From assembly GCA_051294905.1 (NCBI GenBank), contig CM119371.1:4280001-4344000 (forward strand): a DNA stretch of 64,000 nucleotides, in the 5' to 3' direction. The translations under genes were made by a program, and so were the position numbers. The notes under the pieces are model-generated. The model was not told the origin of the DNA. It saw only the letters and a list, made by a program, of their open reading frames with translations, and did not search any database. Below are positions 1 through 64,000 of the stretch, piece after piece. This DNA is from Botryllus schlosseri (lineage: Eukaryota). How positions within the stretch are numbered: position 1 is the stretch's first letter; each line of letters opens with the position of its first letter.

Positions 1-103
1 CAAACAGGTGGTCGGTAGTTGTTGAGGTATGTAGCCTCGTGAAATGTGGGTTGACACAACTTGCTTTGTGGTAGGTCATTGAGATGGATCGATAGTTAAC
101 ATG
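1..103 (-). pseudogene. PLK1: PLK1-like e6 (kinase C-terminal end), cut by window edge
   Basis: cacag|c then MLTIDPSQ*PTTKQVVSTHISRGYIPQQLPTTCL, cf. PLK1 MLQTDPTARPT...SGYIPARLPITCL. Confidence 0.85.
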
Positions 104-126
104 CTGTGGACAAAATCATGTTGGGT

Positions 127-867
127 CAGTGTATGGTGCGTGTCACTACCAAAGAGTCACCAATCATTACAGATTTTGACTCGAGTCAAGTTGAGTCACT
201 TAATTTTTGAATGTGACTTGAGTCAAATCAAGTCACTAACATCGAGTCTCAAGTCATATCGAGTCTTACAGGTCTTCGAGTCAAGTCAATGTCGTCGAAT
301 TTGGGAAAGTGAGTAAATTAAATTCGAGCCATTAGATTTTTTCGGTTTTACTCTAGTCAAGTCAATCGACTCACTCGTCAGATCGAGCTATTACACATTT
401 TGACTTGAATCGAGCCAAGTAAACTTACGACTCGGGGTTACTCAATATATGAAGTAACTCGATTCAAGTCACTCGATTTTTAAACATGACTCAATTCCAG
501 TCACATCAGTCAAAATCAAGCGACTCAAAATTTTTAAGGTGGCTCTCGAGTGAATGTGAAAGCTGTGAAAATCAAGTCACTCGAAATTAGAAGTGACTCA
601 AAACAATTCAAGTCACTTGAACAGTTGACACTACTTCCACAAGTTGTTACGATAAAGATTACTTCTATGTGATAGTTATCAGTCACTAGAAAAAACTATG
701 CATAGAGAAGGCCTACATATTTTTCTACTTACTTGGAGACCACTACTTGTATTTGTAGGGTACACGAGTAAAAATTTACGACTCAACTTCTTCTTGAGTA
801 CCAACGTTAACTATTGTGACCACCTTCTAGTTTGATTCGAGACACGACTCCAGCCATCCCAACACTG
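127..867. mobile_element. Decayed MITE-like repeat rich in GACTCGAGTC/GAGTCAAGTC motifs
   Basis: Right end CATCCCAACACTG matches the ends of 23488-25480 and 46661-47603; inverted homolog at about 48790-49545. Confidence 0.6.
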
Positions 868-926
868 CAGTACATACAGGAATATATGAAAAAAAAATTC
901 AAATCGGAGTCTCAGATATAACATAC

Positions 927-1056
927 CCTTTTATAAGATCGCAAGTTGCAGATGATACATTATGCGGAGAAATGTATTCATTTCTTCTCCATTTTCAAGA
1001 AGGTTTGCTGCAACGTCTCACCTTTAAACGGTCGCTGGTTGGCCAACAATCGTTAC
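927..1056 (-). pseudogene. PLK1: PLK1-like e5
   Basis: ag|...LLANQRPFKGETLQQTFLKMEK/NEYISPHNVSSATCDLIK|gt with frameshifts, cf. [30 protein letters not shown]. Confidence 0.8.
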
Positions 1057-1345
1057 CTACAATAAATAAAATAATGTATCAAGTATGTATCAAAACTGAA
1101 TCAAGTATTCATTCTAATGATTTGATGTGACTGGTGTAGTGAGAGATGGATTTTTCCAGTCCTGAAATTATGCGATCCTTGCCACGAAGAGTAAATTGAT
1201 CAATCAGAATTATATTTCTGATATTATTTAACACTATTATTGTACAGCAATAGATTCTCCAGCTTCTAATACAAATTTTACATTTAGTTACAAACGTTTA
1301 CTTGTACTTGTGTTCGAGAGTTCACGCTGGCTACTTTGACTAGAT

Positions 1346-2052
1346 CAGGGCCGGCCAACCCGTGGCCCGCGGGAAGGTTTTGAGTGGCCCGCGAGGTAAT
1401 TTCCGAAATTTCTAATATCATCAAAAATGGATTTCACAGATTTGTAGCTTGCAAGGCCAACCAAAAATTTGATTAGTCCGGCCGCAATACTTGAGATGTA
1501 ATGACTAAAATATCAGTTCCGACGCATTGACAGATCCATCAGTCATTCACATATTGGTACATCTTCGTACACTACAATAGAGCAGAATAATTTGCGATAG
1601 ATTTATCAAAGGTAAAAATTTTCTACAAGCTCAGCGCAATATGCTGTCACTCGATTTTTTTGTTTTTAATATTGTTGCCCTTTTGTGAAAATGGAAGAAC
1701 ACCTAATGTATCAGATTGAGTCTAACTATATTCGCGATTACGAGACAAAGTGTCGTTCAACATATGCGACCGTGCATTTGCGCTCGCAGTAAGACCGTCC
1801 ACCGTGAAACCTAGGAACGAAGTGATTGACCCATGTTGGTCACAGCTTTCGATATCGATATGACCAAGCGCCGAATAGTCCAGTCCTCGCAAACCTAGCC
1901 CAGCGATATACAGCAGGCCCACAATATAGTAAAGTGACAATATTATTGATCTATGAACTTCAAAATATTTTCGCGCTTCGCGCGGATAGTCGCCCGCGCA
2001 AAAGTTCGTCAATCGAATGTGGCCCTTTGGCCGAAAAGGTTTGCCAGCCCTG
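1346..2052. mobile_element. Non-autonomous hAT (Buster/Charlie-like) element
   Basis: TIRs CAGGGCCGGCCAACC / GGTTTGCCAGCCCTG; perfect 8-bp TSD GACTAGAT. Confidence 0.9.
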
Positions 2053-2134
2053 GACTAGATCCTGTATTTGTCGATTAGATAACAAGCTCCCCCTATGTCA
2101 GTACTGTGTAGATGTCCAAATAAATATATCATAC

Positions 2135-2226
2135 CAAGATTTCCATTCCAAATCCTGCTTTCTCCGTCAGATCTACCCATTTGCTATTCCAAAGCATCAA
2201 TGCCGCGGGCGTATCTTCTCCCTCAT
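2135..2226 (-). pseudogene. PLK1: PLK1-like e8 (polo-cap and start of polo-box 1)
   Basis: cag|(D)EGEDTPAALMLWNSKWVDLTEKAGFG..|gtatg, cf. [27 protein letters not shown]. Confidence 0.8.
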
Positions 2227-2617
2227 CTGTTGAATTATAAGGAGTTTGATATACAGAAATGTAACACTTGACTGGTGCTATCAAGATTTTAGTCACTGCA
2301 ACATACTTCACAATTTAGATCTATGACATCTACTGATCTCGATACACAAATGGGATTCCTAATCACTTTGAATCAAAAAATCACTTTTAGAATTTCAGAG
2401 TAGAATGAATGTGACATCCGCCAGATCAAAATCAATGTCATTTTACAAACTAGATTCAGACAGAGAATCTATGTAGTCGTCAGAGTTCCCCAGACAAGCA
2501 TGAATTGATTTGAGCCATTGCTAGATTCGAATTTTAAAATATTAAATATAGCCTAAATTGCAAAGAGGAAGTCTATTTAGAATAAAACCACTTGGTGTTC
2601 CTCAAATGACAACGCAC

Positions 2618-2775
2618 CCTTCTGTATAGTTGACTTCAACGTTTGATTGTCATCGATCAACTTCCTGAGCTGAGCCTCAAGTTCTGCTGTATGGAGGTCT
2701 GGTGATTGGCACTGCATATGCTGGTCGCCTCTGGCTTGTCACCGAGAGGTTTCTGTCCGTCTGTATTAGCGGCAC
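2618..2775 (-). pseudogene. PLK1: PLK1-like e7 (interdomain linker)
   Basis: tttacag|...PDLHTAELEAQLRKLIDDNQTLKSTIQK|gt, immediately upstream of e8; cf. [20 protein letters not shown]. Confidence 0.6.
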
Positions 2776-3095
2776 CTGTAAAGAAAACAAGAATAAGCCG
2801 ATGCAACTATTTGATAATAGGACTGTGTTTGCGAAAATGAAAAATTTATTTCACTTTACATAAAAGGTTAAACTTTGGCTTTATTAGTGAAAGATGCTAG
2901 TTACCCGTTTTATCGATGTCAGTCCGGGCTGTAACCAAACCACAAAATTCTGAGTAACGAGTCAATCTTTCTTCTATGGTTTTGATTCCAATCATATTCA
3001 CTTCACAAACATGTCAAGTCCAAGTCAACGTGCAAACGGTCAAGTTCGAATCACAGTGTGGAGACTAGAATCCGACCCCGAGTCAAGGTGTTTAT

Positions 3096-4027
3096 TAGGG
3101 ATGGTGTGAACCTCTGAAAGGTTCGGGTTCCTGTGAACGCGAACCTTTTTGAAAGGTTCTGTGTGAACGCGAACGTGAACCTCGTGACGTCATATTGCTA
3201 ATTCCAACCCTACATTTCAGTGAAGTGATAGCCTTGCAATACCTAGCGACGATTCGGGCCACATAATGCCACAATGCTGAAATACCTATTGGTGTTTTAA
3301 ACGTCTACAGATGTATCAACTGGGGCAATCAATTGATATAATCATCCCAGAAAATCAATATCTTGCGTCGCTTTGCCACAATTCCGACGAGAGCTTGCAA
3401 GGGAATATAAGGTTACGCCTTAACGGTCAAGGTCAGGCCTGACAATGTATTTGGCGTTCCTAGTATTGCTACGTTGATATTGAGCAGAGTGTAAAACGGG
3501 TTTCCCTACTTGCTACCGATGTTACCCCTCTAACAAGTTATACAGCAGTAGCCATCACCCCAATCCACGGAGTTTGTTTTTATGATACATCAGACAACGA
3601 TATAATTTCATTGATTGGTTGGACAAGAGTCATTCGCTGACAACCTACATGTAGTGTTTCGCTCTTGATGTTGTGGGGTTGTGGATCAGGCTCACAGCAG
3701 AGATGAGTCACTAAATATTCGCAAACGGAAAGCTGGATATTTCGAGCAAACAATTGTAACAAAGCAAGTAAAATGTTTGAGATTTTAAAGGTGCATGCTC
3801 GTTTAGTGTTGATTTCTATGCTGCCAGCGTCATGCATATACCAGGCCCGTAGTTGAAATGCAATAAATTTCAACCAAAGATGCTACAATGAAGTGAAAAT
3901 TGTAATATATGAAAAAGGTTCACAGTGCAGAACCTACCAAGGTTCGTTTGTGAACGCGAACCTCTAAATATCTGAGGTTATTCACACACAGAACGCGAAC
4001 GTGAACCTCGCGTTCACACCATCCCTA
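3096..4027. mobile_element. Non-autonomous hAT (Ac-like) element
   Basis: TIR TAGGGATGGTGTGAAC at both ends, subterminal GTGAAC/GAACCT motifs, perfect TSD GTGTTTAT. Confidence 0.9.
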
Positions 4028-4723
4028 GTGTTTATTACCACTGCGCACTCTTGCGCTTGAGTCATATTCGACTCATTTTTACCAACTGTGGTCGAGTAAA
4101 AGGAACCACTAGGATTCGTAATAGACGGTAATGATTTTATCCTATCGTGGCGAGGAGCGTATAAGTTCATTATGGTACTAAATAAATCATATCTCAACTC
4201 AAATCAATAAAATCATTACTCATTTCGATTTGAGTACACAAATCATCGTGCCAAGCCTGAGTTTCGCAACAGCGAAATTTTCAAGTTTTCCAAACTAACT
4301 TGAAGCTATAGCAACAGAATTTTTCCAAATTAGATTAGAATAACTTGATTCGTGAATGTAACACAACAAAAATCAAGTTCTCTTCCTATCAATTCTGAAG
4401 CCATTCTAATAAGAGAGAGAATGGCAAATATCTGTACAACAAGCAAGCAAGCTAGCTAGCTGGTTTTGTGCTATACGGTTCTTCTGTAGCATTTTCAAGG
4501 AAAGCAAAAATTACATCAGAATTGAAATGAGATTACAGAATCATTTGAGTGTTTACTAATTAGATTCGAATTAGATTGCCTGCATTCCGCTTTAATTAGA
4601 CAAAAAGAATTATCTAGTTGTCCAAGTCTGCTAGTAATGAACGTTACAGAACTGATGCAATTGCGACCGCCATATTATAGCGGTCATTATAGCATTATAG
4701 CTGTAACGAGGAAATGTTTTTAC

Positions 4724-4862
4724 CCTTCTTTTACACAATTCAAGAACGATGCAGACAAAATCCATTTCTTGGAAAAATCCGTGAAAACCAACTACATGTT
4801 TGTGACTCAAACTGCAATGGAGACTGATCTCTGGACTCATTTGTCTTTCTCATGATCAGTGC
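4724..4862 (-). pseudogene. PLK1: PLK1-like e2 copy
   Basis: [39 protein letters not shown]|gt; 5' deletion. Confidence 0.9.
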
Positions 4863-5269
4863 CTGAAATTCAGTCTTGTACAAATAACCAATCTATTTAG
4901 TTGACGGTCAAATAACGAATGTTTTTGAGTATTGGTACTTCTAGATCTAGATGAGGATTTCAAAAAGTGAGTCGTTCTAGTTCTTGTTATTAGTTTATGT
5001 TAACAAAGCTGTTCAAATAACTGCTCAGAAGGTTTGGAAATGTGTATTGAACTAGGTGCCAAGTTGCCAGATTATTTCAATATCTGTTGAATATATGAGG
5101 GCATCGGTTGAGGTGGTGCTTATCGGTATTGGTAAAATATTATATTGGCCGAGATCTAGCTATCACTCGACTCGAAGCGAAATACTCGATTCAGAATCGA
5201 ATCAATCACGAAACTCGATTTTACACAGCCCTATGAAAGATTTTACTATTCAAACTATGTAGTGCACCC

Positions 5270-5383
5270 CCATGTTGTATATGGCTTTCCGTGGTCGAGT
5301 CGGTTGTGGGCAGTTTCCGTGAAACGGGGCCGTTGAAGAACTCGCTCGCCCACACTTCTTTACAGAGGGTCGTTGCCAGCATT
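5270..5383 (-). pseudogene. PLK1: PLK1-like e6 copy (variant A)
   Basis: tag|a MLATT..KEVWASEFFNGPVSRKLPTT, homologous to 42811-42925; 3' boundary approximate. Confidence 0.7.
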
Positions 5384-6059
5384 CTAGCGAGAAAATCTCT
5401 AATATTGATCAAATCACAGATAGTTACTCACATTTTCAAACATTGTTTGAGAATCAGGATTTGTGGGTTAAAACTATAATAGCTTTGCATTTGAAATAGT
5501 AAACTATTTCCATATTTGGATAGGAAGAGGTCCACGTAGCAGGGTAGGCTTATTTGCAGACTTACACAACAAGCAAATGTTCAGTTTTTCCATATTTAAC
5601 AAGAATTAGCATTACAGAACAAATATTATAGCATAATTGTAATACCAGTATCCACACAGTTATTTTCAGATGAGATAAAAATTAGAAGTTATCTACACAT
5701 TTTCTCGTATTAGATTAGAGTTAGGATGATAGCTACACTTATTTTTCCAAATTAGATTATATTAACAACTGTTTCCGTGAAATCTTGGGACATCGAATGA
5801 AGCTCAGTTCATATCATATCAAAGTTCATTCTCCTGAGCACAAGAATGCAGTAAGCTAGACTCGTTTCTCACTATACAGTTCTTCTGTAGGAATTTCAGG
5901 AAAACCAAATAAGACTAGAATCAGATTACAGGCATTCACTGTAATTAGTTTAATTAGACAACTAGAATTATGTAGTTGTCCAAGTCTGACTTGAGTGCTG
6001 TCAATCAATCGTTACTGACCACCTCTGATCAAATACAATGCGCTACTGTAAACTGTAAC

Positions 6060-6185
6060 TTTATTATCTCTGTGAATGATGTTACCATCGTGAAGATAAA
6101 CAACTCCATGCAGAATCTGTTGCGTGCAATAACCAATCTCTGGTTCTGTGATGGCGCGCCTTCTTTTGTAAACTTCCCTCAGAGA
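6060..6185 (-). pseudogene. PLK1: PLK1-like e3 copy
   Basis: SLREVYKRRRAITEPEIGYCTQQILHGVVYLHDGNIIHRDNK; 126 nt, acceptor AG mutated. Confidence 0.9.
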
Positions 6186-7264
6186 CCCGACTAGAAAAAT
6201 TAAGGCTAATTGTATTGACACGGATGAGAACAACAGTATCATCTGTTGGGAACATCTGAATAGCTAGCGGGCTGGCAGAATTCGACAACATATTTTTGGA
6301 ACCAATGAACCTTCCAAATTAAAAAACCTCATTTCATGATATATTTTTGATATTTGACTTGTCATACACGGGGCTGGGTAATATTGACTGTCTGACTGAT
6401 TTGAAACTGACACGAGTATTAAGCTCAAGTCGAGTATGATGCTAGCCCTACATCACATTTATAGAATTTGTAAATTTTCTACCATACTCTTTCATTGCAC
6501 TTTGTGACAACGCTGTGGGTTGATCGCGACTTCAGAAATATGTCGTTTTCAGTAACACTGCACTTTCATACTAGATATTTCTTAAGCTGTGATATGATCA
6601 ATCGAGGATTACAGCCTTCCACAGTGGAAAACACTTCCAAAAGTATAATTCTCATTAATAAATGAATTCTTTGTTGCTTGATACTCATATGGCAACGAAT
6701 GGATAAGTTCAGTACTCGTTTCACTACTCGACTCATTGTGACCACTGTGGCCAGCACTAGTGATCAAAGTTGTGTAATTAGAAAATTTGCCCTTTTTCAA
6801 AACTAGATTAGAATTAGAGTGATTGATATTTTTATTTTTCAAATTTGATCAGAATTATATTGATAGCTACACATGTCTTTCCACATCAGATTAGAATTGT
6901 AATTTCTTATTTCATCAAAGAAATTGTACAAAATCAAGTGTCAGTTCTTATCAACACCCGGTTTATTCTCATAAGCACGACAATGGCAAATGTCTGTGCA
7001 CAAAGCTGGCCAATTTGTACGATACAGGTGTCCTGTAGCAGTTTTAGGAACACAAGAAATTACATTTAAATTAAACTGTGGACCTAAATGCATTGACAAA
7101 TCAGATTAAAACTTCAACAACATGGGTATTTGGATCTAATTAGGTTAATTAGACAGGAATTATCTAGTTTTGCAATCGTGCTGGTATCGATCACTACAGA
7201 GCTGATGCAATTGCGACTGCCACACTTTGAGAGACATTACAGTTGTAACGAGGAAATGTTTTAC

Positions 7265-7397
7265 ACTTCTTTTGCACAACTAGAGAACAATGTGGACAAA
7301 ATCCTCGTCTTCGAAAAATCCGTGAAATTAAACGACTAGCTTGTGATTCAAACTACGATGGAGACTAATCTAGTTTTGTCTTTATGATGATCATTTC
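7265..7397 (-). pseudogene. PLK1: PLK1-like e2 copy
   Basis: ..FHGFFEDEDFVHIVL*LCKRS|gt; frameshifts and a stop. Confidence 0.85.
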
Positions 7398-8169
7398 CTA
7401 AAATTGAGACTCGTACAAATAATCAATCTAGTTACTCAGTACGTCTTTCTCCGAGTAGTTTTACTTCTTATTGTGGACTTGGAAAAGTGGGTAGTTGTAC
7501 ATTTTGGAAAGTGAGTAGTTCTATAGTTCCTCAGCTCGGTTTATAAATCCAGTATGTTATCATACCGACCAACAACGTAATAGCTAGGGTAATTTAAAAA
7601 ATGCACCGAATTATCAAGTGAGAAGCTTGTGGCTAGGACTAGACACAGTGATTCGGATATTGGGATCTCAGTTGAGCATCGATTTTAATGATGAGTGTCG
7701 AGGAATAAGAGATGATATCTTAAGTTTTGAAATGATACGCTCCTGGCCACTAAGATGGAATCTATCAATGTGAATTATAGTTTTGACATGTTTTTCCACT
7801 GTGGAAGTCATGAAATATGGATTGATCATATCGCATCATACGAGATACGTAGTACAAAACTACACACACTACTGGAAATGACATATATCGGAAGGAATCG
7901 ACCCTCCACATTGTCACAAAGTGCAATGAAATTGGCACGCCGCAGAAAATACAAAATTATCTTTAATATGATGTACAACTGGCGTTATATTATTTGTGGT
8001 TGCATAAAAGGTACATATTAGAATTTTACGATTCAATCATAATGTTGTTGATGTTGTAATGGAAGCTACTCAAATACTCGACTCGATTCAGAGTCCGATT
8101 ACTCAGGTGCGGGATATTTTACAGGTCCACACCTAAGACCCATACAATCCGGTGTTGCATCGTACTCAC

Positions 8170-8345
8170 ATAACACAACCCATGGACCCAGTGTCCACTT
8201 TAAAACTGTGTCTTCCCTAGATCTTCCGAGGCAATACCGTTGAATGTGCGGCAAAAGGCGTCATTTGTTTGGATGTCAAAGTATACTTATGTAGCTAGGC
8301 CAAATCTCCAATCTTCATGTTGCTGTTCAGGAATCGATTCTTCAT
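8170..8345 (-). pseudogene. PLK1: PLK1-like e4 copy (degraded)
   Basis: FLNSNMKIGD/FGLAT..HSFKVDTGSMGCV|gtgagt; frameshifted. Confidence 0.85.
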
Positions 8346-8730
8346 CTGTCAATACAAATTTCACGTTTAGTTACACAAGCATCCATACTTGTACAAATTA
8401 CCAATCTAGTTGGTTGATGGCTAACAAAAGAGTGATTTTTTAGTAGCTGTAGTTGCGGATTTGAAAGGTTCAGTTGTCGGACAACTAGAAAACACGTTTC
8501 GTGTGAATCGTGATACCGTTTTTCTGTTGTGTTATGTTCTTATTTCTTAGTTCATTGTAATTCAGTAAGTCATGTGTTAGTTAAGTAGTTAGTTGTGGAT
8601 TCGTAATGGTCGTTAGTTCTTGTTCTAGTTGAAAATTCTGCAAAGTGAGCAAGTCCCGTTTTACTACTAGTAGCATATTAAAAAGTCCCGTAGTTTGTAC
8701 AAGTACGTTACCACTGCAACAAAATGTCAC

Positions 8731-8850
8731 CTTGATATCCGTGTGAATGATCTTACCAGTATTAATATTACCGACTCCAAGCAGAATCTGTTGCATGTAA
8801 TAACGACTCTCCGTGATGACACGCCTTCTTTTCTGAAGTTCCATCAGCGA
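8731..8850 (-). pseudogene. PLK1: PLK1-like e3 copy
   Basis: cag|SLMELQKRRRVITESRYYMQQILLGVGNINTGKIIHTDIK|gt. Confidence 0.9.
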
Positions 8851-9076
8851 CTGACAACAACAATCAAAGCTAATTGGATTGCCCTAATGAAATCACCAAT
8901 ATTATTTGTTGGGCACATCTAAATCAGTGCTTCTCAACCTGTTTGAACTGGCGGGCTGGTCAAATACGACGACTAATTTTGCATAACGATGAACCTTCTA
9001 ATTAGAAATTACATTAAATGATGCCATTTTGCTAATAGCACCCAAGCACCCGAATGATTCGATTATTAGTCTAGAG

Positions 9077-10259
9077 CAGTGGTTCTTAACCTTGCCCCCA
9101 GCGCCCCCCAGGGGGCGCTGGCGATGTTGAAGGGGGGCGGAAACGCTCAGGGGGCGATATGGGGGGCGCTGGGCTAAGGGGGGCGGTATGGGGGGCGCTG
9201 GAGAAAAATGGCTTCGCAGTAGATGATGTGGTGATAGGACATATCCTTAATGAGTATTCAGAGCAAATTATCACCGAAAACTTCGTTACATATAGCCTTC
9301 AAAATACATATATGTTTAATTGTCCATGGGCGCCTAAATGACTGACACCGAATGTTCCTGTCTTGGCAATCTGAACCCCAGAAGACGAATTCCATCTGGC
9401 AGGGAAAAATTATATGTCAGTGAAGAAATACCAATCTGAAATCGTGTGCGTCTTTTAGTTTAGTACGATTGGGCGACAGGGATATTCCTGTTGGGCGATA
9501 TCCCCGTTGAGCGATTCTATATTTTTTGATATTGCAGACAGGGGGTCACGAAATAACATCATGCAACGAAGTCATACCAACGGGTTCGCCCGCCCGAATA
9601 TGTTGAATTATTAGTAACGGGCCCTACAGTTTCCAAGAAACCTCACAATGTTCGCTTCAAGTTTTGATGAGTCTGCGCACACTCAACAACTCACTGCGCT
9701 GACCCCTGGACAACAGTGCGTATCGACTAAAAAAAGGGAATAACTTCGGATTTGTTGTGCGCAACGTAGATTTTCTGTGCGCAGAAACCCAGGACTAACG
9801 TCTTTTGTTGGGGGGGGGGCTGACGAAGTGCTGTTACGGCCCTGGTAACGAATAATTGTACCTGCGGGCACGCCCGAATATGTTTAATTATCAATTACGT
9901 GCCATTTATCTTCCTATACAACAGCTCACTCAGTTTATCGCGACTTATATATGTAATTACCACCTATTCATTCATGCATTATAGCAAATTTTGGTACCTA
10001 GGGTGACCAGGCCACAGAAACTTTGCTGACCATCGAAATCACGATAGGGGGTTCATGGGGGCGAGGCCCTCAGAAGTTCGGTTTATCACGCTATGGGTGC
10101 GCTAGGCAATCGTTTTTAGGGGGTTGACGAAGTGCTGTTACGGCCCCCCCTCTTACTCATCGTTTTTATTACATTCCTTACATTATGAAGTTTGGGGGGC
10201 GCTGGAGCACGATAATTTTTGAAAGGGGGCGCTGGAGGAAAAAAGGTTAAGAACCACTG
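9077..10259. mobile_element. Non-autonomous hAT (Buster/Charlie-like) element
   Basis: TIR CAGTGGTTCTTAACCTT, perfect TSD GTCTAGAG; longer copy at 43093-45357. Confidence 0.9.
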
Positions 10260-11074
10260 GTCTAGAGTATCACTCATTATGGCATGACACCAGTGTGGAA
10301 GATGTGGAATCTTAAAATATGTACCTTTTTGCGGCCACTACGAGATTTATTTTTTCGATGCTATTTTCACTGTAGAAGGATGTAAGCATCAATGACATAT
10401 CTGGGAATCGTGAGCAACCCACAGCATTGTCACAAAGTATAATGAAATAGGAGTGGTCGAAAAAATACAAAATTATCTCGGTTGTGATATAGAACTGGCA
10501 TTACGTTTGTGCGATAGATTAGTACAACTTCCCGTATCTCTCGTCCTGCTATGACGGCGTTATCGATGATACTAGATTACTCGGCTCGAAGTCTAATACT
10601 TAATCCAGAATTGAGTCACTCAGATACTTGATTTGCCCTGCCATCATAGTACCATAGCATAGATTTATAAAAATTTCACCGTTGAAATTTGCCTCCAGTT
10701 GTAATTGAGTCATTGCATATTTGGAATCTAGTCAAGTTACTCGATTTTTTCAGGCAAGTCCAAGTCACTTGATTTTTGAAGGTGACTCGAGTCAATTTAA
10801 GTCATTCGTTATTTGAAGAAGACTTGAGTCAGGTAACGTCACTCAGTTTTTGAAGGTGACTCAAGTTAAGTCAAGACACTTGAAAAGTTGACTAGTTGTC
10901 ATCAAAACACTGCAGAGCACATTAGAAAAAAATCAAAATATCAACTCCAAGTCTCAGATATAACATACCTTTTGTTAAGATCGCATAGTAAGAGTCCACT
11001 AAGAGTTGAGTCAGCAATGAGAATTATAGTTTGATTAATACTTTCCACTGAGAAAGGCTGTAAATCATACTTAC

Positions 11075-11262
11075 AAAATATATCCCAGTGACCAGGTTTC
11101 CGTTTCGAAACTGTGTCCATTCTTGCCGAGAACTTCCGGGGCAATATAGTTGGGTGTGGCGCAAAAAGTGTTCTTTGTTCGGCTGTCAAAGTCGACTTTG
11201 GTAGCTAGGCTGAAACCTCCTATCTTCAACTCCATGTTATTGTTCCGGAAGAGGTCGTCCAG
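11075..11262 (-). pseudogene. PLK1: PLK1-like e4 copy (open frame); a 3' remnant of e5 follows at about 10969-10985
   Basis: cag|[62 protein letters not shown]|gtaagt; DFG mutated to GFS. Confidence 0.9.
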
Positions 11263-11614
11263 CTGCAAAGACGAATCCAGTTACAACTATATAGACTTGT
11301 ACAAACTGCTAATGTAGTTGCTTGTAGTTAACTAACTATTGGTTTTGTGAGTAGTTCTAGTTCTAGATGCGCATTTAAAAAAAAAAGTTTACAAACAACT
11401 AGTCGACACATATCTTGCTGCCGGTGTTCTGTTGTGTGATGTTCTTGCAGCCATTGCTAGGTCAGAATCATCAGCACTAAAAGAAGCGTAGCCATGGAGA
11501 AGGTTTTGGGGTCGAAACCCCTCTCATTTAAAATTAGAAACCCCGTCCTTTTGAAGAGCTGATGCTATCTCTGATATTTGTTGGCCCGTTCGCAATTCAG
11601 TTATTCGTCTAATC

Positions 11615-13899
11615 CAGTGGTTCCCAACGTGGGCGATTTGCCGGTCTAGGGGGCGAAAATAACAAAGGGGGCGATAGGGGGGCGATGACGCGTTAAGAAG
11701 GCTATATTGGAGTTGGGACCGTAACTACCGCACCCCAAACCCCCAATTAGGAGCAAAAAATATTTCGTGAATTAACAAAAATTGTAGTGTAATTTTCCAG
11801 AAATTCATGGAACTTTATCCTAAAATTTTCATACAGACATTGAGGTACCCGTCCCCCAACAAAAATACACGTGATTTATGGAAATGGGGGACTTCGGCGT
11901 CAGCCATTACTGCGCCACGACGCACCAAGACAGATGAAGGTAGAGGTCATCTAACATGCGACTCCGAGAAGTGTGCCAGAACGATCAGCAGCGAGAAGAC
12001 CTTGGCCGAAAAGGAATGCCATTGTGCTGACCGAAAACTTCGATATGTATACTTATACGTATATATTAGGGTTGTCCATAATTTGGAAAATCTTACAAAT
12101 CCTCGGTTGTAATGTCTTATTCGATAGATTATTGATAAAAAACGACACCGAGCCTGAAAGAAGCTCACAGAAAGGCCGTTAAGATTTCGTGCAAAGCGTT
12201 TGAAAGTAGCTGCCGAAGAATGGGCGTGCCATCGACCATAGAACGGCGAGAAGACTAGTAATCAAGAAACCACGGCTCTTGATTGGATAATCGGCTATGC
12301 TTCAATGACCACGTCAGCAGCAGCTTGGTGATTAGGTGAACAAGGAGTCTGCTACTGGCGGCGATTCTGAAAGCGCATTGTATGTAGGTTGACAGATAAT
12401 GATTTAGGATTGATTAAGGGTATGTTGAGGTACGAAATACATGATGAACAAACAACAGCTGCTTCACAAAAACGTCTAAAGCAGTGGTTCTCAACCGATC
12501 GCTAGAGCATTCAAAACTTCAACTATTGCAACCTGAGCCCAATAAGATCACCTAACTTATAGTGTCATTGTTAAGCTTTATCTTTGTATTCAATAATGAT
12601 ATATTATTTCTGAAACTAGGAATCCGTCGCCACTTGCATAAGCGCCTATGCTTTCCCTCGTTGAAAACAAGGCATATAGGCTACAGCGGTTTCCTACACA
12701 ATGAAGCGGTCATGCTTTAGACGTTTTTGTGAAGCAGCTGTTGTTTGTACATCATGTATTTCGTACCTCAATATACCTTGAATCAATCCTTAATCATTAT
12801 CTGTCAACCTACATACAATGCGCTTTCTGAATCGCCGCCAGTAGCAGACTCCTTGTTCACCTAATCAGCAAGCTGCTGCTGACGTGGTCATTGAAGCATA
12901 GCCGATTATCCAATCAAGAGCCGTGGTTTCTTGATTACTAGTCTTCTCGCCGTTCTATGGTCGGTGGCACGCCCATTCTTCGGCAGCTACTTTCAAACGC
13001 TTTGCACGAAATCTTAACGGCCTTTCTCTGAGCTTCTTTCAGGCTCAGTGTCGTTTTTTATCAATAATCTATCGAATAAGACATTACAACCGAGGATTTG
13101 TAAGATTTTCCAAATTATGGACAACCCTAGTATATATGCTTAATTGTCCATATGTGCCTCAATGGCTGGCGTCGAATGTTCCTGTCCAGGCGACCTTAAC
13201 TCTATCAGGACAAATTCCATCCTGCAAAGAAAAAATTATTAGCCAGTTAAGAAATACCAATTTGAAATCATGTGCGACTTTTAGTTTGGTATGTTTTGAC
13301 GATTTCCATATCTGCTGACATACCAGATATAGGAGGTCACAAAATAGCATCATGTAACGAAGTCGATATAACAATGATTCCGGCTAATTTCGTGGCAAAG
13401 CGAACTACGTGATGAGGGTCAGTTTATCACCCTATGGGAGCACAAGACCAAATTTTTTTGGGGGGCCTGACGAAGTGCTGTTTCATTCCTGCCAACGGGT
13501 ATACGCCAGAAGATGTTTAATTATTATTTAGGGGTGCCCTACCTTTTCCAACACACCACACTCAGATCTACCGGTAAATCTGATTACGTGAGCAAAAAGA
13601 GGATGAAAAAAATTGATAGCAATATATATGCAATTCCCGACCATATTGACCGATTCAAACATGAATTATATAAATTTGTGGCACTTTGCGCGTTTAGGCG
13701 AAATACGGTGGCTTACCAAACAGTACATGAAATAGGGTATAGCTAAAATGTAGCGAAAAAAAAACCACTGGCTGACAGGGGGTCTGAGGTGGTTTATCAC
13801 CCTATCGGGCCAAAGACCAACGCTTTAGGGGGTGACGAGGTGGGTAGGTAGGTGGACCTTCAAAAGGGGCGACGTGTCGAAAAAGGTTGGGAACAACTG
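11615..13899. mobile_element. Non-autonomous hAT element with nested fold-back element
   Basis: TIRs CAGTGGTTCCCAAC / GTTGGGAACAACTG, perfect TSD GTCTAATC. Confidence 0.85.
12067..13129. mobile_element. Fold-back hAT-like MITE with about 417-bp inverted arms
   Basis: 12067-12483 is near-identical to the reverse complement of 12713-13129; TAGGGTTGTCC ends; perfect TSD GTATATAT. Confidence 0.9.
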
Positions 13900-14704
13900 G
13901 TCTAATCAATTATTATCAGTTGGTAGTGTTTTTAGTTAAGCTAGTTGCAGATATTCAACAGTCGTTATAGTTCTAGTTGTTGCAAAGTGGGTAGTTCTAG
14001 TTGGTGTTCAGAGTTTTGAAAAGAGAGTAGTTGTAGTTCTAATTCAAATTGCGAAGATAAAGATAATTTGTATATTATAATCATACCGACGTGGTACCTA
14101 TTTCTTGCAGTCTGTGACATTGCTGCGGGTTGATCACGACAACACAGATGTGACTTTTCCACTAACGTGGGTAGAGTTTGTACTACATTTTTTGTATACC
14201 GCAATACGACCAATCTGGGTTTACAGATATCCACAATGGAAAATGCGTTTGAATCCATTACTCTCAGTAAGTTCAGTTGGTTTTATTGTTGGCTTTTGTG
14301 GCATATACTTCAAAATTATAAAAATTCATATCTCTCTACTCTACTGGAATGATTGTGCCCAGCTCTAATGATCAGAATTGTCCATCAAGAAAATTTTGAG
14401 CTTTTCCAAACTGGCTTAGAATCAAAATTATGTCTATCCTACACAATTTTTTTCTCAATAAGATGATAATTAGAATTACAGCTGGTTTTCCCACTTGTAC
14501 TCGGTATTAGAATTACACCGACGTAATTTTGTTTTACAAATTAGCCTAGAATGACTGAATTCGAAAACGAATTACACCAAAAATCGGTAAAATTGATATC
14601 AATTACTTGTTGAAGTCTGCTAGTAAGGAACATTACAGAGCTGGTACATTTGTGAGCGCTACAGTTTGAGAGACAGTACAGTTGTAACACGGAAATGCTT
14701 TTAC

Positions 14705-14851
14705 CCTTCTTTCGCACCACTCGAGAACGATGTCGACAAAATCCTTGTCTTGGAAGAATCCGTGAAATCCAAAGAGGTGCTCGTGATTTCAAACTGTGAT
14801 GAAGATGATCTCTTGACATTTCGTCTTCCTGGTGATCATCCGCAGCAATGC
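14705..14851 (-). pseudogene. PLK1: PLK1-like e2 copy
   Basis: ALL../DDHQEDEMS../[27 protein letters not shown]|gt. Confidence 0.85.
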
Positions 14852-15705
14852 CTGGAATTCAAATACCAGGTACTAGTGACAGGAGTGTCAGGAGGTGTAT
14901 ATTTTAATAAGGTATCCTGATTACCCGGCAGATTATATCGTTTGGCCAATCATATTGAGTCTGTATTATTGTTCGAAAGATATCGGCCATGAAAATAAAA
15001 AAAAATATCAGCAATTTCCATGACAGCACAACATGGTAGCAGGCAGTCGGAGAACTATCATCAGCGATTGCTACACTGGGAATATTCATCGATTTGTTAT
15101 TCATCGCTGATACTCGAGTATAGAAGTAACGTCATAATTTTACTGAAGTACTAGCACAAGTAGCGATTTTGAAGTAGGTATTCGAGGACTAGTTTTGCCA
15201 ATAAACTGTTACATAGAGGTATGCTAGTAGTTTAAAATAATATCCACTTTAGTGATCTGAGAAATAGTGCATGTCTACGCCATATCAAAATCTTCTTGAG
15301 TATCCTGACAAAGTAGAAGTACTCTTTTTACTGACTACTTAACAGGAGTCCAAATACATCCTTTCTATTTTATATCATATCCAAATATAACAAAAACGAG
15401 CAAATTTGTTCCAATAAATGCTCTGAAGATTTGGAAATGTTCCTCAAACTAGTTGCCATATTATTTCGTTATCGGCCGAGTATATCGGGGTTATCGGTGA
15501 AGGTGCTACTTATCGTTATCGGCTCAAATATACGATACCGGCCGTGCTCAAGTTATCATGAATGAGACTCGAGTACGCTACTCGAAACTTAATACTCGAT
15601 TATCTAGTTGTCCAAATCTGCTAGTAACGATCATTACATAGCTGATGCAATCGCGACCTCAACAGTTTGAGAGACATTGCAGCTGTGACAAGGAAATGTT
15701 TTTAC

Positions 15706-15841
15706 CCTTCTTTTGCACAACTAGAGAATGATGTCGACAAAATTATCGTCTTGGAAAAATCTGCTGAAATCCAACGTGCTTGTGATTCCAGCTGCGATGG
15801 AGACTGATGTCTTCAAATTTTGTCTTTTTGATGGCCATTGC
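15706..15841 (-). pseudogene. PLK1: PLK1-like e2 copy
   Basis: HQKDK..DISLHRSWNHKHVGF/FFQDDNFVDIIL*LCKRR|gt. Confidence 0.85.
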
Positions 15842-16619
15842 CTGAAATTAAGATTCGTACAAATGGTCAATCTTGTTACGTGACGAGCAACTAACCGCAT
15901 CTTTCTCTGACTAGCTCTATGTCTAATTGTGGACTTGGAAAAGTAAGTAGTTGTCACTTCTAGTTATAGTTGCACATTTTGGATATTGAGTCGTTATATG
16001 GTTGTTCACTTGTTCAGTTTGAAAATCCAGTGTGGTAGCTTACCGGCCAACCATGTATACCTAGGGTGATGAAAAAATCTGCATCAAGTTATCAAGTGGG
16101 AAGCTCGTGGCTAAAACCGGCATAGTGATTCGGATATTGGAATCTGAGTTAAGCGTCAATTCTAATGATTGGAGTTGACAAGCGAGAGATGAGTTTTTTA
16201 GTTTTAAAATGATACGCTCCTGGCCACCAAGAGGAAATCTATCAACAAGAATTATTGTTTTGTTATGATTTTCCGGTGTGGAAGCCATGAAGTAGCGATT
16301 GATCATATCGCACCTTACGAGATATGAGGTACGTAACTACACATGTTAGTGGAAATGACATATCTCGGAAAGAATCAACCCACAGCACGGCCGGAAAAAT
16401 ACAAAATTATATTGAATATGATGTAGGACTGGCCTTACATTGTTTGTGGTTGCATAAAAGTACATATTTGAATTTTGCAGTTCAGTCATAATGTTATTAA
16501 CGCTGTAATGAATGCTACTCAAATACTCGACTCGATTCAGAGTCGAATTACTCGGGTGCGCAATATTTTCCATCTCTACACCTACAAACCTTGCAACCTC
16601 AATGCTGCATCATACTCAC

Positions 16620-16807
16620 ATAACACAACCCAACGACCGGATGTCCACTTTGAAACTGTTTCCTTACTTTCCTAGAACTTCCGGGGCAATATAGTTGGAT
16701 GTGACGCAAAACGTGTTCTTTGCTCAGCTGTCAAAGTCGATATTGGTAGCTAGGCCAAAATATCCACTCTTCATCGTCATGTTGTTGCTCAGGAATATAT
16801 TCTCAAG
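16620..16807 (-). pseudogene. PLK1: PLK1-like e4 copy
   Basis: [60 protein letters not shown]|gtgagt. Confidence 0.9.
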
Positions 16808-17191
16808 CTGTCAATACAAATTTTGCAGTTAGTTACACAAGCATCCAGAATTGTACAAATTTCAAAACGCATTAATTGATGACCAACAAACAACTGCTTT
16901 TTTAGTAGTTCTAGTTTGGATTTGAAGAGTTTAATTGTCCGACAACTAGAAAACGCGTTCGGTGTGAATCGTAATACCGTTTAGCTGTTGTATGCTGTTC
17001 TTATTTCCTAGATCATTACAATTCGGTAAGTCACGTTTTAGTTCAAGTAGTTAGTTGTGGATTCTCAAGTCGTTCGTTCTAGTTGTAGTTGAAAATTCCG
17101 AAAAGTGAGTAAGTCTAGTTCTAGTATTAGTAGCGGATTCCAATAAATCCAGCAGTTTGTACAAGTCTGGTATACCTGCAAGCAATGTTAC

Positions 17192-17303
17192 CTTGATATT
17201 CCGTGAAGATAAATATCACCAAGCAGAAGCTGTTGCATGTAATAACAGGTCTCTGGTTCCGTGATGACTCGTCATCCTTTGTAAACTTTGTAAACACCTG
17301 TGA
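17192..17303 (-). pseudogene. PLK1: PLK1-like e3 copy (degraded)
   Basis: ..KVYKG*RVITEPETCYYMQQLLLG..|gt with internal deletion. Confidence 0.8.
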
Positions 17304-17656
17304 CTGACAACAAAATGAAAAGCTAATTGGATTGCTAGAGAATATTATTTGTGAGGCACATCTGAATCGGTGGTTCTCAACCTGACCGGTCAAATCTGAC
17401 AACAAATTTTGCGTATCAGTGAACCTTGCCAATAAAAAATGACATGAAATGATGCCTATAGGTTTGATATTAGACATATCCTATTTAGGAGCATCACTCA
17501 TATGGCGTAAATAATATGAAGTCATAACGAGTGATACTCGAGTCGAAGACTAATGCGTGATTCAGAATCGAATTTCTCATGTGCTCGATTTTACCCATTT
17601 CTACACCTAAGACCGCTGCAACCCCTTTTAGTAAGTCCTAGATGAGTGATACTCAC

Positions 17657-17843
17657 AAAACACATCCCAGCCACAAGGTGTCCATTTTGAAACTGCGTCC
17701 ATTCTTGACGATAACTTCCGGTGCAATATAGTTTGGTGTGGCCCAAAAATGTTCTTTGTTTGGTTGTCAAAGTCGACTTTGGTAGCTTGTCCAAAATCTC
17801 CAATCTTCACCTCCATGTTGTTGTTCAGGAAGAGGTTATCCAG
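17657..17843 (-). pseudogene. PLK1: PLK1-like e4 copy
   Basis: [61 protein letters not shown]|gtgagt. Confidence 0.9.
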
Positions 17844-18252
17844 CTGTCAATGCAACTATATAGACTTACACAACTATATAGAGTTACATGAACTACCCAT
17901 CTAGTTGGTTGATGGTCAATTATAATTAGCTAATGGCTTAGTGATAGCTCTAGTTCTAGATGCGCATTTAAACAAAATTAGTTACACCCTACAATTAGTC
18001 GACACAAATCTTGCTACCGGTGCTTTGTTGTGTGATATTGTTGCATTCATTGCTATCTCAGAGTCCTTATTACTAACAAGGGCTTAGCAAGGTGTGGGTG
18101 TGGGGCGGAAACCCCTCTCACTTCATAGTCGAATAACAACTTTCAAGTTTCAGACCAAATCCTTGTTTTCACAAGAGTTCACAAAACAAGTCATTGGTGC
18201 ATACAACATATACCAGTCACATAGATTCCTTCCGCTAACAAACTTTACTCAC

Positions 18253-18426
18253 CTTCAGCACAATTCTACAAGCGAAAACTCATTTTGTTCCGACTTGCGT
18301 GATTTTTGAAGCATTTCGCAAATCCCCGTTTGCCAAGAAATGTACCTCTCATGTATCGTTTCCCACTAGAGTCATCACACACGACTTCGGGTTCTCTTTA
18401 GTAGCGATGTCAGCTTTATCTTACAT
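18253..18426 (-). pseudogene. PLK1: PLK1-like e1 (ATG, Gly loop, catalytic-Lys region)
   Basis: [54 protein letters not shown]|gtgagt, cf. [49 protein letters not shown]. Confidence 0.9.
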
Positions 18427-20537
18427 TATAGTGAAATCAAATACAAATCAGTCTGGAAAAAGAAATATTGTGTATTCACATGGACAGACAAACTGATACC
18501 GGAACAAAGTCTATTATGTTATTTAAAAATACCTTATTTTGAAAAATTTTACTGGTTAGTTGATATAATAGTTAGGTTGTCCAAGAAATATGTTGTTGTT
18601 GAACAAACTTGATTCATACTTTTTACTTGTAGTTCATAGACTAGGCCTATAGAAGACTAGACAGCTAGAGCTGGAACTATAACCCCAGGCTACATTCCTG
18701 TTACTAGTGATGACTGTCAGCTAGCAATGGGTTATTGCTAATGGCTTGCCGCAAGAACATCACACAACAGAACACTGGTATCACGATTCATACTAAATTA
18801 CGACACATGTTTTCTATAGTGGTTTGGCAATTAATATCTTTTTAAATGCACAACTAGAGAACTATACAACTGGGAATTTTCAAAGTACGCTACTGGCTAC
18901 TGATTGATATGAAACTTGATCTACTCAAAATACCAGCAATTAGCTAACCAACTGGATAAGTAGTTTGTAGAGGTCTGCACAGAACCTCAAGTAAAACAGA
19001 TAAAAACATAGTAGCGAAATGGATGATGATTCGCAGTGATGGTATCATCTTGATATCTCGGTTACTATAGTCCAGAGCGATGATTAATTGATCGTCAGGC
19101 AACAAGATCGATAATTTGTAGAAGTCTCCACAGAACCTAAAGTTTAGGTCCTCCGGAAAAAACAGATGCAATTATAATAGCGGAACTGATCATGAGCTTT
19201 GACGGTAACATCCTAATTTCTCTATGTCTAGTCCGGAGAGATAATTTGATGATAATTCGCAAATTGAGAAATACAAGTCGCGTGGGATAATTGGTATTAG
19301 TCTTTGACACTGATAAAAGGTTATGCAATAAAGTATATAACTTCTTCTTTATAATAACAATACTGTGAATTATACTTTTGCAATAGATTACTAACTTTCG
19401 GAGATTAGTTATCTATACCGTTGCTGGGCAGAGCAGTGAGCAATCAAATATTGAAATATCTACTCAGACAGAGGGGAATCACCCATCTATATTGCGGCCG
19501 ACGTCGATGAGCCGTAAACGACAGTTTTTTTTATTATTTTGCCGATCATACAAAAGCTAATGTTAATAACCATGCAAGATGTGGAGTGATAGAGTAATTA
19601 ACTGCGAAACCGATATTATATCAGTGGTTTTCAACCTTTACTAACATGACGAACTCTTGCTCTAATCAGCAAGCCTTCTATGGTCTAGAATTATTGCCCA
19701 GTTAGAGTAACATAGAATACGAAAATCTACGTCAATATACGCCTGACACATCACTATAAAATATTGGTACCTATAGTCAACAGTGCATCAAAAGAACGAC
19801 ACCCTATGATTGTCTCACGAAAAAAAAAGAATATTTCCTGGCAGGCAGTTCTGCTTTCTACTTTTTTGCCACCGTACAACCCTAAGGTGTCGCTATGACT
19901 CCATGAGGCCTGCCCAATGATTGGGTATCCGAGACCTCAGGTGTTCTGCTTTTCTTATTCACTGCTCAGTGCTCACTGCTCAGTTTAGTTTAGTTGTAGG
20001 TCGAATTTTCAAGTAGTTCTAATTCTAGTTCGTGATTTTGAATAGGTAATAGTTATAGTTACAGAAAATTAGCTGCCGATAAACGGAAACTTGAATCAGA
20101 AGTAGAAAACGTATTGTCATCTAACGTAAATTGTGATGCCAGTGTTTCATTGGGTGATGTTCTTGCAACTAATACCAATTGCAAGCTCAGAATCATCACT
20201 AGCAACGGTTAAGCAGCTAAGGGGTGGATTTCGAGGGTCAAAACCCCTCCCATTTCAAACTTGCACTGATGTTCATTGTTCATGCGGAAAGCCGATTCTA
20301 ATAAGATGAAGATGAAGTCGATTCAAGATTGAATCTATACTTGTGATTCATAGTTGTGAAGGCAGTTAGTTCTAGTCTTTTCTAGCGTGTCTAAAAGTGA
20401 GTAATTCGAGTTTTATTTACTCAATTTGAAAATTCAGTAGTTTGTACAAGTATGACTGAGAATGGTGCTTTTTCCATGCATATGTCTATCATGAAAAGGG
20501 CCTACAATAAAGTTTGGATAAATATATATATTCGAAA

Positions 20538-21082
20538 ACGTTATCTGACATTCTGCAGCACTTGTTTGGTACGCCTTTACACATTGGAAAGTGATCCTCA
20601 TGATCACCACCATGTGTTCCCAAAAACTCCATGACTATAGTTCGCGAATGACAGATCTGACGCTGTCACATTTTTGTTTTAGTGATCGGCCAGAGTGGAA
20701 TTGGTGGCAACGTCACGCACAACTTTTCGCTTCATTACTTGATTATTCTATTCAAGAAACCCTTCTGTCACGCGCAACTTATTGCTGAAAACAACCACTT
20801 TTTCCAGTCTTGGCGATCGGAAATGATGTATTGTTTGTGCACATTCATAAGGGGCATTGTATTTCACTAGCCAAATGCAACTCAATTTTCATATAGATTA
20901 AGAGAGATATCCAGGTGAAGACAAAAGAAATGAAAATAGGGGACACTTGAATATCGCAGAAAAACCATAAATGTTGACATGCTCAATCGCTCATGGGGAA
21001 CATTGATTGTTGGTAATCATGGGGAACATTTTCCAGTGTGCGGAGTATACCAAAGAAGGTATTGCAGCATATGCATAAGTGT
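20538..21082. repeat. Old inverted repeat with about 85-bp degenerate arms, probable decayed MITE
   Basis: 20538-20622 resembles the reverse complement of about 20994-21082. Confidence 0.5.
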
Positions 21083-22764
21083 CCTAATTTTAACAATCTT
21101 CAGACTGATTATTATCGTATAAAGCTTGCATCCGGGGAAGTATTGTTGTTTGTCTGATGTTTTTGGTTAATGTCACATTATGATTTGTGAGAGCTGCTTG
21201 TATATGGTGTCTTATCGTTGGTTTCTATGTTCGTATTTTCACTGTTGAAAATGAGTGCCGATGGACACAATGATTACATTACTGTATTCGAATTTAGTAT
21301 TAATTGCAACAATTCAAGTTGAGTAGTGAGAGATGATTTTTTCAATTACAGTACACTCCTTTATAGGATACTAAGAGTTATATTATTACGGCCATACATC
21401 GGTGATCGAATTTGTTGGAAGTAAAGCAATCAGCTATTATGAGCTGAATTTCTCCTAATAAAATGCAAGCACTTTCTTATCCTGTTTCTATCTATAATTA
21501 GTAGGGTTATTACTACGATAAATCTTCATTAATATTTTTTGTATTTTTGTGAAAAATATTCAATAATTTTTACGCTGTTGTTTATGCACAGTTGATTTTG
21601 TGCACCAGTATTCTATAGTATTGCATCAGCTGTGCAATGTGATGGATTTTGGTTTTCGTAATTAGGCGAAAATTTGTAGTTTGCTAAAGGCCTGCAGATT
21701 ATCGTATGGGCTTGCCTAGTTATCGTAGTTAGGAAAGGCCAAGAACTACTGCTGAAAGAGTTATAGCTTTCACAATGCCTTGCCTTTTCATTTGATAAGT
21801 GGTTGGTGAAAGTTTTTAATATTGACCGAGGAGGTGTGTCTTAAAAAGTTGAAGAACTACAGTTCTAGAAGATATCTAGTCGGGATACTGCCAACGCTCC
21901 TGCTCGTATTACGGCGTTATAATAATTGGGCTTTGTAAAGTAGACAGACTTTTAGGGTTGTTTTCAAATTTTACTGGCTAGTTGATGAAAATGCCAAGTT
22001 TGTTAAGCGGAAAGTAATATGGTAGAAAATTATGGATTTTTAATTACAATCAAAAATTCATTGACATTGTATGGGCTCCCTCATGGAATGGTTAGGTTGT
22101 CTGCAAAAATATTGAATGATGCATATTCATCAACTCCAACCCATAGAAGTAGCAGGGTACGAAATGTTGGATTATGAAAAATAATACTATTTCCGATAGG
22201 ACATTTCATCGTTAAAACTGGATTGAACGGGTTCATGAGCCTGTATCATTGCACAGTTTCAGTCTTGCAGAGTTAACTACGCCTTGTGAAACCCAAAACG
22301 ATATTTGGGTCTCGTGATTCTAATTTTTTGCAAGCTCCAAAGATGATCTGAAAAGCGCTACAATAGTAATTGCTAGGGCTGGGTAGTGTCCTAGTGGGCA
22401 TCAGGTTTTAATGAATTGATTGGGACAATAAGGGATTGTTTTTTTCTGAGTTTCGAAATCATATGATCCTCGCCACTAAGATGTAACTTGCCAAATCAGA
22501 ATTCGAGTTTCGATGCTATTTTCTTCTGTGAAAGGATTAAAAACATGAATTGTTGTCAAAAGTTGAATGAAATGGTTGTGGTGTAAAAACACCAAGCTAT
22601 CTTTATTGTGATATAAAACTGGCATTATACACTTCGTGATCGCGTAAATCGTACATATCTGAACTTGACACATCTTTCGTATTGTTATGTCGTCACAATG
22701 AAGGATACTCAAATCCCCAACTTGACTCGAAGCCTAATACTCGATTTATATCTACTGATTACGC

Positions 22765-23156
22765 ATGAGAGAACTCATGCGGGCACCACGTTAAAAGGTC
22801 TAAAATTGGAATTAAAATTGTTGAAACCATATTGAATGGTTCCGGGAATTCAAAAGGTCATTTACAAAGCATTTCATTAACTATTTTCATAAATATGGTA
22901 AAATGCCATGCAAAATTCTTCCATCTCGTTTTGATTGCAGAAGTTCAAAATGAAATGAGGTCTATAAAAAGGGAACCAATTTGAAAACTGGGATTTGCAG
23001 GCAGTGTCCACTCTGTGTGCAGTATGTGCTAAAATCTTCAAGTTTAGTCCTGCCATCAATTGTAGCCAGTGTGGGGATCAATTCACCACCTTTGGGTCTT
23101 TTTCTATCCACAACAATATGACAATCACCAATACGTGTTTCCAGTGTACATGTTAA
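22765..23156 (+). pseudogene. Possible highly degraded C2H2 zinc-finger remnant
   Basis: Fragments HERTHAG, LCAVCAKIF, CSQCGDQFTTFGSFSIH, CFQC in broken frames. Confidence 0.35.
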
Positions 23157-24076
23157 AATTAATTGTGTTGTAATGGGTTTAGGGCAGACTTGAACAACTA
23201 GACGACTTTCAGCTTTTTTAAAGTTAGCTAGCTAGCATTTTTCAAATTTCCAAATTAGATTAGACTTGAAGTTAGACTGATACTGAATTCGTGAAAACTT
23301 TGTAGTTGAATCAATTTAATCTCATATCAAATCAGAGTTCATTCTCATACTTATGGAAATATGTGTACAGTAATCCTGACTCGATTCACACGGTACAGTA
23401 CAGTTTCAATAAAACCAGACAGCAGATAAGAAATAAAATGAGAGCATACAAACCTTTTACAGATTAGATTAGAATCTGTATTTGAGCCAGTGTTGGGGTC
23501 AAGTCACTACCTTCATGTCATGAGTCATCTCGAGTCATTGCAAATTTTGACTCGAGTCAAGTCGTGTCAATCGATTTCCGAAGGTGACTCGAGTCAATTC
23601 AAGTCACTCGTTTTTTGGAGGTTACTCGAGTCAAGTCGCAATTCCAGTCATGGTTCAAGTCAAATTGAATTGCTGAAGTATGAGTGTTGCTGAAAAGTCA
23701 TTGCATTTTGCTGACTGTGTGAAAGACAGATTGATTGACCAAAATAAACATTTATCTTGAATCGAATAGCGAATATAAAGTTGACTATACATACAGAATG
23801 GCGTTGTATCGCTCACCAACACGCGGGACTGGTAAATAATACTTGAGTAACTGTATAGCCACATGCTCTACAGTCTGTTATTATCAGCCAACATAGAGGA
23901 TCCAATACGAAGCCTCGATATGGTACAATACCCTACTCAGCTACATATCCGTGAGAATTTAAAAGCATAAACTATATACATTGGATTTAAATCATACAAG
24001 AAAGTTGGTAAAGGTGAGCACTACATAAGGTAAGCACTTGAGCGGCCTAAGAAACAAAGATACGCTCCTATTAGAT

Positions 24077-24918
24077 CAGTGGTTCTCGAGCTTTTTGTCT
24101 TCGCCGACCCCTTTCAGACCGCCAGGGACCCTCGTGGACCCCTACCCCGATTATTAGTTCAAATTTACCTCAAATATCGTGCAATCGTCATATACCATTT
24201 GCAAATGTTAACTGTAGGCAACTAAAGATCGACCAAATGACTTTTCCAGAAAATAACAACATACTATTGATGTACAAATTGGGAGGACTTAATGTAGCGA
24301 ATTCTGTAGCTACATTTCTTTGACTACGCTGTCGTGCTGGAAAATCCACGTCGTCGATTTGACATGAGTGCCAAAAATACATTTCCACAGTGATAGGAGA
24401 TGGCGAATGTAATAATTAACCGCAGCGTTTCAGAAGACAATTTTGGTCTGATATATACGGCATCAACATTGAGAAACAGAACATCTAACGTCCAGCCTAT
24501 TCACTTTTATCTAGCAGGTCAATATGAAGTTATTCTGGAATATCGGTTATGACTCGTTCCATTATAATTTAGCAAATTTTCTGACATTTGTAATGCATAC
24601 CCTCATAATTGTCCAATATTTACAAATGTTGTTCTTTGAATTCTGGGTACATTTAAAAAATTAGATTGAAAAATTTCTCTCTAAACAGCAATATCTTTGT
24701 ATCAGTAGACTATTGGTTACTAAAATGCGTTTCCCTAGTAGAATATTTCATCTAAGACTGTATTTCTGGTTATGTCAGTCCTGAAGTTTGAACAGTTCTG
24801 GAGCGAAAATATTTCACTAATTAAAAAAATACAAATTTGGTTTTCAACCATTTTGCAAATTTGGAGGATTCGCGGACTATCTGAACATGCTTTGCGGACA
24901 ATCGGTTGAGAACCACTG
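24077..24918. mobile_element. Nested non-autonomous hAT element
   Basis: TIRs CAGTGGTTCTC / GAGAACCACTG; degenerate TSD TATTAGAT/TATTACGA; absent from the 46661-47603 copy. Confidence 0.7.
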
Positions 24919-25142
24919 TATTACGACAACATAAGCTGTGATCATTTCGTTTGTGGTCAATTTCCTAGTTGTGTACCAATGAAGAATCTGAGAAACCTAC
25001 AATCAGTGAATGACTGGCAGTGAATGACTGGTCGCTCTCACAAGTGACACCAGCGTATCGCGAACAATCCTAACTTGCCCATGGTACATCGTTTATTTGA
25101 TGACTTGAAATTGACTACTAAATTCTGCTCCGAGTCACGAGG

Positions 25143-25400
25143 TAAACCGAGAAGATAGCGTAATGGTGAAGCGTTCGTTTTCTTATTCGGTAGGTCGTGG
25201 GTTTGATCCTTGGCCTCGTCAGACCAAAGACCCGATTAGTAACACTGGTATCCATGACTTCCCTGCTTGGTGCTCATGCTATACTGGGATAGCATGGAGG
25301 GTTGGTGCAAGACTTACAATGCCGCAAAAGGCTATATCCTTGTCCAGCGGCATATATTTATATCATAAGTCGGTGTATATGCCACAAAACAGCAATCAAC
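25143..25400 (+). mobile_element. tRNA-derived SINE (core resembles Meta-type SINE domain)
   Basis: A-box-like TAGCGTAATGG, B-box-like GGTTTGATCC, then ACCAAAGAC..TGGTATCCATGACTTCCCTGCTTGGTGCTCA; absent from the homologous site at 47461-47470. Confidence 0.65.
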
Positions 25401-26072
25401 ACCAATCCGCATTTCTGAAGCTCCGATTCAAGTCATACAAAAAAGTTGACTAGAGTCTGACACGAGTCATCCCAACACTGATCAGAGCGAGGAAGTATTT
25501 CGGAAATTAGTTCAGAATTTTATTACCGGCCTAATCAGTGTAATTTGATAGCTATGATTGTCTAGTTGTCCTTGTCTGGTTAAGTGATAAATAGGGTTTA
25601 GTTTTGTAGTTGGGTTGGCGTATAATTAAGGTCAGGGTAAGGGTTACTGCTGCTTTCACAATACACTAAACTTAAACCACTCATGAACACCATGAATGTT
25701 GACATAGTCACATGGAACCGCGATTAGTGATGGTCATGTTGTTGTGCATTTGTTATTGGCGTAATTGAAGCTGTGCTCAATGTAAAATGATACATAATCT
25801 TCAGAGATGAATTGTCATAGACCTGAATTTTTATTTTATGTATACGGTTGGCTATGAATTGGGTGCAATCCAACCCTTATTATTCAGTTGTCAATTAATG
25901 ACTCCACTGACTATCATGATTGTTGTTCTTGCAGTAATGTGTATTGAGACAGCTTATAACGTACCATAGGTGTTTTGATGACGCTGTGCTTCTGACTGGA
26001 ACGACCAGCTACAAACTAGCAGGAAATATTTTTCTTTTCAACCTGTATAAAAGTAAAAATAGCACTGTTAAT

Positions 26073-27721
26073 CAGGCGCGTAGCCAGCCGAAATATATGG
26101 GAAGGGTTTGAAATGAAGAGGGCGGGGTTTCGATTTTTATAGCATCAATTCATTAGGGTTAAGTAGTGCGTAAATGACGATTTTACAACCGCCTCGCGTT
26201 GACGAACTTACGCGTATGATAAGCTTGTCAACGTGTCCGGGAAGTGCTGTTAATTAGCGAGTCCCTGATCTCTCGCGAACAATTGAATATGCGAGCTTTC
26301 TCAACGCGTGTTACGCGCATATCAACGGCAACGCATATTATGTAACCTCGGCGACGATTTGCACAAGTCAAAATGTCCGAGTTGTTATGGAATCAGTTCT
26401 ATAATGGCACCGATTTCAGGTGGTTCAATTTCAAACCTTTCTCATCTTTTATAACTCAAGCATTGACACACATCTTCCGATGGTTATGTTCAAGTATTAG
26501 CGAAAATAAATCAAGTATGTACGCACGTACATGTTTGAGGTCGATTGCGGACATTCGATGTCATTCAGTTTAGCGATGTCACTCTTTAATCACAATCGCA
26601 AATCCGCATACAATCCATCGAGAGATAGGAGCCAAAGCATGCCAGGCCTGAGACGCGATCGTTAGGCTAGCGATGATATATTTCCTATCAGGCATATTGC
26701 GGATGCGATTGTTGTGTAAGCCAACGATGATATGGTGCGGGACAGGCAAAGCAGATGCGATTGTGCAGGCGATGGTATAGTTCGCACCGGGCCTATTGCA
26801 GATGCGGTTCTTCAAGCCAGTAGAACTAGGCTTGTTAGAGACGTGATAAATCAGGCTAGCAACGATTGCCGAGCGCGCGCCAATCGATGACTTAATTTCG
26901 CAATAATCTCAGCGAGATCGATTCTCGTTAGTTTTTGCCGTGCCGATGATTGCGAAATTAAGTCATCAGTTGGCGTGCGCTCGGCAATCGTTTCTAGCCT
27001 GATTTATCACGTCTCTAACAAGCCTAGTTCTACTGGCTTGAAGAACCGCATCTGCATTAGGCCCGGCCAATTAGCCGCGGCCGCGCGCAAGCCTGGCCTG
27101 GCTGTGTTAAAGGATTTTAGCAAAAATATGTTAGCGTAGATTGAAGAATACCGTTTGAATACAGTGTTCTTCAGATAACCTGTTGCTATTTCTTTGTTAA
27201 TATTAAGCCGTCAAATTGTAAATCAAAGTTGCGTTGCCGTGTATCGGTGAATGCGTGAGATTAAGTATCCAATTGTTGAAGCATATACCCAATAGAGTTC
27301 TAGATTTGATGAGATCGCGGACCACGCGACAATTATGAATTACGCGTCGCCAGTCAGGTGAATACTGCGATACATCCGATATTATTAATACTGATTACGC
27401 GCGTTCGTAAAAGCGACGCGACGAGTTGTAGCTGCACTGTGACTGTGATTACATTATACGATATAATGACCTTGTCTTCCTTGCACGCACGAGAAAAAAA
27501 GCCCTCTCTCGTCTACTGTGCACACGAGAGAAGACGCGAGAAAAAGGCCATCATATAAATCGGTCATATCATTGCGCAAGAGCGTGCTGCAAATTAGCTA
27601 GTGCTACCGACCTACGAAATATTGAAATGCATCGAGAGGGGTCTCGCGTAAATGGAAGGGGTTTCGCGTTTCAAAAGTCGGGGGTTCCGACCCCCGAACC
27701 CCCCCCCTGGCTACGCGCCTG
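26073..27721. mobile_element. Non-autonomous hAT-like element with internal hairpin
   Basis: TIR CAGGCGCGTAGCCAG, perfect TSD CTGTTAAT; CpG-rich interior. Confidence 0.9.
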
Positions 27722-28310
27722 CTGTTAATGTGAACCTTATTACTGAGAAAACTACTGCAGGGCATATTCATTGAAGCCGCTCAATGTTCATGGTCACAGG
27801 TACATCTTTGATGGTTCTTGGAAAATTTCCGTAATTCATTTGTAAATATGCGCCATTGTCACTCAGCGTTGTGTTTTTTCTCGTGTTATGAATGGTTTGT
27901 AATTGAAATGATCGAAACTTTCGATATAACAATAGTTCTCTTGAAGATATCCGACTACATTAAACAAGAAGACTACATTGTAACGTACCATAATGATTTT
28001 CACTCTCATTGATGAAGTCATTTCCATGCTATTGCTAGTTTTGTATGTTGTACTATATCTCGTTATGGCTACAATCTTAAATTGCACTTAGTTTAAAGTA
28101 GTTCCACACTTTCATGCATTGCAGGTGTGGCGTACTATGATTGAACTAAGATCATATGCTGAAATGGGGAAAATCTGAGGGTCTTTTCTCTAGTGTCATA
28201 GAGAAAAGCCTGCAGTGAATCCAGTACCAACTATTGACCACGGCCTGAAAGAACTATGATTCGATATATATTGGAAAGCATTTACAGGGAATAGTAACCT
28301 CAAGCATCAA

Positions 28311-29786
28311 ATGGATATGCATGCTGGCATCAAAAATGTTGAATGTGATGTATGTGGTAAAGCATTCACTAAGAAGAGTCACCTCAAGATGCATATGGAT
28401 AAGCATGCTGGAATCAAAAATCATACATCTGCTATATGTGGTAAAGCATTCACTCGGAAGGGTACCCTCAAGTTGCATATGAATAAGCATGCTGGAGGCA
28501 AAAATCATGCCTGTGCTATATGTGGTAAAGCATTCACTGAGAAAGGTACCCTCAACCATCATATGGATATGCATGCTGGCATCCGAAATCATGTTTGTGA
28601 TATATGTGGGAAAGCATTCACTCAAAAGGGTACCCTCAAGCATCATATCGATATGCACGCTGGCATCCGAAATCATGTTTGTGATATATGTGGGAAAGCA
28701 TTCACCATGAAGGGTCATCTCAAGCGTCATATGGATAAGCATCCTGGAATCAAAAATCAAACCTGTGCTATATGTGGTAAAGCATTCATTCGGAAGGGTA
28801 CCCTCAAGTTGCATATGAATAAGCATGCTGGAGGCAAAAATCATGCCTGTGCTATATGTGGTAAAGCATTCACTGAGAAAGGTACCCTCAACCATCATAT
28901 GGATATGCATGCTGGCATCCGAAATCATGTTTGTGATATATGTGGGAAAGCATTCACTCAGAAGGGTACCCTCAAGCATCATATGGATATGCATGCTGGC
29001 ATCCGAAATCATGTTTGTGATATATGTGGGAAAGCATTCACCCGGAAGGGTCATCTCAAGCGTCATATGGATAAGCATGCTGGAATCAAAAATCATGCAT
29101 GTGCTATATGTGGTAAAGCATTTACTCGGAAGGGTACCCTCATATTGCATATGAATAAGCATGCTGGAATCAAAAATCATACCTGTGCTATATGTGATAA
29201 AGAGTTCACTGAGAAGAGTACCCCCAAGCTTCATATGGATATGCATGCTGGCATCCGAAGTCATGTTTGTGATATATGTGGGAAAGCATTCACTCGGAAG
29301 GGTACCCTCAAGTTGCATATGGATAAGCATGCTGGAGGCAAAAATCATGATTGTGCCATATGTGGTAAAGCATTCACTCGGAAGGGTACCCTCAAGTTGC
29401 ATATGGATAAGCATGCTGGAATCAAAAATCACGCATGTGCCATATGTGGTAAAGCATTCACTGAGAAGGGTTCCCTCAAGCTTCATATGGATATGCATGC
29501 TGGCATCCGAAATCATGTTTGTGATATATGTGGGAAAGCATTCATTATGAAGGGTCACCTCAAGCTTCATATGGATAAGCATGCCGGAATCAAAAATCAT
29601 ACATGTGCTATATGTAGTAAAGCATTCACTCGGAAGGGTACCCTCAAGCTGCATATGAATATGCACGCTGGTATCAAAAATCATGTTTCTGATATATGCG
29701 GGAAAGCATTTACTGTGAAGGGCCACCTCAAGGAACATATGGATATGCATTCTGGTACCAAATTTCATGATTGTGATATACCGTAA
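28311..29786 (+). CDS. C2H2 zinc-finger array of 17 fingers (2 lack the first Cys); 5' part degraded, 3' end truncated, possibly a pseudogene
   Basis: Exact 28-aa/84-bp period CxxCGKAFTxKGxLKxHMDxHAGIKNH; candidate acceptor at 28124 is followed by an in-frame TGA; ORF stops mid-finger (CDI). Confidence 0.75.
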   Translation: MDMHAGIKNVECDVCGKAFTKKSHLKMHMDKHAGIKNHTSAICGKAFTRKGTLKLHMNKHAGGKNHACAICGKAFTEKGTLNHHMDMHAGIRNHVCDICGKAFTQKGTLKHHIDMHAGIRNHVCDICGKAFTMKGHLKRHMDKHPGIKNQTCAICGKAFIRKGTLKLHMNKHAGGKNHACAICGKAFTEKGTLNHHMDMHAGIRNHVCDICGKAFTQKGTLKHHMDMHAGIRNHVCDICGKAFTRKGHLKRHMDKHAGIKNHACAICGKAFTRKGTLILHMNKHAGIKNHTCAICDKEFTEKSTPKLHMDMHAGIRSHVCDICGKAFTRKGTLKLHMDKHAGGKNHDCAICGKAFTRKGTLKLHMDKHAGIKNHACAICGKAFTEKGSLKLHMDMHAGIRNHVCDICGKAFIMKGHLKLHMDKHAGIKNHTCAICSKAFTRKGTLKLHMNMHAGIKNHVSDICGKAFTVKGHLKEHMDMHSGTKFHDCDIP

Positions 29787-29806
29787 TTTCCCATGTATAA
29801 TAACGC
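29781..29806. mobile_element. Probable Tc1/mariner-pogo-type terminus truncating the ZF array
   Basis: TA|CCGTAATTTCCCATGTATAATAACGC begins exactly where finger periodicity ends; the opposite end was not found. Confidence 0.45.
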
Positions 29807-30434
29807 CCTAGTGAGGCTTGCGACGCGATAGCTCAGACCAGCGACGATATCGTGTGCACGATCCCTATTACAAATGCAATTGCTCTGGTCAACAATTAGG
29901 CTTATATCTTGAGCACATATCCTGTTGTAGATGCGATTGTTCAGACCTGTCGTTGACGCTATAAATTAGCGAGAATTGCTAGCGCGTGTAGCACTGTTCT
30001 CCTCGCTATTTGACATCGCACAACACTTATAATACGAATTACTGGGCACGGTAGCTGAATGTGATGCGGGATTGACAACAAACATGTAGAAAGGTGTGAT
30101 TTCAAGTTTTATTTCGAAAGAGATTTTTTCAAGACTTCTGCCAATGCGTAATGTGCATCCCTCGTTTTTGGGACAAGAAATCGGTAAAATTTTGCGCATT
30201 ATGATACTCATGCAACCTATTGCATTACCAATGGCCAATATGAAAGAGATAACTTTTTGTTCTACATTTTTTGAGTATTGATGTTCAGTTGTCTTGTTGA
30301 CAAGCGTTCTACATTTCTCAAATATCGTTGAATAATTTGTTGCGCCTATAGCAGACGATATATATAAACGTAAGACCTTGGTAGCTTTCACACTTTATTT
30401 AACGTCCACTTGCGAATGAATATAACTTTATTAG

Positions 30435-30476
30435 TTACACGAGCTTTCAGAGCGCCGCTCCTTCATCAGGTGTCAA
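30435..30476 (-). ncRNA. Minimal type I hammerhead ribozyme motif (inverted LTR copy)
   Basis: Reverse complement reads TTGACAC-CTGATGA-A-GGAGCGGCGCTCT-GAAA-GC-TC-GTGTAA. Confidence 0.7.
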
Positions 30477-31119
30477 AGCGAAAGTAACGCTAAAAGAGCA
30501 ACGCAAAAATATTCTCAATTTGAACATATGCATATTATGACATCATAGGGAATGAGAAATTCTAGATTCCGAAGTCGCGTACTCTATGACGTCATAGACA
30601 CAAATATCAAGTTTTGTTTTGAAATGCAAATAGTGAGGTGTGTGCCTAAAATCGGATTGGATAAGGTGTTTATATGCTAATTTGAAAAGAACAAAAGGTG
30701 ATAAGTCAAGCATTCATGGTATAGTGAGACATACTTCCACTATCTATATTCAGCCCTTGTCGGAAAGTATCAAATTTGTCGATATATTTTTGTTCTGTAG
30801 CCTTGCGGGGAGTAGCGTCTTCCATGTTCCCGACCAATACATTGATAGTCATGTCGCTCTCCGAGTGCCCAGCGGAAGAAAAATGATCACCGACAGGCTT
30901 CGATTTGTTACCTTTCGAGATATCATGTCGGTGACCAACTGACCATTTACTCTCTTGTGGAGAGGTTGACTGGTTTCTCCTACGTACCATGCATTCATAC
31001 ATCCTTTTCGACAGCGAATCAAATATACGACATTACTTGATTTACAAGTAAAATGGCCTTTGATGTTGTGCCGGGCGGGTCCTCTTGTAATCACGGTGCT
31101 GTGATTGAGAATAGCACAC

Positions 31120-32791
31120 ACAAAACGATTAAAGAAAATTATAAAATGTTTGGATATGGAAGAAGACGAGAAATCAAAGATCAATATCCCGTCTGATCCC
31201 TCTCTTGGCCGCTTCTATCGTCTAACGAAATTGCACAAAGACAATATTCCTGGACGCCCCATCGTGTCATGCAACAAAACTCGAACGGAAGACGTATCCG
31301 GATACGTGGAAAAACACCTTAAACCATTGGTGAAAAGCACACCAAGTTTTTGTCGTTACACGACGGAATTTTTGAACAAACTCATGAATGTCAATCACTT
31401 AGTATCAGGAACGATATTAGTCACCATGGACGTGTCATACCTGTATACAAGTATTCCTCATAAGGATGGCATGGAGGCTGTGGAGAGATGTCTTGCAGAA
31501 ATTGGACATCCATTAAAGAAAAGCATCATGGAACTTATCGGCTTCACTTTAACTCACAACACGTTCGAATTCAACGAAGAGATCTTTCTACAGCTTCAAG
31601 GAACATCAATGGGCACGAAATTTGCTCCGCAATACCCAAATCTTTTCATGCATCATTTTGAGGACGATTTCATGGAGACACAAACATTGCGGCCAATATT
31701 TTATACAAGATACATCGACGACATTTTCATGATATGGACCCATGGAGAACAGTCACTGAAAAAGTTTCATGATTCAATAAACGAAATTCACCCTAACATT
31801 CGTCTGACCATGGAGAGCTCGATGACTGCAGTTGCATTCCTCGACACGCTTGTCAACATCGAAGAAGGTCGCATTTTCACGTCACTCTACCGTAAACCAA
31901 CGGACTCTGGTAAGATTTTAAACTACCACAGTTTCCATCCAATACACTGTAAAAAGGAATAGTCTACAGCAAAACCCTTCGAATTCATAAAATTTGCTTG
32001 AAGAAAGAGGACAAAAATGAACATTTGGAAGTTTTGAAACACGAACTATCAAATCTGGCTACGATCAACAGCCACTAAGGAATCAAATAAAAAGGGCCCT
32101 CAATGTACCACGAGAAAAGCTTGATTGCAGTCGAAATCACAATGAGGAAACACAAGATCGCAGAGTGCCGCTGGTCACTACTTATTTCCCGGGAGCAGAA
32201 AAGATCCGTAAGATTTTACAAGAACATCCGCTAATACTAATCAACGATCCGAAATGCAATGAAGTATTCCCGAGAAGACCTATTTTAGCCATCCGGCAAC
32301 CACGCAACTTGCGTAACTGTTTGCTAAATAGTAGGCTACCTCGGTCAAGACGAGAAAATGGTGTGGAAAATTGCGGACAGCCATCATGCAAGACGTGTGC
32401 TATTCTCAATCACACCGTGATTACAAGAGGACCCGCCCGGCACAACATCAAAGGCCATTTTACTTGTAAATCAAGTAATGTATATTTGATTCGCTGTCGA
32501 AAAGGATGTGCGAATGCATGGTACGTAGGAGAAACCAGTCAACCTCTCCACAAGAGAGTAAATGGTCACCGACATGATATCTCGAAAGGTAACAAATCGA
32601 ACATGTCGGTGATCATTTTTCTTCCGCTGGGCACTCGGAGAGCGACACGACTATCAATGTATTGGTCGGGAACATGGAAGACGCTACTCTCCGCAAGGCT
32701 ACAGAACAAAAATATATCGACAAATTTGATACTTTCCGACAAGGGCTGAATATAGATAGAGGATGTATGTCTCACTACACCATGAATGCTT
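31120..32791 (+). pseudogene. Frameshifted RT plus GIY-YIG endonuclease ORF of the Penelope-like element
   Basis: ORFs 31105-31962 and 32165-32749 are consecutive domains separated by frameshifts. Confidence 0.85.
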
Positions 32792-33030
32792 GACTTAACA
32801 CCTTTTGTTCTTTTCAAATTAGCATATAAACAGTAAACACCTTATCCAATCCGATTTTAGGCACACACCTCACTATTTGCATTTCAAATCAAAACTTGAT
32901 ATTTGTGTCTATGGCGTCATAGAGTACGCGACTTCGGAATCTAGAATTTCTCATTCCCTATTAATGTCATAATATGCATATGTTCAAATTGAAAATATTT
33001 TTGCGTTGCTCTTTTTGCGTTACTTTCGCT

Positions 33031-33072
33031 TTGACACCTGATGAAGGAGTGGCGCTCCGAAAGCTCGTGTAA
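33031..33072 (+). ncRNA. Minimal type I hammerhead ribozyme motif in the PLE 3' LTR
   Basis: ACAC-CTGATGA-A-GGAG(TGGCG)CTCC-GAAA-GC-TC-GTGT: catalytic core, stems I and II, palindromic AGCT in place of stem III, followed by AATAAA. Confidence 0.75.
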
Positions 33073-33491
33073 TTAATAAAGTTATATTCATTCGCAAGTG
33101 GACGTTAAATAGAGTGTGAAAGCTACCAAGGTCTTACCTTCAAATATCGTTGTGATCCGTTATCGTTTGTGTGAAGATCTTACAGACATTGCTATAGCTA
33201 GTAATTGTTTAGTTTAGCCTGTATAGTGGTAGTTCTGTCTGTCTGATTCTTCAGTAATTTTCACCGATGTAAATGTGGAAAGCCAATCTGATTCCGATAA
33301 AATATATTGAATGAGTTGCTTCGGAATCAAATTCATTGCGTTGTGTTTTCGTTAGTCACTGATTTTCAAATGTCATTCGTTTTGATTTAGTTGTGCAGTT
33401 TAAACATCCAGTAGTTTGTATAAGTCTGGTGCCAGCATGTTAATGTACGACATTTCATTTTGCAGATTGATTTGGATTTGATTTCACGATT

Positions 33492-34484
33492 ATGTCTGAA
33501 CAAGTATACTTTGCGACGAACGAGATCGCCGAATGCATGTGTGATGACTAGGGCGGTGTTTTTTGACATGTCAAAATTTGTCAAAATTGTTCATTGAGTC
33601 AAAAATTTTTCGACGTCTGCATTTCGTTTGTATCGTAGATTTTGCACTGTCGATGAACATATGATTCACAAGTTTTCGCTTTTATAGGCCTACCGTTGTA
33701 AACGGCTAATTGTCTGCTCATTGTGAATCATAATCGGTCAAATAAAACAAATATGTGGACGTGGAATTATGGTCAACGTACCGCAATATCCTAACTGAAG
33801 AAAGACTTCTTGGGCATTGCATCATTCTTATATCAAAAAGCGCGTGATGGAAAACTGTGATGTAGACAACATTGTCAGAATGAAGCAACACGGTTTGTCA
33901 CCAGCAGAGTACGCACAACTTGAGTGTTGTCAGCCGGCAACTGCTGCTGTTGAACGTCCTTGGCAAGTTTCTTAAGGATATGCACTTTCTACCCAAGATG
34001 TAGGAAAGTATCTTTCGTTGTACTACAATTTTTTAAAATTATTTCTACCATAATACGTTTTGTAACCACTAGAATTCTTCATAGGGCCAGATTTCGTTAA
34101 AATATTGGTTTTTTCATTAAAAAAGTTCCCCGTTTTATAAGCCAGAAACGCTTTTCCAGGCCAAAGTAACTCGTTAGGACTGCCAGTTCCAACCAGAAAT
34201 GAAGACAAGTGGTACAATTTTAACATGTGGGGAAAACACTTAATTTGCATACGTTAGGTCAAAATTTGGTCAAAATTCAGTTTGTTTATGTCAAAGAAAA
34301 TCAAGATTTGTATTTTCCAAGTCAAAATTTTCCTTTTTTAAGTCAGAAAAAACCGCCCTAGTGATGACTCTACCGGGAACCATACACGAGAGGTCCGTTT
34401 CATGGCAGAGGCGGATTTGCCAAATGCTTTGAAGTCACTGGTGTCAGAACAAAACAAGCTTTCGCTTGTTAAAATGTGCCATAG
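33492..34484 (+). pseudogene. PLK1: PLK1-like e1 split by a hAT MITE (33492-33548 + 34369-34484)
   Basis: MSEQVYFATNEIAECMCDD[insert]STGN/YTRGPFHGRGGFAKCFEVTGVRTKQAFAC*NVP*|gtgagt. Confidence 0.9.
33549..34360. mobile_element. Non-autonomous hAT (Ac-like) element inserted in PLK exon 1
   Basis: TIRs TAGGGCGGT / ACCGCCCTA, perfect TSD GTGATGAC. Confidence 0.9.
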
Positions 34485-34940
34485 GTGAGTCGTTTTTATC
34501 GACACTTTGGAATCTGTGTGAATGATTAGATTTGTCACATGCACTGATACCATTTTGTAAAGACTCTTGTGTAAACAAATAGGGTAAAGAACTTGCAAGT
34601 TGCAAGTTTTTATAACTAGAGCTAGCCCGATTTCGGGTTTTATGCCAATACCGATGAAACTGATACCAAGCAGTAAGCACCTTCACCGATAACCTCAATA
34701 TTCTTCTAGATTAGGCCACATTTTCAAAAATACAACAGCTTTACAGTCATTGTTATGACTGGACATGAAATAAACTAGAAAGGCTGCAGAAATTGTGGCC
34801 ATGCAGAAATTGTCAACATTTTTTGCCTCTCATTGCCGGTACCAGTATATTTTTTAAAGTGTGATGTCGATACGATGTTATTGGCAAACGTATCGTGAAC
34901 CAGGCAGTAAATGCGAGCATTAATTTGGCGTTCCTTCCAG

Positions 34941-34979
34941 GCACTTCTTTTGAATAAGCATCAGAAAGACAAAATGTGG
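34941..34979 (+). pseudogene. PLK1: PLK1-like e2 5' fragment
   Basis: ttccag|ALLLNKHQKDKMW, then jumps into downstream-intron sequence. Confidence 0.65.
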
Positions 34980-35568
34980 CGATGGTGGCGATTGCATCAG
35001 CTCCGTCACGTTTATTCCTAGCAGACTCTGACAACTAGATAATTATTGTGGTCTAATTAGACTAATTATATCCGACTGCCGGTAATTCAATTATAACCTA
35101 ACTTGTGAAATATTACTTGCTCTCATTTTAATTCCAATCTCATTTTGCTGTTCCTGAAAATGTTGCAGAATTGTACCATGCGAAACGAGCCATGCTTGGT
35201 TTGCAGACATTTGCTATTATCGTGTCGAGTAGCGGGACATGTTTTTTTTAGTACTGAAATGATATGATCCTTGCTACAAGAGGGTAAAGGATTAACAATG
35301 AACTGATCAGAGTTAATTTACTAATGAGAATTAAAGTTTCGATATTATTTCTCAGTGCGGAAATCTGTAAACCGCGATGGGCTGTATCGCTGCATACAAA
35401 ACATGTCACGGTGTCAAATCAATCTGTGACGTCATGGATATTGCCGATATCTTTTCCCTCGTGGCTGATATCGATATTTCTCTCAAAGTCAGTACGATAT
35501 TATTGGCGAACTTATACTGGGCCGCGCTTTGATTACAAGCATCAATTTTGTGTGAATTTCAGCTTCAG

Positions 35569-35686
35569 GTGCTACTCTAGAATGAGCATCTTGAAGACAA
35601 AATGTATCAAGAGATCAGTCTCCATTGCGGTGTGAATCACAACCACATCATTGAATTTCACGGACAAAGATTTTGTCCAGATCGTA
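35569..35686 (+). pseudogene. PLK1: PLK1-like e2 copy
   Basis: cag|VLL*NEHLEDKMYQEISLHCGVNHNHIIEFHG/DKDFVQIV. Confidence 0.85.
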
Positions 35687-36172
35687 ATTTGGAATAAAAA
35701 CTGTAGCTATAATTCTAATTGTAATCTAGTTTGGAAATACCGAAAATTAAACTATTATCACTAGGGCTGGGAACAATGATCTCAGTACCGTACCGTAATC
35801 AAATCTGGATCAATATATTGTTTGTGGTCCCATAGAAGGTAGGCCTACATATGTCAAATTTCAACCTCATTCATACTGCTTTGATGTCATAATGAGTGAT
35901 ACTTGAATACTCGACTCCAAGCCTAATACCGTACTGTATTCTGAATAGAATCACTCAGGTATTCACATTTTCCCTGCGTATGACAACTCTGATATCAAAA
36001 CGGCAGCCTGAAATGAACTTTCTGATTTATAAGGTTCACGGCGTCTGCAAAATTTGTTGTTGAATTTTACCAGCCGGCTAGCTCCAGAAGGTTTTGAACC
36101 ACTGATTTATATGTTCCGGCAAATAATATTGTCAATCTATCTGTCCGATTTACATTTGATTTTTGTTGTCAG

Positions 36173-36298
36173 TCGCTGATGGAAGTTTACAAAAGAAGAC
36201 GCCTCATCACAGAACCAGAGACTCGTTATTACAGGCAACAGATTCTGCTTGGAGTTGTTTACCTTCACGATTGTAAGATCATTCACACGGAAATTAAG
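36173..36298 (+). pseudogene. PLK1: PLK1-like e3 copy (open frame)
   Basis: cag|SLMEVYKRRRLITEPETRYYRQQILLGVVYLHDCKIIHTEIK|gt; 126 nt. Confidence 0.9.
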
Positions 36299-36365
36299 GT
36301 AATATTGCTTGCAGTGGTGACAGGATTGTAGAAACTACTGAATTTTTTCAATATTCATAATTGGA

Positions 36366-37975
36366 ATTAGAACTACTCCCCTTTCAAAACTCACAACTAC
36401 AACTGGAACAAAAATTACTCACTTCTGAATTAGTGACTTTTAAAAACTCGCAACTACAACTAGAACTAGAATTACTCACTTTTGAATCACTCACTTTTCA
36501 AAAATAGCATCTAGAACTAGAACTAGAATTACTCGCTTTTGAATTACACATTTTAAAAACCAGCAACTATAACTATAACTAGAATTATTCACTTTTTAAA
36601 ACCAGCAACTAGAACAGTGGTTCCAGCTTCCACTTTTCCAGCTAAATTTTGGTGAGTTGACTAACAAAAAAGGTGATTTCTCCGATTTGATTCTAAAAGG
36701 ACCATAACCTCCCTTCGTCAGCCCCCCCCCCTAATACGTTGGTCTTAACCCCCCTCCATAGGGCGATAAATCAAAATTCTGCACCCCTCAGACCAAACTC
36801 CCCCGATACCTCTTTACCGCTACTTCTCCGCACAAATTGTTGGAATCTTTAGTTAGTTGGCTTAATTCGCGAAAAATTTCTATCATTCATGATTGAATCA
36901 GTCAAAATGATCGGGAATTACATATATACTGCTGTCAATTTCTTATCCTATCTCTGCTCATGTATTCAGATTTACCGGTAAAGATGAGTGAGGTGTCTTG
37001 GAAAATGTAGGGCCCGTAAATAATAATTGAACATATTCGGGCGGACCCGTGGGTACAATGACTTCGTTACGTAATGACATTTCTAGGCCTGTCTGCTATG
37101 TCAAAAGATATTCAAATCGTCCATACGTACTAAACTAAAAGACGCACACGATTTCAAATTGGTATTTCTGCACTGGCACCAGCCATTTAGGCGCCTATGG
37201 ACAATTAAATTTATATGTATATCGTAGATATATCGAAGTCGGTCAGCATTAAGGCAGTCCTTTTCCGCCAAGGTTTTCTCGTTCTGGCACACTTCTCGGA
37301 GTCGCATGCTACATGGCCTGAAACTTCATATGTCTTGGTGCGTTATGGTGTGATAATGGCTGACGCCGAGATGCCCATTTCTATAACTCATGCGTATTAT
37401 TTCTTGAAGGAAGGGTATCCAATAAGCAAGAAATGCGTGAGCACGAAATGGGGCGCAGCGCGAATTTTTCTGAAAAAGTTGCCTAAATTTCCAAAATAAT
37501 ACTCTATAATTAATGTTAATTCACGAACTCGGGCCCCCCATTCAAATTGGGGGTTTGGGTGTGGCAGTTACGGTCATTTCAACGCTCCATCGCCCCCTAT
37601 CGCTCACTTGGCTATTTTCGGCCCCTGGACCGACAAATCGCCCATTGGGGGGCGATATCGCCCACGTTGGGAACCACTGAGCTAGAACTAGAATTACTCA
37701 CTTTTGAATCGCTGGCTTTTTAAAACTAGTAACTACAACTGGAACTAGAATTACTCACTTTTATATCACTCACTCTTCAACACCAGCAAGTACAACTAGA
37801 AGTTGAATTACTCACTTTTACCCGCTTTTCAAAACTAGCAACCACATCTATAACTAGACTTACTCACTTTGAATTACTCAGTTGTATAAAATTCGCAACC
37901 TACACTTGACGTAGAACTACTCACTTATCAAAAATCGCATCTACAACTGGAACTAGAACTTATTCAAACTAGCAG
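36366..37975. repeat. Minisatellite of roughly 40-60-bp ACTAGAACTAGAATTACTCACTTTT units, interrupted by a hAT element
   Basis: Repeated units at 36366-36614 and 37680-37975. Confidence 0.75.
36615..37679. mobile_element. Non-autonomous hAT element related to 11615-13899
   Basis: CAGTGGTTCC...GTTGGGAACCACTG; TSD AACTAGAA/AGCTAGAA. Confidence 0.8.
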
Positions 37976-38067
37976 TAGTTATTTAACCATCATCTAACTA
38001 GTTTCTCAGTTTGCACAAGTCTATGTAGGCCTACTTGTGTAACTGTACGTGAAATTTTTCTTGATAG

Positions 38068-38255
38068 CGGGATATCCATTCCTAAACAATAACATGGACA
38101 TGAAGTTTGGAGATTTCGACCGAGCTACCAAAGTCTACTTTGCCGACCAGACAAAAAAGTTCTTTTTGTGGCACATCCAACTATATTACCTCGAAAGTTC
38201 TAGGCAAGAAGGCACACAGTTTCAGAGTGGAGACCTAATCGTTGGGTTGTGTTTT
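38068..38255 (+). pseudogene. PLK1: PLK1-like e4 copy
   Basis: FLNNNMDMKFGDFDRATKVYFADQTKKF/CGTSNYITSKVLGKKAHSFRVET*SLGCV|gtgag. Confidence 0.85.
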
Positions 38256-38964
38256 GTGAGCATATACAACTACATTTATCTGGGACTTTAATGAATAGGT
38301 AGGTCTGAATAAAATCGAGTATTATGATTCGTTCCGAGCATCACTCAGTAGGAAATATATGGAAAGTTCAAATACGTACCTTTTACTCCAGCACAAAGCA
38401 TATTATGACAGTTCTGCTTGAGTTTAAGTATGATTTGGTATTTTTCATGTTTACCACTTTGTCACAGTGCTATGTATTGTTCACGACTTTGCAGATATCA
38501 CATTTCCATTAAAGTGCGTATCTTGGTACTGCATGTTTCATATGCTGCGATACGGCCAATCGAGATTCCATGGCTATAATTCTCGTTGATAGATTTCCTC
38601 TTAGTGGCAAGGATCGTATCATTTTAAAACTAAAAAATTCATATCTTAATTCTCGACTCTAATCAATAGAATCGATACTCAACGCAGATTCCAATATCCG
38701 AATCGCTGTGCCCAGTCCTAGCCACGAGCTTCCCACTGGATAACTTGGTGCATATTTTTTCTTTACCCTAGGTATACATCGTTAGTCGGTAAGAAACCAT
38801 ACTGGATTTTCAAATTGCGAAACGATAGAACGACTCGCTTTCCAAAATGTGTAACTACAACCAGAACCACAATTAGATATAGATCTAGTGAGAGAAAGAC
38901 GTAGTTAGTTCTTAGTTGCTCTTCACCGAACTAGATAGATAATTTGTACGAGTCTCAATTTCAG

Positions 38965-39102
38965 GCAATGATCATCAGAAAGACAAAACGTATGAAGAGA
39001 TTATCTCTATCAGAGTTTGAATGACAAGCATGTCGTTGGATTTCACCGATTCTTCGAAGACAAGGATTTTATCGACATCTTTCTCGAGTTGTGCTAAAGA
39101 AG
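38965..39102 (+). pseudogene. PLK1: PLK1-like e2 copy
   Basis: [39 protein letters not shown]|gt. Confidence 0.9.
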
Positions 39103-39134
39103 GTAAAACATTTCCTCGTTGCAACTGTAATATC

Positions 39135-39680
39135 CAGGGTTGCAATGGCTTGAGTCATGACTCGACTAGACTCATAATTTTTGGTGATTTGACTTGACTC
39201 GAGTCAATTTGTCTTCTGACTCAGCTTGTACTGGAGTCATTTTACATGACTCAAACCAAGTTATATGACTCGAGATTAGGACGGCCAAGACAGACATTTC
39301 ATTATAACTTCGAAGAATAGTAAAGTCACCACATTGTTGGTATTTTGTCTATCAGTCCTGATATATGAAAAATAGGCCAAGAAACTGTAAGGACTGAGGA
39401 AAATTACGATATTGTGAATGCAAGCCATTCTATATCACAAGAGCAGAGTTCAACAAAGTGGGTTGAACCGGATTGAACTCAAAACTGAACCGTGAATATA
39501 ATGATTTGGACTGGGAATCGAGTCATAACACTGTGACTCGGACTCAAGCGTCTACTCACTGACCTGGACTCGGGCTTGACTCGGTGATGAATTGGAAATG
39601 ACCGGACTGAACTCGAGTCAAAACTACAAAAGTGAGATTGAATTGTGACTTGGAACCCCGTGACTTGGTTACAACCCCAG
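39135..39680. mobile_element. MITE with CAGGGTTG ends and GACTCGAGTC subterminal motifs
   Basis: Colinear with 57341-58611; inserted in the intron after e2 relative to other copies. Confidence 0.65.
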
Positions 39681-40816
39681 CAATGTGTTAATGTGGCGAT
39701 CGCAATTGCATCAGGTCTGTAATGTTCATTACTAGCAGACCTAGACAATTAGATAATTCTTATCTAATTTGCCTGATTAGAGCCAAATTCCGGTAATGTA
39801 GTTTTAATCCGATTTGTCAATGTTTTTACATCCACATTTTAATTTCAATCTAATTTCTGGTGTTCCTAAAAATACTACAGGGGAACTGTATCGTACAAAC
39901 GAGCCAAGCAAAACCAATTGATATCAAGTGAACTGGTTTTTGGTTCATTTCATTTGTGGATTTCATAATTCTAGTCTAATTTGTAAAAAATAAAATATGT
40001 AGATGTAACTCTAATTTCAATGACATTTGGAAAGAGACAGTAGCTATAATTCTGTAGATATAATTTCAATTCTAATCTAGCTTTGAAAAGCTGACAATTT
40101 AGTTACACAACTTCGAAAACTAGGGGAGGGTCACAATGATTCGAGTACTCGGTCTAAATTAAGTAGTTATTCTAATTATCAGAGTCGAGTACTGAAATAA
40201 TATGCTCCTTGTCACAAGAGATAAAATTATTAACAATAAACTCAACTAAGCTGAAGTGAGGGTGAATTTGTCAATGAGAACTATGGCTTCGATAGTATTT
40301 TCCACTGCGGAAAGCTGTGAACCTCAATAGCTCCACCATAGCATACGGAACATGAAGTACAAAGCTAAGCTAGTTACTGGAAATCACATATCTTTAAAGT
40401 CGTGATCAACTCACAGCATCGTCACAAAGTGTAATGAAATAGGTATGGTCGACAAATTTACAAATTATCGTAAAGCGTAAAAGGTAGTCTACATATTTGA
40501 AATTTCCGCATCATCCATACTGGTATGACATCATAATTAGTGATACTCAAATACTTGACTCGAAGCCTGATACTCAATTTCATTTCAAATCAGTCTAGCA
40601 CTCGATTTCACTCAGCCCTACGTACGACAGCTGAAATATCAAAAAGGCATGAAAGGTAGTTTTCAATTTGAAAGTTATCGGTTCAAAAAGTTTATTTTCG
40701 AATTTCACTGGCCTGCTATCTCGAATAGTTTGAGAACCAATGATTCAGATATTCCCAACAAATGATATTCTTGTTTTTATCCTGTCAATCCGATTACCTT
40801 TAATTTATGTTTTCAG

Positions 40817-40939
40817 TCGCTGATGGAAGTTTACAGAAAGACGCGCCATCACAGAAGCAGAGGCTTGTTATTGCATGTGACAGATTCTGATTAACGTCAT
40901 TATCTTCATGACTGTAAGACAATTCACAGAGATATTGAG
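40817..40939 (+). pseudogene. PLK1: PLK1-like e3 copy
   Basis: SLMEVYRK/AITEAEACYCM*QIL../YLHDCKTIHRDIE|gt. Confidence 0.85.
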
Positions 40940-41427
40940 GTAATAATTGTAGTGTAGTTGTCTAATGAAACTCATTACAGTGAATGCCTGTAATCTAATT
41001 CTAATCTAATTTGTTAAACGTTTCTATGCACTCATTTTAATTAATCTAATTTCTGGTTTTCCTGAAATTGCTGCAGAAGTATGTCGTGCAAAACGAACCA
41101 AGCTCGATGTACACAGACATTTGCCATTCTTGTGCTGATGAGAATGAATTCTGATTTGATATAAACTGATCTTCATTCGATGCGCAAGGTTTCGTGAGCT
41201 CAGTAATTCAAATTGTAATCTAATGAGCAGCCATTATTCTAATAACTGGATAATTTGGAGTAAACTGTTTAGCTTTTATACTAATTCTAGTCCAATTCGA
41301 AACATAAACTGTGCCGCTATCATTCTCATTTTCACATACTCTGGAGATTATTGTGTTGCTATCATTATAATTGTACTCTAATATGGAAATAAAACTTTCT
41401 AGATGTACTGTAATTCTTATCCTAATA

Positions 41428-42576
41428 CAGTGGTTCCCAACCTGTGGTACGCGTACCACTAGTGGTACGCGAAGGTCTTCCAGGTGGTACGCGAATAGAT
41501 TCTGTTTTTTTCGACCGAAGGTAGTTATTAGTTCAGGTGGGTTTGATTTTAAATTTTTTGAAGTTTTTTGTCTAGTGGTGAAAAAACAATTCCATGCATA
41601 TCATCAACCCGGGCTGATAATGCATAGTTTAATAGAATTTGGTATTAGTAGGGCTATTGTTTTACAAAATTGAGCGTTAAGTCAAAAAATTGTCAAAATT
41701 GTTTACTAAGTCAAAAGATCTTTGACCCCTCCATTTCGTTTGTATCGTAGATTTGGTATTTTAAAGCTTGAAGCCTACTTTATAGGCCTACCGTTGTGGG
41801 CAGCCCATTGTATGCTCGTCGTGGATCATAAATTGTCAAACGAAACAAATGGGTTGACAATTGACATGGTGTTATTTTCAACGTACCGTAATATCCTAAC
41901 TGAAGCAAGACTGCTTGGGCATTGCATTGATATTTTATCAAGAAGCGCATGATGAATAATTGTGATGTATGAGTATGACAACATTGTCAGAATGAAGCAC
42001 CACGGTGGGTCACCAGCAGTGTACGCACAGTTTCAGTGTTGTCAACCAACAACTACTGCTGTTAAACGGTAGGCTATTTCTCCATTCTTGGCAAGCTACT
42101 TATAAGGACAGACAATATCCACCCGAGAATGCAAGAAAGTATCTTTCTTTTGGCTACAACAAATTTTAATTAACTCCTCCATAATACGTGGTGTAACTAC
42201 TGGGCCAGATATCGTTAAAAATAAAAGTATTTTCATGTCAAAATTTGTCAGGTTTCAAGTCAAAAAGGCCTTTTCAGGCCATACTACTTCGTAAGGACAG
42301 ACAGTCCTTACCAAAATTTAATATAAGTAGTACAATTTTAACATTATGTGCGAAAACACCTAATTTGCGTTCGTGAAGTCAAAATTTGGTCAAAATCCTC
42401 CAATTTTTAGGTAAAAATCGCCCTGCACCCCACATAGGCCAATTACGTGATTTTGACGTCATAAATGGTGAAAACATTTTTACCGCCTACGTCGTGCGTA
42501 CATTATGTAGGTGGTACGCGAGCACTGCAAAAAACCTCAAAGTGGTACGCGGATTGAAAAAGGTTGGGAACCACTG
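41428..42576. mobile_element. Non-autonomous hAT (Buster/Charlie-like) element
   Basis: TIR CAGTGGTTCCCAACCT, perfect TSD TCCTAATA. Confidence 0.9.
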
Positions 42577-42810
42577 TCCTAATATAACTGCATAAAGCTG
42601 AACATTTTCTAGGTATCCAAGTCTCCAAATCTGCTTCTCCTGATCCTTGAATCTCTTCGTATCCAAATACGGAATAAGTTTACGATATCAAATCCAAATG
42701 TAGATTCGTATTATAGTTCTAATTCCACAAATCTTCATTCCCAAATATATTTGGCATTATATACGAGTTAGTATCTGTGATTTGGTTATTATCTGTGATT
42801 TCTTCACTAG

Positions 42811-42995
42811 AATATTGGCGAGTGACCCGTCTCATCGAGCTTCTGTAAAGGAAGTGTTGGCCAACGAGTTCTTCAGCGGCTACGTTACACAAAACCTGCG
42901 CACAACCGGATTGAGCTGACGTCCAGGTTTCATTTCACGGACTCTTCCAAGACAAGGATTTTGTCGACATCGTTCTCGAGTTGCGCAAAAGAAAG
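42811..42995 (+). pseudogene. PLK1: Chimeric PLK1-like exon: e6 fused to the 3' half of e2
   Basis: tag|a ILASDPSHRASVKEVLANEFFSGYVTQNLRTTGLS*RP then [21 protein letters not shown]|gtgag. Confidence 0.85.
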
Positions 42996-43092
42996 GTGAG
43001 ATCTTTACTATGTTGTTGGGATCTCAAACAGCAGTGGTGGCAATTTCATGAGCTCAGTAACTTTCATTACCAGCAGACTTGAACCACTAGAT

Positions 43093-45357
43093 CAGTGGTT
43101 CTTAACCTTGCTCCCAGCGCCCCCCAGGGGGTACTGGGCTCAGGGGGGCGCTGGAGAAAAATTGCTTCGCATTAGATGATGTGGTGATAGGACATATCCT
43201 TAATGAGTATTCGGAACAACTTAACACCGAAAACTTTGTTATATATAGCCTTCAAAGTACATATAGGTTTAATTGTCCATGGGCGCCTAAATGACTGGCA
43301 CCGAATGTTCCTGTCTTGGCAATCTGAACCCCAGAACACGAATTCCATCTGGCAGGGAAAAATTATATGCCAGTGAAGAAATACCAATTTGAAATCGTGT
43401 ATGTCTCTTGGTTTAGTACAATTGGGCGACAGGGATATTCCTGTTGGGCGATATCCCTGTTGGGCGATTCTATATTTTTTGATATTGCAGACAGGAGGTC
43501 ATGAATTAACTAGGGCTGGGCAAAATCGAGTACCTGAGTGATTCGATTCTGAATCACTTAAAATACTTCGAGTCGAGTATTCGAGTATCATTCATTATGA
43601 CGTCACAACAGAATATACTAGGTCAAAGTTCAAATATGTACCTTTTATGTCACCACGTACAACAAAATGCCTGATACCTGTCACATTAATGATACTTCGG
43701 CATGTTTTCGACCATACCGACTTCATTGCACTTCTTGACAATGTTGTGGAACGATCATGCCTTCGGAAATGTGTTATTTCCAGCAACGTTTGTAGCTTTG
43801 TACTATGTCTACCATACTACGACATGGCCAATCAAGGTTTCAAGGCTTCCTCAGGGGAAAATATTATCAAAACTATAATTCTCCTTAGTTCATTAATTTT
43901 CAGTTGCGAGGAGCGTACAATTTCAGTACTCGAAAAAATCATATTTTACTACTCGACTCGAATCATTAAAATTAATACTCGATTCAGATTCGAGTACTCG
44001 AATCATTGTGCCCAGCCCTAGAAATAACATCATGCAACGAAGTCATATTAACGGGCTCGCCCGCCCGAATATGTTTAATTATTAGTTACGGCCCTACAGT
44101 TTCCAAGACACCTCACAATGTTCTCTTCAAGTTTTGATGAGTCTGCGCACACTCAACAACTCACTGTGCTGACCCTTGGACAACAGTGCGTAACGATTAA
44201 AAAAAAGTCATAACTTCAGATTTGGTGTGAGCAACACAGATTTTCTGTGCGCAGAGACGGTGTCAGCAATGCGCACGTGCGCAGCTTTGAGGGAACATTG
44301 CATCTCATTCAGCTCTACCGGTAAATCTGGTAACGTGAGCAGAGGACAAGAAATTGATAGCAATATATTTGCAATCCCCGGTCTTACTGACCGATTTTAG
44401 CATGAATTATCGAAAGTTTTCGCGCTTCGCACTGGCTCGCTAAACAGTACAGCTGATTCCGTGTCAAAAGCGAACAACGTGATGGGGGCGGTCGGTTTAT
44501 CACCCTATGGGAGCCCGAGACCCAAGTTTTTTCGGGGGCCTGACGGAGTGACGTTTCGTTCCTGCCAACAGGTATACGCCCGAAGATGTAGGCTATAATT
44601 ATTGAGGGGTCCTACCTTTTCAAACACACATCACTCAGCTCTACCGGTAAATCTGTTTACGTGAGCAGAGAGATGATAAAAATTGATCTCAATATTCATG
44701 CAATTCCCGATCATATCGACCAATTTCAATCATTAATTAGTGAAATTTTCCGCGCACCGCGCGCGTCTAGGCGAGAGTAGCTGCCTCAGTAAATTGACAC
44801 CCAATGTAGATACCTAGTATCAGCAAATAGCCGACAGCCGAAAGGGGGTCTTGGGGTGAAGTCCCCCGGAAGTCTGGTTTATCACCCGATGGGGGCCCAG
44901 GACCAACGGTTTTTGTTTGGGGGGGGGCTGATGAAGTGCTGTTACGGCCCTGGTAATGAATAAATTTACCTACGGGCACGCCCGAATATGTTTAATTATT
45001 ACTTACAGGCCCTTTATTTTCCTATGTAACAGCTCACTCAGCGCTACTGGTAAATCTGATTACGTGGGCTGAGAGGATAAAAAGTTTATAGCGACTTATA
45101 TATGTAATTACCACCTATTCATTCATGCATTATAGAAGATTTTGGTACCTCGGGCGAAGCCCTCAGAAGTTTGGTTTATCACGCTATGGGTGCGCAAGGC
45201 AATCGTTTATAGGGGGGTTGACGAAGTGCTGTTACGGCCATCCCTCTTTCTCATTGTCTTTATTACATTCCTCACAATATAAAGTAGGGGGGGGGGGCGC
45301 TGGAGCACTATAATTTTTGAAAGGGGGCGCTGGACGAAAAAAGGTTAAGAACCACTG
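43093..45357. mobile_element. Non-autonomous hAT element (family of 9077-10259) with nested MITE
   Basis: TIR CAGTGGTTCTTAACCTT, perfect TSD CACTAGAT. Confidence 0.9.
43511..44020. mobile_element. TAGGGCTGGG-ended hAT MITE, nested
   Basis: TIR TAGGGCTGGGCA; TSD GAATTAAC/GAAATAAC; the empty site GAAATAAC is seen at 9550 in the paralogous host. Confidence 0.9.
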
Positions 45358-46221
45358 CACTAGATAATTCATGTTGTCTAATAAGAGCGAAATGCCGGTA
45401 ATCTAATTCTTATCTATTTTTGAATACTCCTGTTACCATCTTGGTTCAATTCCATGATAATTACTGGTTTCCTGATATGCCACAAGGGAACTATATCATG
45501 CTAAACAAGCAAAGCTTGATGTCGAGACATCTCCCATAATTGTGCCGATGAAAAGCAGCCCTGATGTGATAAGAAGTTTACTATTGCATTTCGTTTACCG
45601 AACCAAGTAATTCTAATCTAATTGAGAAAAATGTGTTGCTGTAATTCTAATGCTAATCTGGTTTGGAAAATATGAAAATTTCTCACCGTAGAAAGCTGTA
45701 AACCGCGATAAGACGTATCGCGTCATACCTACCGTGTAGTACAAAGCTTCGCACAATACTGGAAAGGACATTTCTTGAAAGTTGCAATCAACCCATGGCA
45801 TCTTCACAAAGTGCAAGAAACAGGTATGCTCGAAAAACACCAAATATCCGTAATGTGATGTACAACTGGCATGTTATCTCACATGGTCACATAAAAGGTC
45901 CATATTTGAACTTTTCACATCATCCATTCTGGTGTGATGTCATAATGAGTGATAAGCAAATAACGACTGGAAGTCTACTAATCGATTTAAATTCAAATCA
46001 CTCAGTTACTAGATTTTGCCCAGCACTGTGTATGTTACTTCAGATATCGAAAAGGCAGCATTAAAGAAAGTTTTTAATTCGAAAGGTCCATCGGTACTAA
46101 AAATTTGCTGTAGAATTTGACCGGCCCACTAGCTCAAAAAGGTTGGAAACCAATAATTCTGATGTATATAATATTCTTGTTTTGATTCTATCAATCCTAT
46201 CAACTTATCATTTGTTTTCAG

Positions 46222-46346
46222 TTGCTGATGGAAGTTTACAAAGAAGATGCGGCATCGCAGAACCAGCGACACATTACTAAGTGCAACAGATTCTGCTTGG
46301 AGTTTTTCATCTTGATGATTGTAGGATCGTTCAAACAGATATCCAG
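46222..46346 (+). pseudogene. PLK1: PLK1-like e3 copy
   Basis: LLMEVY/RRCGIAEPATHY*VQQILLGVFHLDDCRIVQTDIQ|gt. Confidence 0.85.
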
Positions 46347-46660
46347 GTAACATTGCTGGCAGTAGTGGTAGACTTGTACAAACTACTGGATTTTCCAAAT
46401 ACACTACTTGGTTTCCACATTACAACTAGAGTTAATGCCCATTACGAATCTGCAACTAATGAATACCTGATGACACAAATTACTAATTACAATTGAGCTA
46501 GTAAATATCGGAGATAGAATCACTGAATCAGTATATCAAATGGACGGGAGTTTTATTTAGGAATGACAGGCGTGTCAACCCCCAAGACCCACTTTCCTGG
46601 CTACGTCACTGTATGTAGTTATGACTGTGATGTAGCAATGGCTGCAAGAACATCAAACAA

Positions 46661-47603
46661 GAGTGTTGGGATCAAGTCAGTACCTTCGGGTCATTTCGAG
46701 TCATTGCGCATTTTGACTCGAGTCAAATCAAGTCAATCGATTTTCAAAGGTGACTCAAGTCAAGTCACTCAATTTTTGGAGGAGACTCGAGTCAAGTCGA
46801 GTCAAGTCAAGTCAAGTCACGAGTCAAGTCACAATTCAAGTAAAGTTGCCTTTTCGAGGTATGAGGCATGATTACGTCATTGCATTTTGCTAGCTGTGTG
46901 AAATACAGATTGAGTGGTCGTTGATATTGAACCAGTGAACGAAGTTAAACATACACGCATAAAGCGCTATATCGCTCACATATACGTAGAACTGGTAAAC
47001 TGCGTAAGTAATTGCATAGTCTCCAAGTTATATAGTTACCAGCCAAAATAGAGAATAGAGAAACGAATTGATAGGATGCAATGCATTAACCATTTACAAA
47101 TCGATATGAAACAATTCGAGCCTGCGCCAATGGTTGAGGGCTATATAAACTATAGTCGAATTCAATTTCAATAAAACAAAGAGGTTTGGTTAAGGTAAGA
47201 ACAGAGTACAGAAATAGCCGATACATTCTGCTAATAAATTACTGTACTATACTAGTTTACGACAACTTAAGCTTCGATCACTTCGTTTGCGGTCGATTTA
47301 TTTGTGAGAGAACAATGGAGACCCGATCATTGAATGATTGGTCGCTCTCACGCGGGTTACACCAGCGTTTCGCGAACAATCCGACCATTTGCAAGATATA
47401 GTGAGTTTTATCGACACCGATTACTTTATGACTTGAAATTGACTCGTGAATTTTGCTCCGAGTCACGAGTCAATCCACATTTCTGATACGCCGAGTCAAC
47501 TCAAGTCATTTTAGCAAAGTGATTCGAGTCAAATCAAGTCATACGAAAAAGGTGACTCGAATCTGACTCGAGTCAAGTCATGACTCGAGTCATCCCAACA
47601 CTG
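46661..47603. mobile_element. CAGTGTTGGG-ended MITE
   Basis: GAGTGTTGGGAT...ATCCCAACACTG flanked by CAAACAA on both sides. Confidence 0.75.
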
Positions 47604-47820
47604 CAAACAACAGGACATTGGTATCACGATTCTCGTGAAACGACGACGCATGTTTTGTAGCTGTTCGGCAATTGTTTTGGAAACGCATAACTAGCTAGAA
47701 CTATGCACTTTTCATAACTAAAACTAGAACTACTCAAAAAACTTTACTCAGTTGGCCAACAACCAGCCAGATTAATAGTTTATAAACTTGTGTATCTGAA
47801 TGTGAGATTTGTATTGACAG

Positions 47821-48006
47821 CTGGAGAACCTATCCCGTAACAATGTGGGCGTGAAGATTGGAAATTTTGGCCTAGCTACCAGAGTCGACTTTGATGTCCA
47901 AACAAGGAGTACATCTTGCGGCACATCCAACTGCATTGCCCCGGAAGTTCTCGACAAGAATGTACATAGTTTCAAAGTGGACACCCGATCTCTGGGTTGT
48001 GTGTTT
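47821..48006 (+). pseudogene. PLK1: PLK1-like e4 copy
   Basis: cag|LENLSRNNVGVKIGNFGLATRVDFDVQTRSTSCGTSNCIAPEVLDKNVHSFKVDTRSLGCV|gtgagt. Confidence 0.9.
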
Positions 48007-48611
48007 GTGAGTATCACTCAACATTGATAAGGGACTTTCATGAAATGGGGTCGGAACGGTCTTATATCTTAGTCAGCGGGGCCAGGAGAAATCGAGTACA
48101 TGACTGATTCCAGTTGAGTAATCCACTACCACTCATTTTGGCGTCACAATATTATGAAGGGTGCGGAAAGTTCAAGCATGTACCTTTTATGTGATCACAA
48201 GGAATACAAGGCCAGTTCCACATTACATTCTAAACATAATTCGATATTTTTGTCAACCTAGCCTACCATATTTCATTGCACTTTCTGACTCTCCGACATC
48301 GGTAGATCGTGGCCTCATAGAAATGTCATTTCCAGTAACACTGCGTAGCTTTGTACTACATGTCTCGTATGTTGCGATACGACTAATCGAGGGTTACAGC
48401 CTTCCATTAGGAAAATAGTATCAAAAGTAAACTTATCATTGATAAATCAACTCTTATTGGCAAGAATTGTATCGTTTCAGTACTACAGAAAATCATCGCT
48501 CACTACTCGACTCGAATTATTCGATTTAATACTCGAATCATTGTGGTATCAAGTTATCTGAGCAACCAACATCTAAATTGGTAACCTGATGTATGTTTTT
48601 CCTTATCGTAG

Positions 48612-48730
48612 GTAGAGCCTACATTACTGGTCGGTAAACCACCGTTAGAAGGTCAGATGTTGCACGAAGCCTTATCGGAAATGGAGAAGAATGAATACAT
48701 GATTCCACCCTCTTGCGATCTAATCAGAAG
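48612..48730 (+). pseudogene. PLK1: PLK1-like e5
   Basis: TLLVGKPPLEGQMLHEALSEMEKNEYMIPPSCDLIR|gt. Confidence 0.9.
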
Positions 48731-49574
48731 GTATTGTTATTTCTGAGACTTGAAATCGACGTTTTTGCATGTTTTCTCATGCGTGCTCAGAGGTTGTTAA
48801 AGTAGTCATTGTTGGTACTCAAGTGGAAGTGGAAGCAACATTGTCAATTTCTACTCTAGTTCAAGTACAAATAGCGATCTCCAAGTAAGAAAAATAACGA
48901 ATATTCTGGCCTTGGTTTTGCCTGAAAACTGAAACTATTGAGTAGAAGTACCGTAGTCTATGCTCTGTCTTAGCTACTGAACACCTCTGGTCCGATCAAT
49001 GGCAACTTTTTCAGGTGACTTAACATGGTTTGAGTGTCCTTTAAAATCGTGTGACTTGAATTGAGTTTTAAAAATTAAGTGATTTGGCATCACTTGACTC
49101 GAGTTGCCCTTAAAACCTAATGACTCCACTTCACTAGGGTCAAAATGTGTAATAACCCAATGTTTCCTCTGAGGTAGTGTCGTGACTTGGCTCTACCTTG
49201 GAAAATCGAGTGACTCAACTTGACATTGATTTGAATCGCCTCCAAAAATGGAGTAACTGAGCTTGAATCCACTCAAAATATGTAATGAGTTGATGTTACT
49301 TGTGACTTGAAGTTAGTGACTAGACTTGACTCAAGTCACTCTTGGAAGCAAACTGTCTTGACTCGAGTAGCCTACAAATTTTGAATAATGTGACTCGAGT
49401 CAATTAAAATGGAGTGATTTGTCTTGAAGCGAGTACCTTTTAAAAATCAAGTAAAGTGACTGGATTTTAAAAAATGTAGTGACTTGATTAGACTCAAATC
49501 AACAGGGATAATGACTTAATGACTTGTGACTCTGTGGCAGGGACAACACTGACCTACTGTGATTTCATCCACAG

Positions 49575-49721
49575 CATGTTGTCTTTCGACCCATCTCATC
49601 AACCTTCCGCAAATCACGCTGTGTCTACTGTCCAGCCACTACATTCGTCAACAACTACCGACCACCTGCTTGCTTATCACAAAGACATCGCAAATCTCAA
49701 CTCAAGACCACTTTTTCAACG
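49575..49721 (+). pseudogene. PLK1: PLK1-like e6 (variant B)
   Basis: cacag|c MLSFDPSHQPSANHAVST/SSHYIRQQLPTTCLLITK..|gt; homolog of 1-103. Confidence 0.8.
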
Positions 49722-50049
49722 GTGACTTTTTTATAGTTCTACATCAAGGTCATGGTTAGAACCCGACTGATATCATATGTTTTAGCCGATACCGATACAA
49801 CCAATAACTAGCACAATTAGATTAGAATTTGAATGATTGCTGTATATTTTTTGCCAGATTAGATTGGAATTGTGATTACTAAATTCACAAAAACTTAAGG
49901 CGTCAAATCATATTATTATGTTCATATCAAATTGGATTTTGTTCTCACAAGTATGAGAATGACAAATATCCGTACAGCAAGCTTGGCCCGTTTCACACGA
50001 TACAGTTCTCCTTTTGCATTTTTCTGGGATGTCAGACATAGAAGTAAAT

Positions 50050-51105
50050 TAATATGAGATCATAGAAACATTAGATTGTGATCTAATAACGCTCGGAACA
50101 TGTTGTTTGATGCGTTCCTGCAAGCGCTGAGTTGTTCTTCCCACGTACCGACAATCACAGTGGCACTTGAAATCATAGACTATATTGCTTTGTTGAGAAG
50201 CAGGAAGCAATTGTTTGGTTGCGCGTTGCAGGAAGCAATTGTTTGGGGGTAAACACAACATTAGTTCTTACGTTATCGTAACAGCGATTTACAGCAGAAA
50301 TCAATTGCTTTTCAAACCTCGAAGAGATGGGGCCCAGCCACCTCAGACCGTGTGTTCGTGTTTTGTGATTTGTTGGGATTGAAATTACTGAGTTTTCTGT
50401 CCACAGAACTCTTGATGATGTGTTCGGGGTACCCGTTATCGATTAGAATATTGCGGATATATTCTAGCAACGCATTCAACTTTACATCCGAACAACTCAT
50501 CAAGGCTCTGTGCACTAACGTGTCAATCAAATTTAGTTAACGGCGATTCGGGCTAAAAGAATTCCAGCGTATAGAATGCCCTGTGAACGTTGGCTTCCGG
50601 TAAACCGAAGTGACAAAGCTAATTCTCCGTTTTTCACTTGGACTTCTAAGAATAGTAACGAGTTTGCACGCTCTTTTTCAAATGTGAATTTTAAAGACGA
50701 GTGTAGACAATTCAAGTTATCAAAGAAGTCATCGAACTCCGTCTCATTTTGACAGATAACGAAGGTGTCGTCGACATAGCGACGGTACATTAATGGAGGC
50801 TTGGTTTCATCTGCGGCAAAAAGTCTGTTTTCATGGAATCCCACAAATATATTGGCTAAAATCGGGACAAGAGGGCTACCCATAGCTACACCGTCGGTTT
50901 GCATGTAGATGGTATCGTTAAAACTAAACTCAACAGAGCAAGTAGCCGCCATATAGCGCGTCCGCACAAATATCAATGGTCTCCTTCAGCGGTACGTTCG
51001 TGAAGAGGCTAACGATATCATAAGAACTAAGAAACATATTCGAGTTTGGAAGGTCGGTGGTTTTCATCTCGTGCCCGATTGTGAACGAATCAGCGTCACA
51101 ATGCG
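50050..51105 (-). mobile_element. Degraded Penelope-like element (RT + GIY-YIG; Naiad/Poseidon-like)
   Basis: SYDIVSLFTNVPL, QTDGVAMGSPL, RRYVDDTF, LVHRALM, IVYDFKCHCDCRYVGRT in broken frames. Confidence 0.85.
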
Positions 51106-51191
51106 AATCATCATTATCGTGGTTTATATATTAATAAATATGTGATTATTGCACATAGATATTCTATCACATGTTTGTAAATCTGTTTCAG

Positions 51192-51310
51192 GCCGTGGCA
51201 TCAAAGACATGTGATCAGTGCGATCGTGTGAATTTACTCAGAACGTGCTTTCGGACGAGAAGCGACATCGCTCTATATCGAAACAACCATCAATATCAAC
51301 TGCACCTTTT
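51192..51310 (+). pseudogene. PLK1: PLK1-like polo-box 2 exon
   Basis: tttcag|AVASKTCDQCDRVNLLRTCFRTRSDIALYRNNHQYQLHL|gtaagt, cf. [34 protein letters not shown]. Confidence 0.8.
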
Positions 51311-51331
51311 GTAAGTTGGTAAATTCATTTT

Positions 51332-52698
51332 CGGCTGACCCTCGTCAGGGGGATATCGTCAGCAATGTGGCGAGAATTCGAATAACTATGTTCAAGAATA
51401 TTATATATCGCTAATTATGACGTCACACGAAAATATACAAAGTTAGAAAACGAGAGACCGCCCTTATCACCATCGCTATGTCGATGACACGTTCGTGATA
51501 TTCGATAATGAATCTGACTGTGATAGTTTACTGGAAAATTTAAACAAACTACACCCAGCATTTCAATTCACGTCGGAAAAATAAATTACCAACCGCCTGG
51601 CATTCCTTGACGTTCTTGTGGAGAAACGGGATGGCAAATTCCTTACCTCAGTTTATAAGAAGCCCACATTTTCGGGTCATTACCTTCGATGGAGCTCTTT
51701 CAGCCCAAAAAGTCGTAAAATCAATTTAATCGGCACCTTGGTTCACCGGACGTTGATGATTTGTTCCGCGGTCAAATTGAATAATGAACTTGACTACATC
51801 CGTAAAATTTTCATTGACAACGGATACCCAGAGTATGTTATTAAGCGGACAATAAGTAAAAAGTTAAGGCATTGGAATGATACGAAACCAGAAGAAACCC
51901 CCGAATTAATTTCTCGTGAAAGTAGGGATCTGTACATTCATCTTCCTTGGATTGTCCCAGTTTCTTATCGATTTGAGAAACAGATAACTTCAGCAGTCTA
52001 CCACTGTTATCCAGCGGTGAAAACTAATGTTGTCTTTACCACGATACCAATGTTTCCTGCAACCAGTAAGGACGTTCTCCCGGCTACAAAACAAAGAAAC
52101 GTAATTTATGAATTCAAGTGCCACTGCGATTGTCGGTACGTAGGGAGAACTTCCAAACGGTTGCAGGACCGTATCAAAGAACACATTCCACCCTCTGTCA
52201 AATCTTATATCTCAAATTCGCAGCATAACAATCCGTTTGTTCTTGAACATAACCAGGCCATGGGTCAAAAATCTTCAATAGGCAAACATTTACTAGAAGA
52301 TCATACGTGTGCTGCTAACTATCACGAGGAAATGTTCTCTATATTGGCTAAGGGTCGCAATTTATTTCATTTGTCTGTTCTTGAGTCCACCATCATCACT
52401 ATGAGTAAACCTAGTCTATGCCAACATAAAGAATTTGTGTATCATTTGAAAATCGCGCATTAACTTGTTTTGCTTCGCTATCTCCATGCCAACGCTTCAG
52501 CTCTCTCGTTTTCTAACTTTGTATATTTTTGTGTGACGTCATAATTAGCGATTTATAATATTGTTGAACATAGTTATTCGAATTCTCGCCATATTGCTGA
52601 CGATATCCCCCTGACGAGGGTCAGCCGAAAAGCTTCGGGAATAAAATGAATATTTTATTCAAATGTGTCATGAAGTTCTGTACTCCTAAGCGTCTCTT
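51332..52698 (+). mobile_element. 5'-truncated Penelope-like element (probably Naiad-like) with short inverted pseudo-LTR
   Basis: RYVDDTF...KPTFSGHYL...VIYEFKCHCDCRYVGRT (ORF 51618-52463); 51328-51457 is the reverse complement of 52502-52631; 12-bp TSD TAAATTCATTTT at 51320 and 52699. Confidence 0.9.
52604..52642 (+). ncRNA. Minimal hammerhead ribozyme motif in the PLE 3' LTR
   Basis: TCCCC-CTGACGA-GG(GTCAG)CC-GAAA-AGCT-TC-GGGA then ATAAAA; palindromic AAGCTT; weak stem II. Confidence 0.65.
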
Positions 52699-52798
52699 TA
52701 AATTCATTTTGCAGAAGAAAATTTTGCAAGAATTTATAAATGTATCCAATTGCAAATCACTGTATATCAGTAATGTCAAACTCAATTTATGTTGCGAG

Positions 52799-53300
52799 TA
52801 GGGCTGGGCAAAATCAAGTACCAGAGTGATTCGAATCTGAATTCTTAATATGCTTCGAGTCTATTGGAGTATCACGCATTGTGACGTCACAGCAGAATGT
52901 ACTATATCAAAGTTCAAATATGTTCCTTTTATGCCACTACAAAGAAGATTATGCGTGTTATCTGTCACATTAAAGATACTTTGGTAATTTTTCGACCTTA
53001 CCGATTTCATTGCACTTCTTGACAATGTTGTGGGAAGATCATGACTTCGAAAATGTATTATTTCCATTTTCGCAGCTTTGTACTATTTCTCGTACGGCGC
53101 GACATGGCCAATCAAGGTTTCAAGGCTTACTCAGTGAAAAATAGTACCAAGACTATAATTCTTGTTAGTAAATTAACTTTTAGTTGCGAGGAATGTATAA
53201 TTTGCGTACTTGAAAAAATTGTCTTTTACTACTCGACTCGAATCATTAAAATTAATACTCGATTCAGAATCGAGTACTCGCAGCATTGTGCCCAGCCCTA
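52799..53300. mobile_element. TAGGGCTGGG-ended hAT MITE
   Basis: Colinear with 43511-44020; TSD GTTGCGAG/GTCGCGAG. Confidence 0.9.
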
Positions 53301-54064
53301 GTCGCGAGACATATTGAAATAGTTTGAGTTGAGTAGTCATGTTGCTACTCAACTACAAGTATAAATAACGAATTCCAGGTCAGCAAAGTACAAGTATTTT
53401 TGGTCTAGTTTGTTTAAATACTGAAAACGGTGACATAGTAGTACTAGTATTTTAAAATCATAACCCCTTCGTGAAATAATGCAAGTAGGCAAACCCTACT
53501 CAAGTATTCCGTGGAAGTACTTTTTACCTTGTACCTCAATCAAGCAATAACAAAATATTACATCCTATACCTTTATACTACTTCTACTCAACCACGAATG
53601 GGAGTAATGATTCCCATGAATTGTGAAGTAAAAATAGAAAAGGAAGGTTTGAATGGTAATCAAGGCGAGTAGTTTTGAAAAGCAGATTTGGTCATGACGT
53701 CGCATACTTTTAGTAACTGATCGGAGTTGTTTACATTCGAAATTGCGAGATCCATCTTATCGACTAACACAAATGACTGATGACATTACCGCCATTACCG
53801 GTCGATGCAATTTACGGAAATATGTTCAATTACCATGCTACATGGGACACTTTGTCTTAATTGTCGTGACAATATCAATCATAATAGTGATCGGAAAATA
53901 TCCCAGAATTACTATATATTTTACGAAATCCAACGTATCAAAAATTACGTAGCCTAGTGGTTGAAACACTTTTGGGTAAAAGTGGGAGGAGTACTTCTGC
54001 CTGTAACCGAGTATACTTGTTCGTGAGTAAGTTGAGTAATTTCATATATTTTTCTATCATGCAG

Positions 54065-54285
54065 GACTACACCAAAGTGATTCTATGTCCTCTGATGGCG
54101 CCGTGACTTACATCGACCAGCAATGTAACTTCACTAACTACAAATTGGAACTGTTACAAGAAGACGAATACAATCACAGTTCAGGAGCTTGCCTGTGATA
54201 CGCAGATTGTATTTTGGAAGGACATATGTTTGAAGACTCTACTGAAGCAGATCATTCGCGATACGCTCGATGCAACTTTGTGTGA
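54065..54285 (+). pseudogene. PLK1: PLK1-like terminal exon (end of polo-box 2)
   Basis: gcag|DYTKVILCPLMA/VTYIDQQCNFTNYKLELLQED..CL*YA, cf. [36 protein letters not shown]..RLRYA. Confidence 0.9.
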
Positions 54286-55098
54286 TTGTGTAATTGGATT
54301 TTGCAATACGTTCATACATTTACGAATGAAATCACCAAGCTTTGCAACTGATTTTTTTATCATCAGGGCTGTAACAAAGCTACAAGGTTACAGGTCAAAA
54401 GTCCGTCTCACTTTTATAGTTTTAACTCGAAAATTAAGTCCACTCATTGTCCACCCACCACCGAGTCAAATCCGATTCCAAATCATACTGTGTGTCACTA
54501 TGGTATGTTTGGTGACTAGTCTCCCTAAATGGAACTACTCACAACCCAATAGTTCGTTGACCGTGAACCAACATGATTTGTAGTTAGCGCAAGCTCTGCT
54601 GCGGTCGCAACCAATATTGAAAGCATTTGCGACACAAACTTCAAGAACCAACGCTTACAAGTTGTCAGTCAGCATAGATCAGATGTAACAGCCCCGCGTT
54701 TGCTGGTGACCTGACTGCCTCTTTCACATGTAGGCTATTAATCGGATATGTCAACACAATATGTTGTAGGCTATGTATGTTAAGAATGTGCACCAGAGAT
54801 ACATAGTAGCAGATGTACTTATGGAGCATGATAGCGTGAGACATGTTAAATACGTTCAACGTTCATGATAATCATTGGACACATCAAGCAGTTAATCGAG
54901 GTATCGTTGTACCAATGCGCCTCGACAGAGTTGACCAGGGCCCGTCATAACGGTAAAGAACATGAAATTCGTAGTCAGTACCCCTTTCTGCCAACTGGTT
55001 ACGTATAAGACTGGGCACAATGATTTGAGTAACTGAATATGAATATAGCCAAGCACTGAGAGACAGCATTCTATGAAATTTGATGCCAGCATTGATAT

Positions 55099-55603
55099 TA
55101 TAGCTGTTCCAACAAAAAACGTTTCCTTCAGATTTCACTGGCTACTTGATTAAATTGTTAGGGTGATTAAAATAACGCCGCTGCACACCAATTTTGACTC
55201 AATTTCAATCACTAGAAGCGAAGTTATTGCAGTGGAGAATTTTTTAATTCCATGTTTTTATACCAAATAATTAAAGAACTAGTCACAGTAAATACTAGTT
55301 TATTCAAATCCAAATTTTTCTACTGCAATAACTTCACTTCTAGTGGTTTAAATTGAGCTAAATGTGGTGTGTATCATCTCTACTGACAGCCTAAAAATTT
55401 TATGGGGTTGATAGAAAAACTTTAAAACTTTTCTTTTTGTTATTTTTCAATGATAAATTCAAAACTTTCCACTGCAAGAATTTCGCTTCTACTGGTTGGA
55501 ATTGAGCCAAAGTTGGTGTGCAGCGTTTATTTTAACTAACCTAACAATTTTATCAAGTAGCCAGTGAACTCTGACGGAAAACTTGTTTTTTGAACAGCCA
55601 TAT
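55099..55603. mobile_element. MITE with about 145-bp inverted arms abutting the 3' end of the second ZF array
   Basis: About 55099-55245 resembles the reverse complement of about 55460-55603. Confidence 0.75.
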
Positions 55604-56818
55604 TGGATATTCATATGACGCTTGAGGTTAGCCGTCCCAGTAAATGCTTTCCCACATATATCACATTACTGCTTTTTGTTACCAGCATGCATATCCATGT
55701 GACGCTTGAGGTGGCCCTTCTGAGTAAATGTTTTCCCACATATATCACATTTATGCCTTTTAATTCCAACATGCATATCCATGTGACACATGAGGTATGC
55801 CTTCTTACTGAATGCTTTCCCACATATATCACATTCGTGATTTTTCACGCCCGCATGCATATCCATATGATTGTTGAGGGTACCCTTGCGCACAAATGAA
55901 TTCCCACATATATCACATTTATGATTTTTGTTACAGGCATGTATTTTCGTATGATGCTTGAGGCTGCCCTTCTGAGCGAATGCTCTCCCACATATATCAC
56001 ATTTGTGATTTTTCACGCCAGCATGGATATCCATATGTTCGTTGAGGCTACTTTTGCGCACAAATGAATTCCCACATATATTACACTTATGATCTTTTAT
56101 ACCGGCATGCACTTTCATATGGTGCGTGAGGCCTCCCTTCTGAGTAAATGTTTTCCCACAAACATCACATTTATGATTTTTGGTACCAACATGCATATCC
56201 ATATGAAGCAAGAGCTGGCCATTCTGAGTGAATGCTTTTCCACATATATCACATTTGTGATTTTTCACGCCAGCATGGATATCCATATGTTTGTTGAGGC
56301 TACTCTTGTGCACAAATGAATTCCCACATATATCGCATTTATGATTTTTGTTACTGACATGCACTTTTATATGGTGCATGAGGTCTCCTTTCCGAGTGAA
56401 TGCTTTCCCACAAACATCACATTTGTGATTTTTGCTACCGGCATGCATATCCATATGAAGCGAGAGGTGGCCCTTCCGAATGAATGCTTTCCCACATATA
56501 TCACATTTATGATTTTTGACGCCAGCATGCATATCCATATGACGTCCGAGGTTTCCCTTGGCAGAGAATGCTTTTCCACATATATAACATTGGTGCTTTT
56601 TGGCGCCAATATGTATATCCATATGTTGTACTGACTCTTCAAGTGAATGATTTACCACATATATCACAGTTACGATTTCTGATGCCAGCATGCGCAGAAG
56701 TATTGAGCTTGCGGTTAAGTTTTTGAGTGGTTTCTTGGCAATATCTTACAGACGACCTTTCATCTTTATGTAGACGTGATCACTACAGGTTTACAGAATC
56801 TTCAATTTATTCCACCAC
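55604..56818 (-). pseudogene. C2H2 zinc-finger array: 11 intact fingers in ORF 55666-56691, flanked by broken fingers
   Basis: 28-aa period with HAGVKNHKC linker; a TAA interrupts the last finger; the 5' finger is frameshifted; stops follow the candidate acceptor at 56819. Confidence 0.8.
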
Positions 56819-57340
56819 CTGCTATGTATTATAGTGTATAATTAATCTAAACAATTTGCATCATTAGAACGTAAACAGTGCATTTGCAATACTGGTATAT
56901 CAGAATTGAGTGGTTAGTAATTCATTCGCATAGACTGTCAAAAGCAGCAAATTGAGCTATGCGGAAGGTGCAGAGAGGTTGATTCGTATTGATGCATCCC
57001 AGCGGAGGTGTCAATATTCGACAGAATAAGCATTCTTTCGCATCATGGGATGCAAATTATAGTATTGATATGAAAATGTGATACTAACCTTTTGTTTACT
57101 GGAAATGCCCGTTTTGGAGAATATAATGGCATGGCGCCCTAATACCCCATATTATAAGGCCTCAAGTTTGGGCGAAGAGCAATACGGAGAAGTGGTATCA
57201 GATACGGTTTCAACACTTTGCGTGATTACTGATTAGTATACGTTAATAGCAAATATTGTGGATCGTGGATGCCAGAACGTGTACCAGAACGATCAGCAGC
57301 AAGAAAAGCTAGCCCAAAAAGGACTGCCATATTTATGATT

Positions 57341-58611
57341 CAGAGTTGTACTGACTCGAGTCATGACTCGACTCGAGTCACAATTTTCAGATGACTTGAC
57401 TTGACTCGAGACATTTTTTCAAAATACAGAAATGACTCGACTTGAGTCAATCTGTGTATTGACTCGACTTGGACTCATTGCGCATGACTCGAACCACGGT
57501 CAAGACTGACATTTCACTGACACGATTTTTTGATGACTCGACTTGAACCCGAGTCATTGCGCATGACTCGAACCAATTCATCTGACTCGAGACACAGGCA
57601 GCCAAAACCAACATATCATTGTAATTTCGAAGAATAGTAATAGTAAAGTACCGTAACCACCCTATTGGGATTCCGTCTATTGGTACTGGCACTGGAAAAT
57701 GAGACCAGAAACTGCTAAAAGTGATGAAAATTGGTATATTATTAATGCAAACCATTCGATATCATCAAACAGAGTTATAACAAGTGTGTTTAACAACACT
57801 CTGACTCAGTGGTTCCCAACCGTTTTCGACTCATCGCCCCCTTTTCAAGCTCCGCACCGATCATCGCCACCCAAATATTGGGAACCGAAAAAGAGCACTT
57901 CGTCAGGCCCCCAAAAACGTTGGTCTTTGGCCCCATAGGGTGATAAACCAGACACCCTCAGAGAGAGAGAGAGAGAGAGAATTTTTTTATTCATCATCGC
58001 AAAATAACAGTCATCAGCCAGTGGCTTTTTGTCGCTACATATCGGCTGTAGCCTATTTCATGTACTGTTTGGTGGTAATCATCGTATTTCGCCTAAACGA
58101 GCGAAGCGCAGCAAATTAATATAATTCATGTTTGAATCGGTCAATATGATCGGCAATTGCATAGATATTGCTATCAATTTTATATCCTCTTTCTGCTCAC
58201 GTAATCAGATTTTCCGGTAGAGCTGAGTGTGGTGTGTGTTGGAAAAGGTTGAAAAAGTTACTCCATAATTTATGGTAATTCAAGAAATAATTTTGGGCCC
58301 CCTTTGAGTTCGGGACCCCCACCCCAATTGGGAGGTTTGGGGTGCGGCAGTTAAGGTCCCGACTCCAAAATAGCCTTTTTAACGCGCCATCGCCCCCATT
58401 TCGCCCCTTCGTTGCTTTCGCCCCCTATCGTTCCCCTCGACCGTTTTCGCCTTCCTAGATCGCCAAATTGCCCCCTGGGGGGCGATATCGCCCACGTTGG
58501 GAGCCACTGCTCTAACTGGAAACTGAGCAGTCAAACAGAATGACTTGGACTCGAGTCAAAACTATAAAAGTGCGATTGACTCGTGACTCTTGTGACCGGG
58601 TTACAACCCTG
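57341..58611. mobile_element. MITE (family of 39135-39680) with nested hAT element
   Basis: CAGAGTTGTA...TACAACCCTG ends; GACTCGAGTC motifs. Confidence 0.7.
57807..58509. mobile_element. Nested non-autonomous hAT element containing (GA)n at about 57960-57979
   Basis: CAGTGGTTCCCAAC / GTTGGGAGCCACTG; TSD CTCTGACT/CTCTAACT. Confidence 0.8.
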
Positions 58612-60815
58612 ACATATGCCTACTCTGTTTGCAGTATCCGCATCAATTTACATAAATAAGTGGAGTGACTCATATCATGTTAGTAATTTGCAGGTAGCAA
58701 TGCCCCAAGTTGACTAGTTCAACATGATCTAGTCTAGCCCATACAGAATTATGCATAATGCAACTAGGCATCCCATCAATAAAATCATAAAATACAAACT
58801 AATACCGCTCGACTTGATATTGAATAGAAGTTTGAAAATATTTAGACAACTTCCTAAAATGTTTCTTTGCTCTAATTCTAATCTAATTTATGACATGTGT
58901 CTATGCTCTTATTTTTAATATAATCTAATATCTGGTTTTCCTTGAATTCTTACAAAAACGGCATAGTGTGAAATAATTCAAACTTGGTGTACAGACACTT
59001 GCCATTCTCATGCTGATCAGAATCAACTCTGATTAGTTTATTGTGAATTCAGTATTTCTAGTTCTAATCTAATTTGGAATTAAAACTGGGTAGGCCTAGA
59101 TATAGTTCTAGTTATGGTCTAATTTGGGAAAAATGTACAGCAATAATTCTAACTCCAAGCTAATATAGAAAATCCGAAAGTTTTCTAGTTGTCCAAGTCT
59201 GCCCTAAAATTTTGACATATTCAGGGGTAACACTCATTGGTGATAGTCATGTTGTTAACTATTGGAAAGAACTCGAAGGTATTGAATTGATCCTATCACT
59301 GGCTACAAAGGATAGCAGGACTAAACTTCAAAATTTTAGTACATCGTACACAGAGTCACTGAGAAAACACCAAAACAAATTCAATAAATCAACCAGCACA
59401 AGATAGTATGGGTACAAGAATACGAACTGTCTGTCACAACACCAAATCAGTTTGTATCGTATCATATATGATATTTTGAAGATTTCACTGGATATTCATT
59501 CTATGACAATGTTGGAATATAAGTTACATAGAAAATAGGCATGTTTCATCAGAAGTATATCAGTGCAAGATCTGCATAAACAATACAGGGAGAGTGCGAG
59601 ATTCTGAAATCGTGATCACTTTTATTATAAAGAAGAAACCAGACTTCTACAAAGTAACAGCCTAGCGAGTCGTCGGTCAATTGATTACTGCTTCTCATTC
59701 TAATAGAATGCGCAACTAGAGGCTAGAGCTAAAACAACTCAAAAAGACAGTATATAGTTTGAACTTAACTAACAAGATTGGGAGCTTGTACAAGTGTACT
59801 GTCTCTTTAGGCATGCCTGGAATGGAACACAATTTTAGGCTGTGGCAAACTCGACAAAATAGAAATCAGTATCAGGCAAGAGACGTTAACATGTAGAATG
59901 CATAAATGAGATTCTGGAATCCTGACAGCTTGAACCATACAAGGCATTATTATCCCATTCATAATATACCACATCCTCAGCTATCTGCATGAGCCTGATT
60001 AATACCGGCAGACAATACCCAAAATAAATAGTAACAATGTCTGTACTACTGTTGTTACTACACGCGCGCTTTTGTATTGCTTTCGAAAGCGCTGCGTATC
60101 GATTTTACGATCCGGCACAGGTTACAGACACACACCTCTGTCACACCCATTGACTGCGTAAACCAGCACCGAGACTGAAAGAACACGGGCGGCAACGGTC
60201 GCGACATGATTTTTCATGGCACATGTCACGACGCCCTATTATGACCATATTTTGGAAATGTGACAAGATGACACTTTTACAGCTTGCGATACTGGAGTAA
60301 AACCCGGTAAATTTTTCCCGCCGTCGTGGTTGGTTGACTAAAAATAGTCATTTTTTCGACTCGACTCCTGAAATATACACTTCAAGGGCGTAGCCAGAAA
60401 AAATATTTGGGGGGGGGGGCGAAAAATTCGATGACGTAAATGAACCCCCCCCCCCCCCCCTTAAAGATAAGGAAAAAAATAGGTACAATCGATGGACTTG
60501 GGCGCTTATTGGATGATGAACACAACATCTGGGGCGATCGTTGTATATATTCCACTCACAGACGGATGTGATCAAATGATGATTGTGAAAAACCAGGACG
60601 ACAACACTTTCGCGAAAAGCGCGAAAATTTTTTATGGTTAATGAATGAAATTGGTTCATTATATTGGTCTTTGCATATTGTGAATACGTTTTCATTATCA
60701 GATTTGCCGGCAGGGCCGATAGAAGTGGTGTCATCAAACATTCAGGGGGTAATTAATTATACGTCTTGAGCTATATGTTCATACCACACGGCAATACTAT
60801 TTAGAGTTTCTAGAG

Positions 60816-61259
60816 CAGGGTGGCCAAAGGGCCACATGAGACTTACGAACCATTGCGCGGGCCACTTGAATGTTGATGACCTTTTTTAGTCTTCCGATAG
60901 GAGAGTACCGGATAATAGGTAACGTTGAAAACAATACTAATATTATTACTCATCAAAATCAATGACAATTATGACATGAAGACTTGGTGTGGATCCCCAA
61001 CCTCGCCGAGCGAAATATTGTACATTATATTGTCATATACGACGATCTGCGAAAAATGTGGCTGACCCCTGGCTACGCTAATGCGTCGGAACTAAGAACT
61101 GATATTTTAGTCGGCAAAATCCCAAATTTCGCGGTCAGGCTAATCAAATTTTAGTTATTCGGTTTTGGTAATTTATTTTTTTGATAATACTAGTAATTTC
61201 GAGAATTAACCCGCGGGCATCTCTAAACCTTCTCGCGGGCCACGGGTTGGCCGCCCCTG
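60816..61259. mobile_element. Non-autonomous hAT element related to 1346-2052
   Basis: CAGGGTGGCCAA / TTGGCCGCCCCTG; perfect TSD TTCTAGAG. Confidence 0.85.
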
Positions 61260-61516
61260 TTCTAGAGGGTGGACGCCGGACGGGACAGTTGTCATTTATT
61301 ACTGTTACTTCATGACTTGCGTAGAAAGCTGTCACCACTCAAGAGATCGAGCACACGCAAGGTCGTAGCCAGAAAATCTATTTATTTTTATTTTGTTGGG
61401 GGGGGGGATTTGACTTTAGGGGAGCTCTCCCGTGGGAACATCTCGCAGAACCGTACATCCTGCCATATGCAATTTCATCACTACCCTTTATACATACGAT
61501 TCTTAGACGCACACAT

Positions 61517-61945
61517 CAGAGATGAGCATGGATTAGGATTAGGTTTTGAAAAAACAGGATTTGTGAATTTTTTTCGGATTTGGATTGGATTTGGATTAGA
61601 AATTTTTTTCATAACGGATTAGTATTTGGATTGGATTTATCTATTTTCTGGGAGATTGAAATGTAGTGTGGCGAATAGCGACAACCTTTATTCAGATCAG
61701 TTATTAATGTACTTATGATTACCAAGTTATCTTGAATCAAGTGAATCGTTGGTTGTGAAAGAAAATTTTCGAATCCCTCCATTGCATAAATTAGTATTTT
61801 TTCTGAATTTCCAGTTGGAATCGGATTAGGATTGGACATGGACTTGAATATGAAAAAGTTATGGATTAGGATTTGGATTTGAAGGTTCGGATTTGGATTG
61901 GACTAGGTCACTAGGACATAGAAATGTCAAATCCGCTCATCTCTG
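61517..61945. mobile_element. hAT-like MITE with GGATT subterminal repeats
   Basis: TIR CAGAGATGAGC, perfect TSD GCACACAT. Confidence 0.85.
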
Positions 61946-63029
61946 GCACACATACACATACCCTATGGAAGCTTCCAGTTGCCATCCATAGCTTATTAGG
62001 CTGTCGTTGTACGGATGAGCCCAAATCGCTGACATAAATTGATGAACATTCAGTGTGAATTTCGGCCCTAGTCGCGCGGAGCGGAATTTTTTTTTGAATA
62101 AATCAAAGAATTTGATCAATAATATTAGTACGTCTATATGAGCAAGTGATGTCCATTCTTATTACTTCGTTGAAGCACGGTTTGTTCGTAACCTCTGGTA
62201 GAGATTGACGCTACTTTAAAGATTGAAATCGCTGATACATACCAGACCAAATTAAAAAATCTCCTTTGATCAGACTCGTTCAATTTCAAATTAGCAATTT
62301 TTACCGAGAGGTGGTGATATTTTCCTGTGCCAGTTGCGTTTATGTTGGAGGGGTCTGATTGCAGGGACAGGATCATTCGCCGCCAGCCATTTAAGCACCC
62401 GAAAATCTATATCGATGGCTTCGGAATACATGGGTCGGTTTTATGGTGGTCAATCATTTTGGGAGCGCACTTTGCGGAGTAGCATGTAGCATACTTTATA
62501 TATCTCCGTGTGTCCCGGAACCGAAGTTGCCGGAGCTAATAGTCCCCAACCCCCATACTGAACTGACACTCCTGCAGACTCAATCAACCCAATTCGACCT
62601 CGGGCTACTCTAGTGTATCAACCGGTACTGTTGTATTCTCATAATTGAGAATGCAGCTAAATTCAATAATGGGTATTTGCGGAATAAATTTTTTTCGTGG
62701 TACCGATAACAAAATCAAGACATGAACGGAACTAAATCGCGCGAAGCGCGAAGAAAAATTTTAGGTTGCATACATTTGCCCCAAAATACTCTAATATTTA
62801 TTGATTTTACGAAAATTTTCAAAAATTTTTTTTTTTGGGGGGGGACGACCGCCCCTTTCGCCCCCCCCCTGGCTACGCCAGTGATACACTTTTGTCTTAT
62901 TCTCCGTTGGTTGACTAAAAAAATATATAAAGAAGAGGCCAACTTTCCAATTCAACTCCCCAAATACCCCCCCCCCCTGAACGCTCCTTGAGTATCAATT
63001 TGCTATATTTCAGTCGAATTTGAACCTAT

Positions 63030-63954
63030 CTTTAGCCAGAATTTTCAAAAAATATGGCAATTTCTCAAACAAGAGGACATTTGGGCGTGCTCCGAAAACA
63101 CTTTAAAAAAGTCCAAAAAGAGGAGGTATTATGGTAACCCTACCATATTTGTTGCAAATCAGTATCAGTATATAAATCATTTTATATAGGCTTACCATAT
63201 TTTTGAAATCTAAAAAGAGGACATCTTTCCGCTCAGAGCTCAAAATACCGTTTTTCTCTCCGCATTGCTTGGTGGATGACTAAAAAAAGGTCATCTTTTC
63301 GCTCAGAGCTAAAATCACCGTTTACCGCTCCGGAATACCCGCCGGAGCTTCACTTCTGTGCTAATTTACGGCATATCGCTCGCAATTTGCTCTAAATCTG
63401 ACCTAAATTTTCAAAAAGAGGACAAAATCTAAAAAAAGAGGACAAAAGGGCGTCCTCCGAGGACACTTTTAAAAAAGTAAAAACGAGGGAAAATCTTCCC
63501 AAAAGAGGACGTTTGGTAACCCTATTTTATATAGCTTAGTGTTTTCATCATTACAAAACACGGCAAAGCTGCGATACAATCAAAAGATAGAAAGGTTTTA
63601 AGATGACTTGGATTAGTCTTTGAAATCGGACAAACACCTGCGATTTGCGATTGCGATTACAATTCGACTTATTTCAGTAAATAATGGTTATTTATATTTA
63701 ATTTTGATTACATTTTGGCGTGGGCGGTGCCTGGTGCCCATACAATTATCAATATTAGTGGCATTACCTCGCGACCAGTGCGGATAAAAATTCGAACAGC
63801 ATCAATCTGTTTTGAAATACTATTGTTCTTATTGATTCACGAAAAGATTTTGAGCTAGCTTCAAGCCTTCAAAATTCCGGACATTTGGGCATATTTTAGA
63901 ATTTCCTCCCAGACGGAGTTTTTTTCAAGGCAATTCCGGACGTATGGCAACCCT
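63030..63954. repeat. Cluster of TAGGGTTRCC-type transposon ends with AAGAGGAC motifs
   Basis: Three same-orientation termini GGTAACCCTA/GGCAACCCTA at about 63142, 63524 and 63954. Confidence 0.5.
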
Positions 63955-64000
63955 AACTAACATTTCCTATAGCAACGATATTGAAATAACATACCTTTGA

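What the first reader, a model, noticed from the sequence alone, without database searches (positions are those of the whole stretch)
1..54285. Two head-to-head Polo-kinase loci built by intragenic exon amplification
Seen: about 30 splice-bounded PLK1-like exons form two divergent clusters (ATGs at 18426- and 33492+). Each has exactly one exon 1 at its 5' end but 2-4 copies each of e2, e3 and e4, all on one strand within a cluster. Established: canonical PLKs have one kinase domain plus polo boxes. Inference: amplification occurred inside the gene, not by whole-gene duplication. It could be the relic of a multi-(pseudo)kinase-module PLK family, a pool of alternative exons, or a PLK-derived dispersed repeat. 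These copies look dead, so the interesting object is the family or parent elsewhere in the genome.
Basis: partly seen in the sequence, partly recalled or inferred. Interest (0 to 1): 0.8.

Follow-up and report, generated by a model that had tools for sequence, protein, structure and literature searches.

The report
Decayed, rearranged Polo-kinase pseudogene pair
Two head-to-head stretches of an animal genome hold about thirty broken copies of exons of a Polo-like kinase gene. They are relics of repeated DNA duplication, not a working gene, and the one odd feature is that their splice signals are better kept than chance predicts.

Summary
I find 30 PLK1-like exon copies. Those at 1-18426 all lie on the minus strand, and those at 33492-54243 all lie on the plus strand. 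Each cluster has one exon 1 and 2-4 copies each of e2, e3 and e4. None of 20 shuffles gave any hit.

Two internal junctions (e4->e2 and e3->e6) occur in the same order in both clusters, so internal rearrangement came first. The whole rearranged locus was then duplicated in inverted orientation, and cluster A duplicated blocks again.

Nothing supports a working multi-module kinase.
- Both exon 1 copies are broken.
- 15 of 19 e2-e4 copies carry stops or frameshifts.
- The e2-e4 module is 449 or 454 nt, so it is out of frame.
- pN/pS is 0.58-0.69, against a neutral simulation mean of 0.82.
- Sampled RNA reads show only background and no listed exon-exon joints.
- The multi-stretch proteins I checked in a 1.84-billion-protein search are not PLKs.

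Best reading: an old, unprocessed, partly duplicated PLK1-like pseudogene complex, of the kind described for Daphnia pulex.

One anomaly remains. Splice dinucleotides are kept in 36-37 of 37 sites, against 73% for the same dinucleotides inside exons (P about 0.001-0.008, post hoc). This may point to lasting selection for splicing of a non-coding transcript.

Interest is low to moderate.

The parts
18253..18426 (-). Cluster A exon 1 (ATG at 18426). It is broken: TAA at codon 2, a 1-nt deletion, a 1-nt insertion and a TGA. The catalytic-Lys codon reads AGA.
17657..17843 (-). e4 copy A17.7 (1-nt deletion). Sister of A11.2.
17192..17303 (-). e3 copy A17.3 (19-nt deletion, 5-nt insertion, one stop). 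Part of block Y1 (15599-17456).
16620..16807 (-). e4 copy A16.7 (two stops). Block Y1.
15706..15841 (-). e2 copy A15.8 (deletions, and a TAG shared with A7.3). Block Y1.
14705..14851 (-). e2 copy A14.8 (local frameshift).
11075..11262 (-). e4 copy A11.2, the best-kept copy (open frame, 86.6 bits). DFG reads GFS.
8731..8850 (-). e3 copy A8.8 (in-frame 6-nt deletion, HTD). Block Y2 (7159-9025).
8170..8345 (-). e4 copy A8.3 (deletions of 6, 1 and 5 nt, one stop). Block Y2.
7265..7397 (-). e2 copy A7.3 (two stops, deletions). Block Y2.
6060..6185 (-). e3 copy A6.1 (open frame, HRD kept). Counterpart of B40.9.
5301..5427 (-). e6 copy A5.4 (14-nt deletion). Counterpart of B42.8. Coordinates are approximate.
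4724..4862 (-). e2 copy A4.8 (1-nt deletion in the 5' part).
2138..2230 (-). Polo-box-1-like exon, out of order (it lies before e5 and e6). It scores 9.5 bits with my profile but is not found by Pfam at E<=0.01.
927..1056 (-). e5 copy A1.0 (5-nt deletion, 1-nt insertion, stops).
1..126 (-). e6 copy A0.1 (one stop). The locus runs off the window start.
33492..34484 (+). Cluster B exon 1 (ATG at 33492). It is split by an inserted element of about 810 bp (about 33550-34360) with terminal inverted repeats and a target duplication of about 9 bp. It also has a 1-nt deletion, TAA at the catalytic-Lys codon and TAG at the last codon.
35569..35702 (+). e2 copy B35.6 (11-nt and 5-nt deletions).
36173..36298 (+). 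e3 copy B36.2 (open frame; HRD reads HTE). The copy closest to the consensus.
38068..38255 (+). e4 copy B38.2 (1-nt deletion, 1-nt insertion, one stop).
38965..39102 (+). e2 copy B39.0 (two 1-nt deletions, one stop). It lies 709 bp after B38.2, at the shared e4->e2 junction.
40817..40939 (+). e3 copy B40.9 (2-nt and 1-nt deletions, one stop, HRD kept).
42803..42995 (+). e6 copy B42.8 fused by a deletion to the 3' half of e2 copy B43.0.
46222..46346 (+). e3 copy B46.3 (1-nt deletion, one stop, QTD).
47821..48006 (+). e4 copy B47.9 (3-nt deletion, 1-nt insertion; DFG reads NFG).
48612..48730 (+). e5 copy B48.6 (open frame).
49552..49672 (+). e6 copy B49.6. Coordinates are approximate.
51189..51308 (+). 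Polo-box-2 first part (weak, 2.1 bits), lying between retroelement fragments.
54041..54243 (+). Polo-box-2 second part, with a frameshift near 54100 and one stop (3.1 and -1.4 bits).

Best explanation
This is an old, unprocessed (intron-bearing) pseudogene complex of a PLK1-like gene in a marine animal genome. It has no protein-coding function.

Inferred history:
1. A PLK1-like gene copy underwent segmental duplication and rearrangement inside the locus, by unequal crossing-over or replication-based duplication with breakpoints in introns. This gave the order e1 e2 e3 e4 | e2 e3 e6 | e2 e3 e4 e5 e6 ... polo box. An e4->e2 splice is out of frame, so this step by itself would have disabled the copy unless the extra exons were skipped.
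2. The whole rearranged locus was duplicated in inverted orientation, giving clusters A and B.
3. Cluster A duplicated two blocks again (e3-e4-e2, and e4 with its upstream intron).
4. Transposons inserted, deletions removed or fused exons, and point mutations accumulated at close to the neutral rate.

Shown: the map, the shared junctions, the pairing of copies, the lesions, and the near-neutral substitution pattern.

Inferred: the order of events, the mechanism of duplication, and the lack of function.
For: Map and strand rule:
- 31 of 31 tblastn HSPs and 25 of 25 profile hits obey the strand rule.
- 0 of 20 shuffles gave any hit of 3 bits or more.

DNA-level duplication with introns:
- Blocks align through exons and introns at 66-81% identity.

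Shared structure:
- B 35993-43092 is collinear with A 9034-4612 through e3, e4, e2, e3, e6, e2. B 48641-49672 is collinear with A 1032-1.
- The e4->e2 spacing is 772, 778 and 709 bp in three copies.
- Trees pair A6.1 with B40.9 (100/100), A8.8 with A17.3 (100/99), A8.3 with A16.7 (96/94) and A11.2 with A17.7 (100/100).
- The e6 copies also pair across clusters.

The parent was a true PLK:
- The majority consensus of the copies gives open e2, e3 and e4 with DFG and APE.

Decay:
- Both e1 copies are broken.
- 15 of 19 e2-e4 copies have a stop or frameshift, with 12 in-frame stops in all.
- A7.3 and A15.8 share a TAG, so that exon was dead before the last duplication.
- Differences fall 118:93:128 on codon positions 1, 2 and 3. 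pN/pS against the consensus is 0.61.
- Pairwise pN/pS is 0.58, 0.69 and 0.64. The same estimator gives 0.82 on simulated neutral pairs, with a 5% point of 0.60.
- In the youngest pair of blocks, exons (77.2% identity, n=408) are no better kept than non-exon DNA (80.7%, n=1381).
- The module length is not a multiple of three.

RNA:
- In a bulk run sampled at about 6 in 100, exon-bearing low-repeat bins have depth 0-1.5 without strand bias. No joint between PLK exons is among the 15 listed.

Precedent:
- Partial, rearranged, stop-bearing PLK1 copies in Daphnia pulex are interpreted as pseudogenes or remnants of partial duplications (passages read in PMC2680839).
Against: - Splice dinucleotides are kept far better than neutral decay predicts: 36-37 of 37 sites. 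Other AG/GT dinucleotides are kept in 251 of 342 instances inside exons and 207 of 366 in flanking introns.
- In nine independent sister pairs, 1 splice nucleotide of 36 differs where 7.9 are expected (P 0.0014). With the alternative e4 donor, 2 of 36 differ (P 0.0077).
- In older comparisons exons are better kept than aligned introns: 80-81% against 69-71% between units, and 76-82% against 73-74% between A and B. Fully conserved columns are 179 of 452 in exons and 54 of 348 in introns.
- pN/pS lies in the lower tail of the neutral simulation (3-20% of simulations reach it), so weak or early constraint is not excluded.
- After I corrected the reading register, no point lesion in e1 is shared by A and B. 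Death before the inverted duplication therefore rests on the shared rearranged order alone.
- RNA evidence is thin. It comes from one bulk and one single-cell run, 3-6 in 100 of reads, with 1896 further joints not shown.
- No genome was held, so copy number and the parent gene are unknown.
Confidence: 0.8

Rival explanations
1. The loci are dead as kinase genes but are, or recently were, transcribed and spliced as non-coding RNA. Selection would then keep the splice signals but not the exon content. The product could be a pseudogene-derived long non-coding RNA or a small-RNA precursor that acts on the parent PLK gene. This concerns present function and is compatible with the origin given above.
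For: - Splice dinucleotides are kept at 36-37 of 37 sites, against 73% for the same dinucleotides inside exons.
- The sister-pair test gives P 0.0014 to 0.0077.
- Retention holds in blocks Y1 and Y2 (0 of 12 splice nucleotides differ in their three exon pairs) even though their e2 already carried a shared stop. In those blocks exons evolve no more slowly than introns.
- Extended donor motifs are also kept: e4 has GTGAGT in 4 of 6 copies, and the other two differ by one base.
- Conserved splice sites with poorly conserved sequence is the pattern reported for long non-coding RNAs (PMC4408788; I saw only the search listing).
Against: - No listed exon-exon joint, and only background depth (0-1.5) without strand bias in the exon bins of the sampled RNA runs.
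- The test is post hoc. The e4 donor is ambiguous, and the weaker reading gives P 0.0077.
- The two arms are only 69-74% identical and 15 kb apart, so they are a poor source of double-stranded RNA.
Confidence: 0.12
2. The internal repeats come from a tandem array of whole PLK genes that later lost exons by deletions or unequal crossing-over, and not from duplication inside one gene.
For: - Older copies show exons better kept than introns (80-81% against 69-71%). This would fit a period as separate working genes.
- The polo-box-1 exon lies out of order in cluster A.
- An e4->e2 junction can also arise by unequal exchange between neighbouring genes.
Against: - Each cluster has only one e1 and one polo-box-2 end.
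- There is no trace of e5 to polo box or of e1 between units.
- The e4->e2 junction is a single event shared by three copies.
- pN/pS between old units is 0.64, not the low value expected of working kinases.
Confidence: 0.2
3. The exon-bearing blocks are gene fragments captured and spread by a transposon. That would make them a PLK-derived dispersed repeat, with many more copies elsewhere.
For: - The region is packed with high-copy elements. Depth of summed contigs is up to several hundred times that of the exon bins, and element ends are sharp at 43511 and 44021.
- Every e4 copy is followed by the same element of about 500 bp.
- At 36203, inside e3 B36.2, 32 contigs of an independent DNA run cover the place, against 2-7 at the other exon or unique places listed.
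Against: - The blocks are collinear with gene order and share introns, as expected of segmental duplication.
- I did not search for transposon termini at block ends, and no block end was seen to coincide with an element end.
- The element after e4 sits 50-90 bp from the exon in the five copies where its start is kept (truncated, about 9 bp away, in A11.2), so it was inherited and is not the carrier.
- Other exon places listed show 2-7 contigs. The 32 contigs may be short pieces of the in-window copies.
Confidence: 0.07
4. One reading: relics or members of a PLK family with repeated (pseudo)kinase modules, or a pool of mutually exclusive alternative exons.
For: - Splice sites are intact.
- Some copies are open: e3 A6.1, A8.8 and B36.2, and e4 A11.2.
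- Exons are somewhat better kept than introns in old comparisons.
Against: - The e2-e4 module is 449 or 454 nt, and e4->e2 is out of phase.
- The open copies in cluster A lie in the wrong order (e4 at 11.2 kb, e3 at 6.1 kb, e2 at 4.8 kb on the minus strand).
- Both e1 copies are broken.
- 15 of 19 copies are disabled.
- Catalytic motifs are lost in most copies: HTD, HTE or QTD, and GFS, NFG or DFD.
- No multi-module PLK was seen among the multi-stretch hits I examined (3 of 6 among the best 150).
Confidence: 0.03

Closest known systems
Partial PLK1 copies POLO-F to POLO-K of Daphnia pulex (PMC2680839, passages read)
   Same: These are PLK1-clade fragments with stop codons, rearrangements or chimerism and truncated length. 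[quoted passage not shown]
   Different: Here the fragments form two inverted clusters with a shared internal exon order. The copies are much more diverged (20-30% between copies), and the organism is a different, marine animal. In Daphnia some fragments have expression evidence; here none was seen in the runs sampled.
Unprocessed (duplicated) pseudogenes formed by segmental or partial gene duplication (general class; from established knowledge)
   Same: They keep exon-intron structure, carry stops and frameshifts, evolve close to neutrally and lie in repeat-rich DNA.
   Different: Splice dinucleotides are kept beyond the neutral expectation. The locus also combines internal duplication, inverted duplication and a second round of block duplication.
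Spliced long non-coding RNA loci with conserved splice sites but fast-evolving exons (PMC4408788, search listing only)
   Same: The pattern of constraint is the same: splice signals kept, exon sequence close to neutral.
   Different: No transcript has been shown here. The exons derive from a kinase gene and are present in many copies.
Arrays of mutually exclusive alternative exons (for example Dscam-type; recalled, not searched)
   Same: Several copies of the same exon lie on one strand, with intact splice sites.
   Different: Such arrays hold runs of one exon with equal length and open frames. Here the units are mixed e2-e3-e4 blocks, and 15 of 19 copies are disabled.

Membership tests
Functional Polo-like kinase gene | Open reading frame from the start codon through the kinase domain | tested here: not met
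   Both e1 copies have stops and frameshifts, and B e1 also has an inserted element. 15 of 19 e2-e4 copies are disabled.
Functional Polo-like kinase gene | Catalytic residues (Lys of beta-3, HRD, DFG) | tested here: not met
   The Lys codon is AGA in A and TAA in B. HRD is kept in 2 of 6 e3 copies (A6.1, B40.9), and B40.9 is disabled by a stop and deletions. DFG is kept in 2 of 6 e4 copies (A17.7, and B38.2 as DFD); the others read GFS, YFG, NFG or carry a gap.
Functional Polo-like kinase gene | Polo-box domain | tested here: inconclusive
   My PLK profile finds a polo-box-1-like piece at 2138-2230(-) and polo-box-2-like pieces at 51189-51308 and 54041-54243(+), all above every shuffle. Pfam finds no POLO_box at E<=0.01 in the two frames I gave it. 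The pieces carry a stop and a frameshift.
Unprocessed (duplicated) pseudogene | Exon-intron structure of the parent kept, and copies alignable through introns | tested here: met
Unprocessed (duplicated) pseudogene | Disabling mutations and a substitution pattern near neutral | tested here: met
   There are 12 in-frame stops and many indels. pN/pS is 0.58-0.69 against a neutral mean of 0.82. Codon positions are 118:93:128. Splice sites are the exception.
Unprocessed (duplicated) pseudogene | A functional parent gene elsewhere | not testable with these tools
   No genome is held. The protein searches found no relative above 67% identity.
Processed (retro-) pseudogene | No introns, poly(A) tail | tested here: not met
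   Introns are present between and around all copies.
Mutually exclusive alternative-exon array | Runs of the same exon, of equal length, all open and phase-compatible | tested here: not met
   The units are mixed e2-e3-e4 blocks, lengths vary (112-126 for e3, 176-188 for e4), and 15 of 19 are disabled.
Transposon-captured gene fragments | Common element termini around the fragments, and many dispersed copies | tested here: inconclusive
   I made no dedicated search for termini. Genome-wide copy number is not testable. The only hint is 32 contigs at place 36203.
Spliced long non-coding RNA locus | Conserved splice sites with weakly conserved exons | tested here: met
Spliced long non-coding RNA locus | A spliced transcript | tested here: inconclusive
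   There is no exon-exon joint among the 15 listed, and 1896 joints are not shown. Only background depth was seen, and only 3-6 in 100 of the reads of two RNA runs were sampled.

The most novel reading that the evidence does not exclude
The two inverted PLK pseudogene clusters are kept as splice-competent, non-coding transcription units. The unusual retention of their splice signals would then reflect selection on a spliced RNA, either a pseudogene-derived long non-coding RNA or a small-RNA precursor, that regulates the parent Polo kinase gene, for instance in the germline.
Probability: 0.08. Interest if true: 0.55.

Novelty: new member of a known kind. Interest (0 to 1): 0.25.

Why it matters
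As it stands, this is a well-resolved example of how a gene copy decays through partial duplication, inverted duplication and transposon insertion. It is useful for annotation, because these 30 exon-like pieces should not be called as kinase genes or joined into a multi-kinase model. It is not a new kind of system.

The only point that could matter more widely is the retention of splice signals in exons that are clearly non-coding. If it holds up in population and transcript data, it would be a clean natural case of selection on splicing without coding, in a locus derived from a cell-cycle kinase.

Tried and rejected
- Whole-genome search: no genome is held for this window. Copy number, the parent gene and other loci could not be examined.
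- Earlier findings of this scan: none for this genome or for the 7159-9025 block.
- Search for the parent protein: the query e4 A11.2 gave PLKs of at most 66-67% identity. The query e3 B36.2 gave 2 candidates, neither scoring. Both are weak evidence only.
- Sequencing runs: no RNA holder was listed for 34300-44200.
- Laying two RNA runs on 33300-53299 showed mostly transposon-derived partial matches. In the bulk run, 0.98 of laid reads run on unlike sequence, and only 158 of 4044 are 99% alike or better.
- The best-supported long joints (35044->40982, 33955/33959->42077) link copies of repeated elements, not PLK exons.
- The claim of a stop codon shared by both e1 copies: I first read one at the catalytic-Lys codon. 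It came from using a shifted register in cluster A, so I dropped it.
- An 'e3' at 17860-17975: rejected. It is the intron upstream of e4 A17.7.
- Altered genetic code: rejected. Frameshifts and large deletions are present, and the neighbouring zinc-finger frames are open under the standard code.
- Assembly error as the source of the lesions: unlikely. An independent run's contigs match the stretch (9596 pieces 99% alike or better), and few differences are listed inside exons. However, no piece spans the large-scale arrangement.
- tRNA and Rfam scans: nothing found.
- Phase of e1->e2: as preserved, e1 ends on a codon boundary while e2 needs one base. The encoded stretch is also three residues shorter than in the reference PLKs. 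I could not tell whether this is a lost micro-exon, a shared 1-nt lesion or a lineage feature.

Full report
**What is there**

The window is AT-rich animal DNA (GC 0.35-0.44), full of repeats. Stop-to-stop frames already show kinase-like pieces. The frame 11071-11280(-) matches PLK1 kinase-domain structures (best E 6.2e-23), ahead of PLK3, PLK2 and PLK4. Its relatives in the large protein collection are polo kinases: 17 of the 19 significant hits carry the POLO-box family, at 62-66% identity.

I used four of these proteins for tblastn, and 15 full-length ones to build a profile for a six-frame search. Every hit in 1-18391 lies on the minus strand, and every hit in 34380-54268 on the plus strand. 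That holds for 31 of 31 HSPs of P0015 and 25 of 25 profile hits above 3 bits. Twenty locally shuffled windows gave no hit above -1.4 bits.

With the weaker copies found by DNA similarity and by profile alignment, the count is 30:
- e1 x2, e2 x7, e3 x6, e4 x6, e5 x2 and e6 x4;
- one polo-box-1-like exon at 2138-2230(-);
- two polo-box-2-like pieces at 51189-51308 and 54041-54243(+).

**Anatomy**

In gene direction, cluster A reads as follows (positions in kb):
- e1 (18.4), e4 (17.7)
- e3-e4-e2 (17.3, 16.7, 15.8)
- e2 (14.8), e4 (11.2)
- e3-e4-e2 (8.8, 8.3, 7.3)
- e3 (6.1), e6 (5.4), e2 (4.8)
- polo-box 1 (2.2), e5 (1.0), e6 (0.1)

It then runs off the window.

Cluster B reads:
- e1 (33.5/34.4), e2 (35.6), e3 (36.2), e4 (38.2)
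- e2 (39.0), e3 (40.9)
- e6 fused to e2 (42.8-43.0)
- e3 (46.3), e4 (47.9), e5 (48.6), e6 (49.6)
- polo-box 2 (51.2, 54.1)

The copies align with each other through exons and introns at 66-81% identity. They are therefore DNA-level duplicates, not retrocopies.

B 35993-43092 is collinear with A 9034-4612 through e3, e4, e2, e3, e6, e2, and B 48641-49672 with A 1032-1. Two non-canonical junctions are thus shared by both clusters:
- e4->e2, with spacings of 772, 778 and 709 bp. About 500 of about 600 bp of intron 4 are retained before the jump to sequence upstream of e2.
- e3->e6.

Trees of exon plus flanks pair A6.1 with B40.9 (100/100). Within A they pair A8.8 with A17.3 (100/99), A8.3 with A16.7 (96/94) and A11.2 with A17.7 (100/100). 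The e6 copies also pair across clusters.

The order of events that fits is this. Internal duplication and rearrangement came first. Inverted duplication of the whole locus followed. Then cluster A duplicated two blocks again (7159-9025 with 15599-17456 at 75%; 11067-11529 with 17649-18123 at 78%). Transposon insertions and deletions came on top. Examples are an element of about 810 bp with inverted termini and a target duplication of about 9 bp that splits e1 of B, and a deletion that fuses e6 to half of e2 in B.

**Coding capacity**

The majority consensus of the copies gives open e2, e3 and e4 that read as a normal PLK kinase core with DFG and APE. The parent was therefore a true PLK1-like gene.

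The copies themselves are not.
- Both e1 copies carry stops and frameshifts. The catalytic-Lys codon is AGA in A and TAA in B.
- 15 of 19 e2-e4 copies have a stop or a frameshift, with 12 in-frame stops in all. Only e3 A6.1, A8.8 (in-frame deletion) and B36.2, and e4 A11.2, are open.
- HRD reads HTD, HTE or QTD in 3 of 6 e3 copies and is removed by a deletion in a fourth (A17.3).
- DFG reads GFS, YFG, NFG or DFD, or carries a gap, in 5 of 6 e4 copies.
- The open copies of A lie in the wrong order for a transcript.
- e2 is 140 nt and needs one base from the preceding exon. e3 is 126 nt. e4 is 183 or 188 nt, depending on which GT is the donor. The e2-e4 module is therefore not a multiple of three, and an e4->e2 splice cannot keep the frame.

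A repeated-module kinase is therefore not encoded here, and the first internal duplication would itself have been disabling unless the extra exons were skipped.

Six of the best 150 hits (of 2718) in 1.84 billion representative proteins have more than one matched stretch. The three long ones (P0020, P0035, P0120) have kinase domains only and no polo box. I did not examine the three short ones.

**Selection**

- Differences from the consensus fall 118:93:128 on codon positions 1, 2 and 3, and pN/pS is 0.61.
- Pairwise pN/pS is 0.58 (A-B counterparts), 0.69 (young pairs within A) and 0.64 (old units).
- The same estimator, with the same exclusion of stop codons, gives a mean of 0.82 on simulated neutral pairs, with a 5% point of 0.60. 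The simulated divergence, 0.29, is somewhat higher than the observed value.
- In the youngest blocks, exons (77.2%) are no better kept than non-exon DNA (80.7%).
- In A-B comparisons exons are slightly better kept (76-82% against 73-74%).
- Between old units the gap is clearer (80-81% against 69-71%).

I read this as near-neutral decay, with at most weak or early constraint.

A7.3 and A15.8 share a TAG, so that exon was dead before the last duplication. I first thought both e1 copies shared a stop codon. That was an error of register in A, and I withdrew it. Death before the inverted duplication therefore rests on the shared scrambled order only.

**The unexplained point**

All 19 GT donors and 17 of 18 AG acceptors of e2-e4 are in place. 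The eighteenth, A6.1, has an AG five bases upstream. Other AG and GT dinucleotides are kept in 251 of 342 instances inside exons and in 207 of 366 instances in flanking introns.

In nine phylogenetically independent sister pairs, 1 of 36 splice nucleotides differs where 7.9 are expected from the exon divergence of the same pairs (P 0.0014). If the frame-compatible GT five bases upstream is taken as the e4 donor, 2 of 36 differ (P 0.0077).

The test is post hoc, but it also holds in the Y blocks, whose e2 was already dead. Possible readings are lasting selection on splicing of a non-coding transcript, or chance. I could not test transcription further.

**Expression**

One bulk and one single-cell RNA run of the same species label were laid on 33300-53299. 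They gave mostly partial matches to transposons. Exon-bearing low-repeat bins had depth 0-1.5 without strand bias, and no joint between PLK exons was among the 15 listed. A further 1896 joints were not shown, and only 3-6 in 100 of the reads were sampled. An independent run's contigs confirm the local sequence, but none spans the large arrangement.

**Comparison with known cases**

The closest described case is Daphnia pulex. There, six partial PLK1 copies with stops, rearrangements and truncation are read as pseudogenes or remnants of partial duplications (PMC2680839, passages read).

The present locus belongs to the class of unprocessed, partially duplicated pseudogenes. It fails the tests for a working PLK, a retrocopy and a mutually exclusive exon array. 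Transposon capture could not be tested without the genome. The pattern of kept splice sites with free exon sequence resembles what is reported for long non-coding RNAs (PMC4408788, listing only), but no transcript is shown.

**Verdict**

- Observation confirmed; interpretation partly supported.
- The object is an ordinary, if elaborately rearranged, pseudogene complex. It is a new member of a known kind.
- Interest 0.25. The splice-site retention is the one lead worth a follow-up.

Noticed in passing
28260-29786 (+) and 55666-56745 (-): Two open C2H2 zinc-finger arrays, of 508 and 359 residues stop to stop, with an 84-bp finger period and many Pfam zf-C2H2 matches. They are about 74% identical to each other at DNA level. 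They look like intact genes or exons of a lineage-expanded zinc-finger family.
   Followed up: partly
30360-31119 and 32395-33147; also 50533-50985 (-) and 51585-52463 (+): Retroelement fragments with reverse-transcriptase matches (RVT_1 at 31105-31962 and 50533-50985). There is also a weak GIY-YIG match, below the Pfam cut-off, at 51585-52463, as in Penelope-like elements. The first pair is an inverted repeat of 94% identity lying just upstream of cluster B.
   Followed up: partly
43511-44021, with copies at 52799-53301 (84%), 7633-8086, 16119-16535, 48104-48540 and 45716-46027: A high-copy element of about 510 bp with sharp read ends at 43511 and 44020/44021. Some contigs and reads show an 'empty-site' joint 43502->44021. 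A copy follows every e4, 50-90 bp after the exon where its start is kept, so one insertion predates the e4 duplications.
   Followed up: partly
about 33550-34360 and 41685-42396: An element of about 810 bp with terminal inverted repeats and a target duplication of about 9 bp splits exon 1 of cluster B. A 72% identical copy lies between e3 and e6 of the middle unit.
   Followed up: partly
9190-9788 and 43143-44258: A stretch that is 91-93% identical in direct orientation in both clusters, far younger than the clusters themselves (69-74%). It is probably two recent insertions of one transposon family. The B copy is interrupted by the 510-bp element.
   Followed up: no
36203 (inside e3 B36.2): In an independent DNA run, 32 contigs cover this place, against 2-7 at the other exon or unique places listed. 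Nearly all of their depth (4849 of 5106) carries G, which is the base of the consensus. Six single-cell RNA reads show G as well. This could mean more e3-like copies, or the parent gene, elsewhere. It could equally be short pieces of the in-window copies.
   Followed up: no
34484/35569 and 18253/...: As preserved, e1 ends on a codon boundary while e2 needs one base from the preceding exon. The stretch between the beta-3 lysine and the HQK motif is three residues shorter than in the reference PLKs. This could be a lost micro-exon, a shared 1-nt lesion or a lineage feature.
   Followed up: partly
26787-27066; 12043-12483 with 12713-13153: A 280-bp stretch that matches its own reverse complement at 87%, and a 441-bp inverted repeat of 96% identity. 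Both lie outside the PLK exons.
   Followed up: no
36375-36615 and 37682-37966: Short tandem-like repeats rich in CTAGAA-type units flank e3 and e4 copies and recur upstream of every e4. They inflate the read depth in those bins.
   Followed up: no

What the first reader, a model, noticed from the sequence alone, without database searches (positions are those of the whole stretch)
1..54285. Two head-to-head Polo-kinase loci built by intragenic exon amplification
Seen: about 30 splice-bounded PLK1-like exons form two divergent clusters (ATGs at 18426- and 33492+). Each has exactly one exon 1 at its 5' end but 2-4 copies each of e2, e3 and e4, all on one strand within a cluster. Established: canonical PLKs have one kinase domain plus polo boxes. 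Inference: amplification occurred inside the gene, not by whole-gene duplication. It could be the relic of a multi-(pseudo)kinase-module PLK family, a pool of alternative exons, or a PLK-derived dispersed repeat. These copies look dead, so the interesting object is the family or parent elsewhere in the genome.
Basis: partly seen in the sequence, partly recalled or inferred. Interest (0 to 1): 0.8.

Follow-up and report, generated by a model that had tools for sequence, protein, structure and literature searches.

The report
Decayed Polo-kinase (PLK1) pseudogene array
The window holds two broken, back-to-back copies of the cell-division kinase gene PLK1, each with its middle exons repeated several times; they belong to a 2.5-million-base graveyard of such copies beside the normal working gene, and they look like genomic debris rather than a new kind of protein.

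Summary
The window holds 32 PLK1-like exon fragments in two divergent loci. The minus locus has its ATG at 18426 and runs past the window start. The plus locus has its ATG at 33492 and ends at 54255. Each locus has one exon 1 and one 3' end, but 2-4 copies each of e2, e3, e4 and e6, all on one strand.

Both loci are dead. At least 22 of 32 fragments carry a stop, a frameshift or a truncation. A hAT-type transposon splits exon 1 of the plus locus. Exons are barely more alike than the flanking introns (78.3% against 74.9%). Four RNA-seq runs gave no locus-derived reads and no exon joints.

An extra e2-e3-e4-e6 block adds 631 nt, which is not a multiple of three, so a tandem-kinase protein is excluded.

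The loci belong to a family confined to contig C1, 4.03-6.51 Mb. I counted 363 exon hits in 33 strand blocks. e2, e3, e4 and e6 are about three times as common as e1 or e9. The parent is an ordinary 11-exon PLK1, present twice in that same region.

This is a large unprocessed-pseudogene array of modest interest.

The parts
18253..18426 (-). minus locus exon 1 relic, ATG at 18426
   Evidence: tblastn to parent e1, 3 in-frame stops; 77% DNA identity to parent e1
17656..17846 (-). e4 copy, frameshifted
   Evidence: two HSPs in different frames; 1-nt deletion
17200..17298 (-). e3 copy, truncated, with a stop
   Evidence: 'KG*RVITEPE'
16619..16810 (-). e4 copy, 2 stops, DFG read as YFG
15706..15844 (-). 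e2 copy, stops and frameshift
14705..14854 (-). e2 copy, 1 stop
11074..11250 (-). e4 copy, open frame but DFG read as GGF
8728..8853 (-). e3 copy, open frame, 6-nt deletion, HRD read as HTD
8169..8348 (-). e4 copy, 2 stops, 12-nt deletion
7268..7369 (-). e2 copy, 2 stops, frameshift
6057..6185 (-). e3 copy, open frame, HRD kept, both splice dinucleotides lost (GG, TT)
5245..5394 (-). e6 copy with 30-nt deletion
4724..4843 (-). e2 copy, 5' part lost, frameshift
2625..2782 (-). e7 copy, frameshifted
   Evidence: two HSPs in different frames
2135..2227 (-). e8 copy, open frame
929..1049 (-). e5 copy, frameshift
1..114 (-). e6 copy with a stop; the locus continues before the window (e8, e9, e11)
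33492..33548 (+). plus locus exon 1, first part, ATG at 33492
   Evidence: aa 1-19 of parent e1
33549..34360 (.). hAT-type non-autonomous transposon inserted in exon 1 (TIR TAGGGCGG.., perfect 8-bp target duplication GTGATGAC); a second copy lies at 41685-42396
34383..34481 (+). plus locus exon 1, second part, 1 stop
34938..35000 (+). partial e2 (aa 1-21)
35566..35691 (+). e2 copy, stops, frameshift
36170..36301 (+). e3 copy, best preserved (89% aa, 90% nt to parent), HRD read as HTE
38070..38256 (+). e4 copy, frameshift and stop
39005..39103 (+). e2 copy, 1 stop
40814..40942 (+). e3 copy, stop and indels; groups with an e3 of locus X (100/100)
42800..42995 (+). chimeric e6/e2 exon: truncated e6 (42800-42931) fused to the second half of e2 (42927-42995)
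46239..46349 (+). e3 copy, stop and frameshift
47818..48006 (+). e4 copy, open frame, DFG read as NFG
48621..48731 (+). e5 copy, 15-nt net deletion
49561..49672 (+). e6 copy, 56% identity
51186..51311 (+). e10 (polo-box 2) relic, frameshift
54044..54255 (+). e11 relic, frameshift and stop; 3' end of the plus locus
43510..44021 (+). 512-bp hAT-like MITE (17-nt TIRs, 7 of 8 target duplication). Older copies lie after every e4 and, antisense, before most e3
   Evidence: RNA reads from other copies break at 43511 and 44020/44021
7159..9025 (-). 1.9-kb composite block e3-e4-MITE-e2, repeated at 15599-17456 (75%) and inverted at 37951-39134 (69%)
18600..25600 (.). spacer between the two exon 1s; parts are co-duplicated (84-93%) only within C1 4.05-5.71 Mb

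Best explanation
The two loci are non-functional, unprocessed (intron-bearing) pseudogenes of PLK1. They belong to a family of about two dozen such loci confined to a 2.5-Mb stretch of one chromosome-scale contig. That stretch also holds the two intact PLK1 genes.

Inferred history:
1. A local duplicate of PLK1 suffered internal rearrangements: tandem duplication of blocks of exons 2-4 and 6 with their introns, loss of exon 5 from most blocks, and e3-to-e6 and e6-to-e2 joints.
2. This already scrambled locus was then copied as a whole, often in inverted orientation, by segmental duplication within the region.
3. The copies have since decayed neutrally and collected transposons.

The internal block duplications were probably caused by unequal recombination between repeats in different introns. 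hAT-type MITEs sit at the block borders, but this step is inferred and not shown. The window loci encode nothing.
For: Parent:
- Two complete 11-exon PLK1 genes lie at C1:5,790,869-5,807,146(-) and C1:6,285,475-6,298,498(+), each with one copy of every exon in normal order.
- Their peptides are identical while 45 of 1710 exon bases differ, and their introns are 79-96% alike. Both are therefore under constraint.

Family:
- Own-genome six-frame searches at E<=1e-3 gave e1 28, e2 92, e3 92, e4 88, e5 9, e6 76 and e9 31 matches.
- 373 of these lie on C1 between 4,029,825 and 6,508,276. They merge to 363 hits in 33 strand blocks, many reading e1 + several [e2 e3 (e4) e6] + e9.

Introns were copied too:
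- A 1.9-kb block is repeated at 75% identity.
- Homology to the parent is limited to exons plus up to about 200 bp of the upstream intron.

Shared derived order:
- A collinear inverted chain e3-e4-e2-e3-e6 links 9034-5301 of the minus locus to 35993-42908 of the plus locus.
- Loci X (C1:5.435 Mb) and Y (C1:4.933 Mb) carry the same composite units, with 77-84% identity to window blocks.
- One e3 pair between the plus locus and locus X has 100/100 support in an otherwise star-like tree.

Disablement:
- 22 of 32 fragments carry stops, frameshifts or truncation, and e3 at 17200 also has a stop.
- Both exon 1s are broken, one of them by a transposon with a perfect 8-bp target duplication.
- Catalytic motifs are lost in 4 of the 5 open e3/e4 copies: HRD is lost in 2 of 3 open e3 copies and DFG in both open e4 copies.

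Frame:
- Intron phases are 0,0,0,2,2,1, and e2+e3+e4+e6 = 631 nt. An extra block therefore shifts the frame.

Neutrality in the window:
- Copy-to-copy identity is 78.3% in exons (2411 columns) against 74.9% in flanking non-exon DNA (5660 columns), over 14 segment pairs.
- Codon-position distances are flat: window e4 0.211/0.212/0.242; pooled e2+e3+e4 0.235/0.171/0.215.

RNA:
- Four bulk RNA-seq runs of the same species label, subsampled to 6-13%, were laid on 33401-53400.
- Only 182-501 reads were laid, nearly all fitting only in part (0.98-1 run on into unlike sequence).
- There was no joint between exon copies, and the e3, e4 and e5 bins have about 0 depth.

Regional co-duplication: the spacer is 84-93% alike at about ten other places, all on C1 4.05-5.71 Mb.
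Against: - Copy-to-copy dN/dS is below 1 for e2 (0.58) and e4 (0.50), though it is 0.99 for e3.
- For the 31 e4 copies the true frame gives 0.50 against 1.12 and 1.04 in the two wrong frames. Third positions differ 1.55 times more than first and second positions (95% bootstrap interval 1.21-1.94). This suggests that part of the family diverged under coding constraint.
- However, 25 of those 31 copies were the best protein matches. By my rough estimate that choice alone could give a ratio near 1.4. The six unselected window copies are flat.
- Splice dinucleotides are kept more often (23 of 25, 23 of 27) than about 75% base identity predicts, though the alignment favours matches.
It read only 6-13% of each run and covered only the plus locus. 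Small RNAs were not examined.
- Only four of the roughly two dozen loci were read base by base.
- The e3 tree is unresolved apart from one pair, so the order of events rests mainly on shared composite junctions.
Confidence: 0.85

Rival explanations
1. Birth-and-death family with living members. The region once held, and may still hold, several working PLK1 paralogues or truncated kinase or pseudokinase genes. The window loci are merely its dead members.
For: - Two intact PLK1 genes sit inside the region and differ only at synonymous sites.
- e4 copies from other loci show a third-position excess and a frame-specific low dN/dS.
- Many single-exon hits carry no stop.
- Splice sites are often retained.
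Against: - The e4 signal comes from copies chosen for protein similarity.
- The apparently clean e4 subfamily (for example L011) is frameshifted in its first half when translated.
- Loci X and Y, read base by base, are full of stops.
- No protein over 69% identical to the e4 copy at 11074-11250 was found among longer proteins (18 hits from 23 candidates).
- Extra blocks break the frame.
Confidence: 0.1
2. Gene fragments captured and spread by a transposon (Helitron-like or Pack-type capture). On this reading the exon blocks are passengers of a mobile element.
For: - Exon-plus-intron fragments occur in many copies.
- hAT-type MITEs adjoin every e4 (8 of 8) and most e3 copies.
- A few copies lie on other contigs (C17, C93, C94, C147, C183, C5, C13).
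Against: - 373 of the exon hits lie in one 2.48-Mb interval of C1.
- Copies keep one strand over blocks of 10-125 kb.
- Non-genic spacer DNA is co-duplicated only in the same region.
- The MITE after e6 and the one before e3 are also in the parent's introns 6 and 2, so they are old residents of the gene and not carriers.
- No common element termini bound the blocks.
Confidence: 0.03
3. Small-RNA source. Inverted pseudogene pairs give hairpin or antisense transcripts that are processed into siRNAs or piRNAs acting on PLK1.
For: - The window loci are arranged head to head.
- Elsewhere there are mirror-image hit pairs with identical scores, for example 4,605,935(+)/5,266,627(-) and 4,779,393(-)/5,055,868(+).
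- As I recall, pseudogene-derived endo-siRNAs and hairpin-RNA loci are known in other animals. This was not checked here.
Against: - The two window loci are only 66-79% alike, too diverged for a long duplex.
- Poly-A type RNA-seq gave no locus-derived reads on either strand.
- No small-RNA data were examined, so this reading is untested rather than refuted.
Confidence: 0.04
4. Assembly artefact: uncollapsed haplotypes or mis-joined repeats create the apparent multiplicity.
For: Some hit pairs in the region have identical scores in mirror orientation. The two parents could in principle be divergent haplotypes.
Against: - Copies inside the window differ by 20-34% and carry different indels and transposon insertions. 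That is far beyond allelic difference.
- The parents differ by 4-21% in their introns and lie 480 kb apart.
Confidence: 0.02

Closest known systems
Unprocessed (duplicated) pseudogene clusters made by segmental duplication
   Same: - The copies keep introns and splice signals.
- They lie near the parent on the same chromosome.
- They carry stops, frameshifts and transposon insertions.
- Their exons and introns diverge at nearly equal rates.
   Different: - The scale is larger: at least 363 exon relics over 2.5 Mb from a single essential mitotic kinase gene.
- The copied unit was itself an internally re-duplicated, scrambled gene.
NBPF/Olduvai-type two-level amplification in primates (recalled, not checked here)
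   Same: Exon blocks are tandemly amplified inside a gene, and the whole genes are then multiplied by segmental duplication within one chromosomal region.
   Different: There the repeated exon sets stay in frame and are expressed as protein repeats. Here a block adds 631 nt and breaks the frame, the copies are decayed, and no transcripts were seen.
PLK1 copies in Daphnia pulex (PMC2680839; passages read)
   Same: Lineage-specific multiplication of PLK1. That paper reports eleven PLK homologues: at least three PLK1 genes plus six short or truncated PLK1-like sequences, some judged to be pseudogenes.
   Different: There are an order of magnitude more relics here, all in one region, with internal exon-block repeats that the paper does not describe.
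Repeat-mediated intragenic exon duplication (unequal recombination between interspersed repeats in different introns; recalled from human disease genes)
   Same: Blocks of internal exons are duplicated head to tail with their introns, and interspersed repeats (here hAT MITEs) lie at the block borders.
   Different: The recombination joints could not be mapped here, because intron homology to the parent is lost. The mechanism is inferred.
Mutually exclusive alternative-exon clusters (Dscam-type; recalled)
   Same: Several tandem versions of the same exon lie on one strand inside one locus.
   Different: Such clusters need intact versions of equal frame and need spliced transcripts. Here most versions are broken and no splicing was seen.

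Membership tests
Polo-like kinase 1 (origin of the fragments) | Kinase-domain sequence closest to PLK1 rather than to other kinases | tested here: met
   PLK1 chains are the best PDB hits (E 6e-23), ahead of PLK3, PLK2 and PLK4. Fragments align exon by exon to a 570-aa PLK1.
Polo-like kinase 1 (origin of the fragments) | Polo-box exons at the 3' end | tested here: met
   e10 and e11 relics lie at 51186-54255. e8, e9 and e11 of the minus locus lie just before the window.
Polo-like kinase 1 (as a working gene) | Open reading frame through one kinase domain and two polo boxes | tested here: not met
   22 of 32 fragments are disabled. Both exon 1s are broken. e7-e9 are missing from the plus locus.
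Polo-like kinase 1 (as a working gene) | Catalytic HRD and DFG motifs | tested here: not met
   Open e3 copies read HTD, HTE and HRD. Open e4 copies read GGF and NFG.
Unprocessed pseudogene | Parent's exon-intron structure retained | tested here: met
   Exon copies are separated by intron-like DNA. AG is kept at 23 of 25 acceptors and GT at 23 of 27 donors. Upstream intron ends align to the parent.
Unprocessed pseudogene | Neutral divergence (exon about equal to intron, no codon-position bias) | tested here: met
   78.3% against 74.9% identity. Window codon positions are flat. The wider e4 sample is inconclusive.
Unprocessed pseudogene | No functional transcript | tested here: inconclusive
   No locus-derived reads or exon joints in 4 RNA-seq runs for 33401-53400.
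Processed pseudogene (retrocopy) | Intronless, contiguous cDNA-like copy | tested here: not met
   Exons are 0.3-3 kb apart and flanked by intron homology.
Tandem-kinase or multi-domain kinase protein | Repeated modules joined in frame | tested here: not met
   Intron 6 has phase 1 and intron 1 has phase 0. A block is 631 nt, or 760 nt with e5, and both leave remainder 1.
Transposon-captured gene fragments | Copies dispersed genome-wide and bounded by element termini | tested here: not met
   Hits are confined to C1 4.03-6.51 Mb plus a few small contigs. No common termini were found. Termini were not searched exhaustively.
Mutually exclusive exon cluster | Intact alternative exons used one at a time in transcripts | tested here: not met
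   Most copies are disabled and there are no joints between exon copies.

The most novel reading that the evidence does not exclude
The 2.5-Mb field of about two dozen inverted, internally re-duplicated PLK1 relics is not mere debris. It could be the fossil, or a still active remnant, of an intragenomic conflict or dosage-control system built on the mitotic and meiotic kinase PLK1. For example, inverted pseudogene pairs could yield hairpin small RNAs that tune the two intact PLK1 genes embedded in the same region. The frame-specific constraint seen in e4 copies from other loci would then reflect a time when many paralogues were expressed.
Probability: 0.06. Interest if true: 0.7.

Novelty: new member of a known kind. 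Interest (0 to 1): 0.33.

Why it matters
- Annotation. Gene predictors are likely to stitch these exon relics into false 'PLK1-like' or multi-kinase models. The true PLK1 genes are the two 11-exon loci at 5.79-5.81 and 6.29-6.30 Mb of the same contig.
- Genome evolution. This is a clear example of two-level amplification, with exon blocks amplified inside a gene and the whole locus then multiplied. It is centred on an essential cell-division kinase and sits in a region that still holds two constrained PLK1 copies.
- A natural series of unprocessed pseudogenes. The region can be used to measure neutral decay, transposon turnover and inverted segmental duplication in a tunicate-like genome. The closest named PLK1 is from the ascidian Styela clava (94% over exon 4).
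- It does not reveal a new protein architecture.

Tried and rejected
I used own-genome searches and fetched stretches instead.
The regional map therefore rests on search coordinates plus two extra loci of 20 and 16 kb.
- Sequencing-run index: no RNA holder was listed for 33401-43400. The raw-read RNA runs were laid instead.
- A tree of 12 e3 copies with flanks was star-like, with 1 of 9 inner branches supported. It could not order the duplications.
- Mapping the duplication breakpoints onto the parent's introns failed. Beyond about 200 bp from the exons, only dispersed repeats match.
- NG86 dN/dS gave mixed values: 0.58, 0.99 and 0.50. Wrong-frame and codon-position controls showed that the e4 signal comes from the 25 copies selected by protein similarity and not from the window copies.
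- An apparent 'in-frame two-codon deletion' e4 subfamily turned out to be frameshifted. It was an artefact of how my projection masked gapped codons.
- A search for longer proteins resembling the e4 copy at 11074-11250 found nothing above 69% identity.
- There is no telomere repeat (TTAGGG x3, up to 2 mismatches) in the window.
- Earlier notes of this scan held nothing on this genome or topic.
- Literature: three full-text searches found no report of a PLK1 array in ascidians or tunicates (listings only). The Daphnia paper was read in passages.
- Pfam gave no hit at E<=0.001 for the ORFs I take to be GIY-YIG-like. The Penelope-like label is therefore my own reading of the motifs.

Full report
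**What is in the window.**
- The window is G000:C1:4,280,001-4,344,000 of a 495.5-Mb, 219-contig eukaryotic assembly. It is about 39% G+C.
- Stop-to-stop ORFs contain many short pieces resembling the PLK1 kinase domain.
- Ten pieces were scanned against Pfam. Seven hit Pkinase, two of them above the cut-off, and three had no hit.
- For the piece at 11071-11280(-), the best solved structures are PLK1 chains (E 6e-23), well ahead of PLK3, PLK2 and PLK4.

**Reference and parent.**
- An own-genome search with that e4 piece gave 88 matches, almost all on C1 between 4.03 and 6.51 Mb. Two of them were clean copies at 5.80 Mb(-) and 6.29 Mb(+).
- The Pfam POLO_box model placed intact polo boxes next to both.
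- I fetched these places. I used a 570-aa PLK1 (P0001) found with the clean e4. P0001 is 97% identical to that exon, and the closest named protein is Styela clava PLK1-like at 94%.
- tblastn shows two complete genes of 11 coding exons in normal order. Gene A is C1:5,790,869-5,807,146(-). Gene B is C1:6,285,475-6,298,498(+).
- Their exon peptides are identical, although 45 of 1710 exon bases differ. Their introns are only 79-96% alike.
- They are therefore two constrained, ordinary, single-domain PLK1 genes, or possibly very divergent haplotypes placed apart.
- Splice sites give intron phases 0,0,0,2,2,1 for introns 1-6.

**Anatomy of the two loci.**
- I mapped the parent's exon peptides onto the window plus 20 kb before it and 10 kb after it.
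- The minus locus reads, 5' to 3': e1 (18253-18426), e4, e3, e4, e2, e2, e4, e3, e4, e2, e3, e6, e2, e7, e8, e5, e6. It then continues before the window with e8, e9 and e11, ending 4073 bases before base 1.
- The plus locus reads: e1 (33492-33548 and 34383-34481), a partial e2, e2, e3, e4, e2, e3, e6 fused to e2, e3, e4, e5, e6, e10, e11 (ending at 54255).
- That makes 32 fragments in the window, 17 minus and 15 plus. Each locus has one e1 and one 3' end, all on one strand.
- A third partial locus (e6-e11, minus strand) lies 0.9-6.4 kb beyond the window's end. The tail of a fourth (e9, e11, plus strand) lies 15 kb before its start.
- Self-comparison shows that introns were copied with the exons. 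A 1.9-kb block (e3, e4, MITE, e2) at 7159-9025 recurs at 15599-17456 (75%) and, inverted, at 37951-39134 (69%).

**The loci are dead.**
- A script aligned each fragment to its parent exon. It flagged 22 of 32 as carrying a stop, a frameshift or a truncation.
- In that script the reading frames for e7 and e11 were mis-set, so their stop counts do not count. Both still have net indels that are not multiples of three.
- e3 at 17200 passed the script but has a stop.
- Exon 1 of the minus locus has three stops.
- Exon 1 of the plus locus is split by an 812-bp element with inverted ends (TAGGGCGG...) and a perfect 8-bp target duplication, GTGATGAC. These are the hallmarks of a hAT-type transposon.
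- Among the open copies, e3 reads HTD, HTE or HRD at the catalytic loop. e4 reads GGF or NFG at the DFG motif.
- The plus locus lacks e7-e9.

**No multi-kinase protein is possible.**
- e2, e3, e4 and e6 are 150, 126, 188 and 167 nt, 631 nt together. With e5 the total is 760 nt.
- Both totals leave remainder 1 on division by three. Intron 6 (phase 1) cannot join intron 1 (phase 0) in frame.
- Each block also lacks the glycine loop and catalytic lysine of e1, and most blocks lack e5.
- Skipping e5 alone would keep the frame, because both flanking introns have phase 2.

**Neutral decay.**
- Over 14 pairs of repeated segments, exon columns are 78.3% identical (2411 columns, 4% gaps). Neighbouring non-exon columns are 74.9% identical (5660 columns, 9% gaps).
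- Pairwise NG86 dN/dS among copies is 0.58 for e2 (7 copies), 0.99 for e3 (6 copies) and 0.50 for e4 (31 copies). Against the parent it is 0.27-0.40.
- As a control I read the same alignments in the two wrong frames. e4 gives 1.12 and 1.04 there, so e4 carries a frame-specific signal. e2 and e3 do not show a consistent one.
- Split by origin, the six window e4 copies are flat by codon position (0.211, 0.212, 0.242).
- The 25 e4 copies from other loci show a third-position excess (0.192, 0.175, 0.301). The third-position ratio for all 31 copies is 1.55, with a bootstrap interval of 1.21-1.94.
- Those 25 were the best protein matches. By my rough estimate, that choice could give a ratio near 1.4 on its own.
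- So the window copies look neutral. A past functional phase for parts of the family stays possible but unproven.
- Splice dinucleotides are kept at 23 of 25 acceptors and 23 of 27 donors. That is more than about 75% identity predicts, but the alignment favours matches.

**RNA.**
- The run index listed no RNA holder. It did offer raw-read RNA runs of the same species label.
- Four bulk RNA-seq runs from two studies were laid on 33401-53400, reading 6-13% of each run.
- Only 182, 188, 414 and 501 reads were laid. Nearly all fitted only in part, and 0.98-1 of them run on into unlike sequence.
- The bins with most reads coincide with transposons. The loose ends pile up at 43511 and 44020/44021, which are the MITE ends.
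- The bins holding e3 (36170), e4 (38070) and e5 (48621) have about 0 depth. No joint connects exon copies.
- This argues against transcription of the plus locus in those samples.

**The family.**
- Own-genome searches with the parent exons at E<=1e-3 gave:

| exon | matches | candidates scored |
|---|---|---|
| e1 | 28 | 50 of 50 |
| e2 | 92 | 129 of 129 |
| e3 | 92 | 150 of 204 |
| e4 | 88 | 150 of 156 |
| e5 | 9 | 23 of 23 |
| e6 | 76 | 109 of 109 |
| e9 | 31 | 45 of 45 |

- The POLO_box model gave 24 matches. All these counts are lower bounds.
- The e4 query was a window copy, while the other queries were parent exons.
- The hits on C1 number e1 25, e2 88, e3 88, e4 72, e5 7, e6 70 and e9 23. 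All lie between 4,029,825 and 6,508,276. They merge to 363 hits in 33 strand blocks of up to 125 kb. I left the hits on other contigs out of this map.
- Many blocks read e1 + several [e2 e3 (e4) e6] + e9. An example is 5,435,814-5,454,718(+).
- So e2, e3, e4 and e6 are about three times as common as e1 or e9, and e5 is rare. Its rarity may partly reflect weak detectability of a 43-aa exon.
- Two further loci were read base by base.
  - Locus X (C1:5,435,001-5,455,000): e1 e2 e3 e6 e2 e3 e4 e7 e3 e6 e2 e3 e4 e6 e7 e8 e9.
  - Locus Y (C1:4,933,001-4,949,000): e1 e2 e3 (a weak e5-like hit) e3 e4 e2 e2 e3 e6 e2 e3 e6 e2 e3 e4 e6.
  - Both are riddled with stops.

**Order of events.**
- The two window loci share a collinear, inverted chain: 8675-9034 with 35993-36354, 7233-8424 with 37983-39134, 6065-6437 with 40551-40934, and 5301-5588 with 42594-42908. 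This is e3, e4, e2, e3, e6 in the same order.
- Locus Y carries the e3-e4-e2 unit at 84% and 80% identity to the two minus-locus units. Those two units are only 75% alike to each other. Locus Y also carries the e3-e6 unit at 77-82% to the plus locus.
- Locus X shares e3-e6-e2 units. One of its e3 copies pairs with the plus-locus e3 at 40814 with 100/100 support, in a tree that is otherwise a star.
- The derived joints (e4 to e2, e3 to e6, e6 to e2) are therefore older than the multiplication of loci.
- Parts of the spacer between the two exon 1s (about 19,100-25,600) recur at 84-93% identity at about ten places, all on C1 4.05-5.71 Mb. Large units including non-genic DNA were thus copied within the region.
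- Homology to the parent survives only in exons plus up to about 200 bp of the upstream intron. The founding paralogue therefore split from the working gene long ago.

**Mechanism of the internal duplication (inferred).**
- A 512-bp element at 43510-44021 has 17-nt inverted ends and a 7-of-8 target duplication. It is a hAT-like MITE.
- Older copies of it lie in sense orientation within about 100-300 bp after every e4 examined: 6 of 6 in the window and 2 of 2 in locus X.
- Copies also lie antisense before most e3 copies, and as a 5' stub after e6.
- The parent has copies in introns 2, 6 and 10 but not in intron 4.
- All three e4-to-e2 joints in the window contain this MITE.
- Unequal recombination between such repeats in different introns is the classic route to exon-block duplication and fits this layout. 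However, I found no matching sense copy in intron 1, and the joints could not be mapped. This step remains a hypothesis.

**Rivals.**
- Transposon capture is unlikely. The copies are regional and not dispersed, they keep strand over long blocks, and they share non-genic spacers.
- An alternative-exon pool and a tandem-kinase gene fail on disablement, frame and RNA.
- A birth-and-death family with some living members is the main live rival, at about 10%.
- A small-RNA role is untested.
- Assembly error cannot explain copies that differ by 20-34%.

**Comparison and novelty.**
- This is an unprocessed-pseudogene array made by segmental duplication, with the twist that the copied unit was already an internally re-duplicated gene.
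- As I recall, the same two-level pattern is known in working form from the primate NBPF/Olduvai genes.
- Lineage-specific PLK1 copies with truncated relatives are reported in Daphnia pulex (PMC2680839, passages read).
- Three full-text searches found no report of a PLK1 array in tunicates.
- I rate it a new member of a known kind. It is large and tidy enough to be a useful case, but it is not a new mechanism or a new protein architecture.

Noticed in passing
window 28260-29786 (+) and 55666-56745 (-): Two long open C2H2 zinc-finger arrays of 508 and 359 aa stop-to-stop. Pfam finds 15 and 10 zf-C2H2 stretches. They are about 74% alike at the DNA level, lie in opposite orientation and flank the plus PLK locus. 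They may be live genes co-duplicated with the PLK relics.
   Followed up: partly
window 30360-31119 / 32395-33147, and 50049-52463: Retroelement remains. A 94% inverted pair flanks ORFs with a reverse-transcriptase hit (RVT_1, 31105-31962). A neighbouring ORF has what I read as a GIY-YIG-like motif, suggesting a Penelope-like element, but Pfam gave no hit for that ORF. A second, older element with RVT_1 (50533-50985) sits inside the plus locus between e6 and e10.
   Followed up: partly
window about 26070-27725: A 1.65-kb dispersed repeat with an internal inverted repeat (26787-27066). At least 30 copies at 88-96% identity lie on many contigs. It is a young transposon family unrelated to the PLK array.
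   Followed up: no
window 37228-37261: In run X9, RNA reads that match this short stretch run on into CCCTAA telomere-type repeats (10 reads, agreement 1.0). A related repeat copy elsewhere seems to adjoin telomeric repeats in a transcript. The window itself holds no telomere repeat.
   Followed up: partly
window 12043-12483 and 12713-13153: A young inverted repeat with 441-bp arms, 96% identical and 230 bp apart, lies inside the minus locus between e2 (14705) and e4 (11074). It is far younger than the PLK blocks.
   Followed up: no
G000:C1:5,790,869-5,807,146 (-) and 6,285,475-6,298,498 (+): Two intact PLK1 genes lie 480 kb apart in inverted orientation. Their peptides are identical but 45 of 1710 exon bases differ, and their introns are 79-96% alike. 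This means either two constrained paralogues or very divergent haplotypes both kept in the assembly.
   Followed up: partly
L033-L037 (G000:C8:20.71 Mb, C12:20.42/20.46 Mb, C16:22.46/22.49 Mb): Partial PLK1 copies holding e8-e10 with introns lie on three other contigs, 93-94% identical to the parent in e9. The C12 and C16 copies come as mirror pairs and share the same stops. The C8 copy is open in these three exons.
   Followed up: partly
G000:C1, several places (e.g. 4,605,935+/5,266,627-; 4,779,393-/5,055,868+; 4,216,425+/4,076,508-): Exon hits come in mirror-image pairs with identical scores, hundreds of kb apart. These point to recent large inverted duplications within the array, or to duplicated haplotypes.
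   Followed up: no
window 9190-9788 / 43143-44258, and locus X (L051) about 13080-14831: A sequence next to the MITE is 91-93% alike between the minus and plus loci and 84-93% alike to locus X. That is much younger than the PLK blocks around it. It is probably a more recent transposon or a converted tract.
   Followed up: no
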